From: Psilocybe cubensis
Taxonomy: Eukaryota
Direction: 5' to 3'
Length of the DNA: 64,000 bases
NCBI GenBank assembly: GCA_017499595.2
Contig: CM039003.1
Span: 1,798,001 to 1,862,000 of the forward strand
Shown here: positions 1-64,000 of the stretch, one piece after another
How the letters are laid out: each line of letters begins with the position of its first letter
Position numbering within the stretch: the first letter of the stretch is position 1
Program-made: the position numbers and the translations under genes
Notes under the pieces: model-generated
Databases searched by the model: none
Told to the model about the DNA's origin: nothing
Seen by the model: only the letters and a program-made list of their open reading frames with translations

Positions 1-924
1 AGTTGGAGTTGGAGTTAAACCGTCTGTATCTTCATTGTAGTGAACCATCCTAGCCTTCCCTTTAGGATCAACAAGGGATGATTGCTGTACTTCACTTTGT
101 GGAATTATTTCTATGGTTCTTTGTGGGGTGCCACTGTTGGTAGTCTCCGCTCGTGTTTTCAGAAGTAAGCCAGTCCTAGATGAAGTAGACGATCCGGCTT
201 CAGTGGCTTCGTTGAGTACAGGAGACCCTGATTCTTTGGGTTGTACCCCATCCGACTCGGGTAGCGCCATGAAGCTGGAGCGAGGTGTGGAAAATGTTTC
301 CATCCCACTGGTCGTGCTTCTTGCAGCGGATGTGCTGTGTCCATCAGGATCAACATGACTATGAGAACGTTTGGAAGAGACCCTTTCGCTTCCAGTTTTC
401 AAGCTTTTATTTACGATGTGGTCCGCGTCATGCATGACGTTCATTCCAAGAAGGCTACCGACCTCAAAACTCTTTCCGAACCAACGGCTGTTTGCACCCT
501 GTGGATCATGCTTTCGTCGATGGTGACGGCGACTCCAAATCTGGCCCCAGTCACTTTCTTTCCATAGCTTGGACATATGTTCAATCAGATTTTGCTCTTC
601 TTCGTCGTCCCATTCATCAGGGTTTCCGCCATGGTGAACAAAGAATCTGAATGCGTTCTCTTTCAGGATCTGCGTGACTTCCTCGGTCTTGTCGGCTTTG
701 GTATGTTCGTTCTGGTTATCGAAAGAAAATGACAATACACTCCCTACGGTGAGTTTTGCTTTCTTGCCTTGTCCTTCAGTGTGGGCGATGACCTTCTCAG
801 GCATTGGTCCAATGAAGATTCGACGATGAAAATCATTAGGAGTCGAGCCAACTGGTCCGACTCCGACAGAAGGTCCAGGTAGAGACGAGATGGACTGCTC
901 CCCTTGGGCTGAGGTAGAAGCCAT
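1..924 (-). CDS. 5' part of a Spo71/Mug56-like (PH-domain, prospore membrane) protein; runs off the left edge
   Basis: Open frame read manually from ATG at 924 to the window edge: MASTSAQGEQ...FHRRIFIGPMPEKV...ILKENAFRFFVHHGG...WKESDWG...RWFGKSFEVG...KGKARMVHY. The RRIFIGP and W.G.SFE.G motifs recall Spo71 N-termini; the PH domains would lie outside the window. Confidence 0.55.
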   Translation of the reverse strand, partial: MASTSAQGEQSISSLPGPSVGVGPVGSTPNDFHRRIFIGPMPEKVIAHTEGQGKKAKLTVGSVLSFSFDNQNEHTKADKTEEVTQILKENAFRFFVHHGGNPDEWDDEEEQNLIEHMSKLWKESDWGQIWSRRHHRRKHDPQGANSRWFGKSFEVGSLLGMNVMHDADHIVNKSLKTGSERVSSKRSHSHVDPDGHSTSAARSTTSGMETFSTPRSSFMALPESDGVQPKESGSPVLNEATEAGSSTSSRTGLLLKTRAETTNSGTPQRTIEIIPQSEVQQSSLVDPKGKARMVHYNEDTDGLTPTPT

Positions 925-1300
925 TTGACATTGATTATTGAGGCGTTGTGGCGAGTAAACGTGGCTTCAGAGGACAAGTGGATCAAGCACAGTACTGTTA
1001 TGATCCATTGCTTGGTTCTAAGATGTCATAAGTTGTCCATAAATAGATCTCACGAACGGCTATCTCGGTTACACAATGTTGTCCTTATTTTGTCCGCATG
1101 TTGACGCCCATTGCAAGTCTATTCCGATATGAGGCTGTTCTACAATATAAATGGAGCATACGATAGGTTAAATCATTGTACAGATAATCAAAGAGAGTTG
1201 GGGGATAAGAACCAAAATGAAAAATGTGACAAGTCCGAATATGAATATGAATATTGTACAAAGAAAAAACGAAGAGGAAAAAATGCAGGTAAGTTAGCAA

Positions 1301-3057
1301 TTATTGTGAAGATAACTCTTTTGCGCGTTGTTGACACATCAGTTCATGCGACTTTTGCACATATTCCTCAGATTCCGAGCGCTCGAATCTAAACGCAAAA
1401 ATCATTAAAAGAAAGTTAAGGCCAGATCAAAATTACTTGCTCTATTTTTGCGCCTTTGACATGCATATCAGGTTCCCGAAGAGCAAATGGGTTAACATCG
1501 GTGGCGGGGTTCAAGTTCGCAAGACTGTGGTTTACAAAGCGATGCGTTGTTTCATCAGACCTGACAGCATAAAGCACGTCCAAGAGCTTCGCATCGGGAT
1601 GGAGTCGCCAGTAGTCGATGGAGATTTCAGGAGCCGGCAGATTGGTCCTGAATGTGATTATCAGACGTATAAACACAGGTATCCATGAAAAAATCACATA
1701 CCACTCGGGTATCTTTCCAGCTTCGAGGTCGGCAATACACCGTGTGCTATATTAAAAGGTCAACATCCCTTGGCGTTGATAAATAACATCATAACTGAAA
1801 CCTACTATGTAACAACGGCTTCCTCTTCTAGATAACCGACGAATCGATGGCATATTTTTGGTGAAATCAAATAGGACAAAACTGAAAAAGATAACAATGA
1901 GCATGACGTCTGAAACTTTGTAACGTTAAGGACGCACAGAAAAGATTGTAAAAGACCCCTTGGGCACCCAAGATCATCAATCTAAAGAAGATTGAAGGCT
2001 GTCGTAGGGTCATGAACGTCCTGCAAAAATATTCATGTCAACCGGCGACATATATATTGATTGCAAGTGGGTACACCTACATCAAATGCATTCTCTCGTT
2101 TTCAGCCTCCTCCAAACAAGTGTGAATCCTGGATGAAAAGTTAGATGAAATATAAATAAAACACATTAAGTTTAGCTGACCATCCACTATCCCGGCGCTA
2201 AGATAACCATTGAATAATGTTCAATCAGATAATTTTTTGAAACTTACCATCAAACGAAGACTTGTCAGATGACGAAGAGTAGCGGCCACCATTCCCGGTA
2301 CACCTGCAATGCTTTCCAAGAATAGGATACGCTATAAATTTTGTTGGTCAGGTGGAGGAGCTATTGATGAAACCCTGACTGCCTCACCTCCAGCCATTGT
2401 TTCTCAGAAAGCATATAACCAGCTTTTCGAAGTTCTTCAAGTGTCATACCCGGGGCAGGGGGATTTGTGTTGTGTTTGTACCCCGAAACGAAGTCGAATA
2501 TCCTTCGCGAAAGCTTCACAAGACCAGCAGCGAACTTGTCCCCTAAGGTTTTAGGGTTCCGGTGGAGAACCTGACGGACAGTTGCGGTGCGTTTGTATAA
2601 TGGAAGATGCCATTGAAAATGAACCAACATACCTCAACAGCTTTCAATTCTTCGGGGGAATAAACAGGATGGAATAGTACCCAATCACCACGAACCATGA
2701 CGGGCACAGTGCTGACTGCATCATGTTGGGTCAACCGAGAACCAGTACCTTCTTTCAGCGGGACTTCACGAACTTCATCTGCAAAGCACCAACCCGGTAT
2801 GAATGAGAAAATCCCTTAATGAGTTTAATTTTATGCGTACGTTTCAAGTTGTGTCCCTCAGTAGACTCATTGTGGCTCTGTTTTGTAGTCAAGATCGACT
2901 CGTTGGGCCGCATAGATGAGGTCGAGAGCTGCCTAGAAACATGGGTGTGGCTCCCCAGAGTAAGAGCCAGCACGCTTCTACTTCGTAGTGGTGAAGAAGA
3001 GAGTCCGAGCCTAAGCGCGGGTGATGCGGTAGACTTGATCAAGGTCGTCCTGATCAT
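1301..3057 (-). CDS. AOX: Mitochondrial alternative oxidase (multi-exon)
   Basis: Mitochondrial presequence [18 protein letters not shown]. Di-iron motifs [48 protein letters not shown] and [13 protein letters not shown]. Last exon [10 protein letters not shown]...SSQ* follows a GC-AG intron (1389-1440). Confidence 0.95.
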
Positions 3058-3150
3058 ACTAATAGTGGTCGGCGTAGACTGCAAGCAACAAATTGCGAAC
3101 GAATATCAACTGCAAGTTATTCGACCCCAGCGTAACAAAGGTAGCCCGTT

Positions 3151-3236
3151 TTTATATGCAGGGAGCAGCCTCTGGACCCGGTGTAATTTGGGCCCTTGTC
3201 TCAGTAAAACTGGCCTCCACGTTCCGAAATAACCCG
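3151..3236 (-). promoter_or_regulatory. AOX promoter: TATA-like box (3151-3156) and CGG-N7-CGG (AIM-like) motif (3224-3236)
   Basis: The minus strand reads TATAAAA about 95 bp upstream of the ATG. Plus-strand CCG-AAATAAC-CCG equals CGG-N7-CGG on the AOX sense strand, the spacing bound by AOD2/AOD5 (AcuM/AcuK) Zn-cluster factors in ascomycetes. Confidence 0.55.
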
Positions 3237-6200
3237 CAGACGAGTCATACCCCGACACTGGCGCGTGACCTATGAGTAATCACTCCGCGATCCTTTGCTC
3301 TTGAAGCAAGAAAGAAAGAAAAAGAGTCTCGATATCACAGGTCATGTACAAGCGCTCAGATACGGACGAGCGTCGAGAACTGTGGTTAAGCCCATCAAGA
3401 AACACATGGGAAAAGTTGGCAAGGTGCCCCGACGCCATTTTGCATCCGCTTCGGCTTGGTCCCTGTGCGAATCCCACATCCGCATATGGCATCCCACAGG
3501 CAACTTTTGGAGGTCCGCGATATTCGTACCGGCGGCTGTCCCCGTTCTTGATTGCAATTAATCTAACTCCAAGACTTGTGCACAATGGTAGAGCACTATA
3601 TGACAAACATCCTTCGTCTCAGAGGCTTATTCCCTGAACGATGTACCTGAATAACGCATTTTTTCAAGCAGCAAATTGGATTGCGGGAGTATTTGCGACG
3701 TGATGCGTTCTAGTTCACAGCGTTTCTAAAATACAAGTTGCTCAACTCCCACCGAAAGAAACTTACCTGAGATATGAATATTTGTTTTGATTCCTAACCA
3801 TCGCTACCAAGAAATACGTAAACGACGTAGTGTTCCCTATAGATAGATTGCACTTTGGGGGTGAAATGCTATTTTAGTATGACTTTAGCAATGATCACTA
3901 GAGAGGTAAGTCGGTATTTCCTGAAGCCAGGCGTGCAGGCGCGGTATGATAAAGGTAATGCCCGCGAGTGAGCGTAAAGTACACGAGGAGTCCCTATTTT
4001 CTTACTTGCTTCAAACACACGCCTGGGAAGGCACTGTGTATACGTTATGTTGCTCAATCTTCGGGGGCCGGTTGCAGAGATCCATCCACGATCGACAACT
4101 GATCAGATCCACGCATGTATAATTTCCTCTAATGCACTGTCCATGAATAATCCGTTCAGGCGAGGGCAAAGTTGGAAAGTCAAGCGATCCATTGTTAGAT
4201 GCCAGTGCTTTTAGTGACACAACTTGAAGTATCGCATCGACAATCCATGGCACAGAGTCCCTAAACAAAACATCATTATCTCACTGGTAAGGAGGGTTAC
4301 ACAGGTTTTGTGCGGTAGATAGGTCATCAATGATGCATTGCGTCAATATAGCCGATAAGAAAATACAAGGCTCTTCAAAAGAGGTGCTGAACCGGATACA
4401 TAGATTGAAGTACATGAATTGTCGACATCTGTCGCTCCGATGTCTCCAAAACAATAATTTCCCTGACACCCCACCTTGCAGTTCTATCTCCCATCAAACC
4501 TAGATGGCTCCGTTATTCTAAGCTTAGTCTAAAGAAATCGATCTCTCAGAAACCACCACAGAGTAGATAGTGTGTTTATTACAGCAACCCTCCACCATTT
4601 GAGATTTCATCTCCAAGCTTCACTTTGGAAAGAGCAATCCGAAACCATTCGAAGCATCATTCCGTGAGAGTAGTCCGAATCTCAAGGCCGCACGTGGGGG
4701 TAAATTCAATGAACCTGACCTTATCCGAAAACACAGAGGACACTGCGCAGGAGAAACGAGGCGTCGAGTTCCGTCGCGCCATGCACGTGGTGGGTCCAGG
4801 AGGCAAGAGCTTACGCCCTTTCATGCTTCTGTTAGCGCTTGTCAAAGTTACAATTCATTCGTTATTGACCGGGAGATACAGTTATTGAATTCTGGGCCCC
4901 AGGATGCAAGTGAGCTACCCACAACCACCGGCAATAGAGAGAATATTGTAATCGATGCGGGAGCTGAATATAGAATAGATGACCAAGGATAAGAGATTTT
5001 GCTGAATTCTTGAGACCGGTGTCAAAAGAGAAACGAATGTTCGAAGACCGATACACCGATAGACCTGTGGTGGACAGCCAGGTGGTCCCGTCCTGACGTC
5101 GCCCACAAAGAATTCATGCCCGCGAAGGCTAGAGCGATCGAGTGGTGGTGGTGGTAATTTATTTTGCGTTCCAGGGGAGAAAGATCGCAGCACGAGGCCG
5201 GTCATGATACGAGTGCGTTGAGATTGTTGGATAGGCTATGTGTTCCCATTGGCGTTCAAAATATTTTTTCGAGGACGTAACAAGTAGCAGTAGCAACATG
5301 TCCCGCCCTTCCCAAGCAATCTTTTATGTCGAGTGAGATAGATCAGGATTTAGAGTTTGTAACAAAACAGATAAAGAAACACACGGGGCAGGAAACTTCT
5401 TTCCGATCATAACCTTCGAGAGTGCCACCATTTACGAAGCTAAGTCAATAGATAGTAGCCGTACCCCTGGTTCACTATCCTGGTTTCGAATGGGAGACCT
5501 GCTCGTTAGGCTTTGGTCAAACAACGCATTCCTGAGACGAGGAAATGGTGCACAATCGAATGAGAAGCTTGACGAGAGAGGAAACATGTGAGTAAACTAG
5601 AAATAGAAACGGAACCGAGGCTGGGGAGCAATGTCTGAAGAAGACAAATGCCAGCGGGCATATCATCGGAATGGGACAATTATACCTCGTAAACGAGGGT
5701 GGACACTTATCGATCAATGAGACGGAAGCGAAGCAAAAAAGTGGTTTAAAAGCTACGAGACAAATAACGATACGTAGACTCCCAGAGCTTGGAATTTGGG
5801 TTGCGAATGGAGATAGCAAAGCACAAATGAGATTCGGAAAGGGCCCCGTGACGATGAGGCGGAGGACGAGAAGCCGTTGGACAGGATGATAGGCGTGGCC
5901 ATCCAAGGATAGCAGCATAGTAGGTTCATCTCCGAGGGTAATAGCATAAAACGACAGCCAGCGCACGCAAGAGAGACTTGAGATCTGGGCGAACCAAAAA
6001 GAGGGGAGAAATGGATAGCCGCATCGACGTAAGTATATGAGAAAGTTGGCAAGATCAGGTACGAAGAACGGGTAATAGAACTTGGTTCGAAGAACAAAGT
6101 AGTTTGCTATATTTTTGATGATCCCTGAGATTGCAAATGGGAGCCAATGGAGACGGAGAAGGGGAGCAAGAGAGCGAGAGCCAGACGAGAGCCGCGTGTG

Positions 6201-6621
6201 GGGCCTTATTGGGAGAAAATTGAGACGGCCTGAATGGCAATGGAACCAAAGAAGGCTATGAGGCAAGGAACCTGATAGACAACAAGAGGGATTGCAGAGA
6301 TGTTTGGGAAACGGACTCTGGGAAAGACTGAAGCGCCGGATTAAGGAGAACCAAAAGAAGAACAATTGCTGGTGAATTGCACAGAAAACGAAGTGATTAC
6401 GGTTGTGTGAGAGGCGTAGGTCAATGGTTGCAAGGAGTCAGACAGGAACAGCGGTTGCCACCAACAAAATAAAACAAAAAAGCGCGACGGAGAGAACTAC
6501 AAGAACCAGACGAGGAGACTGTCCAAAAAGGGAAAGAGTGAGATTGCGGATACGCAAAATATAGAAAAACGACAAACTTTATATAAACGCCCGCGATTCG
6601 ACAGCAATCCATCCATTCCCG

Positions 6622-7034
6622 ATGCAGACCCCATACGACTGGTACGCTCCTCCACACACATATCCCTCCACTGCCAATGATTTTGGAGGCCGCACATATC
6701 CCTCTCCGGCCCCCAGCATCGACCCCTCGCCAGGCCCGCTGCCTCATCTCACCCTCCAGGAGCCATTTGCGCACCACAACAGGATGAGTGTCGCGTATGC
6801 GCGGAGACAATTGGAGGTACTTAGCAGTCTATGTTTTTTCATTTTTGTCACTCGCTGATCAATTGCCGTCTTAGGTCGACCAGGCTGCGGCCCGCTTTCC
6901 CGAACAAAGGGACATGCAGCTTCCCTATCACACTCACTCTCCCTCCACTTCCATGGCGTCCCCGTACTCTCCCTACCCCTCCCGCAACATAGACCCCTTG
7001 CTCGATGAGGCCCGTATCCCGTCTCCTGCCCTCA

Positions 7035-7071
<37 letters not shown>

Positions 7072-8176
7072 CTCTGTTTCCGGATCAGCTCGATCCCCTT
7101 TGTCTGCAGGGGCTTCCGAGGACGCGTCTTATCCTCGTGCTCAATCGACTGCGATGCCCACTCGGCGCATTCAAAAGCACACAAAGCATCGCCTACTGGC
7201 TGCAGACCGAAAGGCTATCTGTTTGTACCATCTCAACGCAAAGCATGCCCGTCAGGAGGACATCGCCAATCGTTTTGGCTGCGAGCGCAGCACTGTCAGC
7301 AAAATTCTCAAACACAAGGATAAATGGCTCAATATCTCAACAGCTATGGAGGCAAGCAACAGTGCCAAATCAAGGTACATACCCTGCTCTCTGCGTTGTT
7401 TTCTCTATGCTAATTTGTTTTCACAAAGGGGGAGCAAGTTTCCCATCATAGAGTTAAAATTATCCGAGCATTATCTGTACAAGTGGTACAACAACAACAC
7501 CGTCATTACAGACCAGCTTCTCCGCACTACTGCTCTTCAGATAGTCAAAGACGAAAATCTCGGGTTGACCAATTTCAAAGCTAGCTCGGGCTGGCTTGAA
7601 AACTTCAAACATCGCTACAAAATTCGACGCGGAGAATGGCTCGAAGGACCCATTAAGAACAAACTCAAGTACGGCACTGAGGCTCCTACCCAACAGCCAT
7701 ACCCAACCCCGGACAATCCTCACGCACCAGTGCCTCTTAGCGATCAGGTAGAAGTTTACAATTCTTTGCGCCCGTCCCAGAGCAGCAACGCTATTGACAC
7801 GGAACCACCCATTGACCCCCCCTCTCCGGGTCCTTCACTGGCAGAACTGATGAAGAGAAACACGACAGGGGAGAACGGCGAAGAATTGCTGTCTGTTTCT
7901 GACATCATTGTGCAAAATGCACCCCCGGACTATGGCAAACGGCTCTACCCACTTTTCTTGCCCGCAGAGGATGCTCGCGAGCGTTGGGAGCAATTGAGGG
8001 CTGAGCCACGTCAGCCCACCATCAGCCTTCAGCACATAATGGATTCGGCAGACAAACTGGCGTCTTTCTTCGACAACGAAGGCCGCGGAATCATAAAGCC
8101 TGCCGAAAAGCGCGTGCTTGAGCACATCAGGAGTGCACTTATGCATCTGAGCATGGGGCATGACTGGGAACGATGA
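6622..8176 (+). CDS. CENP-B / Tc5(Pogo)-type HTH DNA-binding protein lacking a DDE domain
   Basis: HTH1 RLLAADRKAICLYH...RQEDIANRFGCERSTVSKILKHKDKW; HTH2 KFPIIELKL...ITDQLLRTTALQI...FKASSGWLENFKHRYKI. Introns near 6817-6874 and 7374-7428; no catalytic DDE region before the stop. Confidence 0.8.
7037..7072 (+). repeat. (TCTGGT)5 TCTGGC coding microsatellite (Ser-Gly repeat)
   Basis: Directly visible hexamer repeat encoding SGSGSGSGSGSG. Confidence 0.9.
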
Positions 8177-10341
8177 TTTGTGTACTTTTTGGCCGTGCTC
8201 ATAGGTTTCCTTGAACGGATTGAAATGCTGCTATCATATGCCCTTCTTTTACGAATTTTCACGGATTCTCTTTACGCTCAAAACCAAATCATCATGTCCA
8301 TTCCGCATCCGAACAGACTTTTTTTCGCTGTACTTTTAATTGCATGCCACCCATGCCCCTTCAATTTTTCCACCCATGTATTCTCTACGTTCCTTCGCCT
8401 TTCGTTCTTCGACAAAATGCAACCTACGACCGAAGAGTGTTTCGTCGCCTTAGTGTACGCCGACAGTATGAACTTCCATGACCTCTTGTACTTGTAGCCC
8501 TTCCACAATAATTTATTATACATTTGCATTATCATCATCGCCGTTCCATCGTATGGAAATGACTGGCCCCGGTCCCTGGTAATTCAACCTCCTGCGGCGT
8601 GCACACCAAAAAGAACTAGCGGGTACGCCTCTACTTTACTCCGTCCCTGTCCGTACAATTCGCTCACCCAATCCTAGATTCCCAGTGGCTTCTCTGCATC
8701 TCGCCATACTTGCCTCTACTCCAGCCTCATGGTCATGTCAAGCGTCCATTTGAAAATCACTCACACATTCACAAGTTTCATAGTACAGTGGAGCGTCTTG
8801 TCTTGTTCCGAGCTTCCATTGTCCTACCCCCGAGCCCAGCCTAACTCATCGCTACACACTCAATACGTTCTTTCATGTTATTGTTCTTCGAGGCCCAGAG
8901 AGCTCAGCCACTCGTTCCTGAACTTTGTTCGATGATAAATCAATCGAGTCTTTCATTAACACAACACCACTTGATCATAATGAATAACGTATAATGTACA
9001 CAAGAGTAATTCCGATCTCGTATACTTTCAATGTAAACCGCAACGTACAACTCGCCCTTGTGACTAAATTCTGTAAAGTTTGGGTTCAGCAAAAAAGGCG
9101 GATGGTCAATATAATCTCGTCGCAGTTTCCGCCTAATTTTCTTTCCAAGTTTCATTAAACACAAATGGCGCAAGCGACGTCTAAGCCATGGCATATTGCG
9201 AAAGAAGGACACTTTGTAGTCATCATATGAACGTTGATGAACCATGACCGCACCGTTGCATCATGTCATCAAACGATTAGCGCCGGATAGGAAAAAAGGC
9301 TGAGTCGCATTGACACAAGTATTTTGTGGCTTTTTCTGTGGGAAGAAATTCTAAAGCATACGGATTTCGCAATGGAGAGAGAATAATTTGAATTTTCGAT
9401 CCATTGCCATTTCTTCAAGTATTCGTGCATTGAAGAGTACTGTGAACCATGTCCAGCCTGGAGGAAAGTTCAAAGGAGTAAGAGCAGGAAGGGGATAACG
9501 AAGTCAAAATAAAGACACAAAATGTAGGCGCGGGCCGGGTTTGGTCTCTGAGATGCGATAAGCAAGCAAAATCAATCCAAAAAGCAGCAACCCGCGAAGG
9601 GACGGAAAAGGCTTGGAAAACCACATATAATGTGAGAACAAAGAGATCACTGAGCAATTGACGAGATCACAATAGAGAAATAACAGACGATTAAACCCCT
9701 TTAAGAACCGAGGATGGATTCCGAAGGAGAACACCGAGCACAGCAAGGCTTATCTGCCCCTGGCTTGGATTTACACTTGACACAGCCTGGCAGTCATGAA
9801 ATCTTATAGGGTTCATTGTTATCCAGAATATACATTCCTTTAAATCGAAATTGAGTTTACATTGTTCGTTATTGACCAACCATGGATATGTGTACGTGTA
9901 TGGCCTTGCAAGCAAGCACATATATTACCCACGATCAACGGGGGCAGCTGAAGCTGGACGAATCTTGAAGCAAGGTGCATCCCTAAAGCTAAAAGTAAGA
10001 AAATCCAACCTAAAAAGGGCGTTGTGGGGTGTCGCCATGGTATAGCATCTATCTATATGCCAGAAAAAATGATATGTTCAGTCAGAAAAAAAGAGTAAAA
10101 AGAGACGATGCACGTTATATGCGCGTCGAAACGTAAAAATTGGTGTGGCATGAACAAAACGATAGAAAGCCAGTGTGTGATATAAATGTGGGAATGTAAA
10201 TGTTAAGGGGTATATGGGTTGTTGTTACCGAAGTCGGACCACAAGATGTAGCAATAAGGAAAGATGGAGGATAGAGACAGGGAATAGGAAGTCGGGCAGT
10301 AACAGTGTGGGACGATGTGCAAAAGAGCAGGTTATCGTCAC

Positions 10342-12490
10342 TTAGAAGCCACCATATGCATCATCAGCATCGTAGACTGACTGCATGCTTGCTTGCTTCT
10401 TGTGTTTAGGTGCAGCAGGCTGAGCAGAAGGTGGGGTAGCAGTGGAGGGACTGGCAGCCGCGGGAGGAATAGCAGGGTGCTTGGGGTCAGTAAACTCAGT
10501 CGCGTTGGGAGCGGGGCTTGGGAATCCAAAGCTACTCGCAAGGGGACTGGGCGTCGTGGGGAACTGAGAGCGCGTGCCAGTTGTCAACCCTCCTTGTGCC
10601 AGACCTTGCGAATGAAGAGCCGCGCCATCCACGCCAACTGACGAAACTGATACGCGCGACTCGACGTGGATTTCGGGGAGTGTCGGTGGCATCGAGTCAA
10701 TACGGTAGCGCGAGGCAGATCCTGGGGTGTGTACTGGTGAAGGAGGGGCGGGGAAGTCGCGAGCTTGAGGTTCCGCGCGGGCATCAATATCTGCATCACC
10801 AGAGTAGCGTCTGTCTATGGCATACTGAGCACCTCCGGGAGTGTGAGGAGTCCCGGGGTCTGCGAAGGGACCAGGGCTGTTGTTTCCGCTTCCTGCAACA
10901 GGGGGAGGCGGCATAGGCAGCTCGCGTTCAACGTCAGCGGTGGCCAGGCCGGCGGGTACGTCCGCGTTCAGCCTGCGCGATATTTCGACATACTGCGCAG
11001 CCTGGTAGGGGGAGACACTAGAGCGGTTCAGATCGACGTAATCATTAGCCGGTGCACTCTCACGCTTGAGCTGGAGAGGAGAAGGACGATGAGGATCGTT
11101 AGAGGCAATTTCACCAGTATTTGGATTTGGATACTGGGGAGCCGAAGCGCTAGGTTGACGGGTAAGTACAGGCTGGGGAATGCTCACGGGAGCAGGGAAA
11201 GATGGGTCAGATTGATGTTGCGAATACTCGTAGTTCTGGTGTCCATTGGAATGATAGTTGTAGTTGCTCTGGTCCCTGTACTCATCTGGCACGGAGATGG
11301 CAGGCGAGAAGGGGTTTTGTGTATATGCAGGGGTAGCATACATGGGATTCGCTGGTGCGGGGGGGATACCACCGTCTACGTTCATAATTTGACCAGGTTG
11401 GAAGGACTGGTACGTGGCAGCAGAACCATACCCTGCTCCATTGCCTGCAGCATATCCGCCAGCGCCATACTGGTCGTAATGTTCATCTCCACCATATACA
11501 GCAGGGCCGGGGTGTCCATACTGAGTACCAAAGGTTGGTGCGGGAGATGCATAGCGCTCGACCATGGGAGGGGGGTTGTTATATCCACGTGCAACCGTGT
11601 CTTCATGAGTAGGAGGGTCATCGAGAAGGACTGCAGAACGCCTAAAGTTCTGGGTATCGAAAGCACCTTCCGAGTCGCGTTTACGTGAACGACGCTAGAT
11701 TGGGGGTTTTCAATAATGATCAAGTAGGCAAGGTGAAGGGTGAAAGAAATATATGTCAATATTTCCTGTGATGAATGGAAAATAAAAAAACAAACGCACG
11801 ATGAAATAAGCAACGGCGAAACCAATAACAGCAATAGCAACAACACCCGCTCCAATTCCACCGACAACTGCTCCAGTGCTCATTCCGCTGGAAGTGTCCG
11901 CGTTATCAGCAGAATTGCTGGCAGAAGGGGCTGACAAAGTTGCAGAAGAAGAGCGTGGAATAGAGACGGTGACAACGGCAGTCGACACAGGGGCAGTTGT
12001 TAACGACAGTCTGGTCTGGTTTACAATAAGATAAATGAGCCTCAAATAAACAGATAATAGTGTTAGATGATCGACTAACAGCGGTGGGTGTTGTCGACGT
12101 GGAAGAGATGGTGCTAGACGAACTGAGAGTTGTTGACGAAGAACTGGAAGTGGCCGAAGACGACGAAGAGGATGAAGTAGATGATGCGCTGCTTGAAGAT
12201 GAGGACGAAGTAGCAGACGGAGTAAGAGGCAGATCATCGGAAATCGAATTCTGAGGGCCGGGCCTCGGAGGGACTAGCGACGAGTTGTTCACATTAAAAT
12301 CCTTGACCAGCTACGAAGCATAGGTTGACTCACAAATGTCTGGCAGTCCTCCAAAGATCCCAGTGGGTCCAGCGTTGGCCGGATCGGTGAACTGGGCAGT
12401 GGGCTGAAATCCGAGTTGAGGGTTGGGTGCCCTGCGTTGGGCAGCAGCGGCAGCGGCACGATGGTAACGAACATTGCTGTGGGAGGCCAT
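10342..12490 (-). CDS. Ser/Thr-rich single-pass membrane protein (Mid2/Wsc-like sensor architecture) with a long Pro-rich cytoplasmic tail
   Basis: Exons: MASHSNVRYH..., a poly-Ser/Thr tract, TM segment VVGGIGAGVVAIAVIGFAVAYFI, intron, then RRSRKRDSEGAFDTQNFRRSAVLLDDP... ending SVYDADDAYGGF*. Confidence 0.7.
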
Positions 12491-14162
12491 ATTCACTGAT
12501 TTCGATGTATTTCTGGTGATGTCTGCTGAATTTAAGTTTTCAAATTTTATGCTCTTCTGGATTCGTGTCGTCGAAGGATTTTTGTTGGTATGTAGGATTT
12601 GGATATAAAACAATCAAGCCGGGTCCTGCAGTCGGAAAACGAGAGAAGTCAAAAAAGAATGTGGGCAGCCTTCGGTGAGGGCCAAAGAGTACAACGACGA
12701 CGACGACGAACGAAAGGGAAAGAAGAGAGAGAGTTGACAGAACAAGGCAACCGTTTTGGTTGACCGTTGCCATCATCATTGCTATCAAACTCGTGACCCA
12801 TTCCGCCAAAATATATCACTTTCCGTGCGACTTTGGTTTGATTTCCTAGAAAACAATCCATATAACGTGCCTAGTTTTCCGTTTATATCCGCAAATCAGG
12901 GTAAAGTTTCGCGAAATCGTGATGTTTTTCCGCGTTTTGACAGTGAGCCATATGATTCTCAATAAATAGCAACCGAGGCATAAATCCACCCTCCTGTGTG
13001 TCGTCAGCTTAATGTAACCAGGTGCCCAGTGGCAGGTTAAATTTTCATCGAGAAACTGGAGTTTTAGTTAAGAAATTGACCACTCACGAAAGGAACATAT
13101 AGATGTCAGCGGTTTGTCCATCCAACAAAACAAGGCATCGATAGAATACTCAGATCGACACGCTTCCTGCAAAGCCTGCTTGGTTCACTTTTTCAGTGGA
13201 TAAAGCCCACTTCGGAAACTATGTAACAGCATCTTTGAATCTATTAGGATTATCGTATACCTATCCACATGCTATAGATAATTATAAAGTCCCACTCGTC
13301 GCCCCTAAGGTCCTTTTTTCAGAGACGATCTTACGTAGCGCGCCTAGTGTGCGACCTTGCCGACGTCAGGGATATCTCTCTATGTATCCCTATTTCTCGC
13401 CTATTCGCTTCCTGAATGCCCTTGCAAGCATTTTGACAGGTAAAATACTTTTATCGCCTGATAACAATTCAGATGCCCTCAGTATTTCAGTGGGCGCTTA
13501 TTTTTAGGTTCAACATCCAACCCCATTTCGGGAAAGTAAAATGGGAGCCCTTATGGAATCAAAGACTCATTTATGGAATCTGGTATTTAATGTCGTTCTG
13601 TAGGATGACCCACCCAGATGTTCCCCGTTACACATATGTCGTACTCATAAAACCTGCGACAAACATTAAACAGGAACATCCGTCCAAAAAAAGACTGTTA
13701 TCTTTACATTTTCAAGTTCTATTGCAAGTATTCAGTTTGTGCGTATGTACTCCAACCATATATGTTATGACCCAAAATACCATTAAATCCCAATGTCCAG
13801 TGGCCGTATGGGGTTTTTAACAGCAAGAAGGGTCATAATAAATAAAGGATAGAATGCAGTTTCAATGCAGGGTCTCGGCGGAAACAAAAGTGAAAAAAAA
13901 AAGTTTCAAAAGAAGGACGTGGGGAAAGTAAAACAAGAAATTCAAAACGGAAGCAAAATTACAAATCCTGCAACGGAAAGCACGGGGTTAAAGAAAAATA
14001 TAGTCCATCGGAAAGCAAGGGTTAACACAATGTGCGATAACAAAAGGTATATCCAGGTATATCAAGAGACAATTCAAAAATTACAAGCAGATCTGAAGGT
14101 CAAGGTGAGATTGTATCCGGGGAGATTCAGGGGTTTCACGAAGCCTGTTCGGCTATTTACGT

Positions 14163-17100
14163 TCATTGTCCATATATGGACGGTTTTGAGAAGTTTCCGG
14201 CAGGCTGGGAGAAGACCTGTGGAATGGGAGGAAGCCAAAATGTCAGAGCACAGCAATGTGAAGAGTTAAAACAGAAAGAAAATATAATGTCGGGAAGACC
14301 CAAAGGAGAAAATGACGACAAACATATCATTTACGTACATGTGATGATGATCCGTTCGTTCTAAGATGCGTTGTGTCGTCCACCATCATACCGTGTCCAT
14401 GATGTGAGTGCGGTGATGATGAGGATGGCGGAGATCCTCCTACACGCGGTGCAACAGATGCCATATGGTGGAGTTCCTGCTCTCCCATACGCACTCTGTT
14501 GAACAATCGATTCATTTCATTGGCCTGGTCTCCAGCCTCTTCATATGCATAACTATACTGCTTCAAGCCTGCTATACAGTTCGCAACTTCGGGGCGCCCA
14601 AGTCTTGCCAACAAAGTCCCAGCAAGAATACAGCTGATATGCATAACTGCCGGATCCAATCGCTAGATAGGATGTTTAGCATCGCCATTTAAGTTGATAT
14701 ATGGATGGCGGAGTGCCAACTTACAAGGTACCCGTTCGATGTCAAGACCCCTGCGAGACCTGCAATACGCAGAGCACCATGCAATGCTTCGTCGGCTACT
14801 TTACGTTTCACATCATCGATGGCAGCATGATTGTGGGGTAGGTTTCCTCCCGCGTTGAGCTCTTTGATACCAAAGTCGTCTAGCGCGTTGAATAAAATGA
14901 TCCACATAACGTGATAAGTAGCATCACTAGCGCAGGACGATACGGCCTAAAATTGAACAAGGACAAATGAGACACATGGCGAGGGCTGTCAAGTAGAGTA
15001 CCCACGGAGACAAAATCCCATTCCCCCTCGAAATTACTCGGAACGCCGACGAGATTGAGATATTCCTCTCTCCATTCGGTCAGAGCCTTAGCGAAAGTGC
15101 ACAGGTTCTCAAATGAAATGCCATCAGAATCGGTGGCAGGTCTCCAAAGTTGTCGTGACATCTGGCGAGCTGTCCGCGCAAGAGAATGGGCGGCCCGATA
15201 ATATCCCTAATCATATATTTTGATTAAAGTCAATTCATTTCCGATGCCATCGAAGGTGACGGGATGTTTAAGACATACCAGAAACTGTAGAGAAAAAGGC
15301 GGCGACGGCACATTCAATCATACAAAACTAATTGACACAGCTGAAAGGAGTTTTCGTACCTCTAATTGTTCCCTGGGAGATGGCATTGGGGCTTGTCCGT
15401 CGGATACTTCCATGTTGACCGGGTCAACAGTGTAGAAGTCAATATCGTAATCATCATCATCCAGAACAGGTTTTCTTCGATAATAAGCTGAGGCGTATGC
15501 ATCACTGATACAAGTCATCCACCAGGCAAAGATCATAGTTCCACGACTTTCTGGATCCTGTATGTTCGCCATCACTGATTTATGATTGATCTATTTAAGT
15601 GGCATAAGAGTTAATATGTGATCGTTAATTCATAGTTGACGGATAGGTGAGAGACTAAGGAAAATAATAAGAGAGACTCACACCGAGATCAAGCAAATGG
15701 CGCGTTGCCGAAGTTAGCCAAAATCCGTGGAACCCTATTAACCTATTAGACATAAAAAAGCACTTCTTTTCGGATAATTAAATTACCAAGTGGGTCTTCA
15801 GGGTTTTCTGAGAGAAAAACCAGATTAGAAATAGTGATACAGAACAATTGGTTAGAAAATAACTGACGATTTTGAAGTGGTTCAAGTAACAAAGAAATGA
15901 CCACATGGTCTGATGAAGGAATACGATGGACTTTCAAAGCTTCCGCAAGGTCTCGCGCTCGATCGATGAGGGTTTTTGCCAACAAGCTTTGCCCACCAGG
16001 CCGTCGGCGGTCAGCAACTAGAAGAGGATGCTCCGAGAATTTGGTACCCCACGCAAGCACAGTGGCTACTAAAGCAGGATGCAGAGGCGGAGTGTTGCTC
16101 GAAACAGCTGAACCTTGCAGCTGAAGACGTGTCCGGAACTGTTCGGGATTAAGGAGGGGAAGACGCGTATGTACTATCTGAAAGAAGACTTCCACGAGGT
16201 CCAACGCAAACCTGGAGAAAGAAAATGAGGGAATTGGTTGTCAGATGTAGATACACTGTGTGGACGAAAATTAGGCAATAAAGTCAGATCATTGTGCGAG
16301 ATGTAGAGCAGAGTATAACCTCTCACCAAGAAGAACAATAAATCCTCGGAGAGCAGCGTAACAAAATCTAACTGTGAGAAAGATGAACGTACTCTGATCT
16401 GAATTTCGCATCTTCTAATTTGAAGGCCATATCGCCCCAAATATCATATTTTGAACCGCCTTGCGATGGTGAAGAAGACATGGAGCTGCTGTATGTGTCG
16501 ATGAGCAGACAGCAGAGTCGTGTGCGTAGAATGCATACCCTGGTTGGTCAGGCGGAGCAAACACAAACTTAAGGACGTCGTGTGTAGGTGTCGACAAGGT
16601 CAGTGGCGGAAAAAAACCGTACCGCACCATAAGGGGTTGGTTCTGTTGTGTCATTGTGGATGGGGAAGATGGGGCATCAGGACCGGGAGATGCACTGTGA
16701 AACACCGTCAACGGGGATTGAAGCCGAGGCAAACAGCCAGAAGGACGAACTATTTTGGAGGAGTATGGGTAGATGAACTGCTGATAAATGGTCAACAAAA
16801 AATTCCTCCGACCTTGAATAGAGATGTTCATCGCGGAATGCGACGGCTCCGTTACAAAGGCCGTAAGAAGAGTTTTACATACTTTGCACCAGCAGAACTC
16901 AGATTTCGGGGCCGGCGACTAGTTGCAGAGCTGCGTTTCTTTTCGCTAGTTGCCTGTTGAACAAAATGTCTGACTGAAATTTAGCACGAACAACCAACGC
17001 AGATCTGGGAAGTGCGTACGTGCAGGCATAGTTCTTGGACAGACAATGCTTCACAGGACTCGATAAGCTCTCGGCATGATCAAATGATGATATGAGAAAT

Positions 17101-17339
17101 TACCTGACACTGAAAGAAATCAAAGATGGTCAGTCCAGTAATTGATAAACACAACAAACAGACGCACCTTGTCCTGGCCAGGCAGACGATTGCACTTGAC
17201 TTTGCGCGCCCTACGGAAAGCATAAGGGATGGGAGAGTGAACGAAGGAAGAAAAGTGGGCACCTGCAGGCATCGCAAGCAGTATTTTGTTTCCGTGGAGG
17301 TGGGAGTGTTTTTGCCAGTTCGTGGATCTGATTCTGCAT
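14163..17339 (-). CDS. Zn(II)2Cys6 fungal transcription factor with middle homology region (multi-exon)
   Basis: Spliced zinc cluster KQNTACDACR|ARKVKCNRLPGQDK|CQ|HCLSKNYAC; MHR-like exons DLVEVFFQIVHTRLPLLNP and FAWWMTCISDAYASAYYRRKPVLDDDDYDID. The 3' end is 14327 if unspliced, or 14163 via a last intron. Confidence 0.85.
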
Positions 17340-17692
17340 GGAGGGTGTGGGCAAGACAAGACCTAGAAATGTGGGCGTCAATGGGATAGATGGGGCCGAC
17401 GAGGGAAGTAAAACGGACCTTGCTGCTGGTTGGGATAGTGGATGTCGTGCTGCATCGGTGACAGACTCGGGGCAGAGATTAGCTCTGTTCAGGTATATAT
17501 AGGATGATGAATGGACAAGGCCAAGCACAAGCAAAGCAAACCCACTGAGAACACAATCTGCTACTTTTCATTATCTAAGCAACTATCTCCGGATCCGACG
17601 TCCGTGACCCTGCATACCGGTACCGACTTGTCACGCTCCCACATCACCCATTTTCGGTCACACTCCTCACACCTCAGGCCTCACACATCATC

Positions 17693-18203
17693 ATGGTCAA
17701 AGTTCAAATTGTCGAGGAGAAGGAGTCCAACTCCCCCTATGCTTCCTCCTCGTCGTCCAGGTCGTCCAGCTCCGTCTCGCTCTCCTCTGTAGAGTCCGAC
17801 GTCTCTGTTGACGAGTCCTTTTTCGACCGTGTCGCTGCCCTCAAAGACATCGTTCCTCCGACGACGCGGCACAGTATCGCCACCCGTATTTCAAAGACCG
17901 CCTCTTTCGTCAAGAAGAGCTCAAAAGTGATTGGCAACATTGTCTGGGTCATCACAACTTCCGCCCTCCTCGTCGGGCTCCCCCTTGCCCTTGTCGTCGA
18001 AGACGAAGCCAAGGCCGTAGCGCAGGAGAAGGAGATGCTCGAGCAGCAGCAAGGCGCCCAACAGGTCGGCTTCTCCTCCTCTTTCCCATGAGTTTATTTG
18101 TTGACCCTCTGCTTCTTTCCAGATGATGGCCCCTTCTCTCTACCCCTCACAGCCAGGAGCGGAGTCCGGACAGCCAAAAGGGCTCGTGCCGCCAGGATTC
18201 TAA
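17693..18203 (+). CDS. TOM22: Mitochondrial import receptor Tom22
   Basis: Acidic N-terminus, ESFFDRVAALKDIVPPTTR, TM segment IVWVITTSALLVGLPLAL; one intron 18064-18122; ends GLVPPGF*. Confidence 0.9.
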
Positions 18204-18489
18204 AGTCGCTTTCGCAAGACGCCGATTTTGTCCTACTTATATACTGTCTTATTTTACTCCCAACACCTGTATTCAGTTCTCATGACTGCTCATCTGGGTT
18301 ATCCCCAGCACTCCCATCTCTTTTTGACGACCATGTGCCGTCGGTTCGAGTGTGAGACCCGCGCTGCCACGTCCTAAATGTTTACTGCTGCGCAACTTTT
18401 TTTCATGACTTGCGTATCTCAGGAACGGCACTCAAGTTACTTGAATATAAAACTCTATTTATAAGTGCGCCCTTTTCTACTTACTCGTA

Positions 18490-20045
18490 TTAATACTCGT
18501 CAGCCTTCAAATAACGAAAACGCCCATGTCAGTAAAATCATCACCCATTTTTCGTAAGCGGACTTACAGCGACAGCCCTCGGGCGGGTTGGGAACACGGT
18601 GGGTCGAACGAAATTGTCCCTGATACGTTGTCAGCTGCCGAACGGCACAATTTAGCGTGTTAAATCCACTCACGCTGAACGATAACGGCGCAGATATGTG
18701 ATCGCATGAGCCTCTATTTCTGACGGCTCGACACCAACCGCCTCCCAGTCTCCGGGAGTATCCGCATCGTCAATATATCTTCTTGTTACCTCGTCAGGGC
18801 TAAGAGTGGGCCACCACACATTTTGCCCGAGTTTGGCGAGCAAGTTGGCGAGTGCTTTGGGGACCACAGGTGCACGAGAAGGAGGTTGCAGTGTCACGGA
18901 AGTAACGAGGTCCAAAAGATATTCGTACGACAAGGTGGACGGGCCGGGGAGGTTCAGTGTTTTCGAATATTGAGGGTGGGTCAACAGATTGACCAATGCT
19001 TGAGCAACATCGAATACCTGATCCAAACAGAAAATTCAGAAGGGCTTCATGGTTGACATTCTAGTAAATCGCACTCACATGAACAGGTCTTATTTTAGTT
19101 TGACCGTGGTTCAACTTCCACCAGATGGGCCAGACTAAAGTAGAATTTTGTCAGAATGAACGGTGACGCAAACGCAAGCAATTCCATCAACATACCCGCC
19201 ATGTTGGTCAAAAGTTTGTCTTCATAACCAAACATCGGACCCGGGCGCACTATGGTGGCCGAGGGGAAAGCAGCCTTAACTAGTTCTTCACCCTCAGCTT
19301 TGGCTTGATAGAATTTGGACTTCGAGTCTTTGGAGGCGTCCAGGTGGGACACATGGATAAATTGTGATACACCACATTCCGCAGCCAGCTTTGCGATCCT
19401 CTCCGGACCTACAGCATTCACAGAGCGAAAATCGAAATTTCTAATAGAAGTTATTTACGTTTGACAAGGTGAAGGAAAGGGGGAATAAGGAGGCTTACTT
19501 GGTCTCATATTCCCGGCCAACAAGATTGTATACGGTATCAGAGTGCCGCAGACACTCTGCAATGGACTTCTCATCTCGGATATCCCATTCCTGGAGGACG
19601 AAGTATTCAAGTCCTATTGATTTTCCAAAAAAAGAAAATAGCGAACCATTCTAACAATCTGTCCAAGATCCCCCATAGGCTTCAAGAATCGCGCTTCATC
19701 CTCCTCGCGGTACGGTACAATGACCTGAGAGCCCGTTTTGCCTGCAGAGGGTCAGCTAGCTCCGCGTAAAGAATGGCCTAACAACGCACCGAGTTTCGAT
19801 ACAACGTATCTTCCCAGAAATCCAGTGCACCCAAAAACGGTGACACGATGGCCAGAGACTCCGCTGTAGCCAGGAGGTCCAGAAGATACGATGGGTTTGT
19901 TACCTGGCAAAGTTACAAGATCATGGTACGCGCGCTGGGTGATAGGTCAGTTTAGTGTTAAAAAGAATGTTGTTTTCTGTATACATACCTTTCCTATCAC
20001 AACCGTGCGCTGGAGACGCAGCATTGTGGGCGTGGTGGTCAACAT
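18490..20045 (-). CDS. NDUFA9: NADH:ubiquinone oxidoreductase 39/40-kDa subunit (atypical SDR fold)
   Basis: SGHRVTVFGCTGFLGRYVVSKL, PMGDLGQIV, FIHVSHL, ATIVRPGPMFGYEDKLL; multi-exon. Start is 20045 or in-frame 20024. Confidence 0.92.
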
Positions 20046-20241
20046 CCCTAGCCCGTCCTTCAATCAGTCTGTTGAGAGCAAGTCGGTCAAGGGCGGGAGG
20101 TAGACGTTCACAGGTTCACGTGATCTGTTAGCATTTACTGTACGTCGCGATCGTCACATTGATGCAAAGGCTTTCCAACTTGATCCAACTCTTCCTCAAC
20201 TCTTCGGCTGCTTAGATCTTATTGTTTGATTCTTTTCTAAC

Positions 20242-20556
20242 ATGGTGCAAGGAAAAACGAAAGGCTTGACTGCAAAAGCTGCAAACTCGAGACAGGCTGC
20301 AAAAGCGGCTGCCAATACGAAGAAGGGGAAACGTTCTATCGCTCCCAAAAAACCATTGTTGGTGAAGCAAGCGGCGATGCATAAGGTTCGTAGTGGGGGA
20401 AAACAACTGACTAAACCCTCCGAGTCTTGCCCAAATAACTTTCATTCTCTGTAGGAGCTAACGGCAAAAATCAACAAATCAATTGAGCAACAGATGGTGT
20501 CGGCTGCTTCTTCTGGCCCACTGACTATCATGAAAAACACTGCTCCCCAAACGTGA
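20242..20556 (+). CDS. UPF0390/DUF2462 small basic protein (C19orf53-like)
   Basis: MVQGKTKG...KKGKRSIAPKK...MHK|ELTAKINKSIEQQMVSAASSGPLTIMK; intron 20386-20454. The exact 3' end is uncertain. Confidence 0.75.
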
Positions 20557-21563
20557 GTATTCAATTCTTTGGTGATACTCAAAATCAACTTAAAATTCCG
20601 ATAATAGTAGTTCTGGTTCTTCAAAGACGAAAAGTAAGACCGGTAAATGACATTGAGCGGTGTACATTTCATGTCTTCCAAACGTATGGGTCTGTCAATT
20701 ATGGTTTCTGTTCATCATATGTTTTCATTAATTTCTGACTCAATAAAACTTGCCAGGTTGTATGATTCTCTTCATTTGTGAATGACAGCAATGTCCCGTC
20801 CAAGCGCTTGGTCCCAAGATCTAATTCCTTTGCTATAACCTTCATGACCCTGATCACCTAAAATACAACACATTGGCCATCTATTGGGGAAGGAAGAGGA
20901 GGTTCCATGGCAAGCCAGAATGTGAATCTATCCGTAACATATTTTTGGCGCTTTTTGGCCACCAATTGTCACACATCGGAAATGAGATTTCATATCCCAT
21001 AAACACACACGCCAGTCAAGTGACTCATTTCCCTACACCCGAAGTCCTCGCATATTCGCCTGACTAGGTTTTTTGGTGTCCAACTCCAAACCAGGGTAAG
21101 CTGTATTTGTATTCACAAACGGATGGTTCGGTTCATGCTACTGGATATAACGTATTACTACTAGACCACAGTCATTGAAACAACGCACTATCCCTGAAAA
21201 TTTCTCCGTTTTGATTCTTAATCCAAATCAATACGGTGGGGCAATGCATTTGAAACTAAATTTTATCACACGGAAGATGTAATTCAAAAACACACTCTTC
21301 AGAGAGTTAATTATCTGTTATCGCTGTCACCTGGGCAGATCCTCGCTACAGAGGGAGTTGAGTTGTGGGTCATGAACCGGTAACGACGGACCGGATTCTG
21401 ATAGTATATCACGTGATACATAATACATTTTGATTCCAATTGTCTTGAGTCCTTGACCTTGAACAAAGTCTAAGCTCATTGCCTGCCTAAACACTGGAGG
21501 TACGACTTCCTAACGTTTATTGCTCATATCGCATTATCCCAATGATAAAGTCATTCTATTAGA

Positions 21564-23791
21564 ATGCCTCGTAGACGTGTTCCCAAGGGCCGTGACGGTG
21601 GATCGAAGCCGAAGGCTTTTAAAAAGTCTGACAGCAAAGTGAAAAAATGGAATACACGAGATGATATCCCAATGGATGAGGAGGATCAATGTGAGCTTAC
21701 TGCTAGATTTTGTAACTCTAATCATACTTACAAGACGCGTCATTACACAAAGTTCATTCAAATAAGGACAAAATCCTACTTGAAGGAGATGGCGATGACC
21801 ATTTCGACAGTGATGAAGACGACGACGAAGTCTTTGCTCTGAAGGGTATAGAAAGTGACTCAGATGATGATGTTGACAACCTCGAAGATGAAGCAGAATT
21901 TGCAGCACATGAGGAGCCTGTTGTGGAGAAAAAGAAGGCAAGCAAGACGAAGAAAAAGAAAAAGAAAGCTTTGGAAGATAGCGACAAATCTGAGGAAGAG
22001 GAGGAGGAGAGCTGGGGAAAGGGTCGTGGAGCTTATTACGCGTCCAATGCATATGAGCTCGAATCAGACGACGAGGAAGGGAACGAATTGGAAGAACAAG
22101 AAGCCAAACGTCTTCAAAAAAAGACTCGTGAAGAATTAAAAGACGACGACTTTGGACTGGACGACAAACCTGAAGTAGAAAAACGGAATGAAACAGAGTA
22201 AGCTGTTCGTGTTCGCCTTAGAATTATTACGGTCTTAATACTGTTTACAAGGGATATACTTGAACCTGCACCTTCCATCCTCCCTTCAATTGGCACGGAC
22301 AAAAAATCTCTTCTGCGCCATCTGGAGAAGACAAGTCCCGAGGCATTAGCCCTTGCACGCGACTGGGACGAAACAGCAAGGAACCTTCAGAAGACACGCG
22401 ACAAAATTACAAAGTGGGCACCTTTCCGAAATTTATGGGCGTTGAATCTAATGTTCACAATCGGAATAGACTGGAAGCTGAAGATCCTGACACACTCAGC
22501 CTAGGAATGATTCATTTGCACTATCGTGAGTTCCAAAGCTTCAGTGAACAGAATATTTTCTGATTCTTTAAATACAGAGGCACTGCTATCGTATAGCACA
22601 ACTCTGGCTTTCTATCTTCACTTACGATCTTCCGCGAAGTACTCACAACGTCCTGCACTATTACAATCACATCCAATCCTACAACGCTTACTTACCTTAA
22701 AGCAGTCTCTCCAAACTCTAGAGGACTTGGACTTCGCTGCCTCAGATTCTGAGGAAGACGAGGACGAGGATGAGGATTATTCCGGAATGGACATGGATCA
22801 AATTCTGGCCGATGGCGAAAAGATTTGGCGCATGGACGATGGTGAAGAAGACCTCGATCCAGACGAACTTGCCGACCTTATCAAGGATGCTGAAGCTGTT
22901 CAGATATCCGAACAGAAGGTTAACAAGCCACCGAAGAAAAAAAGAAAGACCGTCGAAAAAGATAAAGATACAGAACCTAAAATTGTTACTCCGATCTTTG
23001 ACTTGGTCGAGCCACAGTTCACGACCTCCAAAACTTCCTCGACTCGCCGACAGTCTGCCGCTGACGCTGTTGACGCATATGGCGAAGACCTTTCTCTACA
23101 CTCTGTGGATGCTGCCGATAAAACCGCTAGGAAAAAATCCCTTCGTTTCCATACGAACAAGATTGAAAGTGCTAGTGCTAGACGGCAAGGAGCCAGAAAT
23201 GCAGCATCTGGAGGAGACGATGATATCCCATATCGGGAAAGGAAGAAAGAGAAAGATGCACGTCTTGTTCGCGAGGCGGCTATCAGAGCTAATAATCAGG
23301 TCGGCGCTGCGTTAGATGATGAAGACTCAGAACCTCAAGTTGGCGAAAAACGATCTAGAGATGATGATGATGGTAATGATAGTCCTGACGACTACTATGA
23401 GTTAGTTAAAAAGCGCACCAAGGAGGAAAAATCAAAGAAAAAGGCCGTGTACGAAGAGGCCCATGGTTTGGCCAGGTATGTTTATCACTTTGTTTCAAAA
23501 CCCAAAAACCGTAACTCAACTGGTTTCAGAGTACCACTCGACGATACAGAAGGAGCAGGAGGTCCTCGCTCCCTTACTCGGGCAATCCTTACCAACAGAG
23601 GTCTCACCCCTCATCGTCCAAAGAGTGTTCGCAATCCTCGCGTCAAGAAAAGGGAGAAATACGAAAAGGCCAAGAAAAAGCTCGCATCTCAAAAAGCTGT
23701 GTACAAAGGGGGCCTGGCAGAATCAGGTGGGAAATACGATGGAGAGAAATCTGGTATCAGCAAGGTCGTCAAAAGTGTTCGGTTGGGTTAA
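21564..23791 (+). CDS. SAS10: Sas10/Utp3 small-subunit processome component
   Basis: Acidic N-terminus (WGKGRGAYY, EEQEAKRLQK), central LAFYLHLR...HPILQRLLTLKQ, and C-terminal Sas10 domain RSLTRAILTNRGLTPHRPKSVRNPRVKKREKYEKA...YDGEKSGISKVVKSVRLG*. Confidence 0.92.
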
Positions 23792-23956
23792 TATCCTCGT
23801 CATTTATTGCTTCTGGGCCCATGTATATTTTCCACACCTTCATTCCTATTCTGTATAATATTAGTGAACTCGAGTTCGTTGGGTTCCATCTCGGTGTCGT
23901 GATCACAGTGCATTATAAAAATAGGAAGGATGGTATATATGAGGTAGAGGGCAGCA

Positions 23957-25067
23957 TTACCACTTTGGTCGCCGTGCAGCTTGCTTTGCATGAAGAGTAT
24001 TCTTGCCCCTTGCTCCACGAACGGATTGCAGATCTTCGAACTTCTTTTTGGCGTAACGCTTGGCCTCTGCGTCGTCCACCAACTCGTCCACAAGAGTTCT
24101 CTTACGATTAGCACGAGTGAGATTATCGCCACTGGGCGTCCCAAATGGCGTTTTAGAAGGCAATATAGTGCCAATCTGAACCATCGACATTTTATTAAAT
24201 TTGACGAATCAGAAATTGTTAAAGTTTGAAATCGTACCGCAAAATATTTTGGAAGGCCTTTGATACCTTTGCCTTCACCTTCATCTTTCTTGTAAAAGCG
24301 TTTGGGGTCGAGTTGGTTCCGTAAACGCAGCGCTTCAACTTCACGATACAGGCGTGGAAGGTCTGCTTCAGATGGTGCGGGAAGGTCAAACCAATCTGGA
24401 CCAGCTGTTTTATTCTTTATCTAGTTTATCAAGCGTCAGGTCGGAGTGCTTAAGTTGAAAAAGAGGAAAGTACCTGTTTTCTCTCCTTTTTCGTGAGCGG
24501 CTTTCCTGATTTCGAAAGTTCTGCTGGGGGTAATGGGGGAGCAGGGACCGACATTGAGGCAGTTGCTTTCTCGGTGCGTTCAACTTCTGGGTCTCGTATG
24601 GATGATGGACCGTCGAATCTGGTCTCTCCCAATTGTATGTAAGGGGCAGGAAGCTTTCCTGGATTTAATTTTGGCAAAGGTCTAGTAACCTGTAAGCGAA
24701 GCGTCTCTCTAAGGGTCTGACTTTACTTACATCTGCATTTCGTCGTCGAGTGTGATGACTTCTTCTTCTTTCCCCGTCTCATCCGATATGGCCTGTGAAC
24801 GCTTTTCGGCATCCTCTGCATTCTTACGTGCCTTTTCAAAGAGTAAATTGAGATATTCTTGTGTGATTGGTTCCTCGTCTTCAGAAGAATCTGAATCTGA
24901 ATCTGAGGTTACGCTCGAAGAAGACGAAATATCTGAGTCAGATTCCTCAGAAACTTCCTCTTCCTCCTCTACAGTCAGGTCTAATCAGATTGTCAATATG
25001 ATAAACTTTGCAACGCATTGATTAACGCACCAATAGCTTTTTCTTTTCCCTTTGCGTTAACGTTCAT
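23957..25067 (-). CDS. FCF2: Fcf2 pre-rRNA processing protein
   Basis: TAGPDWFDLPAP...REVEALRLRNQLDPKRFYKKD...LPKYFA|IGTIL...RKRTLVDELVDD; multi-exon. Confidence 0.88.
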
Positions 25068-25216
25068 GATGTTTTTTTACAAGGATGATGGTCCCAAAGT
25101 GGCAATTTATAAATTGATTGACCGTTCGGACCGTGAACTGAAATTACCACCTCCGACTCCGAGCGCACTGGTGACTAGACGCGTCCCGACACCAACACCC
25201 TCTTCTACCTCCAACT

Positions 25217-26240
25217 ATGCTGAGAACCGCAATTCGAGTGAGAATAGGGCGACCTGCCTCATCAACTCGGTTCAATCACTCCTTAGGATCTCAGCAGCAG
25301 AGCAGCAGTCCACAGCCTGGTGGTGGCGCTGACGCGAAGCCTAAAACCGTGTCATTTGGTTTCAAAACGGTCCCTGAAGACCTCAAAGAAACTCTTGTTA
25401 AAAATGTATTCGACTCAGTCGCCTCGAAATACGACCTGATGAACGATGCTACGTCTTTCGGTGTTCATAGGTTGTGGAAAGACTCTTTTGTGTCGTCCCT
25501 GAGGCCTGGCCGAAAGGGACCTTTGAAATGTATAGATGTGGCTGGTGGAACGGGCGACATCGCACTTCGAATTTTGGACTACGCCAAAGACAACTATTAC
25601 GACAGGGAGACCACTGTGGATGTCGTGGATATCAATGCTCAAATGTTGAAGGAAGGTTACCGGAGATTCAAGCAAACTATGTATCACAATAGTGAGTGAC
25701 TGCCGCGCTACTATTCTATCCTTTATCAACCGTAACCCTTCTAGCACCACAGATATCTTTTCATGAATCAAATGCCCAGGATCTGGGTGCAGAAAAATTC
25801 AAAGATAACACATATGACCTATATACAATTGCTTTTGGGATTCGCAATTGCACCGATATCCCAGCTGTATTACGCGAAGCATACCGTGTCTTGAAGCCAG
25901 GAGGGACTTTTGCTTGCCTCGAGTTCAGCAAAGTGAACAACCCTCTATTGAGCACGTTAGTGCATTCATTGCTTTCCTAACCATCTTCTGACAGCAAGCT
26001 CTTCATAGGTTATATGATCAGTATTCATTTACTGTCATCCCTTTACTTGGCACCATTCTGGCAGGAGATCGTGACTCATATCAATACTTGGTGGAGTCTA
26101 TCCGCAAGTTTCCTCCTCAACAAGAATTTGCTCAAATGATCAGAGATGCTGGGTTTTCCACTGGGAAAGACGCTGACGGAGGAGCCTGGACAGATCAGTG
26201 GGGTGGTATTGCATGCGTTCATACCGGTGTTAAGCTATAG
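25217..26240 (+). CDS. COQ5: UbiE/Coq5 C-methyltransferase of ubiquinone biosynthesis
   Basis: [28 protein letters not shown] motif [44 protein letters not shown]; two introns. Confidence 0.95.
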
Positions 26241-26431
26241 AATAATTTATCCACTCCATCCATCTTCTATATGCCGCAGTGTAATATTTAATGCTCATGG
26301 CAAGTTGAAGTTGTCGTCGAGGTTCTCAAATATCAGTTTACTATCCTCCGTTCCAAATTAGTTTCACTTTGTTTGGCCGATCACTATTAGGCCGCGGTCC
26401 GCGCTTGTATTAGTCCTCTCTCTTGACCATC

Positions 26432-29217
<2,786 letters not shown>

Positions 29218-29850
29218 CCCTTTCTTTCTTTTTTTACGTTTTCGTCATTCTGTAGCATATTGTTCATGTCGTCGTTCTTTGCATGCTGTATATATATTGG
29301 TTTCGTGAGTCACGTTATGCCCTTTTCTGACAAATTGCTCTCGGGATAGCATCGTAGATGGGAACTGAATTATTTAGGGTCTCGTCTGAGAATAACTGGC
29401 CTCTTTCGATGTGGCGCTTCCTCGACAATCCAGGGCACGGAGCCTGCTCACTCCGGGTATAATGAAATTTCGGCCACTGGATGCCATACCCTCCAATTGT
29501 TATTCCAGTCCTTCGCAAGAGACTGCAGACTGTATGTTCCACAAACATATCTTTTCTATGTTTTATTAAGCATGCAACCCCACAGCTTCCCTGGTTGCAG
29601 AATTCGCCACTCGCCACTCTGGAAAATGCCGTGACAGCTTACGGCCTGTGTGAGAAGGGCGCTCTTGGGTATTGAAGCCGAGGCTTCCCCATAACTGCTC
29701 ACCACCTACTATGGGATTCTTTTCTGCCACAATTCTGCCATACTCACAAGGCCGACTGCAGTAACCTATATATGTCTTGAAATCGAGAACTGTATGGGAC
29801 TCTCCCTTCCCCCGCATTCTCGCCACCCCAAACTCTCCTTCCCTTGAACG

Positions 29851-32161
29851 ATGGATTCACTGGACACTACCTATGGGGCCGCATTTATTGGTTTGATTGG
29901 TAGCGCCGTGTATGTTCTTTGTGGGTGAACGAAGGTCTGTGATTGGCTGATTCCCCTTTATAGGCTCTATGGCGTCACACTTCTGCAGACGTAAGACCGT
30001 CAAGACATATTGGACTTTTGAGTAACTAATTTCTGTGCAGTTTCCTATATTTCAAGTGCGGCAAATTCTTGTGATAGATTCTTGTAATCTGAAACTTGGA
30101 GCAGACAATATCCCAATGATTCGCGATTCGTTAAGATTATTGTGAGTTGAAATGTTGCTCCGGCAGTTCCGTTCTCGTCATAACGCGTCTTGTATTGTTT
30201 TCTTCTTGCTACAGGTAGTAATTCTCTGGTTCTTGGACACCGCACACCTCTTCCTTTGTACAATCTCAATCTATTCGTCAGTGGCTGTCCGAACAACCTT
30301 TTGATAAATATCATGACAATGCGACACAGATATCTCGTTACCAACTTCAACAATACATCCGCGCTCCACCGGTCAACATGGTAAGGCCCCATAGCATGAC
30401 TTGTTCTCTGATATTGACCGTAAAATATAGGAGTATGAATGTAGGTCTTGGTTCGAGCTTTTTCTTGACTGCCATATGGCTCACAACGTGCCAATAGTTA
30501 CAAACTGATTGCAATGTGAGCCGCGACCTATAATTGAAAGCATCAAGCAAGGTTGACGGACTACGAACAGGGACTCATAGGTCTCATTGTTGAGTGGTAC
30601 ATGGATCATTTTCTTTGTAGTCTATCACGCTGATCAAAATGTTTGTATAGCTTTTTCGCCCGGAGGGTCTGGATAAGTAAATCTTCTTTTCTATGATACC
30701 TTGTGGTCTTATCTCACGATTCGGACCCGACCCCAGTGTCCAAAAATGTCATTATAACCGGAATAATTGTAAGTTCTATTGTTATGTAGCATGCAGGGGT
30801 AGCTCATTATTCGCAGGTCCTTCTTGCTTGCATTCATTGTGGTAAGCAACCTTCGGTTAAATTTCCGTAACAGGTACTCATAGTTACTGACAGGTCTGGG
30901 AGTCCGTGCGTACCAGTCGGTCTTTCTATTTCCTTTAGAGGTTTCTGACTTCGGTTTCCTCTTCAGTGTTCACGGTCGAGGGGTACGTCGGCTCTTGGTC
31001 GGTGTGATACTCCACACAGCTGACCAACTTCTAGTTTTATTCTGGTAGACACAACCAGGTTTCCGAGACTAATAGTAGGCTTTGTCTGTTCTATCGATGT
31101 TTATGGGGCTAATTGATATCCCGGCTACCTAGTGGGTGACAAGTACCGGGCTGGGAAGCGCAGCTGCTGCCGATATCATTATCGCCATTTCGCTCTGTTA
31201 TTACCTGACCAAAAGTCGTACTGGGTTTGCTCGGTAAATGTGTCTCGTCGGAGAGAGTAGACAGACGGCTTACAGGGGCGCTTTAGAACCGATTCTCTCA
31301 TTTCGACTTTGATCATCTATAGTCTGACGACAGGGCTGATCACGAGGTCTGTCAGATTATTTTTCTATTCTCTGCCGAGATTGCTCAACATGCTCACATA
31401 TCGCAGCGTCATTGCTTTCATATGTGTGGTCACCGTGAGGACTTCGCTTCCGAGATTTTGTGGAATTATATACTGAAAATGGGTCGTTCTCTGCAGTTTG
31501 CTACAATGCCAACAAACTATATCTGGCTGGGGTTCTTCTGGCTAATTGGAAAATGTGCGTAGCCTTCCTCATCTGTGCGGTCTTTACCGATGGCATGTGC
31601 TCACAATGCCTTGATCCCAGGCTATGTTAATTCACTATTGGCTGCGTTGAGTCCTCTTACTTGCTTGGCGTAAAGAATGAATAAATTAACGGTGCATTTG
31701 CCTTTAATAGACTGAATAGTCGCGAATCCCTTCGGGAACAGGCGGCACCCCAGGAAGGAACCTTTCTTCAACTGACGCCCTTTCGTGCCGTGGCGTCCGC
31801 CCATGTTTCTCAATGTATGGAGCCGCCCAGTCCGGGTGCTGGTAGCAGTCTGGAGAAGGATGCGCTAGGTCGATACTCCGACAACCCCTCGCTCTCCGTA
31901 AAGGTCCAAACACAGACGTTCACGAAATCAGACACAGAATTTGACTACATTGTCTCACCAGTACGTCTCTCTTCCTTCTTACCGACTTCCTAAAATGTGC
32001 CTTTCTTTCCTTCATGCGTTGCATGCGCCTTTCTTCTGCACTATTTTTGTTCAATTTCGTCCCATCGGCGAATACCTATTGGGTCCGAGTATATGTTGAC
32101 TGACGTTTGCATGTCCTTTTAACTTTTGCACTTACAGCCGCCGACAGCGACAAGGTTCTGA
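29851..32161 (+). CDS. DUF6534-type multi-pass (GPCR-like) membrane protein, ~22 short exons
   Basis: Assembled by GT-AG splicing: MDSLDTTYGAAFIGLIGSAV|LYGVTLLQT|FLYFK|QYPNDSRFVKII|VVILWFLDTAH...|FFARRVWI|...ADIIIAISLCYYLTKSRTGFAR|TDSLISTLIIYSLTTGLITS|...|YVNSLLAA|LNSRESLRE. These are typical motifs of this agaricomycete family. Confidence 0.8.
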
Positions 32162-34119
32162 GAGACACAGGGGGAAGAGACTCACGGCTTCAAAGAACCT
32201 TTCGACAGATCAATCGATTAAAGCATACATCTTGCCACCACGGACCTTGCATTTTCCCTTAGCCTTCCACACCACTCTAGTCATGGGTTGTTAGCTCGCA
32301 TTCTGCGCCTACTTCTTTGTACCCTCGTTACTCATCATTTACGAGCTTTGGACAGTGGGACTCAGTGGGATTCCTCCCATGCGGAGCTCGGCTCGCTTAT
32401 CTTTCTATTTCGTCGTCGCACATTCATCCGTCCATCTTCTCAACATTTCGACGACTCGATTCTCTAAAACGACCTTTCATTCATCCTCTGCTTTGGACTA
32501 TTTTATATACCCATGCCATCAGGGACTTTAATGAAAAAACGAAACCAATCCACATTCGTTCTAGAGCACAGAGAAACCAGACTCGGACATATTAGGGGCT
32601 TGGATCATGGAGGGATGGACGAGGGGTATAGTATTTGGTGTATATGTCAAGAATGGAGGGTTATTGCCCGATGTTGACAAGCTCAAGGGAAAGGGGGAGT
32701 TCTCCATAACGGCAACGGTTCTTTTTTTCCAGGTGTATTTGTATATCACGACGTTTCGAATCAAAGCTCGATTTCCTTTGCTGTACAGAGAGTGTAGATT
32801 TTATTTACTTTTATGTTAACTCGACTGCCATTTTTGCACCACTGTGTGACTTGGATACACGCCTATTTCAAATTTTGGGTTTTTGGGGTGGGTAAGTCGT
32901 CGGAGTGAATATCAAAGAAGAAGTGGAGGCGTAGACTAGTGCCGACGAAGACTTGAGTAGTGGAGAGAGACATGAACACAAAAACGTGGTAATAGACTCT
33001 TGATAGAGGGGTGGAAGTAGTGTGCATTTATTTTTACTGATCTCCAGAAGAAGGGAACGCCGCTGTAATATAGATAGCAAAGGGAGGAGGCCTATTATCT
33101 TCTCATAACGCCATAAGCGATGGTGGCTGACTCAAGGCTAAAGGGAGAAAATTATAAATCAACGGTCGCAGGTCGCGGTTACATGCGCAGTTAGAAGCCC
33201 CATTCGATCTAGTGTAATTAGTCGCTGCAGCACCATTTTCTCTGTGTCATCAGATCTAATTTTACGTTCTTTTTTCAGCAAGGGAATTCCAGGTTAATAA
33301 CAAAATCATCATAACCATAAGCTCCCGAGTCGTTGAAGCTAAAAGTCGCGCGTCGATGTCGAAACAACGGTCATGTTCAATATGGGATGTCCATGATTGA
33401 GGATGTTAAGCCTGATAGCTGCTGCGTGAGTTACCGTCCCAATGCGCTGCAAGACTCCGTCAAAGGCAATTCCAATGTGCAACATGTTAATTATCACCTT
33501 AAACGCGTATTTAGTGTTAATTGAAAGCGTCGAGCGATTGGGAGCCTGAGTGGACCCTAGTGGTCCTGGTCCAGGATGTGCAAAATAGTCGTACCAGATA
33601 CCTCCAGATGCCCAGCCGCAACCCTTCAATGCAAAAGGAAACGATAAATTTTGCTCCTTCCCAAAAACACGGAAGATAATTCGCCCTCATAAACACCAAC
33701 TGTGTACACGGGCGCTAATGAGGAAAGAAAGCAAGTTGGCGTAGTTGATTGCCCTAGATCGCCCCTTGATCGAATGGTATACACCCGGCTACGACCGAAA
33801 TGATTTGCGATTACATTATCGACGCCGCCGCCCTGAAGAGCTATTAATAGCATCTTCCTTCTGAAATGACAACTTTTGAATCACCATGTCAAAACTAGAG
33901 CAGTGGGCGGTGGGCTACGGTAGAATGGGCGCCTTTGTAACTTGGAAACCTCCAGCATATAATGGTTTTCCATCTTGTCCCTTGCAATGACGAATGATTC
34001 GCAGCGGGATGCAGCCGTCACCGTCCGCACATCGCACCACCATTCAACTGACGTGCCCCCGTCTGAGTTTCCAAAGTCCTGGCATCCAAAGATAACACCA
34101 TTTCGGCTTGCAGTTCTTA

Positions 34120-34149
34120 CTTGAGTTGAGGGCCGTTGCTTCGCACGGC
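34120..34149 (-). terminator. Helitron 3' terminus: GC-rich hairpin + 12 nt ending CAAG, followed by host T
   Basis: Minus strand reads GCCGTGC-GAA-GCAACGGC CCTCAACTCAAG|T; hairpin at 34132-34149. Homology with copy 2 ends here. Confidence 0.85.
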
Positions 34150-34283
34150 GATACGAGTCCTTGATTTCCCTCACCCTATGATAAGATTAGATACTGATAT
34201 CATCATATTGTATAATATAAATAAGAACATCATAAACATTACGTAAATATTTATGTTAAGTTGCGTGTACTGTAAACGCCAGT

Positions 34284-34965
34284 TCAATCGTCGAATCTAG
34301 GCTGCTTCAAATTACTCCAATCCCATCTTTCGCGATCCCATGAAGGAGGCCTGGTGATAACGTCAGGATGACATCGTACAGTATACTGATCCATCAAATT
34401 CTGAAAATCTGTATTTGCATTATAATTAGACAGTGTAGAGTACGAATTCGTGTTTGGGAAACCTACAGTTGCCTTTGCTAGTTACTATCAGCCTCGTTGA
34501 CGGTAGTTGAAATGGCTCTTTCATCGATAGTGAAGTTGATGAGGCTGTCTCTTGAATTGAGTTGCTTGAGGTTATTGGCCGTGGAGGCACTGATTCTGTC
34601 ATCGACCTCGCTGACGACTTTGCCCGACCGTTGCAGTTACTCTTTTTCCGTCTGTTGATTTGAATTTTTGAACGGCTCTACACAATGTATGTTAACGAAA
34701 ATTAAAAGTGTCCTTAATGATGGTTCGCACTCACCTTGTGGTTATTCGAATGTCTCGTAAAATCGCATCTCTTGAGATGCTTTGTCCAATGTTGAGGGTC
34801 GAAGGGCCATTTCTTCGACAGTAATATGCTCTTCCCGCAACTTTTACACTCCACTGAGTTCTCAGTGACCGATGCTGCCAAGGGGTCACTCAGTAGGGCG
34901 TTACGCCTTGCGATAGCTCTTTTGTAGGAACTACTTTCCGTAGCGTTGTCGTGCAAGACGTCCAT
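34284..34965 (-). CDS. Helitron cargo: small C2HC zinc-finger-like protein (3 exons), copy 1
   Basis: MDVLHD...RRNALLSDPLAASVTENSVECKSCGKSILLSKKWPFDPQHWTKHLKRC...|SRSKIQINRRKKS...|YFQNLMDQY...WDWSNLKQPRFDD*; both GT-AG introns keep the frame. Confidence 0.6.
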
Positions 34966-37900
34966 GTAGAAGTAGAACTTCGCTAACCAGATGTTTGGTC
35001 GTTGACATATGCAAGCACGTGCTACGTAGGCTTTTGAAGTCCGACGCGATGATATCGTTGCCTGCACCGATGGGGCGTGCATACAATCGATGTTATGGAG
35101 CGGTCGTTAGTTTGCGCGGTCGTGTTTTGGTATACCGTTGATGTAAGGCAGTGACAGTTCTCCTGAATTTTTTTTTTTCAAGGTTAACGTGGAGGCGTTT
35201 CAATCAACAAGACAGCGAGGAGCAATTCACCTCGCCACGATATTTTCCCCATATCTGTTAAACTGGGTGGATGTTCGAAAGCATGATTTTGTCAGACCTG
35301 TGTCAACAGATGTTGAGATAAGCTGTATATTATATGGGCCGAGGTTAGCACGTAGAACAAACTTCGTTTTGACGCCTTCAGTGAATGCAAACGCACATTC
35401 CGTTCAGGCGTGCAACAATCCTCCCGTTGCCCGTTCAACTCATTAACTTTCTGTTAATTCGTAGTACAGTATATGTTCTGAAGGATAGACAGCCAACGTG
35501 CTGTCAACCGGCTTCGGTGAGGGTCCGTTTATTTTCGTTCGTTCGATCTCAGTCCAAGCTCGTCTACAGTCAGGAGTGTGAGTATACATCGACTTTCACC
35601 GTGCAATCGGTCTCTCACCTGAATCAATGTATTCCAGACAACTAATATCGATTATACCCGTTGTACCGTATTCTCTCAGTAGTGCATCGAGGGGATTCGG
35701 TCATGTTATAGTGTCTCATACCACTCGATACAAGTTTGACCGCAGTAGACCGTTGACGGAAATGAAGAAAAGTGACTGGTATCGCATGGTTTCCACCCTA
35801 AAAGTTGCTTGAGGTTATCAGTGGCGCAACAATCTAAGAGGGGGAAAGTTGTTTGGGTGCTACTTACTGTCAGGATTCTTTTGTATTGATAGAGAGGCGT
35901 ACCGCCCAGACCGTCGAGGGCACTTTGAAAATTGTTGATCACACTGCATTTATAAGTCAGTTGACTCTCAAATACTTTGGCATAAAACTAAACGACTTCA
36001 TGTTGCATTGCGTCAGAAACCACGGAGTGTACGGAAGAAGATCATAGCAGGATGTGAATGGAATATAGGAGACATAGAGGAGTGTACGCAATGCACACAA
36101 CAGAACCCCGGAAGCGGACTGAACAGGCATGTGATCTACCAAAATACCTACTGTCCACTTCCGTTACTCAGAACTGCTTACAGGTGTTACCTTTGTTTCA
36201 CATTTGCTAATGGCCGTACAATTGTGTGCACTAGAGGAATGTGCGTCTTCAACAGGCAACAGTGCCCTCATCAGCACGCAGTCCTTCTACCTCGCACCTT
36301 CAGTACACTCCATCCAATGATACTCTTCACCACAAAAGATTCGCCCGCTCCCTCATCCTCCAACTTCTCCAACCATAGTTGATCAACAGCTCGTAACCGT
36401 ATGAAGAGGATGGAAGAATGTACCGTGATGCCTGTGTTACCGTGAGTGTCAATGTATCCTCTGAAATATACTTTCATTTGAGTGCTCGTGTCTCTTTGCA
36501 CCATCCATCCACCTTGGTCAACGTCTTTACGACAAACGAACGGATAGGTGCGAGACTGTGAGATTAATTGCCGTCTGCTAGGCGCTCGTGAGTTTCACCC
36601 TATATTGTCAACATAGCATGGCACTCACATACAAATAGAGATCCGGGTTCGATCAACCAGTCCGCAACACACTTACTCATACATTGTCGGTGCACACCTA
36701 ACTGGGACAACGTCAATAGACGCACCGACATATAGCATAGAAAATGCGGTCCGACGGACGTTAGCGCGTGTATTGGTTTGGAATTCAGCAACCGTGCAAC
36801 CTCAAATCACCCAAACAGAGATGGATCAAAGTTTCTTTGTACACCGCCTACTCTTCAACCCATCCAGTTTCCGTAAAAAACTGCTTAAACGGGAGTCGGT
36901 GTTTGCAATGTGGCACGTCGAGCGTACTGTCGTGAGTTTCAATGTGTTCATAGACCTTCGTCCGAGACATGCTGAAAATGGATGGGTCGTCTAACTTCAG
37001 CAAAAAAACACAAGACATTTACAACGCATGGGACGCGAGATACGGATTAAGACGGCGTCTGGCCAACTGTTAAACGCTAAAGTCTGTATGACTTGCTGTG
37101 TATCCACCGTATAGTTTCGCACTCACAATAATAGGTAGTTCCAATAAGAGGTGTATACAACACGATACGACCCGGCATGTTGGAGAAGTTGAAATTCCTA
37201 GATCAAAGTTGTATTCCATGGTACGTACCCATATTTGAAATGTCTAAATGCGGTGGCTTAATGCAAAATCTGCAGATGTTATTAGTTGGCTTCGTACGTT
37301 GTCAGTTTTTTTTTTTTTACGTGTTCGTGAAGGAATCCCAAGTAAGTCTAGAGAGGGTGATACAAATAACGTGAAAAGACTTACCTCTGTGTCAGTACTT
37401 CAACATGATAGTCCGCCTCTTGACTATGGACATTTATTGGGGTCTTTGTATCTGCGGTGTAACGTCAGGCAATACAATTGCGCGCAACAGGGCACTTCAA
37501 TGGACCAAAATCATTATGCCACACCTATGAACCATACACCAGCATATAAATGCGCTTAAGAATAAACCATACCTACGTCGTAGGTTTGTTTCGAACAGGC
37601 TATCCGAGCTGAACGAGTATTCAAGATGACCTATATCAAACAAAGCGTTTCCGTAGCACCTGCACCGCATCGAGTGTGACTGATATGGCTTGTAGTGGTT
37701 CGTTCGGATAAATATTCGTTTGGAGGTCGATGCAGAGTCTGAGTCTGTTCATGTCGGTATCAAGATGGCCTTCGTATCGATGACCTGGGCGATTCGGGTG
37801 AGTCTTCGACACCTGGCGATACTCTCGATTATGACACTTATCTCAACTCCTAGCAACGGACACCATATACCAGAATGCCGTTGTATATTGGACAACATCT

Positions 37901-38303
37901 CAGGTAGGTCGCCTGGTGTAAAGTTAAAGTTTATCATGTCCAGAGTCATGCGCGTATGACATCGTAAGCTTTTATATCCTGATTATGTTTGAAATTTACT
38001 CACCATCGCCTACAAGAGGGCGTGATATCTGTCTCGGCTTTCATTCAATCATGGCTTCTCATGGTCTACAGCGTCTGAGTCGCTGATTCGATGTTGTAGT
38101 AGCCCGTAAACAGCATTATCAGCCAATGTTCGCTTGTCCGATTTCCGTTTGGAGCCCGCGCTCTGAATGCCGAACAATCCGTGACCAGCGACGAAAGTCC
38201 ATATATGGTGGCCTTCCCATTTTCCATTTGCCACGTAATTTGTATCCCGCCAACTTCTTACCATCACCTGCATCTGCGGCCCCTCAAAACCAGCGAACAA
38301 AGA

Positions 38304-39644
38304 ATGGACGTAAATATAGGTAAGGCAGCATTCTTCGTAAACCTTTTCTAACAACAAACTAACGAACTTATTTGTTTCCTCTTTATTTTACAGTCGCAGC
38401 ATACGGATTGGCTTTCAGCCATGCCTTGGCCATTTTTTTGGTCGTCTTCAGGCTCATTATCAGGCGGTGCGACAAACGGTGTTGGTACGACGATGGGCTG
38501 GCGGCTGTGGCTGTGGTTGCAGACTTTGTCATTGCCCTCACATTGTTTAAATTGGGTGCGTTGTGATACTTTTTTTTTTTTTTTTTTTCTTTTTGTAGCC
38601 AGTCTTTTTTTATTTTACATTGATTGACATATATCATGGGGTTGCTATGTATAGCCATCGACACACCTACCGCCCTTCCTGTTTCCTACCGAGTCGAACT
38701 ATTTGCGTTCTTTATAGTTTTGTGGTGCGTAGTCACTTTCCACAACAAGCATGGCCACTTATTACTACGAATGCGCTGTCCAGGGTCTCCCGCGCCAGTA
38801 TAGTGCTATCACCGAATCGACTGCACAAGGCCAAACAACTCCGTGTATTATGGGGCTGGCTGTACGCTGTCATATTCATCGCAATCGGCATTATCTTCTC
38901 CACTTTCGCCATATTTGTGTGCAAGGTCAACACCGATTGCAAGTCGGATACTGTGTGTCCATGCCAACCACCTTACATTCTGCTGTTGTTTTCTCTTATA
39001 GGTAAGTCACACTTCATCTAATCGACTGCCCATTGCTGACTGCTATATAGCTGAACTCATTGCTGATATCTTGATTATTCGACGAAGCTGGACTATACTA
39101 ATAGTAGAAACCCGCGTGTCCTTTTTCAGACTGACGCACCGTTGGCGTGCCGTCGCGTTAGGTTACAACAGCAGCGTTTTCATAATGCTGTCCAGCGCCG
39201 TGTGGTTCGGGATTTACGTCAAGTTAGCTCAACAATATCCAATGTTAGTTGTGTATGCATTAAGCGCTACTGTGAGTTCTTTATCTACACCATCATCTAC
39301 AACATTGCTTCATTCTGCCTCAGGCCCTCGTGTCCTTATTGGCCATCAATGTGCCCGTCATCACGGGACCTCCAAGCAACAAAGGTCGTCGCACCCGCCT
39401 TCCAGTTGCGGGGCAAGACGTCATTCAACTAAATCGTCTCCAACCAACCACCGCTGCAGGACATGATGTTATTCAACACAATCGTCTCCAACCGATGACC
39501 GATGCGGTAAATCACGAAACATTGGCAAATATAGCAGAGGCAGTGGATCGCAACGCTTCCAAGATATACAGTGACAAAGATTCAGGCAAGGACATACAGT
39601 TTAGGGCGCCCAATAATTCTGTGGAAAGTTTGTTCGACGACTAG
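38304..39644 (+). CDS. Helitron cargo: Pth11-like / fungal rhodopsin-domain 7TM protein (6 exons), copy 1
   Basis: MDVNI|VAAYGLAFSHALAIFLVVFRLIIRRCDKRCWYDDGLAAVAVV...W|VSRASIVLS...ELIADILI...|ALVSLLAINVPVI. These match the RL..R.....W.DD and TM7 ..N.PV patterns of the family. Confidence 0.7.
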
Positions 39645-39818
39645 TAAACCGTATGCCAGTGCATGGTATCAATCCACACAATTAGCGCAGTCGATACATG
39701 AATGTTCAGTGTTATATAGATAGTTGCATGCTATATATATATTTTATAACTCGTTGATGAGGATGTCTGTATTGGTTACATTGTAGAGCATACAACACAT
39801 ATGACATACAGTAAACAA

Positions 39819-41296
39819 TTATGGCAAATGAGTACTAATGTAAATATCGTGTTCGTGTCTCATCTGATTCCGATTAGCATTCTTTCTCTTTTGAGTTTCA
39901 TAGGCCACACAACAATTTTCGGTTGGCGTCAATAGCTCGCCATCCACTATTTGATCAGCTCCTCGATCAGTGGGCAGTACTTGTTTGACCACCAATACCA
40001 CGCCATTGGTATCCTTCCTAGAATGCACACGTCTGACGCATTTACCCGCGTGTTCTCCTTCAATGATGGCTAATAACCCAAAGTCGTGCTTGATGGTAGG
40101 ATGTTTGGGCTTTATATGGGTCGATTCAATCCGTAACGTCCGCTTCGAATTGGGTGTAAATCGCATCATGCACAGCTGCCCATCCACGTCCTCCTGAACG
40201 ATTACAAACAACGGAGAAACGTGTCCATCGACGGTTGCCTCTTCCACCGTCAAAGGAACTCCAATCAGCTCTCGTTTCAACAAAAGATTACAAGGAGTGG
40301 TTAAAGATGCAACGTTGGTACCGTCGCTTGAATTTACGACGACGGTTCCTATGCTAATGCTTGTTAAATCTTCTGAATGGTCAGATGGATCCCACGCAGG
40401 CGAGGTGTCCTCAATAGTATCAGGCAATGGTGTATGTCTGCCACTGTCAGCGCTTTCAGTTCCTGTGGTTATTATGATCGATGGGTTGGCGAAGTTACGA
40501 GACTGGTGGACAGCGTTCGAATCATACGTCTTCGACAGGCTTAGAGGCTCAAAGGTACTACAAGCCGTGAGCGCGAGTACAAATCGGTAAATGAAATACG
40601 CTTACCTGTATTCCAGTACGTCGTCTCTGTTCAAAACAATTTTCTTGAAGGGATTCGACGGATCATATCGAGTCGGCTCTACAACTAAACGCAACTCAGG
40701 TTGACCTGTTCTTGGGCTTACGGACTGTAGTACCTCGGCGACAATGCCGATTAAGCCTTTGAACGTATGATGTACCTTGCTCACTATCACAGTTACACCT
40801 TTCCAACGATGATATCGGGTCGTGTGTGATGTTGGGATAAGCGCGAGGAGCGATGAAGGCTGACATGTCGTCGCATCTCCCAGAGAAACGAAATTCCTGT
40901 GCATATATATAATCTGAGATGTATGCATGAGCCAGAGTATATATACGGTTAAATGACAAATACTTGCCTCCAACATCGAGTCGGCTGTATTGATTTGCTG
41001 GTCTTTTGTAGTGCCTTGCTTATCGATTAGTTGTATTTCATCTCCCTTGATGTCCACGACCCAACCCGATCGTCCAGCATTAACGCCAGCGTCAACCCCT
41101 ACGTAATCCCCTATTTCGAAATGTTTTAAGATGTCACTCCATACGGTGCGTATTGTTGTCAACAGCTGGGTCGTAGTTGTATCAACTCTGTGGATTTCAG
41201 TTTCGTTGTAATGTTGACCAGTTTCGTCATGGTCGCAGCCTTTGTTGTATATATCGACATCGACCATATTATCGTCGTCGGCTTGCGCAATGACTC
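39819..41296 (-). CDS. Helitron cargo: Spt5-like gene, 3' part only (truncated by the gap), copy 1
   Basis: Same sequence as 49913-51390. Confidence 0.75.
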
Positions 41297-41396
41297 NNNN
41301 NNNNNNNNNNNNNNNNNNNNNNNNNNNNNNNNNNNNNNNNNNNNNNNNNNNNNNNNNNNNNNNNNNNNNNNNNNNNNNNNNNNNNNNNNNNNNNNN
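41297..41396. other. Assembly gap (100 N)
   Basis: Run of exactly 100 N, probably a placeholder of unknown true length. Confidence 0.99.
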
Positions 41397-41710
41397 TTGC
41401 AGTCCAGCCGCCGCCGCCGCAGACGAAGCCATGTCCAGTGCATTGCAATCAAACCCAAGAATACGAAGTGCTTTGAAGCCTTGAGCTTTGGCGTCATTAG
41501 CTACCTGTTTCCACTGCAATGTTTCAGCATATCATTGTGTGGTCAATGAGGCACTACATTGGTTCTTACCTGAGCCTGACTGCGACATGAATAGGAGGAC
41601 GAGCCTCCGATACTATTGGAAACGGCCAGTCCAGCAAAATTGTTGTTCCCAAATGTTGCAGGTGCAAAAGAAAGAAGGATTATGCTGGCTATGGTGATTG
41701 TAGAATGCAT
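41397..41710 (-). CDS. GH17 secreted beta-1,3-glucanase/glucanosyltransferase, paralog A (5' part; remainder in the gap)
   Basis: Signal peptide MHSTITIASIILLSFAPATFG, then NNNFAGLAVSNSIGGSSSYSCRSQAQ|WKQVANDAKAQGFKALRILGFDCNALDMASSAA. Paralog of 42368-43642 with the same intron position. Confidence 0.8.
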
Positions 41711-42367
41711 TTTTTCGTTGATAGACTGTAAAAAGAGAGTGAGAATAAGTTCTAGCGAAACTCTGCCCTATTATAGCGAGCCAAATTACTGTCTCTTATG
41801 TCATTAGTGGGGAGAAATGAATACTACGGTATAGCTTCAGGACATATCTGTAGTTATTAGTCAGTTCGTTCAGAAACCATGAGATACAAAGCAATATTGG
41901 TAGATGCTCAACTATTCTTCCTAAGGGCAAACTTAGTGAATGTATCAGACCCAAAATCGTACTAAAATACATTCTTGGAATATCATTCTTCTGCTCGCAG
42001 CTGGCTGACGTTACATAGTCCCTACAGATGCTATAGCACCTCATTTTAGGGCATTAAAATGACATTGATGAAGCTATATATAGAACGCTCTCAACTTCGT
42101 ATCCCTCAGTTCGAGAAATAGCGAACCCCAATTGTTATAAATCCTTGCCACTTCTCTAAACTGGCTAGGAGTGCTTTCAGACCAATGATCCCACTGGGAG
42201 ATCCCGTGAGGGTATGCAGAGATCGCCTTCGCATTCGTGTCCAGGATTGAAGAAATAGGGTTTAATCATTATGTTATTAATAAAATGTTTTGAGACCAGA
42301 ACTAATATGCAGGTCTTGTTGATAGTATAGAGTTTAGTATCCTGGTAGCCTTTATCGGTTTTACAAA

Positions 42368-43642
42368 TTAGCATGCGTTTAAAGCGTCTCCTGGCAGGAT
42401 TTTGCCGAAGATTCCGAAGCTCTGTTCAACGGCACCACCCGTCTTCCACAATTGGTCATCGTATTCGAAAGCAAATATTGTCATGCTTGTGTCACGAGCG
42501 GCACAGTTGATGCTGGAAATTGCGTTGTGCTCATCGGGTACGGATGGGGCTGCATTTCCATTATTGCTGCCTCGAGATGGCCAACCAGTCCTGAAAAGTA
42601 ACTCAGTTTATCGAGACTTTGATACAAATGGAATGACGTACTCGGTAATGTATATCTTCTTTCCGGGGCACGCAGCTTGCAACGCGGGTTTGACAGTGTT
42701 GTAAAGGAAGCTACCAGCCTGCCCTGAATTTACACCTCCGTCATAGAATGCACTGGATTAGAGTATTAGATGTGTCGGCTTGAGACAAATCTTATGCTTA
42801 CTGTGCATTTGCCCCAACAAAGTCGGCACCACACAGGGCGGGATTGTTTCGAATGTCAACCCAAGTGTGTACAGTGGAAACGGGGGTTGTAACGCCCACC
42901 GATCCGAGGTACCCTATTCCAGAGCATTAATGAACGGCATAAAGGCTTCATAAATTTGTATAGGAGTTACCTCGGACGTCGTATACTTTTGCCATAATGT
43001 TACCAACAGAATCTTGGACCTATAGAAATGGTTAACTTCTTAGATCGCAAAGAGCTTCTATCAATGGTGGTGCCGACCTCATTTCCAACCGTCAATCCGA
43101 CATATCGGCCTGCTCCATATTTAGTGTATGCTGCACGGAATGTTTGCACATCATTGCTACAATCAATGAACTGTTAGCGCAAATACGCTAAGATAGAAAT
43201 GCAACTGTACTTGATTTGGGTCATGCTAGCTGCAATAGTTCCCTAAAGACAAAGAAAGGTTGAGACCAAGGCATAGAACATCGTACAACTCATTTACAGA
43301 TTGTGCATAGATTCCTGCCATGATTTGGAGGCCTGCAGAGGCTGCAGCTGAAGATGCAAGGTCAAGAGCATTGCAATCGAACCCGATGATACGTATTATC
43401 TTGAATCCCTGGCTTTTGGCATCGTTGGCCAGTTGATTCCACTGAATGACTTGGTTACTAACCGGCATCGAGTTGAGCAAAATACATTTACATACCTGAG
43501 CTTGAGAACGGCAGCCATAGGTCGTCGTTCCTCCTGGACTGTTCGAGACAGCCAGGCCTGACATATGGTTAGTCGCCAGTACAGGCGCCGTGAAGCTGAG
43601 AAGAACGGTAATTGCGATGGCGGTGAAGGTCCTGTGGAACAT
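42368..43642 (-). CDS. GH17 secreted beta-1,3-glucanase/glucanosyltransferase (Scw4/Bgl2-like), paralog B
   Basis: Signal peptide MFHRTFTAIAITVLLSFTAPVLA; catalytic motifs GLTVGNE (acid/base) and KKIYITE|TGWPSRG (nucleophile); ends FAFEYDDQLWK...EQSFGIFG...NAC*. Confidence 0.88.
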
Positions 43643-44213
43643 CTCGAAAGCTACAGTACATTTACATTGACTTACCCTGTATTTATAGGGTTCGAGAGGT
43701 CGAGCACAGGCTTGGAGTGATTCTTGCACGGATCGTAAGTCGTAACAGATGTACTGATGTAAAAAACGAGACAGTATGTTCGGACCGAAGCATGTGGTCA
43801 AATTATGAAGACATGTTAGACGAGGGCAAGGCCATTAGTGCATTGTTGCAAAGAATCCATCAAAGCGGAGTCATTGAAAGATCCATCCCATGCGGGAAAC
43901 CCGAATAGACGCATCTCATGGCTAAATGGTAGCATCGTTGATGAGCTCGTACTATGCTAGCCGCACTTGTACAGGATCGACGTGAAAGCGTTCGACAGGT
44001 ACGTCGTGTTCGTAGATAGCAAAAGTTTCTTCACAAACTTGGCTTGGAAGAAACAGTCAATGTTTAGAACCCTGCCGATACCAACACTCACCACTTACCA
44101 CGATTGCTACCTTGCTACTCAACAGTTCCTAAAACAGCCCATAGGTTGCCAAAGTTGCAGGTATTGGCGTTGGCCATATTTAGATCTACTCGGGGTCGTC
44201 ACACATGATCTAA

Positions 44214-44243
44214 CTTGAGTTGAGGGCCGTTGCTTCGCACGGC
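44214..44243 (-). terminator. Helitron 3' terminus (hairpin 44226-44243 + CCTCAACTCAAG|T), copy 2
   Basis: Same sequence as 34120-34149; outer flank TTAGATC differs from copy 1 (TAAGAAC). Confidence 0.85.
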
Positions 44244-44377
44244 GATACGAGTCCTTGATTTCCCTCACCCTATGATAAGATTAGATACTGATATCATCAT
44301 ATTGTATAATATAAATAAGAACATCATAAACATTACGTAAATATTTATGTTAAGTTGCGTGTACTGTAAACGCCAGT

Positions 44378-45059
44378 TCAATCGTCGAATCTAGGCTGCT
44401 TCAAATTACTCCAATCCCATCTTTCGCGATCCCATGAAGGAGGCCTGGTGATAACGTCAGGATGACATCGTACAGTATACTGATCCATCAAATTCTGAAA
44501 ATCTGTATTTGCATTATAATTAGACAGTGTAGAGTACGAATTCGTGTTTGGGAAACCTACAGTTGCCTTTGCTAGTTACTATCAGCCTCGTTGACGGTAG
44601 TTGAAATGGCTCTTTCATCGATAGTGAAGTTGATGAGGCTGTCTCTTGAATTGAGTTGCTTGAGGTTATTGGCCGTGGAGGCACTGATTCTGTCATCGAC
44701 CTCGCTGACGACTTTGCCCGACCGTTGCAGTTACTCTTTTTCCGTCTGTTGATTTGAATTTTTGAACGGCTCTACACAATGTATGTTAACGAAAATTAAA
44801 AGTGTCCTTAATGATGGTTCGCACTCACCTTGTGGTTATTCGAATGTCTCGTAAAATCGCATCTCTTGAGATGCTTTGTCCAATGTTGAGGGTCGAAGGG
44901 CCATTTCTTCGACAGTAATATGCTCTTCCCGCAACTTTTACACTCCACTGAGTTCTCAGTGACCGATGCTGCCAAGGGGTCACTCAGTAGGGCGTTACGC
45001 CTTGCGATAGCTCTTTTGTAGGAACTACTTTCCGTAGCGTTGTCGTGCAAGACGTCCAT
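44378..45059 (-). CDS. Helitron cargo: small C2HC zinc-finger-like protein, copy 2
   Basis: Same sequence as 34284-34965; C-x2-C...H-x3-C motif preceded by RR..LL.DP....V. Confidence 0.6.
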
Positions 45060-45799
45060 GTAGAAGTAGAACTTCGCTAACCAGATGTTTGGTCGTTGAC
45101 ATATGCAAGCACGTGCTACGTAGGCTTTTGAAGTCCGACGCGATGATATCGTTGCCTGCACCGATGGGGCGTGCATACAATCGATGTTATGGAGCGGTCG
45201 TTAGTTTGCGCGGTCGTGTTTTGGTATACCGTTGATGTAAGGCAGTGACAGTTCTCCTGAATTTTTTTTTTTCAAGGTTAACGTGGAGGCGTTTCAATCA
45301 ACAAGACAGCGAGGAGCAATTCACCTCGCCACGATATTTTCCCCATATCTGTTAAACTGGGTGGATGTTCGAAAGCATGATTTTGTCAGACCTGTGTCAA
45401 CAGATGTTGAGATAAGCTGTATATTATATGGGCCGAGGTTAGCACGTAGAACAAACTTCGTTTTGACGCCTTCAGTGAATGCAAACGCACATTCCGTTCA
45501 GGCGTGCAACAATCCTCCCGTTGCCCGTTCAACTCATTAACTTTCTGTTAATTCGTAGTACAGTATATGTTCTGAAGGATAGACAGCCAACGTGCTGTCA
45601 ACCGGCTTCGGTGAGGGTCCGTTTATTTTCGTTCGTTCGATCTCAGTCCAAGCTCGTCTACAGTCAGGAGTGTGAGTATACATCGACTTTCACCGTGCAA
45701 TCGGTCTCTCACCTGAATCAATGTATTCCAGACAACTAATATCGATTATACCCGTTGTACCGTATTCTCTCAGTAGTGCATCGAGGGGATTCGGTCATG

Positions 45800-48145
45800 T
45801 TATAGTGTCTCATACCACTCGATACAAGTTTGACCGCAGTAGACCGTTGACGGAAATGAAGAAAAGTGACTGGTATCGCATGGTTTCCACCCTAAAAGTT
45901 GCTTGAGGTTATCAGTGGCGCAACAATCTAAGAGGGGGAAAGTTGTTTGGGTGCTACTTACTGTCAGGATTCTTTTGTATTGATAGAGAGGCGTACCGCC
46001 CAGACCGTCGAGGGCACTTTGAAAATTGTTGATCACACTGCATTTATAAGTCAGTTGACTCTCAAATACTTTGGCATAAAACTAAACGACTTCATGTTGC
46101 ATTGCGTCAGAAACCACGGAGTGTACGGAAGAAGATCATAGCAGGATGTGAATGGAATATAGGAGACATAGAGGAGTGTACGCAATGCACACAACAGAAC
46201 CCCGGAAGCGGACTGAACAGGCATGTGATCTACCAAAATACCTACTGTCCACTTCCGTTACTCAGAACTGCTTACAGGTGTTACCTTTGTTTCACATTTG
46301 CTAATGGCCGTACAATTGTGTGCACTAGAGGAATGTGCGTCTTCAACAGGCAACAGTGCCCTCATCAGCACGCAGTCCTTCTACCTCGCACCTTCAGTAC
46401 ACTCCATCCAATGATACTCTTCACCACAAAAGATTCGCCCGCTCCCTCATCCTCCAACTTCTCCAACCATAGTTGATCAACAGCTCGTAACCGTATGAAG
46501 AGGATGGAAGAATGTACCGTGATGCCTGTGTTACCGTGAGTGTCAATGTATCCTCTGAAATATACTTTCATTTGAGTGCTCGTGTCTCTTTGCACCATCC
46601 ATCCACCTTGGTCAACGTCTTTACGACAAACGAACGGATAGGTGCGAGACTGTGAGATTAATTGCCGTCTGCTAGGCGCTCGTGAGTTTCACCCTATATT
46701 GTCAACATAGCATGGCACTCACATACAAATAGAGATCCGGGTTCGATCAACCAGTCCGCAACACACTTACTCATACATTGTCGGTGCACACCTAACTGGG
46801 ACAACGTCAATAGACGCACCGACATATAGCATAGAAAATGCGGTCCGACGGACGTTAGCGCGTGTATTGGTTTGGAATTCAGCAACCGTGCAACCTCAAA
46901 TCACCCAAACAGAGATGGATCAAAGTTTCTTTGTACACCGCCTACTCTTCAACCCATCCAGTTTCCGTAAAAAACTGCTTAAACGGGAGTCGGTGTTTGC
47001 AATGTGGCACGTCGAGCGTACTGTCGTGAGTTTCAATGTGTTCATAGACCTTCGTCCGAGACATGCTGAAAATGGATGGGTCGTCTAACTTCAGCAAAAA
47101 AACACAAGACATTTACAACGCATGGGACGCGAGATACGGATTAAGACGGCGTCTGGCCAACTGTTAAACGCTAAAGTCTGTATGACTTGCTGTGTATCCA
47201 CCGTATAGTTTCGCACTCACAATAATAGGTAGTTCCAATAAGAGGTGTATACAACACGATACGACCCGGCATGTTGGAGAAGTTGAAATTCCTAGATCAA
47301 AGTTGTATTCCATGGTACGTACCCATATTTGAAATGTCTAAATGCGGTGGCTTAATGCAAAATCTGCAGATGTTATTAGTTGGCTTCGTACGTTGTCAGT
47401 TTTTTTTTTTTTACGTGTTCGTGAAGGAATCCCAAGTAAGTCTAGAGAGGGTGATACAAATAACGTGAAAAGACTTACCTCTGTGTCAGTACTTCAACAT
47501 GATAGTCCGCCTCTTGACTATGGACATTTATTGGGGTCTTTGTATCTGCGGTGTAACGTCAGGCAATACAATTGCGCGCAACAGGGCACTTCAATGGACC
47601 AAAATCATTATGCCACACCTATGAACCATACACCAGCATATAAATGCGCTTAAGAATAAACCATACCTACGTCGTAGGTTTGTTTCGAACAGGCTATCCG
47701 AGCTGAACGAGTATTCAAGATGACCTATATCAAACAAAGCGTTTCCGTAGCACCTGCACCGCATCGAGTGTGACTGATATGGCTTGTAGTGGTTCGTTCG
47801 GATAAATATTCGTTTGGAGGTCGATGCAGAGTCTGAGTCTGTTCATGTCGGTATCAAGATGGCCTTCGTATCGATGACCTGGGCGATTCGGGTGAGTCTT
47901 CGACACCTGGCGATACTCTCGATTATGACACTTATCTCAACTCCTAGCAACGGACACCATATACCAGAATGCCGTTGTATATTGGACAACATCTCAGGTA
48001 GGTCGCCTGGTGTAAAGTTAAAGTTTATCATGTCCAGAGTCATGCGCGTATGACATCGTAAGCTTTTATATCCTGATTATGTTTGAAATTTACTCACCAT
48101 CGCCTACAAGAGGGCGTGATATCTGTCTCGGCTTTCATTCAATCA
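45800..48145 (-). other. Probable further intron-rich cargo gene(s) of unknown function (also at 35706-38051 in copy 1)
   Basis: Short open frames bounded by GTRAGT/GTGCG donors and YAG acceptors on the minus strand (e.g. VINNFQSALDGLGGTPLYQYKRILT|gtaagt). No recognisable domain; gene model not resolved. Confidence 0.3.
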
Positions 48146-48397
48146 TGGCTTCTCATGGTCTACAGCGTCTGAGTCGCTGATTCGATGTTGTAGTAGCCCG
48201 TAAACAGCATTATCAGCCAATGTTCGCTTGTCCGATTTCCGTTTGGAGCCCGCGCTCTGAATGCCGAACAATCCGTGACCAGCGACGAAAGTCCATATAT
48301 GGTGGCCTTCCCATTTTCCATTTGCCACGTAATTTGTATCCCGCCAACTTCTTACCATCACCTGCATCTGCGGCCCCTCAAAACCAGCGAACAAAGA

Positions 48398-49738
48398 ATG
48401 GACGTAAATATAGGTAAGGCAGCATTCTTCGTAAACCTTTTCTAACAACAAACTAACGAACTTATTTGTTTCCTCTTTATTTTACAGTCGCAGCATACGG
48501 ATTGGCTTTCAGCCATGCCTTGGCCATTTTTTTGGTCGTCTTCAGGCTCATTATCAGGCGGTGCGACAAACGGTGTTGGTACGACGATGGGCTGGCGGCT
48601 GTGGCTGTGGTTGCAGACTTTGTCATTGCCCTCACATTGTTTAAATTGGGTGCGTTGTGATACTTTTTTTTTTTTTTTTTTTCTTTTTGTAGCCAGTCTT
48701 TTTTTATTTTACATTGATTGACATATATCATGGGGTTGCTATGTATAGCCATCGACACACCTACCGCCCTTCCTGTTTCCTACCGAGTCGAACTATTTGC
48801 GTTCTTTATAGTTTTGTGGTGCGTAGTCACTTTCCACAACAAGCATGGCCACTTATTACTACGAATGCGCTGTCCAGGGTCTCCCGCGCCAGTATAGTGC
48901 TATCACCGAATCGACTGCACAAGGCCAAACAACTCCGTGTATTATGGGGCTGGCTGTACGCTGTCATATTCATCGCAATCGGCATTATCTTCTCCACTTT
49001 CGCCATATTTGTGTGCAAGGTCAACACCGATTGCAAGTCGGATACTGTGTGTCCATGCCAACCACCTTACATTCTGCTGTTGTTTTCTCTTATAGGTAAG
49101 TCACACTTCATCTAATCGACTGCCCATTGCTGACTGCTATATAGCTGAACTCATTGCTGATATCTTGATTATTCGACGAAGCTGGACTATACTAATAGTA
49201 GAAACCCGCGTGTCCTTTTTCAGACTGACGCACCGTTGGCGTGCCGTCGCGTTAGGTTACAACAGCAGCGTTTTCATAATGCTGTCCAGCGCCGTGTGGT
49301 TCGGGATTTACGTCAAGTTAGCTCAACAATATCCAATGTTAGTTGTGTATGCATTAAGCGCTACTGTGAGTTCTTTATCTACACCATCATCTACAACATT
49401 GCTTCATTCTGCCTCAGGCCCTCGTGTCCTTATTGGCCATCAATGTGCCCGTCATCACGGGACCTCCAAGCAACAAAGGTCGTCGCACCCGCCTTCCAGT
49501 TGCGGGGCAAGACGTCATTCAACTAAATCGTCTCCAACCAACCACCGCTGCAGGACATGATGTTATTCAACACAATCGTCTCCAACCGATGACCGATGCG
49601 GTAAATCACGAAACATTGGCAAATATAGCAGAGGCAGTGGATCGCAACGCTTCCAAGATATACAGTGACAAAGATTCAGGCAAGGACATACAGTTTAGGG
49701 CGCCCAATAATTCTGTGGAAAGTTTGTTCGACGACTAG
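48398..49738 (+). CDS. Helitron cargo: Pth11-like / fungal rhodopsin-domain 7TM protein, copy 2
   Basis: Same sequence as 38304-39644; antisense to the element and convergent with the Spt5-like gene. Confidence 0.7.
49502..49597 (+). repeat. Two degenerate 48-bp tandem units in the 7TM gene tail (AGQDVIQLNRLQPTTA / AGHDVIQHNRLQPMTD); also at 39408-39503
   Basis: Visible 16-aa duplication. Confidence 0.8.
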
Positions 49739-49912
49739 TAAACCGTATGCCAGTGCATGGTATCAATCCACACAATTAGCGCAGTCGATACATGAATGTT
49801 CAGTGTTATATAGATAGTTGCATGCTATATATATATTTTATAACTCGTTGATGAGGATGTCTGTATTGGTTACATTGTAGAGCATACAACACATATGACA
49901 TACAGTAAACAA

Positions 49913-52616
49913 TTATGGCAAATGAGTACTAATGTAAATATCGTGTTCGTGTCTCATCTGATTCCGATTAGCATTCTTTCTCTTTTGAGTTTCATAGGCC
50001 ACACAACAATTTTCGGTTGGCGTCAATAGCTCGCCATCCACTATTTGATCAGCTCCTCGATCAGTGGGCAGTACTTGTTTGACCACCAATACCACGCCAT
50101 TGGTATCCTTCCTAGAATGCACACGTCTGACGCATTTACCCGCGTGTTCTCCTTCAATGATGGCTAATAACCCAAAGTCGTGCTTGATGGTAGGATGTTT
50201 GGGCTTTATATGGGTCGATTCAATCCGTAACGTCCGCTTCGAATTGGGTGTAAATCGCATCATGCACAGCTGCCCATCCACGTCCTCCTGAACGATTACA
50301 AACAACGGAGAAACGTGTCCATCGACGGTTGCCTCTTCCACCGTCAAAGGAACTCCAATCAGCTCTCGTTTCAACAAAAGATTACAAGGAGTGGTTAAAG
50401 ATGCAACGTTGGTACCGTCGCTTGAATTTACGACGACGGTTCCTATGCTAATGCTTGTTAAATCTTCTGAATGGTCAGATGGATCCCACGCAGGCGAGGT
50501 GTCCTCAATAGTATCAGGCAATGGTGTATGTCTGCCACTGTCAGCGCTTTCAGTTCCTGTGGTTATTATGATCGATGGGTTGGCGAAGTTACGAGACTGG
50601 TGGACAGCGTTCGAATCATACGTCTTCGACAGGCTTAGAGGCTCAAAGGTACTACAAGCCGTGAGCGCGAGTACAAATCGGTAAATGAAATACGCTTACC
50701 TGTATTCCAGTACGTCGTCTCTGTTCAAAACAATTTTCTTGAAGGGATTCGACGGATCATATCGAGTCGGCTCTACAACTAAACGCAACTCAGGTTGACC
50801 TGTTCTTGGGCTTACGGACTGTAGTACCTCGGCGACAATGCCGATTAAGCCTTTGAACGTATGATGTACCTTGCTCACTATCACAGTTACACCTTTCCAA
50901 CGATGATATCGGGTCGTGTGTGATGTTGGGATAAGCGCGAGGAGCGATGAAGGCTGACATGTCGTCGCATCTCCCAGAGAAACGAAATTCCTGTGCATAT
51001 ATATAATCTGAGATGTATGCATGAGCCAGAGTATATATACGGTTAAATGACAAATACTTGCCTCCAACATCGAGTCGGCTGTATTGATTTGCTGGTCTTT
51101 TGTAGTGCCTTGCTTATCGATTAGTTGTATTTCATCTCCCTTGATGTCCACGACCCAACCCGATCGTCCAGCATTAACGCCAGCGTCAACCCCTACGTAA
51201 TCCCCTATTTCGAAATGTTTTAAGATGTCACTCCATACGGTGCGTATTGTTGTCAACAGCTGGGTCGTAGTTGTATCAACTCTGTGGATTTCAGTTTCGT
51301 TGTAATGTTGACCAGTTTCGTCATGGTCGCAGCCTTTGTTGTATATATCGACATCGACCATATTATCGTCGTCGGCTTGCGCAATGACTCCGAGCCAACC
51401 TGTAGATCTCATTACCACCCATTCCATGGTTCGCATGATCCATTCCTTTGGCTTTGGTATCGGCGCGTGATGGAGTGCGGGATGCCCACTCATACAAAAT
51501 GATGTATACGTCACGTAACTCAGACCTTCACGACATGAGGCAACGTGTCTGGGATCGTAGTCCACCCGGGCCAAACCATGCTCAAAGATCAGATCACCTA
51601 CGCGATAGACAGATGCTCTGCCTGATTCTATGTATAAATGAGAGTTACGAAGGCCTGTCGGATCGAATAGCTTAGGCGCGGGCACCGCAGTGTATGTCTT
51701 CCGTTTACGAGATGACTTCGTTTTGGTGGACACGTACTCGTAACGGGGGATCATAAGCATTGACACCCCCCACGATCCTTTCGAAACGACAAAGCCTACA
51801 TCGCCTTTGTATACACCTCGTTTAACCTTGAGCCATTTTCCGACCGATAGGTTCGTAATGTCCCCTCCCATGTACAACAGTTGCTGAGCCTCATTCTTAT
51901 CGATCGGACTCAGGAGCACGTCCGTAGTTTTTACGATGATGCCGGGCGATCTTTTGATAAGGTCAATCATAGGCTGATCCATCAAACATTCCAAGTATAT
52001 GTATCCATGTACAGAACTGCGTGAAAACGCGGACCGAATATGATGTTCTCGGCGCGAGTTTTTGAGTAAAGAAGCGACCGCGATTTCTTCGTATCCGACC
52101 TTACGTATTGTTCATCGATATGGTTGGCAACACACAAATTTAATTCGATGGTATTAAACTTACTTTACATCCAATCCTCCATGTAGGATAGTCCGTGGGC
52201 AGATTTTCGAAGCCCGAATCAGTGTTTCCGTGCGGTGACAAAACAGTAGGATTGTCAGCGTTTGAATACAATGGTTCCACACCCCGGTACATATCAGAGG
52301 CGGGCAGTGAGTGAGATCTACCACGTGTTCTCTCTTCAATTTGTTGAATTACGAGGGCCAGTCGGTCTCTCTTTGTAACAGGAATGGGTTTGTCCATTGC
52401 CACAGATGATGAACCGTCACAATCTTCATGGGATTGAGTTCCGTCGTCGATGAAGCATTCTGCGAGTAAATTTGGTTTATCTCGTATGTTGGAATGACAT
52501 GAGACTGAGTAAAACGAAATATTATGCGCACCAAATTCGTCAGATTCGGCTGAACCATCCTCTGAATCTCCGTGATCGACATTCGCTTCTAAGTCCAAGA
52601 ATGGGTTGGGAGCCAT
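49913..52616 (-). CDS. Divergent Spt5-like transcription elongation factor (acidic N-terminus, NGN domain, multiple KOW motifs), 5 exons
   Basis: N-terminus NPFLDLEANVD...FIDD. NGN: YPTWRIGCK|VGYEEIAVASLLK...IRSAFSRSSVHGYIYLE. KOW1: LSVGKWLKVKRGVYKGDVGFV...MIPRYEY...PAPKLFDP. Further KOWs: KHFEIGDYVGVDAGVNAGRSGWVVDI and WKGVTVIVSKVHHTFKGLIGIV. CTR remnant: GRHTP...SPAWDPS. C-terminal KOW-like: HIKPKHP...LAIIEGEHAGK. Confidence 0.82.
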
Positions 52617-53218
52617 AGGTAGTCTAAAAAGAAGCAGAAAAAAAATTAAAAATTTGCCGTTTATATGTATAGCATTGCGTGAGTAGATATAGACATACTA
52701 AAGCAACGACTCTGCAAAGCAGTCGCTGACAGGTTTAAGGTGTTCTTCAAAATGAACTATCGATTTGAACACATTTAGAATACCATCAATATTTCTATCA
52801 TATATCGTAATATAACCTACAGCCTAACAAATATTGTATATTAGCCTTGAAGATACGAATACTGGTACGATGTGGCAGCAAATGACAACGTCGAAAAAGG
52901 TGTTCAAGTCGGATAGGCACAGTTCTTAAACAGAGCGGTGAACGAAATTTCGGCAAGTTCCGATATCCCTTTGATGCGAAGGTATTAAAGGAACATGTAC
53001 GACATTCTCCCACGCTTTTGGATCGTCCTTTCAACCACACGATGCTCGATGCAATGTAGTCTATGGGTTCAGATTATACAGCTGAGTCTAATAGACTGAT
53101 ACGCTGCGACACTATCGAACGATAAATACCATACTGATATGAATATAAACAGTTGTTATCTGAGCATGTATCAACTGAGGCCTCCATAACCATAAAACAC
53201 TTTGGATAAATTTTCATC

Positions 53219-56200
53219 TTATTCCCTCGCGTAAATAGCATACAATGCATGTTTCAAGTTTCCCCCATTTACGGAAATGCGTAGCCATTGAGATACATCA
53301 TTAACAAGGTCATGAACATTACCCTCCTTTACGCATCTATTTCCAGTAGTAATGCCGTCGTGGAACCACACGTCCCCTTGCAGGTCAACATACCGAGAAA
53401 CAAAATGATGTTGCCCGCCGTAGACAACCCCAGTAAGCTTATACTCTACGTTGAAACTATCCGATTTGAACATAATATCAGGGTTTATAGCAAACCGTGG
53501 CGAGCATATATCCACTGTCATAATGTAAGGTAATCGTTCAACCTTATGGCATAGCGACATATATACGATATGCTGATTTTGTGCACACGAAGGGCAATTC
53601 TTCGAACTCAATCGTTGAGCATCGCTCAGGTTAAAACCTAAACTGTCTGAAATAGAAGACACCTCCTGGGAGTCGTCGTGGAAAACGCCAGTGCGTGCCA
53701 CACTTATATATTCGCCTAGTCGCATTACGGGTCTTTGGTCATTGTAGCCGCATTTACTGCACACGAGAACAGACATTCCAGAAGATCGCTGGCCCATCAC
53801 AGCGGTCATAACTCTGTCAATGTATGTCATATTTGGACCCATAGGAAAATCAAGCGGGCTGCGTGAGTGCATATCGTTTCTGACGTCGTTTCGTGCGCTC
53901 TCTAGAGAAATTGATCCATTCTGCACAAGTGCGAATTGTCCGCTGAGTCTGTCTAATAACGGTGTCAAATCACTGAATCTATTGGTCCACATCTCAGGTG
54001 CACTTATCCATAGGTTATATAACACGGTAAAGATGGAGTCGTAACTGCAACTGTAGTTGTCCGCGTCCCACTTTGTACCTACAGGTAGGACCGCAAACTC
54101 GGAGGGTGTGCTTAGCAACATTCGTTTCCTCGGTCCTATACAGTCTGAGCGAATTGGTTGGCGCTTATTGCGCTTATCTTTTGCCCTGTCGGTGACAATT
54201 GCCTTAACACTGTTGAGAGACCAGGTGCCGTCCTTTTCCGGAGTTCTGATAAGCTGCTTTGATGAAGAGACTGCCAAGGTAGGATGCCAGTCTGTACCAA
54301 TGGATTGCGATACGTCGAGAAGCATGAAAGACCGAATTGTCGGATTCCTTAATCCATGCAACACGCCGTCTGGAAGCTGTCCATTGTATTTCATGGTGGT
54401 GATATGATCTAATATATTGAGTTCACGGAATTCCTGGCGCAGGTGCCCACTAATACCCTTTGTAATCTTAGACGCATCGAATCTACCGAGTAAGATGGTA
54501 CCACTGGCGTTCGAACTTCTAGATACACAGGTGTAATAAGACGAATGATCCTTACAATGATCTAAATGTATCAAGTTATAATCTCGCGTCTTACCTTGAG
54601 ACGAATAATCGGTCATGGCAAAATTGGGCAGCACTAATACCTGCTGGCGGTTTACATTGATTTTTGTGCCAGACTTGAGAGTACATGTTACTCGAGACGA
54701 CGTTCGCGTAAGTGGAACAACATTAACAGGCAAGTCAGCTAATGATACAGGGTTCGGCGGTCTGATTAATTCCACGAACAGCGTATCAAGTACAGGTCTA
54801 CCAAACGCACCAACAGAAGATTCCCATCCTACGACGACAGCCTCCTGTCCTTTAGTGATACACAACTCTGTGGCGTCGTTATGCCGTATCATAACTGGCA
54901 GACCTACGCACAGAGAAAGTTTTGCTGGCACTTGTTCGCTAGAACAGGCGCTGCGACCCCATAGGGCTTCCTGAAGACGCTGGGACATCTTTGTCTGTTT
55001 GGTTGCTTTAGACGATCCTGATGGTCGTCCGCGAGGCCTGCGAGTTTCTCCTTCTTGTGTACCCAGACTATCGACAGAGAAAAAATGATGCAATGTACGT
55101 CCGCTCTCTTTAGCGTATCTTGCGATGCCCTGCTCATTGAACCTATCCTTTTGATTATTCCACGCAGTGATAACAGATACGTTGCGAAAAGCAGGGTCAG
55201 TCAATATAGGTTTACCTTCAATAGTCGTCAGTTTAGAAGCTAACCTTGACTTGAGGAACGATATATCAGCGTCTGTACAGGCGGCATACCGCATGTTTTC
55301 AAGTGCAGTGCGCAACTTTGCGTCTTCCTCAGTCTGCGTTTTTTGTCTCATGTTTTGTTTTAGAATAACGACAGTCGTGAATTGGTGCCAGAATATCTTG
55401 CCTAGAGTAGCTTCTTGCTCGGACACCTTCATGCGAGCGTCTTGCGTATGTTTAATGGAAGGACTATAAAAGGGGAGATTACCTACCGGCGGTAGCTGAG
55501 CGAAGTCACCAGCTAAGATCATTGATATACCTCCGAACAGTGTATCGTCGTTAAACACTTGTGACAGACGTCTACTAATGGCATATAAATCCCTCGACGA
55601 CAGCATAGATATTTCATCAATAAAGATATACTTGACACCCTTTAATCGAGCTCGTACGTCATTTATTACTGCGACTTCGTTTTTTGAAAAGTCTTGACCA
55701 CGATCCGACTTGGACCGTATTCCTAATACACTGTGATAAGTAGATCCGTTGAGGAGTGCAGCAGCGGTACCTGTGGGTGCGAGAACCACAAATCGGTGAG
55801 ATTCGCCTCTCGACTCAAACATATGAATGATAGATTTGATCACTTGACTTTTGCCAGTACCGCCCATGCCACCGAGATGCATCCTCAGCTGACCAGGCGA
55901 CAGCAAACTAGCGTGATTGGCAACAATACGGAAAGCCCTTTCCTGTTCCGTATTCAAGGTGAAATCGGCGACTGTAGAATCTACTAACACATTATGTTCC
56001 ATTTGCTTTGCCTTGTACGACCTGAGCAGATAATCCGAAGAAACTACTTTGACGTCATTAGTAGACTCTTCGTTGGAAATATGAATGTTTGTTATATCAT
56101 CTGAGGGATCTGAAGGCACGTAACCGGACAACTTCTGTTTAAACAGTCTAATTTTTTCAGCTTTTATTAGAGATGCCCAGCTCGTATGCGTCTTGTATTC

Positions 56201-59200
56201 AGCAGGCCTGAACATGCTGACTTCTTGACATGTAACATCGCTAGAGGCGTTAGAAAACAATCCTGCAGATTGTATGATGCCATCTACTTCTCGCTTTAAC
56301 AACACCTCTCTGCGGTATGCCTCACCAATCTCTTCATAATCTAAATGATCTTCACCGAATTCAAGGCCGACAAAGTCGTTGTATTGATCGTCGAGACCGC
56401 AACCATCAGGATAGAGTTCATCCGTGTAAACATCTTGTTGTTCTCCGTCTTTCCTTCTTAACTGTGCGTGAAAATCGTCTCTGTCGTCTAAACATTCATA
56501 TCGCAGATTAAAGTTATCCATTAGTTTCAACTGTCGGTCGGAAAAAGCGTAAATGGTGAATGCATGTTCCCAAGTCTGATGCAATGATTTCAAATCTAAC
56601 CCAGACCTCCAAGGTTTGAACAAGGTCAGCATACTGCAACAATAATACTCTCTGTCGCCTTTGTCGCGCCGTGGAAGGGGACCGCCTAGAAAATTGGGGA
56701 CAATATTGTGCGCTCGGGATGAGTCACATTTGACTACGTGAGTGGAATAAAGAGGGTGCTCCTCAGTGAAACGTTCAAAACTTCTTTTGTTTATTTTAAT
56801 ATTTTTTCGCACACCGTCATATTTAACACGTTGATCAGAATCATCATCTGCAGGTATACCAAGACATGCATCAATGAAATCTTCCATCCCCCCGCCTTCA
56901 CGTATGTCGGACGCATGATCATCTTCGAAGGTGAGTGTTTCACTACGCAAACGCTCCATTTCATTTTTAGTGAGCTTACGGCGCTCATAAGATCTAATCC
57001 AGTCGAATAGAGACATGTCTTCTTGAGTGACTGGGCGGTATTTATAATCATCTACATTACTAGAACCTACATAATGACCGTCATGTCGAGCTAATATAAC
57101 TTTCTGTTCTTCATCTTCAGCATTTTCTAGATCCTCTACGGTAGGTAGGTGGGCGGCTTGGTCATCAGTGATACCGGATTTATGACTGCTCCTTGCGTCA
57201 CTTACAAAACTTCTCCACCAAAAAGGTACAAAGGTATGATCAGTGTAATGATCAGGGTTGCCCAATAAATACAAGGAGGCCATCGGAGAACCTATCTCCA
57301 TCTTAGAAGACAGAGAGTTGACAATTTTAAGCATCAACCTTCTGCCTGCGTCTTTACCTTCAATCTTGACATCGTCTTTAACTTTTTTTTCTTCACGTTC
57401 AAACACGTCATACATAGAGGTAAATATCTGATACGTTTTCAATGCGGGTTTGCTAATATAGTCTGATATATAATATATTATTGCTTTTATCGAAGTACCC
57501 GACAACAGACATGTCACGTCGGTATTACTTCTTGTGAGGTACGACAGCGGAAGAGTAAAGGTATTTAACATCGCTTCCAACTTTTTCAAAAATATGTGAC
57601 CGTCGACGTGATCGACTTGAGACTGTTCGTACAGCCTTCGCGGAAATCGTGCTTTACAATTTCCATTCCAATCCAGGCAACCTTTCGGGCCCTTAGGCAT
57701 ATTTTTTATACCTTTTGATCCGTCAGGGTCATCAATTTGCTGACCGTATGAAACAGTGCATCTGTGCACATTGGACTTCAATATGATATCATCGACTGTA
57801 GTTTCGTAATTGTCCCACCATTCAGCATTAGAAATGCATGATGTGCAGTGGTCCGGACCATTGGAATCTTGACAAGCATGTTCTACCGGTATAGGGAGTG
57901 TTAGAGTCGGATCTGCGTAACTGGAATTTACAGCCTCGTCATCCTCTTGTATAATTGAATGAAGTCCATCAATTTCTTTGTCGTAAATATGTGGCACGCG
58001 GTCTTTAACAGTCTGCATGTTTCCTGTAAGAAATTCGCCTTGATGACAGCCTTCCAAATATGATAGAAGGCTCGCCTGAAATGCAGAGTCGTTGTTCATA
58101 ATACGGTCACGGATTTGCTGTGGAGACAAGCAATTCTCAATCCATAGTAACATATGCAAATGTAAGGTGAGTCTTCCCTGCTGTTCTACCGTACCATAGT
58201 ACGCTGAAGTTTTACCATACAAACCTCGATGAATATTGGATCCGACGCCTAGCACGTGTTTAATAAACAATTCAATTATGAGATGAAAAAAACGGGCAGC
58301 CGATACGGGATTCTGTGCAACCAGTCTATTCCTTTCAGAAGAAGGTAATATGTCTGGTGTAAAGGTCAGCTGTTCTTTGGCATAATATATTGATATAGGA
58401 TGTCTGTTATCGGCAGGTGACAAGGTTATAAACCATATTGGGCAACCTTTGAAAGAAAGCAAAGACCATATCTCATTGCGCATATACTTTTTAGACGTGA
58501 TTGACCCTTTAACATATCCTCCAACGTGGTCAAGATCATCTAAAAGTTTGTAACAGTCTTTCTCACTGTCTGTTTCAGGTGATACATGGTCCCCATTTAC
58601 AAGACGAGAGGAAATGTCTTGAAGAACCGTTTTGTCTATAGAGAGCAATCTTTTAGATATCGCATCAAAATTACGGCGTTTTGCAACAAGAAAGCTACCA
58701 GTAACGCCACCTTTCAGTTGCTCGTGATTGAATGCAATAATAGGAAAATAAAGGTCGCGCTGGAAACGCTTATCATGGTGCATAAGCAGTATTCGCTTAT
58801 GTTCTGACTCTGAAAGTTTACGCTTATGACAATGCTGACCTATTCCACCATAACCGTAAGGAAATAGCCAAGGGAACATCTGCGGATAGGCCTGAGGATT
58901 ATCGTACATAGACTGCGGTTTTGGATCATGCCCAATAGCTAGCATTTTGCCTTCATTTTCTATGTGTTGCAAGGCTTTTGCCTTCAAAGCTTGTATGGAC
59001 ATATTGCCATAGTCTGTTCCACTCAAGCCATGGACAGTAAACGGACAAGGTCCGTCTACAGTTCCTTCATCTTCGCCTTCGTCGTGTAGACTCATTGTAG
59101 ACTCCATACGATTAGTACCGTTGCGCTGTCTGTAGTCTACAGCTACGGGGACACCTATCAGCGGGTAAGACTGGAGATTTTTCTTGGATATTTCAAGATC

Positions 59201-61576
59201 AATATAATCCTTATGGTTAAGTTTCAACCATTCCAGAGCATCTGCGACCTTATTGCGACGCACTAGCATTGGACTACGCTTGAACTCTTCTTCCGTGGGT
59301 TGGGTTGGTCCTGTAAATATAAAGGCAAGTACCTCGTCAAGTTCTGGCTTTGAAGGAGGTAATTCATGATACACTTTCAGCGTTGGATTAGAGTACATGA
59401 TGACATTTGCTGTCATTTTAGCCCGCCCAGAGGAAACTCTGACCAGACAGCGATTATGCCGAATGCGAGCAATCATCATGCGCTCTGCAAACGAAAGATC
59501 TTGCAGCTGAGAAGGTATTTTACCTAACCACAAATGATTTGCAAGCGAATGTCTCGGCACATGACCTTTTTTCAACGCAGCAGAGCAAGTATCGCATACA
59601 TGGTTACATGCAGGATCGATCACAGGGCCCGGGATGTCCTTCACCGGGTCGTCAGGATGTAATCTCTCTACACGGGTAGCTCCCTCAACTGCGAGTATGT
59701 CAAGGGGATGATCAAACATAGACAAGTGAGTTAAATTATGCAAAGGCTGCAGCAGACCGCAGACCATGCAGCCTGCTTCCTCCAGTAGAGATGCAGATGA
59801 ATCAGCGCAAAATCCATTGATGATTTCCTCTATCAGAAGCTTTGACGGTGGTTGTGGCGGAAACACATGGTCGTTTGAAGTGTGGTCAGAGTCTGATGTG
59901 GATACAAAAGCATCACCGTTGAGCATGTCAACATCGGAATTAGCAGATTCTGCGCCTGCCTGCCTCTGACGTTCTCGAGATGCTCGTTTATGTAGAACAT
60001 TTTGGTTACGATTATGCATGATTGACTCTTCTGAATTGACTGTACTAGGTATTGCCTCAAAGATATATAAATGAGTGGAACATATACCACATTCATGACC
60101 ATCTGTTAATTTTATCAGAGCAGATTTTTTGGTCTTGGAATTAAATGATGTAATACCGTGTTCTTTCAGTACATCCCGAAGCTCGCTTGAAGTGAGCCAT
60201 TTGGTTGCACTTTGTATAGAAAATCGACAAAGAACTAGACGGCGTTTGTGGGGTGCGGACGCTTCGGCAGAGAGAAATGACTCTAAATCACGTATGTACG
60301 GCATATACCTAACGAACTTGTATGTATCACTATAATTAAACGATGCTGTGCCACTATAGGGTACAATATGACTTTCTATTAAAGCAGATGAAACGAAGCG
60401 AGAAAAATTTACAGCACTGTCTGTAAGTTCAAACTGCCGATCTGGATTACAAGAAGATGAATTGCTCTTAATTTTTCTATCTGACACTGATACCACACGT
60501 TCAAAAATACAGACATTACGAAGGCAAGTTCCGCACACATGATCACGCAAAAGTTCAATGGCATTGCCTCTATTTGTGGTTGAATTGATGCCGTACACTC
60601 CATGTAAACTTGCAATAGACCTAATTTCAGAAACAGACAGCCAACTAGCAGTGTCAAAGAGAGAGAACCTAGCAACTATTAAATCAGATATATTGTCAAT
60701 GGAAGTTGAAATGTGAGCGTCTGTAGCAAGGTACTTCACAAATCTGTATTTAGTTTTAGCTTGAACGGAGGCACATCCCGTATCTTGTACCACACGGTAT
60801 CGCAAAATCTCTGAGCTGACAACCTTTGAAACACCGCCACCTCCGCCTTGCAAGACATCGGAAGGATGATAGTATGAGCATTCAGAAACATTAGCAGTAA
60901 ATGAGATGTAGTGGAAATAGTTGAGACCGAATAACCAGGAACACTGAAACGGATACATTAGAACGCCCTTCGATACTATATTAATGAAGGGATATTTCTC
61001 TGACCAAAGACGAGGTTGCGTGTAATGTCTGTCGAGCGTGAATTGATGCAAGGCGCATCTTGGCAAAATGGCTACCAGGCACCTATTATATTCCCACTTC
61101 CTGAGATGATTACGTTGGAGCAACAGAGATACTAAAATAGAAACTCTACGTGTATACGTTGCAGGCGTGAATCTTAACCACAAATAAGCCGACATTGAAT
61201 GACAATCAATATATATGAAGCGGCGAAATTGCGAGTGCAACAAACGCACATTTCCATACGAGTGGGACTGTTTGACGGGTATCTCAGAAGCGGACGTAGT
61301 AGTACGATTCAAGCAATGCATAACATGAACTAATACTACAGTAAGACGCACTCTACAAACTTTGTGCCCACTTGATACGCTGCTAGATCTAGTACATGTA
61401 CGACTACGCAATAGATTATTGCCAGGAAATCGAACATCGTAGGTTGGAAATTCCCCACAGGGTAAGCAAAAGTCTATTGACCAATTATTTGTTTTAAACA
61501 ACTGTTGATTGACAGCTATACAACTACTAAGCATCGATATTGTTCGAGAATCACCAGCATAATTGGATGCGTTCAA
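53219..61576 (-). CDS. Helitron Rep-helicase transposase (DUF6570-like + HUH/Y2 Rep + PIF1 SF1B helicase) with a C-terminal USP-like protease domain
   Basis: Stop-free 2,785 codons; the ORF begins at TTG, so the true start is uncertain. LANHLWLGKIP..LQDLSFAERMMIAR (DUF6570-like) and FPWLFPYGYGG. Rep motifs: WFITLSPADNRHP, GTVEQQGRLTLHLHMLLW (HUH, ~58141-58200) and YYISDYISK (~57451-57480). PIF1 motifs: GMGGTGKS (~55845-55873), LAPTGTAA, FIDEISM, GDFAQLPPV, LKQNMRQ, FAMTDYSSQGKT, YTCVSR. Confidence 0.95.
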   Translation of the reverse strand: MNASNYAGDSRTISMLSSCIAVNQQLFKTNNWSIDFCLPCGEFPTYDVRFPGNNLLRSRTCTRSSSVSSGHKVCRVRLTVVLVHVMHCLNRTTTSASEIPVKQSHSYGNVRLLHSQFRRFIYIDCHSMSAYLWLRFTPATYTRRVSILVSLLLQRNHLRKWEYNRCLVAILPRCALHQFTLDRHYTQPRLWSEKYPFINIVSKGVLMYPFQCSWLFGLNYFHYISFTANVSECSYYHPSDVLQGGGGGVSKVVSSEILRYRVVQDTGCASVQAKTKYRFVKYLATDAHISTSIDNISDLIVARFSLFDTASWLSVSEIRSIASLHGVYGINSTTNRGNAIELLRDHVCGTCLRNVCIFERVVSVSDRKIKSNSSSCNPDRQFELTDSAVNFSRFVSSALIESHIVPYSGTASFNYSDTYKFVRYMPYIRDLESFLSAEASAPHKRRLVLCRFSIQSATKWLTSSELRDVLKEHGITSFNSKTKKSALIKLTDGHECGICSTHLYIFEAIPSTVNSEESIMHNRNQNVLHKRASRERQRQAGAESANSDVDMLNGDAFVSTSDSDHTSNDHVFPPQPPSKLLIEEIINGFCADSSASLLEEAGCMVCGLLQPLHNLTHLSMFDHPLDILAVEGATRVERLHPDDPVKDIPGPVIDPACNHVCDTCSAALKKGHVPRHSLANHLWLGKIPSQLQDLSFAERMMIARIRHNRCLVRVSSGRAKMTANVIMYSNPTLKVYHELPPSKPELDEVLAFIFTGPTQPTEEEFKRSPMLVRRNKVADALEWLKLNHKDYIDLEISKKNLQSYPLIGVPVAVDYRQRNGTNRMESTMSLHDEGEDEGTVDGPCPFTVHGLSGTDYGNMSIQALKAKALQHIENEGKMLAIGHDPKPQSMYDNPQAYPQMFPWLFPYGYGGIGQHCHKRKLSESEHKRILLMHHDKRFQRDLYFPIIAFNHEQLKGGVTGSFLVAKRRNFDAISKRLLSIDKTVLQDISSRLVNGDHVSPETDSEKDCYKLLDDLDHVGGYVKGSITSKKYMRNEIWSLLSFKGCPIWFITLSPADNRHPISIYYAKEQLTFTPDILPSSERNRLVAQNPVSAARFFHLIIELFIKHVLGVGSNIHRGLYGKTSAYYGTVEQQGRLTLHLHMLLWIENCLSPQQIRDRIMNNDSAFQASLLSYLEGCHQGEFLTGNMQTVKDRVPHIYDKEIDGLHSIIQEDDEAVNSSYADPTLTLPIPVEHACQDSNGPDHCTSCISNAEWWDNYETTVDDIILKSNVHRCTVSYGQQIDDPDGSKGIKNMPKGPKGCLDWNGNCKARFPRRLYEQSQVDHVDGHIFLKKLEAMLNTFTLPLSYLTRSNTDVTCLLSGTSIKAIIYYISDYISKPALKTYQIFTSMYDVFEREEKKVKDDVKIEGKDAGRRLMLKIVNSLSSKMEIGSPMASLYLLGNPDHYTDHTFVPFWWRSFVSDARSSHKSGITDDQAAHLPTVEDLENAEDEEQKVILARHDGHYVGSSNVDDYKYRPVTQEDMSLFDWIRSYERRKLTKNEMERLRSETLTFEDDHASDIREGGGMEDFIDACLGIPADDDSDQRVKYDGVRKNIKINKRSFERFTEEHPLYSTHVVKCDSSRAHNIVPNFLGGPLPRRDKGDREYYCCSMLTLFKPWRSGLDLKSLHQTWEHAFTIYAFSDRQLKLMDNFNLRYECLDDRDDFHAQLRRKDGEQQDVYTDELYPDGCGLDDQYNDFVGLEFGEDHLDYEEIGEAYRREVLLKREVDGIIQSAGLFSNASSDVTCQEVSMFRPAEYKTHTSWASLIKAEKIRLFKQKLSGYVPSDPSDDITNIHISNEESTNDVKVVSSDYLLRSYKAKQMEHNVLVDSTVADFTLNTEQERAFRIVANHASLLSPGQLRMHLGGMGGTGKSQVIKSIIHMFESRGESHRFVVLAPTGTAAALLNGSTYHSVLGIRSKSDRGQDFSKNEVAVINDVRARLKGVKYIFIDEISMLSSRDLYAISRRLSQVFNDDTLFGGISMILAGDFAQLPPVGNLPFYSPSIKHTQDARMKVSEQEATLGKIFWHQFTTVVILKQNMRQKTQTEEDAKLRTALENMRYAACTDADISFLKSRLASKLTTIEGKPILTDPAFRNVSVITAWNNQKDRFNEQGIARYAKESGRTLHHFFSVDSLGTQEGETRRPRGRPSGSSKATKQTKMSQRLQEALWGRSACSSEQVPAKLSLCVGLPVMIRHNDATELCITKGQEAVVVGWESSVGAFGRPVLDTLFVELIRPPNPVSLADLPVNVVPLTRTSSRVTCTLKSGTKINVNRQQVLVLPNFAMTDYSSQGKTRDYNLIHLDHCKDHSSYYTCVSRSSNASGTILLGRFDASKITKGISGHLRQEFRELNILDHITTMKYNGQLPDGVLHGLRNPTIRSFMLLDVSQSIGTDWHPTLAVSSSKQLIRTPEKDGTWSLNSVKAIVTDRAKDKRNKRQPIRSDCIGPRKRMLLSTPSEFAVLPVGTKWDADNYSCSYDSIFTVLYNLWISAPEMWTNRFSDLTPLLDRLSGQFALVQNGSISLESARNDVRNDMHSRSPLDFPMGPNMTYIDRVMTAVMGQRSSGMSVLVCSKCGYNDQRPVMRLGEYISVARTGVFHDDSQEVSSISDSLGFNLSDAQRLSSKNCPSCAQNQHIVYMSLCHKVERLPYIMTVDICSPRFAINPDIMFKSDSFNVEYKLTGVVYGGQHHFVSRYVDLQGDVWFHDGITTGNRCVKEGNVHDLVNDVSQWLRISVNGGNLKHALYAIYARE

Positions 61577-62267
61577 GGAGTGTACATTAATGCAACATTG
61601 TATGTGGCCACATAGGATTCCTACAAAATAGCGACAAATGTCAGATCATACACAGTACACATAAGGAGAAGATAACTCACCCCAACCAGAAACTAAAATA
61701 AAAAGAGCGTAGAAATGAAGTGATGCGGCGAGCATATATAAAAGAGTAATGTAAGTTTCAAGGTAAATAGATATGTTCACTAGTCTGATGGATATGAGTG
61801 TGAGATCGATCAAGGGGGGGGGGGAGGAATGTGTAGGAATAATTAAAGGAATCGCATCGAGGACCCTCGATTTATATAAGTAGACACTGACAACAGGTAA
61901 CACCGGGTAACTCTGTGTAGCGTACGATTATTGACAACGGGCGCTTAAATTTTGGCAGAGGGGACACGCAAAGGAAAAGCATATGTCCAACTGTAATGCC
62001 ATGATAATATGTATGTATTATTATATCGGGAGAAATTTGTACGGAAGACAAGTAGAATATGATACGAAGCAGTTGATAAGACAGAATACTAACTGGATAT
62101 TCAAAGATACAGGAAGCAGAGTACAAATGACACGAAGAAAGAACAAAAACATTGAAGTAATAGACTACGCGACGTATATGATACCAAAAAATAACAACAG
62201 ATAGCAAGGAGAATGTAAATAATACCATAACTATGTGTATTAAAAGACATTAGGTTTAATGAAATAT

Positions 62268-64000
62268 TCAGTCTTCATCAAAACCTGCAAAGGACTCCTG
62301 TTCTGCCTCTATGTCGCTGGTATCGTGTTCCGTACCGAACACAACGGCATACTGTATGTTGGTACACAGATGAAATGACCGTTCCTTCTCGTATTGAGTC
62401 ATAGTGTACGCCACCATAACAAAGGAGTTAGGTGGAATCTCTCCGCGACGCCATCTAGGTAGCAATTCGTCTAACCGGTCGAGGTCAGTGTTGAAATTGA
62501 AGGCATGGTTACGTGAATCATATATGGGAACTAATATATGACATTGTCAGTGGTTTGAAGCACATACAATGTTGATAACTTACTAGTGTCGGTTGAATCC
62601 ATCATGGTCTTGAACCTGGTGCTTGATTTAAGTGCTTTTCGGCTTCCTCCTTGGAGTTTGGCATCTTTCTGTCCAGAAAGTATGCCGGGTGTCCTAGGAG
62701 GTTTTGAAGGAGAGATTGATTCCCGCTCCGCTATTTGAGTGAGTGTCTGAGTGAGTACAAAAAGAAAAAAAAAAAAAAGTAAGCATATGTGCCCACTGAC
62801 ATTTAACTCCCATAGTGCCAAAGGTGATTGCCTTATCACGGATAGAGGCTACCATAACCTGATGTCCGAACGCCATGCAAGCAAATCCAGCGAAGCGTTC
62901 CCACTCCTGGTGCATCATGTGACCAGACAAAAATTTGTTACACAGTCCTTTGGATATCGGCTCCAATAGATACGAATCGCGGGTGAGAATTGCACTCAGG
63001 CAGATAGCAGGCACCGAGTTGCACTGCAAAGTGGCACGCTTACGATCGTTTCCCATATACAGGATGCTGACGTCCAGAGGCGAAACCCGCGAAGGATTGA
63101 TAAAGTTCTTGTTCCTTACAAAAGTCACAGCGTCATAAGCGTTTCTATATAACATAGTAGAGAGAGTAAGCAATACGCATCATTAAGTAAAGTATAGCAA
63201 AGGCTTTACGAAACTCACTCAAAATTCATCTCAGGGAAATTCTCACCGCAGAGAGAAAAAGAAACACAGTCGACTGGTGCCATGACATTAGGCGAGTTCC
63301 ATTGCTTGAGAATACCATGCCTTGAAATAGTCAAAACAAAACATCGATTATCTTAGAAGGTAAAAACTTACTGAAGATTGGGAAGGTCAACGTAAGTGCT
63401 TTCTAAAAGACTATCTTGTAAATCTGTCTTCGTAACTTCGCATTTCTTCGGCAGATGTCTTAAGGTCAGACACAAATCAAGTCAGACAACAGATTGAAGA
63501 TGACATATGGGTACGTTAACTTACTTGACCGAGAAGCGCATGGTATCCTCCATCAGAGCCGGCCCGTTCAATCCAAGACTGGGAGTTTTGTTCACAGGAC
63601 CGGCAGGCACAACATCCTTGAACTTGCGGGGAACTCGAACTGGAGTGACAGGTGTAGGGGGAGCTTCAACAGCGGCATTGATTGGAACAGCTGTCAAAGA
63701 AGATTGAAACTGCACTTGTCGAGTTTTTGGCTGTTCAGAAAGACTGGCCATAACCACATCAGAATGCGCGTCGATAGATTTGGCACTGTTGAATAAAGGT
63801 AGATAAAGACGATCACATATATTGGCATGACGGATATTTACCTTATTACAGACGCCTTAAATTGAACAGGGGGGTCCAAAGTCGAATGTTCGGTTTTAAG
63901 AGCATCTGCTTCACTGTACTTTTCATACGCATCATCGAGCGCTTTGAGCAACTTGCTAGAGGAAGGACCGCTGGGGAGAGCATTGGAAGATGGATAAGTG
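62268..64000 (-). CDS. Helitron-associated multi-exon gene; candidate OB-fold ssDNA-binding protein with acidic tail (5' end outside the window)
   Basis: Exons splice in frame: ...HLPKKCEVTKTDLQDSLLESTYVDLPNL|...|NAYDAVTFVRNKNFINPSR...HQEWERFAGF...AITFGT|...T|IPIYDSRNHAF...EIPPNSFVMVAYTMTQY...LCTNIQYAVVFG...EAEQESFAGFDED*. The gene is well supported; the SSB function is inference. Confidence 0.6.

Follow-up and report, generated by a model that had tools for sequence, protein, structure and literature searches.

A probable Helitron2 element of Psilocybe cubensis with a predicted USP-fold tail on its transposase and an Spt5-like passenger gene

Introduction

Helitrons are known to carry single-stranded-DNA-binding proteins, endonucleases and ubiquitin-type peptidases. 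In the HELIANO survey (Li et al. 2024, PMC11417382), DUF6570 is described as a marker of the Helitron2 (HLE2) group, and additional domains were found at fixed positions, among which UCH, the Pfam term for peptidases of the USP type, and Ssb-like_OB are almost exclusive to HLE2; Spt5, NGN or KOW domains are not named in the available portion of its main text. Animal Helentrons encode VTD and OTU deubiquitinase domains, and the zebrafish VTD cleaves ubiquitin and NEDD8. According to the accessible part of that study, Helentron deubiquitinases may shield proteins on which transposition depends (Erven et al. 2022, PMC9741609). HELPO1 and HELPO2 of Pleurotus ostreatus were reported as autonomous elements featuring RepHel introns and expressed but functionally uncharacterized carried genes (Castanera et al. 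2014, PMC4289320). Their RepHel ORFs are described as devoid of RPA, zinc-finger, endonuclease and cysteine-protease domains, and the available text of the article mentions neither ubiquitin nor KOW. Furthermore, TET/JBP genes ride on 11 transposon lineages including EnSpm, Plavaka and Helitron2, transfer between mushroom transposon lineages and are thought to help escape silencing (PMC12730594); the terms Spt5, KOW and 'elongation' do not occur in the portion of that paper at hand.

In this study, a stretch of 64,000 nucleotides of Psilocybe cubensis DNA (the window) was analyzed. It probably harbors 19.8 kb from the 3' side of an autonomous, multi-copy and recently active Helitron of the Helitron2/HLE2 type encoding a RepHel transposase with a USP-type tail and carrying an Spt5-like passenger gene. 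As in the published HLE2 elements, DUF6570 is present in RepHel (PMC11417382), and as in the case of HELPO1 and HELPO2 (PMC4289320), the element is an autonomous agaric Helitron carrying extra genes.

Results and Discussion

Copies, Ends and Extent of the Helitron

The window comprises the 3' portions of two element copies, of which copy 1 ends at a scaffold gap and copy 2 extends beyond the window (Table 1). Alignment of the segments 34115-41296 (copy 1) and 44209-51390 (copy 2) revealed one mismatch in 7182 bases (99.986% identity). This mismatch is located at position 34118 in the flank, and the 7176 bp inside the element are identical. The flanks of both copies are unlike each other, identity starts at 44209-44214, and public DNA-run contigs also break at 44212-44214. 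In addition to the two junctions in the window, a third one was obtained from the DNA run; all three end at the same base next to differing flanks and have the sequence ...AC/TTGAG in common (plus strand; the slash marks the junction). The left boundary at approximately 44214, which the initial annotation had proposed, is thereby confirmed. Since copy 1 is cut by the assembly gap, scaffolding could account for part of the duplication.

Table 1. Coordinates of the Helitron copies and of the features encoded by them in the window.
Feature	Position	Strand	Evidence or remark
Helitron copy 1, 3' 7.2 kb	34121..41296	-	ends at assembly gap
Spt5-like gene in copy 1, 3' part	39819..41296	-	copy 1 ends at gap
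Scaffold gap, 100 N	41297..41396	.	conceals remainder of copy 1
Helitron copy 2, 3' 19.8 kb	44215..64000	-	5' end beyond window; 3' end +/- ~2 bp
3'-terminal ~48 bp, in more copies than interior	44215..44261	-	contig word depths
Short hairpin, 5-bp stem GCCGT/ACGGC, 8-nt loop	44226..44243	-	11 nt from terminus; weak
Candidate zinc-finger frame, one CxxC...H...H/C motif	44808..45200	-	by eye; no Pfam below E 0.15
Six hydrophobic 19-residue segments (initially '7TM')	48499..49456	+	Kyte-Doolittle scan; all three frames
Spt5-like gene, with introns	49913..52616	-	public model P0004 100% identical across exons
RepHel open frame, 2808 codons, stop-free	53219..61645	-	frame, Pfam and motifs
USP-fold cysteine peptidase tail (predicted)	53222..54121	-	AlphaFold2, Foldseek, motifs
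WFHDG motif	53354-53368	-	USP tail
His box GGQHHFVSRY	53390-53419	-	USP tail
Zinc-ribbon CxxC pairs	53744-53761 and 53579-53596	-	USP tail
Cys box NYSCSYDS	54035-54058	-	USP tail
PIF1-type helicase core	55322..55957	-	Pfam 5e-27; Walker A GGMGGTGKS, Walker B IFIDEISM
Rep nuclease	57449..58789	-	Pfam and motifs
Two-tyrosine (YxxxY) motif YYISDYISK	57449-57475	-	located by eye and script
HUH motif LHLHMLLW	58142-58165	-	located by eye and script
Helitron_like_N within Rep nuclease	58145-58789	-	Pfam 5.3e-33
DUF6570, Helitron2/HLE2 marker (PMC11417382)	59171..59569	-	Pfam 1.3e-39, residues 693-825
Upstream gene, 3' 456 codons of 855-aa multi-exon gene	62268..64000	-	initially 'SSB-like' gene

A single unbranched DNA-run contig spans positions 48695-64000 and proceeds for a further 4422 nt, so that the Helitron has a size of at least ~24 kb. 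The initial description as a large autonomous Helitron of at least 19.8 kb with extra genes was thus correct and is extended in length. Moreover, the presence of RepHel, the Spt5-like gene and the upstream gene on this one contig indicates that they were amplified together. As initially described, the three genes share their orientation, all being encoded on the minus strand. In two sequencing runs presumed to derive from RNA, matches to the region were limited to one contig with two matches of 18-21 nt, which speaks neither for nor against expression. In coding direction, the 855-aa gene is followed by RepHel, the Spt5-like gene, approximately 5.7 kb of poorly coding DNA and the defined 3' terminus.

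Regarding this terminus, contigs covering only 44212-44259 and 44225-44261 showed word depths of 293 and 266, respectively, compared to 58.6-66.5 for the interior, and they continue as other sequence beyond the terminal ~48 bp. The adjacent hairpin folds no better than expected by chance (z = -1.1; 30 of 200 shuffles folded equally well or better). Helitron2 elements are expected to be inserted between T and T, to possess short terminal inverted repeats and to lack a target-site duplication. An inverted-repeat partner for the 3' terminus is absent from the window, which contains the 3' end only. It was also considered whether two units are arranged head to tail, with the segment 41397-44208 forming the 5' end of the Helitron. 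This arrangement is unsupported: the segment does not contain the N-terminus of the upstream 855-aa gene, and the flank contig in the DNA run continues into other sequence, resembling the unfilled site of another repeat.

The 100-N gap adjoining copy 1 and the non-significant hairpin, together with the observation that sequences related to the Spt5-like gene are usually associated with TIR transposons, would also be compatible with a composite locus. The Helitron would then end soon after RepHel, and the 9 kb from 44215 to ~53200 would represent a nested element or host DNA multiplied by segmental duplication or misassembly. Such a composition is considered very improbable, because the DNA-run contig crosses the RepHel/Spt5-like junction unbranched from 48695 to beyond 64000, the repeat terminates at the same base against three flanks, and the adjacency of RepHel and the Spt5-like gene is repeated in a metagenome locus (L007, see below). 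Furthermore, tnp2, Plavaka and the other neighbor genes known from 80 Spt5-like loci are absent from the window, and the search for inverted repeats of a nested TIR element around the Spt5-like segment gave nothing convincing.

The RepHel Transposase

The RepHel frame encodes DUF6570 N-terminal to the Rep nuclease and the PIF1 helicase within the same protein, i.e., the three characteristics of HLE2 transposases are combined in it. Regarding the uninterrupted frames initially described for the three genes, this feature applies to RepHel, whose 2808 codons contain DUF6570, Rep, PIF1 and the associated motifs in intact form, but not to the Spt5-like and the upstream gene, since both possess introns. 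In RepHel relatives of 2355-2598 aa, DUF6570 is located ~260-420 residues closer to the N-terminus than in the window frame. The protein probably starts near Met230 (position 60958) or in an upstream exon and has a length of ~2580 aa.

The C-Terminal Tail of RepHel

For the last 300 residues of RepHel, AlphaFold2 predicted a structure with a mean pLDDT of 93.3. Foldseek comparison of this model with the PDB yielded at least 373 matches at E <= 1e-3, and the top matches were exclusively USPs. The best ones were USP46, USP18, USP1, USP30, USP14, USP12 and USPL1, with E values of 1.6e-9 to 5e-8 and moderate TM scores of 0.41-0.57. In an alignment of 44 tail sequences, C25, H239 and the first zinc-ribbon pair (C121/C124) are invariant, and D255 and the second pair (C176/C179) are kept in at least 90%; the catalytic role of C25, H239 and D255 was judged from motif order, not from superposition. 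Based on the model, the tail is predicted to be a USP-fold cysteine peptidase with the putative Cys/His/Asp residues in place, which substantiates the USP-fold tail postulated in the initial annotation.

At the sequence level, Pfam UCH/UCH_1 detected none of the 44 family members (E <= 0.01). Searching PDB sequences with the tail profile gave weak best matches to USP46 (0.024) and USPL1 (0.08), and the tail as a single sequence returned chance matches only. Likewise, a shared-word search among long proteins found no match for the tail, and an exhaustive search of representatives clustered at 50% identity subsequently yielded 1161 relatives (E <= 1e-3). All four of the longest relatives scanned (2355-2598 aa) contain DUF6570, Rep, PIF1 and the tail, and the mid-length relatives (1031-1223 aa) with a real Pfam match show PIF1 plus tail in three out of three cases. 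Fusions of the tail to Spt5-like or upstream-gene sequences were not present among the 150 tail relatives listed. As far as these sequences indicate, the transposase has retained the tail for a long time, and the tail is not peculiar to the P. cubensis Helitron.

In comparison to the HLE2 elements surveyed previously, UCH appears there among 17 domains found by Pfam in ORFs apart from RepHel, whereas the USP fold predicted here forms the C-terminus of the RepHel frame itself and is missed by the Pfam UCH model (PMC11417382, available part). The arrangement is similar to that of Helentrons, in which a papain-fold ubiquitin-type peptidase with conserved catalytic residues likewise resides inside the transposase (PMC9741609). 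However, as far as described in that source, the Helentron peptidases are tegument-like or OTU enzymes of animal hosts accompanied by an AP endonuclease, whereas the P. cubensis tail is predicted to be of the USP type and belongs to a fungal element lacking an AP endonuclease. For a Pfam-invisible family with 1161 cluster representatives, namely C-terminal tails of fungal Helitron transposases, a predicted fold and putative catalytic residues can now be assigned.

Identity of the Spt5-like Gene

To our knowledge, no transcription factor other than Spt5/NusG is conserved throughout all life, and specialized copies of it redirect polymerases to special tasks, as exemplified by bacterial RfaH, SPT5L of plants and the meiotic Spt5 of ciliates. 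The plant protein SPT5L/KTF1 (RDM3), which belongs to RNA polymerase V, and the Spt5 that is specific to meiosis in Paramecium are diverged second Spt5s, each dedicated to a particular class of transcription linked to transposon control.

The protein deduced from the Spt5-like gene of the Helitron shows an acidic N-terminus followed by NGN, KOW1 and KOW2, one CTR-like SPAWDPS motif and a C-terminal KOW-like segment. On the public model P0004, Spt5-NGN reached 25.7 bits compared to the Pfam cut-off of 22.4, and the profile of the family aligned to solved Spt5 chains over NGN, KOW1 and KOW2 with E values of 2.7e-33 to 3e-28. The divergent Spt5 paralog recognized in the initial annotation is therefore well founded. 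Pfam KOW exceeded its cut-off in the relative P0007, and the later KOW-like motifs of the protein were recognized by eye only. For the conserved C-terminal half of the family, the profile found no structure in the PDB. A CTR repeat array is missing from the family; instead, one nearly invariant (S/T)PAWDPSS motif is present, which we take to resemble a single fission-yeast CTR unit.

The family profile also matched the plant SPT5L/KTF1 protein (chain 8hyj_W) with an E value of 5.6e-13. Similar to SPT5L/KTF1 and the Paramecium protein, the product of the Spt5-like gene is an additional, diverged Spt5 in which NGN and KOW domains are present. SPT5L/KTF1 and the Paramecium protein are each encoded by a single gene of the host and take part in silencing, whereas the Spt5-like gene is carried in many copies inside transposons.

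Both NCBI and UniRef name the corresponding model 'Transcription elongation factor SPT5', and its NGN and KOW homology is genuine, as would be expected if it were the ordinary SPT5 of the host placed beside a transposon by chance. This can be dismissed almost with certainty, given that identical copies of the model exist under four NCBI accessions (UniRef n=6), two copies are located in the window, and the nearest relatives are only ~30% identical and adjoin transposases. Moreover, at ~750-800 aa the model is shorter than the Atlas cluster of basidiomycete Spt5 (~1020 aa), and CTR repeats are missing from it. The name 'SPT5' under which these P. cubensis genes appear in public databases is thus misleading.

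Concerning novelty, the initial annotation knew of no Helitron combining an Spt5 paralog with a USP-type peptidase. The peptidase part of this statement has to be relativized, since UCH in HLE2 elements had already been published (PMC11417382, as far as available). The Spt5 part stands: no paper describing a Helitron-, Plavaka- or other transposon-borne Spt5 paralog was found in the literature search.

Genomic Neighborhood, Constraint and Phylogeny of the Spt5-like Family

In order to evaluate the neighborhood of the family, 80 metagenome loci encoding Spt5-like proteins were inspected. An upstream RepHel was present at one of them, tnp2/EnSpm at seven and a Plavaka transposase at five. Upstream flanks of 2.5 kb or more were available for 25 loci, some of which are near-duplicates, and this one RepHel locus is among them, the other 24 being devoid of an upstream RepHel. 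The family is mostly not Helitron-linked, and the pairing of Spt5-like gene and USP tail does not represent a general module, contrary to the initial assumption. The scarcity of the pairing comes close to an association confined to one family, an outcome named initially as speaking against maintained accessory functions.

At the one RepHel-linked locus (L007), a USP tail with 39% identity is encoded ~1.5 kb upstream of an Spt5-like gene with 34% identity on the same strand. The comparison of gene trees suggested initially placed this copy, the only other RepHel-linked one found, as sister to the window copy (FastTree, SH-like support 0.93). The large exon of the Spt5-like gene is stop-free in 62 of the 73 loci with a long match. 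Based on this exon alone, the median dN/dS was 0.35, and values below 0.5 were obtained for 155 of 168 pairs, which are not independent and from which 11 loci with in-frame stops and seven short-match loci were excluded. The sequences argue that the family is under constraint, in line with what had been anticipated for maintained genes.

These data also bear on the question of whether the Spt5-like gene, the 855-aa gene and the downstream DNA were merely captured, as is frequent for Helitrons, and are useless to the element, with the observed constraint originating from functions serving other transposons or the host. In favor of such a capture, RepHel is missing from 24 of the 25 loci with sufficient upstream flank, the family recurs next to tnp2 and Plavaka transposases, and the upstream gene and the cargo DNA are without relatives in the 80 loci, the former having relatives only in Psilocybe cyanescens and one further contig. 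Passive capture is nevertheless judged unlikely. The order of USP tail and Spt5-like gene recurs in L007 at 34-39% protein identity between copies that are sisters, and a useless passenger would be expected to have decayed at this divergence, so that conservation of the order counts against it. Furthermore, the three genes are intact in copy 2 and located together on one DNA-run contig.

Proposed Roles of the Transposase Tail and the Spt5-like Protein

Specialized NusG/RfaH paralogs serve horizontally acquired DNA in bacteria, and the Spt5-like gene would be their eukaryotic counterpart. As a tentative scenario, which we regard as possible rather than probable, a transposon-borne family of Spt5 paralogs crossed between EnSpm/tnp2, Plavaka and Helitron2 elements and displaces the host Spt5, enabling transcription of the elements' long genes that is complete or shielded from transcription-coupled silencing, in this Helitron beside a fused USP-type peptidase. 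In the interpretation favored here, the Spt5-like genes are probably passengers moved between transposons of these three types in mushroom-forming fungi, and one Helitron lineage probably gained such a gene once and then retained it. The encoded protein would most likely replace the host Spt5 on RNA polymerase II, which may allow long units such as the 8.4-kb RepHel frame to be read through or to escape silencing.

RepHel itself is presumed to move the whole Helitron unit by rolling-circle transposition. Its USP tail is probably an old, fixed part of the transposase lineage. It probably removes ubiquitin or a ubiquitin-like modifier, the substrate being either the transposase or host factors present where transposition takes place, and would thereby protect transposition. 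The roles named in the initial annotation, i.e., RNA polymerase II processivity and removal of ubiquitin/SUMO marks, may be exerted by the genes of the Helitron.

Regarding its distribution, the Spt5-like family is comparable to TET/JBP, for which one accessory gene family likewise occurs on several unrelated mushroom transposon lineages. The two differ in that TET/JBP is a DNA demethylation enzyme and the Spt5-like protein is a paralog of a transcription elongation factor (PMC12730594, part available). With its own transcription elongation factor, a transposon would possess a novel type of tool. The occurrence of a constrained Spt5-like copy on several transposon superfamilies points to mobile DNA that may secure or hide its own transcription, and, if this is true, the family would represent the selfish-element counterpart in eukaryotes of the bacterial RfaH-type NusG paralogs.

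The Upstream Gene and Further Cargo

The first 399 of the 855 residues encoded by the upstream gene lie beyond the window. Its initial designation as an SSB-like gene found no support: neither the exons nor the whole protein matched a Pfam family at E <= 1, the profile retrieved nothing from the PDB at E <= 10, and the closest Atlas clusters are basidiomycete ones carrying no family. The AlphaFold2 model, calculated from a four-sequence alignment, reached a mean pLDDT of 31.7 and is unusable. The cluster of this gene comprises six members, and neither the cargo DNA nor the flank has relatives in the 80 Spt5-like loci. Within the 3' part of the element, the hydrophobic stretch initially interpreted as a 7TM protein showed no Pfam match. 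Its six segments are located in different frames, with all three being represented, and it could belong to a membrane-protein gene divided by introns and encoded opposite to the three main genes.

The Helitron Transposase and Its USP-Fold Tail

The RepHel frame contains every motif expected of a Helitron transposase: LHLHMLLW (HUH), YYISDYISK (two-tyrosine), GGMGGTGKS (Walker A) and IFIDEISM (Walker B). Because the ~230 opening codons of the frame are unlike protein and DUF6570 lies ~260-420 residues closer to the N-terminus in relatives of 2355-2598 aa than in the 2808-codon RepHel frame, the true product probably comprises ~2580 aa. The HELIANO survey gives DUF6570 as a marker of the Helitron2 (HLE2) clade (PMC11417382). 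N-terminal of this domain (RepHel residues 335-350 and 483-498; 60152-60643, minus strand), a HeH/SAP-like helix motif occurs twice, each time followed by a Cys-rich stretch; the Pfam HeH score of the motif pair (1e-4) is under the family cut-off.

Coordinates of the transposase frame, its domains and the Spt5-like gene
Feature	Position	Strand	Basis
RepHel stop-free frame, 2808 codons	53219-61645	minus	ORF reading
DUF6570 in RepHel	residues 693-825	minus	Pfam, E 1.3e-39
Helitron_like_N in RepHel	residues 953-1167	minus	Pfam, E 5.3e-33
PIF1 in RepHel	residues 1897-2108	minus	Pfam, E 5e-27
Spt5-like gene, with introns	49913-52616 (also 39819-41296)	minus	NGN/KOW homology, public model P0004

Searched as a lone sequence, the last 393 RepHel residues matched no solved structure. 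An exhaustive search of 50%-identity cluster representatives retrieved 1161 relatives of the tail (the last ~300 residues, 2509-2808) at E<=1e-3 and 468 at E<=1e-10. Eight relatives exceeded 1600 aa, and all four of these that were scanned with Pfam combined DUF6570, Rep and PIF1 with the tail. Among ten scanned relatives of 346-1223 aa, PIF1 accompanied the tail in the three longest (1031-1223 aa), six contained no family and one gave a sub-threshold match only. Alignment of 44 tail sequences revealed an invariant Ser-Cys-x-x-Asp box, an invariant Tyr...His-Phe box, two CxxC pairs and a nearly invariant Trp-x-His-Asp-Gly, and the AlphaFold2 model built from this alignment reached a mean pLDDT of 93.3. 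Comparison of the model with the PDB (Foldseek) yielded at least 373 matches at E<=1e-3 with TM-scores of 0.41-0.57, the best of which were all USP catalytic domains (USP46, USP18, USP1, USP30, USP14, USP12), with the SUMO-specific USPL1 ranking lower. The USP fold that the initial annotation had proposed for the tail is thus borne out. At the level of sequence profiles, USP46 (E 0.024) and USPL1 (0.08) were barely reached, and none of the 44 family members matched Pfam UCH.

Judged by its sequence relatives, the tail appears to be old and fixed in a large transposase lineage rather than peculiar to the element in the window. UCH was already listed by HELIANO among the domains almost exclusive to HLE2, where it was counted in ORFs apart from RepHel, whereas the USP fold of the window is fused in frame to the transposase (PMC11417382). 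Moreover, animal Helentrons bear VTD and OTU deubiquitinases, those of the VTD type being active in vitro (PMC9741609). In three database proteins (P0065, P0129 and P0117), a long C-terminal region of unrelated sequence is attached to the USP-tail domain, which probably reflects either the merging of gene models or a novel fusion.

Identity of the Spt5-Like Gene

The gene following RepHel had been taken for an Spt5 paralog, and this assignment was confirmed by several lines of evidence. The spliced public model contains NGN above the Pfam cut-off and KOW1 slightly under it, and a 12-sequence family profile matched solved fungal and human Spt5 chains from NGN through KOW2 (E 2.7e-33 to 3e-28). 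With this profile, weaker matches were obtained to plant SPT5L/RDM3 (5.6e-13) and to archaeal Spt5 and NusG (4e-6 to 5e-3). All of the closest Atlas clusters consist of Spt5, among them two from basidiomycetes with 125 and 82 members, only a minority of which carry the Pfam domains. The exons are 100% identical to the Psilocybe cubensis protein P0004, which corresponds to four NCBI accessions (UniRef n=6). In public gene models, this transposon gene is labelled 'Transcription elongation factor SPT5'.

The 744-aa public model appears, from comparison with relatives, to lose by splicing a KOW-like segment (WKGVTVIVSKVHH...) retained by the related proteins P0007 and P0011; a 789-aa alternative model takes this stretch in a different frame. 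The C-terminal half is conserved across the family (36 sequences), matched no solved structure and lacks a CTR repeat array. Its alignment (A5) contains a nearly invariant (S/T)PAWDPSS(R)TP motif, represented in the window copy by SPAWDPS (50330-50360 region, frame 49913-50695, minus strand). The motif presumably resembles one fission-yeast Spt5 C-terminal repeat unit, TPAWNSGSK. In real Spt5, this repeat unit is a kinase target.

Extent, Copies and Ends of the Element

Within the window, positions 34115-41296 (copy 1) differ from 44209-51390 (copy 2) at a single base out of 7182; the left flanks of the two copies are unrelated to each other, and copy 1 ends at a run of 100 N. Contigs of one public DNA run that covers the entire window were also compared with it. 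The flank contig of copy 2 matched up to 44214 and then continued into other sequence. Two short contigs with word depths of 293 and 266 were confined to the terminal ~48 bp, one of them linking the element terminus to a third, distinct flank. A single contig of depth 66.5 covered 44230-48653, and a 19.8-kb contig of depth 58.6 spanned 48695-64000 plus 4422 nt beyond, the sole internal break between contigs being a poly-T tract. From these contigs it follows that the repeat unit measures at least ~24.2 kb and that RepHel and both neighbour genes share one unbranched unit. Together with the copy comparison, they also place the left boundary within ~2 bp of its position in the initial annotation.

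The uncalibrated depth figures and the accession counts suggest about six copies of the interior and several-fold more of the terminus. The terminal ~48 bp (44212-44261) lie on contigs ~4.5-5x deeper than the interior and diverge afterwards; many shorter or non-autonomous relatives probably have the same element end. A short hairpin situated 11 nt before the 3' terminus was not above chance (z = -1.1). The flank of copy 2 (42840-44214) was found on a deeper contig (depth 83) that extends beyond 44214 with different sequence. This flank seems to be a separate repeat family that has unfilled copies, and these would supply the empty-site sequence for the insertion.

Upstream Gene and Further Cargo

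Upstream of RepHel lies a minus-strand gene whose part inside the window (64000-62268) comprises at least seven exons with GT-AG introns. One of the exons, used as a query, led to public models of 855 and 713 aa (P0170 and P0169), and relatives with 59-68% identity were found in Psilocybe cyanescens and on one other contig. Of the 855-aa model, whose C-terminal 300 residues are conserved, residues 1-399 fall beyond the window. The gene had been read as SSB-like, a reading for which no tie to ssDNA binding emerged: Pfam returned nothing at E<=1, the profile search against the PDB returned nothing at E<=10, Atlas offered unnamed basidiomycete clusters only, and the AlphaFold2 model of the protein had a pLDDT of 31.7. 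In HELIANO, RPA of HLE2 was found upstream of RepHel (PMC11417382). The gene holds this position, a hint that concerns location and is not evidence on the protein.

In the remaining cargo region (44215-49912), no Pfam match and no relative within the 80 Spt5-like loci were detected. The putative zinc finger ascribed to it corresponds to a single motif (frame 44808-45200), and the putative 7TM protein to six hydrophobic stretches across three plus-strand frames (48499-49456). If real, the membrane-protein gene would be interrupted by introns and run against the direction of the three main genes.

Spt5-Like Genes as Probable Passengers of Different Transposons

Scanning of metagenome contigs with the Spt5-like family alignment yielded 124 relatives, of which 80 loci were kept and searched with the RepHel protein. 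A RepHel of the window's kind was present beside the Spt5-like gene at one locus only, L007, where a USP tail with 39% identity over 379 aa is followed, ~1.5 kb beyond its end and without change of strand, by an Spt5-like gene with 34% identity. The pairing of Spt5-like and RepHel-USP genes is not general: the same-strand order of the window recurs in L007, but RepHel linkage was found in only one of 25 loci with at least 2.5 kb of upstream flank, some of which are near-duplicates. Downstream of the Spt5-like gene in L075 (2402-2728), a USP-tail-like fragment of 67-87 residues was detected; this locus belongs to the clade sister to the two Helitron-linked copies, and the fragment may be what is left of an earlier association with a Helitron. 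In L018, an unrelated Helitron lies on the opposite strand more than 6 kb from the Spt5-like gene.

Flank ORFs of the loci were clustered and scanned with Pfam. Recurrent neighbours were tnp2/Transposase_21 of the EnSpm type (7 loci), Plavaka transposase (5 loci), several unnamed families and retrotransposon genes; tnp2 or Plavaka occurred in 12 of the 34 loci having at least 4 kb of total flank. None of these neighbour genes lies within the 64-kb window, and no inverted repeats bracketing the window's Spt5-like segment were found. In L025, L033 and L042, the Spt5-like gene is followed after ~700 bp by a convergent tnp2 transposase (dS 0.24 for L025 vs L042); since this arrangement recurs in diverged copies, it suggests an EnSpm-type element carrying the Spt5-like gene. 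In five loci (L028, L056, L058, L069, L077), a Plavaka transposase and members of two recurrent families of unnamed ORFs lie less than 7 kb from the Spt5-like gene, in at least two different gene orders.

In a midpoint-rooted FastTree phylogeny of 63 large-exon sequences, the window copy and L007 were sisters (support 0.93), and copies linked to tnp2 or Plavaka were placed in other clades. The large exon was stop-free in 62 of 73 long-match loci and held one or two stops in 11; seven further loci gave only short matches to it. After merging of near-identical sequences (63 to 51 groups), the median dN/dS was 0.35 (range 0.21-0.85; below 0.5 in 155) among 168 pairs with dS 0.05-1.5, which are not independent. 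The constraint thus recorded between diverged copies agrees, for the Spt5-like gene, with the earlier view of maintained accessory genes. The emerging picture, based on sequence comparison, is that of a constrained passenger family that would move between transposon superfamilies and apparently entered a Helitron lineage a single time and was retained in it. The same pattern is seen in fungal TET/JBP genes, whose carriers include EnSpm, Plavaka, Helitron2 and further lineages (PMC12730594).

Proposed Function and Novelty

Mobility of the element is indicated by an intact HUH/PIF1 transposase, near-identical copies and a sharp 3' end at several sites; it would move by rolling-circle transposition. 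The tail is predicted to act as a ubiquitin or ubiquitin-like isopeptidase in service of the transposase, and the presence of USPL1 among the fold matches of the model gives no argument for SUMO specificity. The Spt5-like protein, via its NGN domain, could bind RNA polymerase II and thereby favour the element's own long transcripts. We consider the structural reading, with retained accessory genes, to be quite probable; a specific elongation or anti-silencing role of the Spt5-like protein is doubtful.

Neither the Helitron nor its clade represents a new kind, and the same holds for a USP-type domain in HLE2; the in-frame fused USP fold missed by Pfam is at most a new member. No transposon-borne Spt5 paralog common to three transposon groups was found in the literature searched, including the text of the HELIANO survey (PMC11417382) and of the TET/JBP paper (PMC12730594).

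Surroundings of the Element

Tc5-transposase DNA-binding and CENP-B N-terminal domains occur in an open frame at 6875-8176 (plus strand), which represents either the remains of a pogo/Tc5-like transposon or a domesticated gene. Ordinary host genes for Sas10/Utp3 (22511-23791) and a cullin (26633-28755) were located on the plus strand to the left of the transposon-rich part; the element therefore adjoins normal gene space.

Follow-up and report, generated by a model that had tools for sequence, protein, structure and literature searches.

The window analysed here is a 64,000-nucleotide stretch of Psilocybe cubensis DNA (contig CM039003.1, positions 1,798,001 to 1,862,000), within which a gene for an Spt5-like protein lies on the minus strand inside a Helitron transposon. 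The features by which the Helitron is recognised are a RepHel, combining an HUH Rep with a PIF1-type helicase, a 3' hairpin end without terminal inverted repeats, and insertion polymorphism. The RepHel open reading frame (53219-61534, minus strand) needs no intron, encodes 2771 aa and matches the Pfam families DUF6570 (1e-39), Helitron_like_N (5e-33) and PIF1 (5e-27); 583 homologs are found at E <= 1e-20. Among proteins of 1524-4850 aa in the collection searched there is no RepHel from P. cubensis, and the best RepHel match, which is metagenomic, is 60% identical. An earlier note on this DNA had described the RepHel gene as AT-rich and intronless; the RepHel assignment and the intronless frame hold, but the AT-richness does not, as its GC fraction is 0.40-0.46 in 2-kb bins against 0.40-0.52 for the window. 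A Cys/His-rich domain at the RepHel C-terminus was considered as a candidate VTD/OTU deubiquitinase and gave no Pfam match; VTD Helitrons are located in animals in the excerpted text of PMC9741609. Upstream of RepHel are two further ORFs (63179-62697 and 62546-62271, spanning 62271-63179, minus strand), in neither of which a Pfam family is found. Related metagenomic Helitrons have both of them as well, again upstream of RepHel and in the same orientation, with phmmer (E <= 1e-3) placing the first in 8 loci and the second in 11, together with one additional match to the second on the opposite strand.

On the other side of RepHel, between its stop codon and the end of the element, is a cargo of about 9 kb (44245-53218, minus strand), which comprises the Spt5-like gene, some 600 bp downstream of RepHel, and a further 5.7 kb or so (49912-44245) in which no ORF exceeds about 150 aa. 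The Helitron 3' terminus (44214-44244, minus strand) is formed by a GGACTCGT..GCCGTGCGAAGCAACGGC hairpin followed by CCTCAACTCAAG and a T-rich flank, which places the element end at 44214 +/- 2. After GCCGTGCGAAGCAACGGC come 12 nt ending in CAAG, an arrangement of which the window holds two exact copies, and the motif can be written as the pattern GGACTCGT..GCCGTGCGAAGCA.CGGC..CAAG. The energy of the hairpin is by itself unremarkable (z -1.1). No TIR or LTR surrounds the Spt5-like gene, which is transposon-borne, as the earlier note had proposed: RepHel lies on one side of it and the conserved 3' terminus of a Helitron on the other. No 5' boundary of the element appears up to 64000 among the loose ends listed. 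A hairpin followed by CTTTAG at about 52700, upstream of the gene, was considered as a relic terminus but dropped for being no better than shuffled sequence (z -0.5), and a scan for bacterial-type promoters and terminators, a model that does not apply to a fungus, stayed at chance level.

The Spt5-like gene occupies exactly 49913-52616 on the minus strand, from the start codon at 52616 to the stop codon at 49913, and is divided into four exons (52616-52532, 52459-52164, 52099-50700 and 50651-49913) that encode 839 aa. All 839 codons are uninterrupted and the introns are canonical GT-AG throughout, the first of them being adopted from the public model P0001, which is 100% identical to the gene in the parts that they share. 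The two public models, P0001 with 744 aa and P0292 with 789 aa, disagree with one another, and both treat as intron a stretch at about 50890-50705 that encodes a conserved KOW. The segment 51061-51008 was rejected as a GC-AG intron: it is coding, and matches the I.E..VH.NWL motif conserved in homologs.

Spt5 is the universal RNA-polymerase elongation factor, which fungi are taken to encode in one essential gene. Membership of the wider Spt5/NusG family is evident here from the NGN domain, the eukaryotic order of the KOWs and residues equivalent to the Spt4-contact positions S324 and E338 of yeast, all of which are present. The earlier note had suggested an HMM search for Spt5-NGN and KOW domains, and the outcome depends upon whether one protein or the family is used. 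The single protein stays below the curated Pfam cut-offs, both for Spt5-NGN (E 3.7e-4, 20.8 bits against 22.4) and for KOW1_SPT5 (E 1.5e-3, 19 against 22), whereas a profile of 17 family sequences aligns with solved Spt5 in the PDB at E 8.3e-54, collinearly over profile positions 3-424, and 16 of the 17 members match Pfam Spt5-NGN. In the ranking given by this profile fungal Spt5 stands above human Spt5 (1e-36), plant SPT5L/RDM3 (8hyj_W, 3e-28) and archaeal Spt5. Structure prediction points the same way. For the 466-aa exon, modelled with AF2 at a mean pLDDT of 78.8, the leading Foldseek rows, to about rank 27, are W/Z-type chains from elongation complexes of Pol II, with a best E of 8e-14; these chains were named as SPT5 through the sequence search where the entries overlap (5oik_Z, 6ir9_W, 5xon_W). 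For the C-terminal 245 aa (mean pLDDT 78.1) the only Foldseek match at E <= 0.001 is human DSIF KOW6-KOW7, 5ohq. Judged from its sequence and predicted folds, the protein is a true paralog of the Spt5 family, structurally complete and highly diverged.

The individual landmarks of Spt5 can be followed along the gene. Its start is Spt5_N-like (52440-52616, minus strand, interrupted by a 72-nt intron at 52531-52460), and the short acidic N-terminus described earlier is indeed acidic, with 17 D/E among residues 1-60, and contains a FLDLEA..VD motif; in the profile alignment FLDLEA pairs with FLDvEAEVDD of yeast Spt5. The NGN domain (51875-52190, minus strand; Pfam Spt5-NGN), which reads YPTWRIGCK and then VGYEEIAV...IRSAFSRSSVHGYIYLE...SPG, is split by a 64-nt intron at 52163-52100. 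The fold, on whose presence the earlier note had staked its reading, is there in the AF2 model, with pLDDT of about 90 over exon 2 residues 1-75, and matches Spt5 chains as well as archaeal Spt5. Within the domain IRSAF...GYIYLE aligns with ilSiF...GriYiE, so that the Ser and Glu fall at the S. cerevisiae S324 and E338 positions as numbered by counting from the printed start of the alignment, and the E338-equivalent Glu is conserved at 90% or more in the 17-sequence family alignment. Guo et al., in 2008, reportedly found that E338 of yeast Spt5 contacts Spt4. The spt5-194 allele is given as E338K in an extract of PMC4978902.

KOW1 and linker 1 follow (51455-51847, minus strand; GKWLKVKRGVYKGDVG...LMIPR...KRK...LFDP...FEHGL), with a match to Pfam KOW1_SPT5 and, in Foldseek, to 4ytk (TM 0.78, rmsd 2.9), and then a KOW2-KOW3-like pair (51140-51427, minus strand), for which AF2 predicts strands at 227-252 and 283-320, Foldseek returns 4ytl (TM 0.60) and the profile aligns with yeast KOW2-3. 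An extra, KOW4/5-like domain (RWKGVTVIVSKVHHTFKGLIGIV...; 50705-50887, minus strand) is predicted with pLDDT above 90 for residues 405-465 and is conserved in homologs; Pfam KOW5_SPT5 matches 9 of the 17 family members, and in P0013, the sole homolog in which the match was placed, it falls on this segment (residues 493-508, E 2e-3). In place of a repetitive phospho-acceptor CTR there is one unit, SPAWDP at residue 646 (50480-50497, minus strand), the sole match to [ST]P.W[DN]; the paralog P0152 has two SPAWD-type units. The family consensus PAWDPSSRTP pairs with the CTR repeats of S. pombe and K. pastoris, a pairing that is not significant alone. No WG/GW Argonaute-hook repeat is found in the protein. 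The C-terminus is a tandem KOW6-KOW7-like domain followed by a helix (49991-50353, minus strand), with pLDDT of about 90 over AF2 residues 90-245 and a Foldseek match to 5ohq (E 5.2e-4, TM 0.71). Family profile, folds and motif count together bear out what had been noticed at the outset, namely Spt5 landmarks in canonical order with one CTR-like remnant.

The gene belongs to a family of 546 clusters at 50% identity (E <= 1e-3), whose named members come from 10 Agaricales genera. The closest relatives of the Spt5-like protein are 35-38% identical, the P. cyanescens sister being at 35%, and relatives at this distance keep the whole domain order across the 10 genera. Members from the same genus differ by about 1 substitution per site, and branches are long in a MAFFT and FastTree tree. 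In P. cubensis there are four lineages of the family, at least three of which have copies at several loci. Given relatives this distant and an Agaricales-wide family with long branches, the gene is not the recent capture of host SPT5 that the earlier note had set out as a competing origin. Nor is it itself a canonical host SPT5, in that it is not single-copy, slowly evolving or located outside repeats. A scan of viral contigs with the Spt5-like protein returned no relatives, no homologous proteins of the "longer" length class were found, and the extensions of the fused homolog models P0013, P0163/P0164, P0079, P0124 and P0138 contain no Pfam transposase and no match to the window or the loci. 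The family is large, fast-evolving and multi-copy, with several multi-copy lineages to a genome, and, as far as searches of the literature reach, it is undescribed.

The Helitron of P. cubensis is active, young, still polymorphic and multi-copy. For instance, a contig of strain X11 follows the window only as far as 44214, where it runs on into unrelated sequence, and thus represents an empty site. In the reads of X12, two groups of 140 and 15 join the terminus to other flanks; 118 reads share only 44212-44259. The base that follows CAAG on its 3' side is a T in each of the two copies within the window, and likewise in the two consensus flanks from X12. The depth of this one read set is even across RepHel, the gene and the 3' region (43-64 per bin over 44001-64000), as expected if the three were amplified as one unit. 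The window itself contains a second copy of the 3' 7.2 kb of the element (34115-41296, minus strand), 99.986% identical, which stops at an assembly gap of 100 N (41297-41396) and so has only the latter half of the Spt5-like gene, its 3' part (41296-39819, P0002). An identical 744-aa protein is deposited under four accessions on three contigs (UniRef n=6) and is annotated at no fewer than four loci, to which fragments are to be added. Variants between the X12 copies are non-synonymous in three of three cases in the Spt5-like CDS, with one more in a putative intron, and in eight of ten in RepHel, so there is no sign in these variants of purifying selection among the young copies. The copies also differ by CpG-to-TpG changes typical of methylated repeats. 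Two other datasets touch the stretch slightly: X8, which carries another organism label, in short low-depth pieces only, and X14, a contig set guessed to be RNA, in pieces of 18-21 nt that have no bearing on expression.

Scanning contigs with the RepHel alignment identified 80 related metagenomic Helitron loci. The terminus motif is found in 24 of them, downstream of RepHel and on the same strand, and in 20 of these 24 it lies 61-277 bp past RepHel; that of L066 has one compensatory stem change (GCCAT/ATGGC). The conservation of the terminus implies that the cargo was inserted internally and not gained by simple 3' read-through. None of the 80 has an Spt5-like gene in either flank, with at least 2 kb being available downstream of RepHel in 15 and upstream in 48. 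The gene is therefore a lineage-specific cargo that meets no general requirement of Helitrons; this clade of Helitrons can do without it, and it may be no more than a passenger. One relative, L002, has 7 kb of unrelated cargo without a Pfam match.

How the Spt5-like protein compares with known systems frames what it might do. With the canonical Spt5 of S. cerevisiae, K. pastoris, S. pombe and human it shares the domain order from the N-terminal FLDxEAEV motif to the KOW6-7-like tandem and the S324- and E338-equivalent residues, although identity in structural alignments is only about 15-18%. It differs in having one CTR unit where canonical Spt5 has a repeat array and, by AF2 domain count, one KOW fewer in the core; its gene, unlike that of canonical Spt5, is multi-copy, transposon-borne and about 1 substitution per site apart between congeners. 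Plant SPT5L/KTF1 (RDM3) and ciliate Spt5m are likewise lineage-specific paralogs with an NGN, KOWs, an altered C-terminus and a link to transposon biology, but they are single host genes for silencing, through Pol V or scnRNA transcription, whereas the Spt5-like gene sits within a transposon, and the long WG/GW Argonaute hook of SPT5L is absent from the Spt5-like protein. In bacteria the specialised NusG paralogs RfaH, ActX and TraB are linked to mobile or horizontally acquired DNA. They might provide the closest analogy for the working of the Spt5-like gene, being specialised NusG/Spt5 paralogs encoded by, or acting on, mobile DNA, an analogy of function and not of membership. RfaH is a small NGN and KOW protein recruited by the ops DNA element, and the likeness drawn here extends neither to a recruitment element nor to a fold switch or the logic of an operon. 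Amongst Helitrons, the published portion consulted of PMC4289320 describes Pleurotus ostreatus HELPO1 as carrying whole, expressed cap genes downstream of RepHel that are confined to the elements; by the description in that portion, which is the sole basis of comparison, capA, capA2, capB and capC have no recognised domain, in contrast to the NGN and KOWs of the Spt5-like protein. The words KOW, NGN and elongation are absent from the main text of that paper.

The protein may act as an alternative Pol II elongation factor, as a decoy or as a silencing factor, and the RfaH-like anti-termination or decoy role put forward in the earlier note would follow purely by analogy. The best explanation, which we hold tentatively and at a little under an even chance, is that a young Helitron carries as cargo a diverged Spt5 paralog that replaces host Spt5 on Pol II to the benefit of its carrier. 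The protein would still bind the clamp of Pol II, where it would take the position of host Spt5, probably with Spt4 of the host as its partner. Elongation complexes so formed would be without the inputs that depend upon the CTR, namely the P-TEFb/Bur1 switch and the recruitment of Rtf1/Paf1C and capping enzymes, and the dephosphorylation of the CTR at poly(A) sites would be missing too. For the element, or for carriers of the family at large, the gain could lie in a change in how its long genes are transcribed or in a disturbance of control by the host, a principle that would resemble that of RfaH and ActX on bacterial mobile DNA. A broader version, which we regard as unlikely, is that transposons of the Agaricales spread their own Spt5, which takes the place of the host's on Pol II either (a) to allow elongation free of CTR-based control of pausing and termination, or (b) to anchor RepHel to the non-template strand, which is single-stranded in a transcription bubble and would serve the HUH nuclease as substrate for rolling-circle excision or insertion. 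As part of that same unlikely reading, the NusG paralogs of plasmids and phage islands would have in the Agaricales family a eukaryotic counterpart that transposons propagate.

Against a benefit to the carrier must be weighed the possibility, real although on balance doubtful, that the Helitron picked up some 9 kb of genomic DNA including a member of a pre-existing Spt5-like family that is of no use to it, the biology of the family, whether on its own carrier transposon or in a host function, lying elsewhere. The absence of an Spt5-like gene from all 80 related Helitrons suits this view, as does the proximity of the terminus to RepHel in 20 of 24 relatives, which makes the 9 kb an add-on. To these may be added the 5.7 kb of cargo without a long ORF, the unrelated cargo of L002, the mostly non-synonymous variants between copies and, in the portion of PMC4289320 already cited, the carriage by HELPO1 of cap genes of unknown function. 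It is less easily reconciled with a gene that is intact and identical at four or more loci, albeit in young copies, with the annotation at several loci of two or more other family lineages in P. cubensis, which points to mobility as a general family trait, and with the conserved terminus, which indicates internal insertion as opposed to simple 3' read-through gain.

Quite improbable, in our estimation, is that the family does in fungi what SPT5L/KTF1 does in plants or Spt5m in ciliates and serves the host in non-coding transcription for small-RNA or DNA-methylation control of transposons, the Helitron copy being incidental or a counter-defensive capture. According to the abstracts of PMC5416832, PMC8934623 and PMC3111484 the known eukaryotic Spt5 paralogs all act in TE-directed non-coding transcription, and the match of the family profile to Arabidopsis RDM3/SPT5L (E 3e-28), the methylation-type differences among copies and a fast evolution compatible with host-parasite conflict are in keeping with such a role. 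The profile, however, matches canonical fungal Spt5 far better than SPT5L, the protein has one PAWDP unit and no Argonaute-hook repeat, and near-identical copies at many loci would be unusual in a host factor. The disfavoured reading is that of a decaying pseudogene from a recent neutral capture of host SPT5, or of a gene-prediction artefact, either of which seems very improbable indeed: the sub-threshold Pfam scores of the single protein and the disagreement between P0001 and P0292 are what it would lead one to expect, but the 839-codon open frame with GT-AG introns, the full domain order preserved at 35-38% identity in 10 genera, the confident AF2 domains and the profile match to Spt5 (E 8e-54) all argue against it.

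There is a practical consequence in that automatic annotation names many such genes of P. cubensis, with at least 14 NCBI accessions, "Transcription elongation factor SPT5", a label that may mislead ortholog tables and analyses of copy number. A large, CTR-poor yet complete Spt5 family riding mushroom transposons would be a first and, as far as the literature searched shows, would make this the first eukaryotic mobile DNA with its own version of Spt5. It would also provide a natural experiment on what an Spt5 without the CTR array does on Pol II.

That the gene at 52616-49913 on the minus strand of the Psilocybe cubensis window encodes an Spt5 is settled by the protein family of Agaricales to which it belongs and not by the Pfam scores of the window protein itself. 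Its start and stop codons fall exactly on the limits proposed in the earlier note (49913-52616), and its exons (52616-52532, 52459-52164, 52099-50700 and 50651-49913) specify a product of 839 aa. The central exon accounts for 466 aa that are 100% identical to the public protein model P0001 (744 aa), named by NCBI 'Transcription elongation factor SPT5 [Psilocybe cubensis]', and to a 371-aa fragment, P0002. A GC-AG intron at 51061-51008 was rejected and the stretch is read as coding, because it aligns with the conserved I.E..VH.NWL motif of homologs; a conserved KOW just downstream of it is spliced out in both public models (P0001 and P0292, the latter of 789 aa). Just beyond the stop codon lie two tandem 48-nt units that are 77% alike (49501-49596).

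The window protein alone scores just below the Pfam cut-offs, with 20.8 bits against 22.4 for Spt5-NGN and 19 against 22 for KOW1_SPT5, but Spt5-NGN is matched by 16 of the 17 long members from which a family profile was built. Searched against the sequences of solved structures, this profile finds Spt5 of K. pastoris, S. pombe and S. cerevisiae (E 8e-54 to 2.5e-49), human SPT5 (1e-36), Arabidopsis RDM3/SPT5L (3e-28) and, weakly, archaeal Spt5. The alignment with Spt5 runs collinearly from the acidic FLDxEAEVD motif through NGN and KOW1 to KOW2-3, bearing out the canonical order of landmarks first seen in the sequence, and the single remnant of the repetitive C-terminal region (CTR) was also correctly recognised, there being one SPAWD(P) unit only, at residue 646. 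The family motif IRSAF...IYLE stands opposite S324 and E338 of full-length S. cerevisiae Spt5, as counted along the printed alignment, and Guo et al. are said to have reported in 2008 that E338 contacts Spt4. The change E338K is the spt5-194 allele of yeast Spt5 (PMC4978902).

The predicted folds likewise match Spt5. An AlphaFold2 model of the 466-aa exon (149-row alignment, mean pLDDT 78.8) comprises an NGN, a KOW1-linker, two more barrels, a disordered stretch and a final KOW. Foldseek fills the top ranks for this model, as far as about the 27th, with chains of W/Z type from Pol II elongation complexes; a sequence search names these chain identifiers SPT5 where the entries overlap (5oik_Z, 6ir9_W, 5xon_W). 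Next come the isolated KOW1-Linker1 4ytk (TM 0.78) and KOW2-3 4ytl (TM 0.60). The C-terminal 245 aa are predicted to form a tandem barrel (mean pLDDT 78.1), the sole match of which at E <= 0.001 is human DSIF KOW6-KOW7 (5ohq, TM 0.71).

The same strand carries, some 600 bp farther upstream, the RepHel gene of a Helitron (53219-61534), an intronless frame, as the earlier note had it, of 2771 aa with DUF6570, Helitron_like_N and PIF1 domains. Its C-terminal ~330 aa (53222-54217, minus strand; residues ~2440-2771) have invariant Cys and His columns across 12 homologs and motifs, WD..NYSCAYDSLF ... HFV.R ... WYHDG, with a likeness to papain-like proteases or deubiquitinases, and gave no Pfam match. 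On self-comparison, 34115-41296 repeats 44209-51390 with one mismatch until interrupted by a 100-N assembly gap (41297-41396), which may hide a full-length second Helitron copy, in which case two elements with the same orientation would be separated by ~2.8 kb. Similarity of the copies ends at one shared point, right after a small hairpin and CTCAAG. The last ~36 nt of the element recur on the RepHel strand, downstream of that gene, among 80 metagenomic RepHel loci of 39-49% identity, and alignment of ten ends gives an invariant core, GGACTCGT..GCC.TGC.AAGCA, a compensatory stem GCCAT/ATGGC in one locus (L066) and an end in ...CAAG followed by T. This terminus, on the pattern of its conservation, is that of the Helitron clade. 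Its strict pattern is present in 24 of the 80 loci, 61-277 bp past the RepHel match in 20 and 1065-6981 bp in four; in the window 8976 bp separate the two. No TIR or LTR was found bracketing the Spt5-like gene, nor an element 5' end within the window. Upstream of RepHel (62271-63179, minus strand) are two ORFs of no Pfam family. Conserved counterparts occupy that position, on the RepHel strand, in 8 and 11 of the 80 loci, and the pair must be taken either as 5' exons of RepHel or as a second gene of the Helitron. Near the 3' end, a 130-aa ORF (44808-45200, minus strand) has a zinc-finger-like CKSCGK...HWTKHLKRC and no significant Pfam match.

Evidence of movement comes from other material. In a contig of another strain the left flank continues to 44214 and then meets unrelated sequence, nothing of 44215-64000 being found in that strain; the locus is an empty site. 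In a raw DNA read set, 140 and 15 reads link the terminus to other flanks, 25 carry the empty allele, 118 have only the last 48 nt in common, and depth is even (43-64 per bin) from terminus to window end. Loose read ends on both sides of 46204-46237 (27 and 19 reads) mark an internal indel polymorphism among cargo copies. The identical 744-aa protein has four NCBI accessions on three contigs (UniRef n=6). From RepHel, the shared boundary, the reads, the copies and the clade terminus it follows that the gene is transposon-borne, as had been proposed: it is part of a cargo of ~9 kb that an active Helitron holds between its RepHel and its ancestral terminus. Elsewhere in the window, a 433-aa ORF (6875-8176, plus strand) with Tc5 transposase HTH and CENP-B N-terminal DNA-binding domains is a pogo/Tc5-type transposase or derivative, and ordinary host genes, Sas10/Utp3 (22511-23791, plus) and a cullin (26633-28006, plus), lie left of the repeat-rich part.

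The association of Spt5 with Helitrons is not general for this clade. The family HMM matched none of the six-frame translations of the 80 loci at E <= 1e-3, where at least 2 kb was at hand downstream of RepHel in 15 and upstream in 48. The closest relatives among those that share the upstream ORFs, L001 and L040, have no Spt5-like gene in their ~1.7-1.8 kb downstream, and locus L002 holds ~7 kb of different cargo (8923-15890) between RepHel and the conserved terminus, in which the longest ORF has 258 aa and Pfam finds nothing. A RepHel search of the protein collection gave no P. cubensis RepHel protein. No transposon-borne Spt5 came up in full-text literature searches; in Pleurotus Helitrons, RepHel is followed downstream by cap genes of unknown function, and the main text describing them has no mention of Spt5, KOW or NGN (PMC4289320).

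The family is widespread and divergent, with named members in Psilocybe, Panaeolus, Flammula, Pholiota, Cyclocybe, Armillaria, Amanita, Dendrothele and Hymenopellis; a Gymnopilus protein was rejected, being a RepHel named in the RepHel search. When 1.84 billion representatives were scanned in full by HMMER with the window protein, 546 clusters reached E <= 1e-3, of which 181 reached <= 1e-10 and 45 reached <= 1e-30, and the closest non-self match had only 35-38% identity. P. cubensis has four family lineages, B (938-948 aa) with at least five NCBI accessions and C with several, and Panaeolus cyanescens at least six clusters at 50% identity, all on contigs of 3.6-15.7 kb. ESM Atlas neighbours include several clusters of 50-168 members with KOW1_SPT5 and NGN, mostly from Basidiomycota. 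In a FastTree phylogeny of 27 long members (720 trimmed columns), computed without an outgroup because no canonical Spt5 was among the matches listed, the window protein pairs, at a support of 0.99, with a protein of P. cyanescens; each of the two branches measures ~1 substitution per site, and Panaeolus pairs show the same long branches. Such a pattern belongs to a family propagated by transposons or driven by conflict rather than to a recently copied host SPT5.

Against any strong claim weighs the variation among young copies, which is mostly CpG-to-TpG and in the raw read set has 22 variable sites over 44001-64000, 13 of them C>T or G>A. Fifteen sites fall in the two reading frames, at least five in CpG codon contexts (TCG>TTG, CGG>TGG, CGT>TGT, GCG>GCA, CCG>CCA) as expected for methylated repeats, and the changes are mostly non-synonymous (3/3 in the Spt5-like CDS, 8/10 in RepHel). 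Such variation sits readily with the main rival explanation, a serious possibility, that the gene is passenger cargo. By its modelled architecture, with an NGN bearing Spt4-contact residues and with DNA-clamp and RNA-clamp KOWs, the protein could still occupy the place of Spt5. A pseudogene or artefact is very unlikely. That it is a silencing factor of the host type, such as plants and ciliates have, is conceivable but improbable.

The CTR repeat array of Spt5 is the route by which kinases, Paf1C/Rtf1 and capping enzymes act, and the window protein lacks it. The reading tentatively preferred, at somewhat short of an even chance, is that the Helitron carries an alternative elongation factor that may serve its own carrier.
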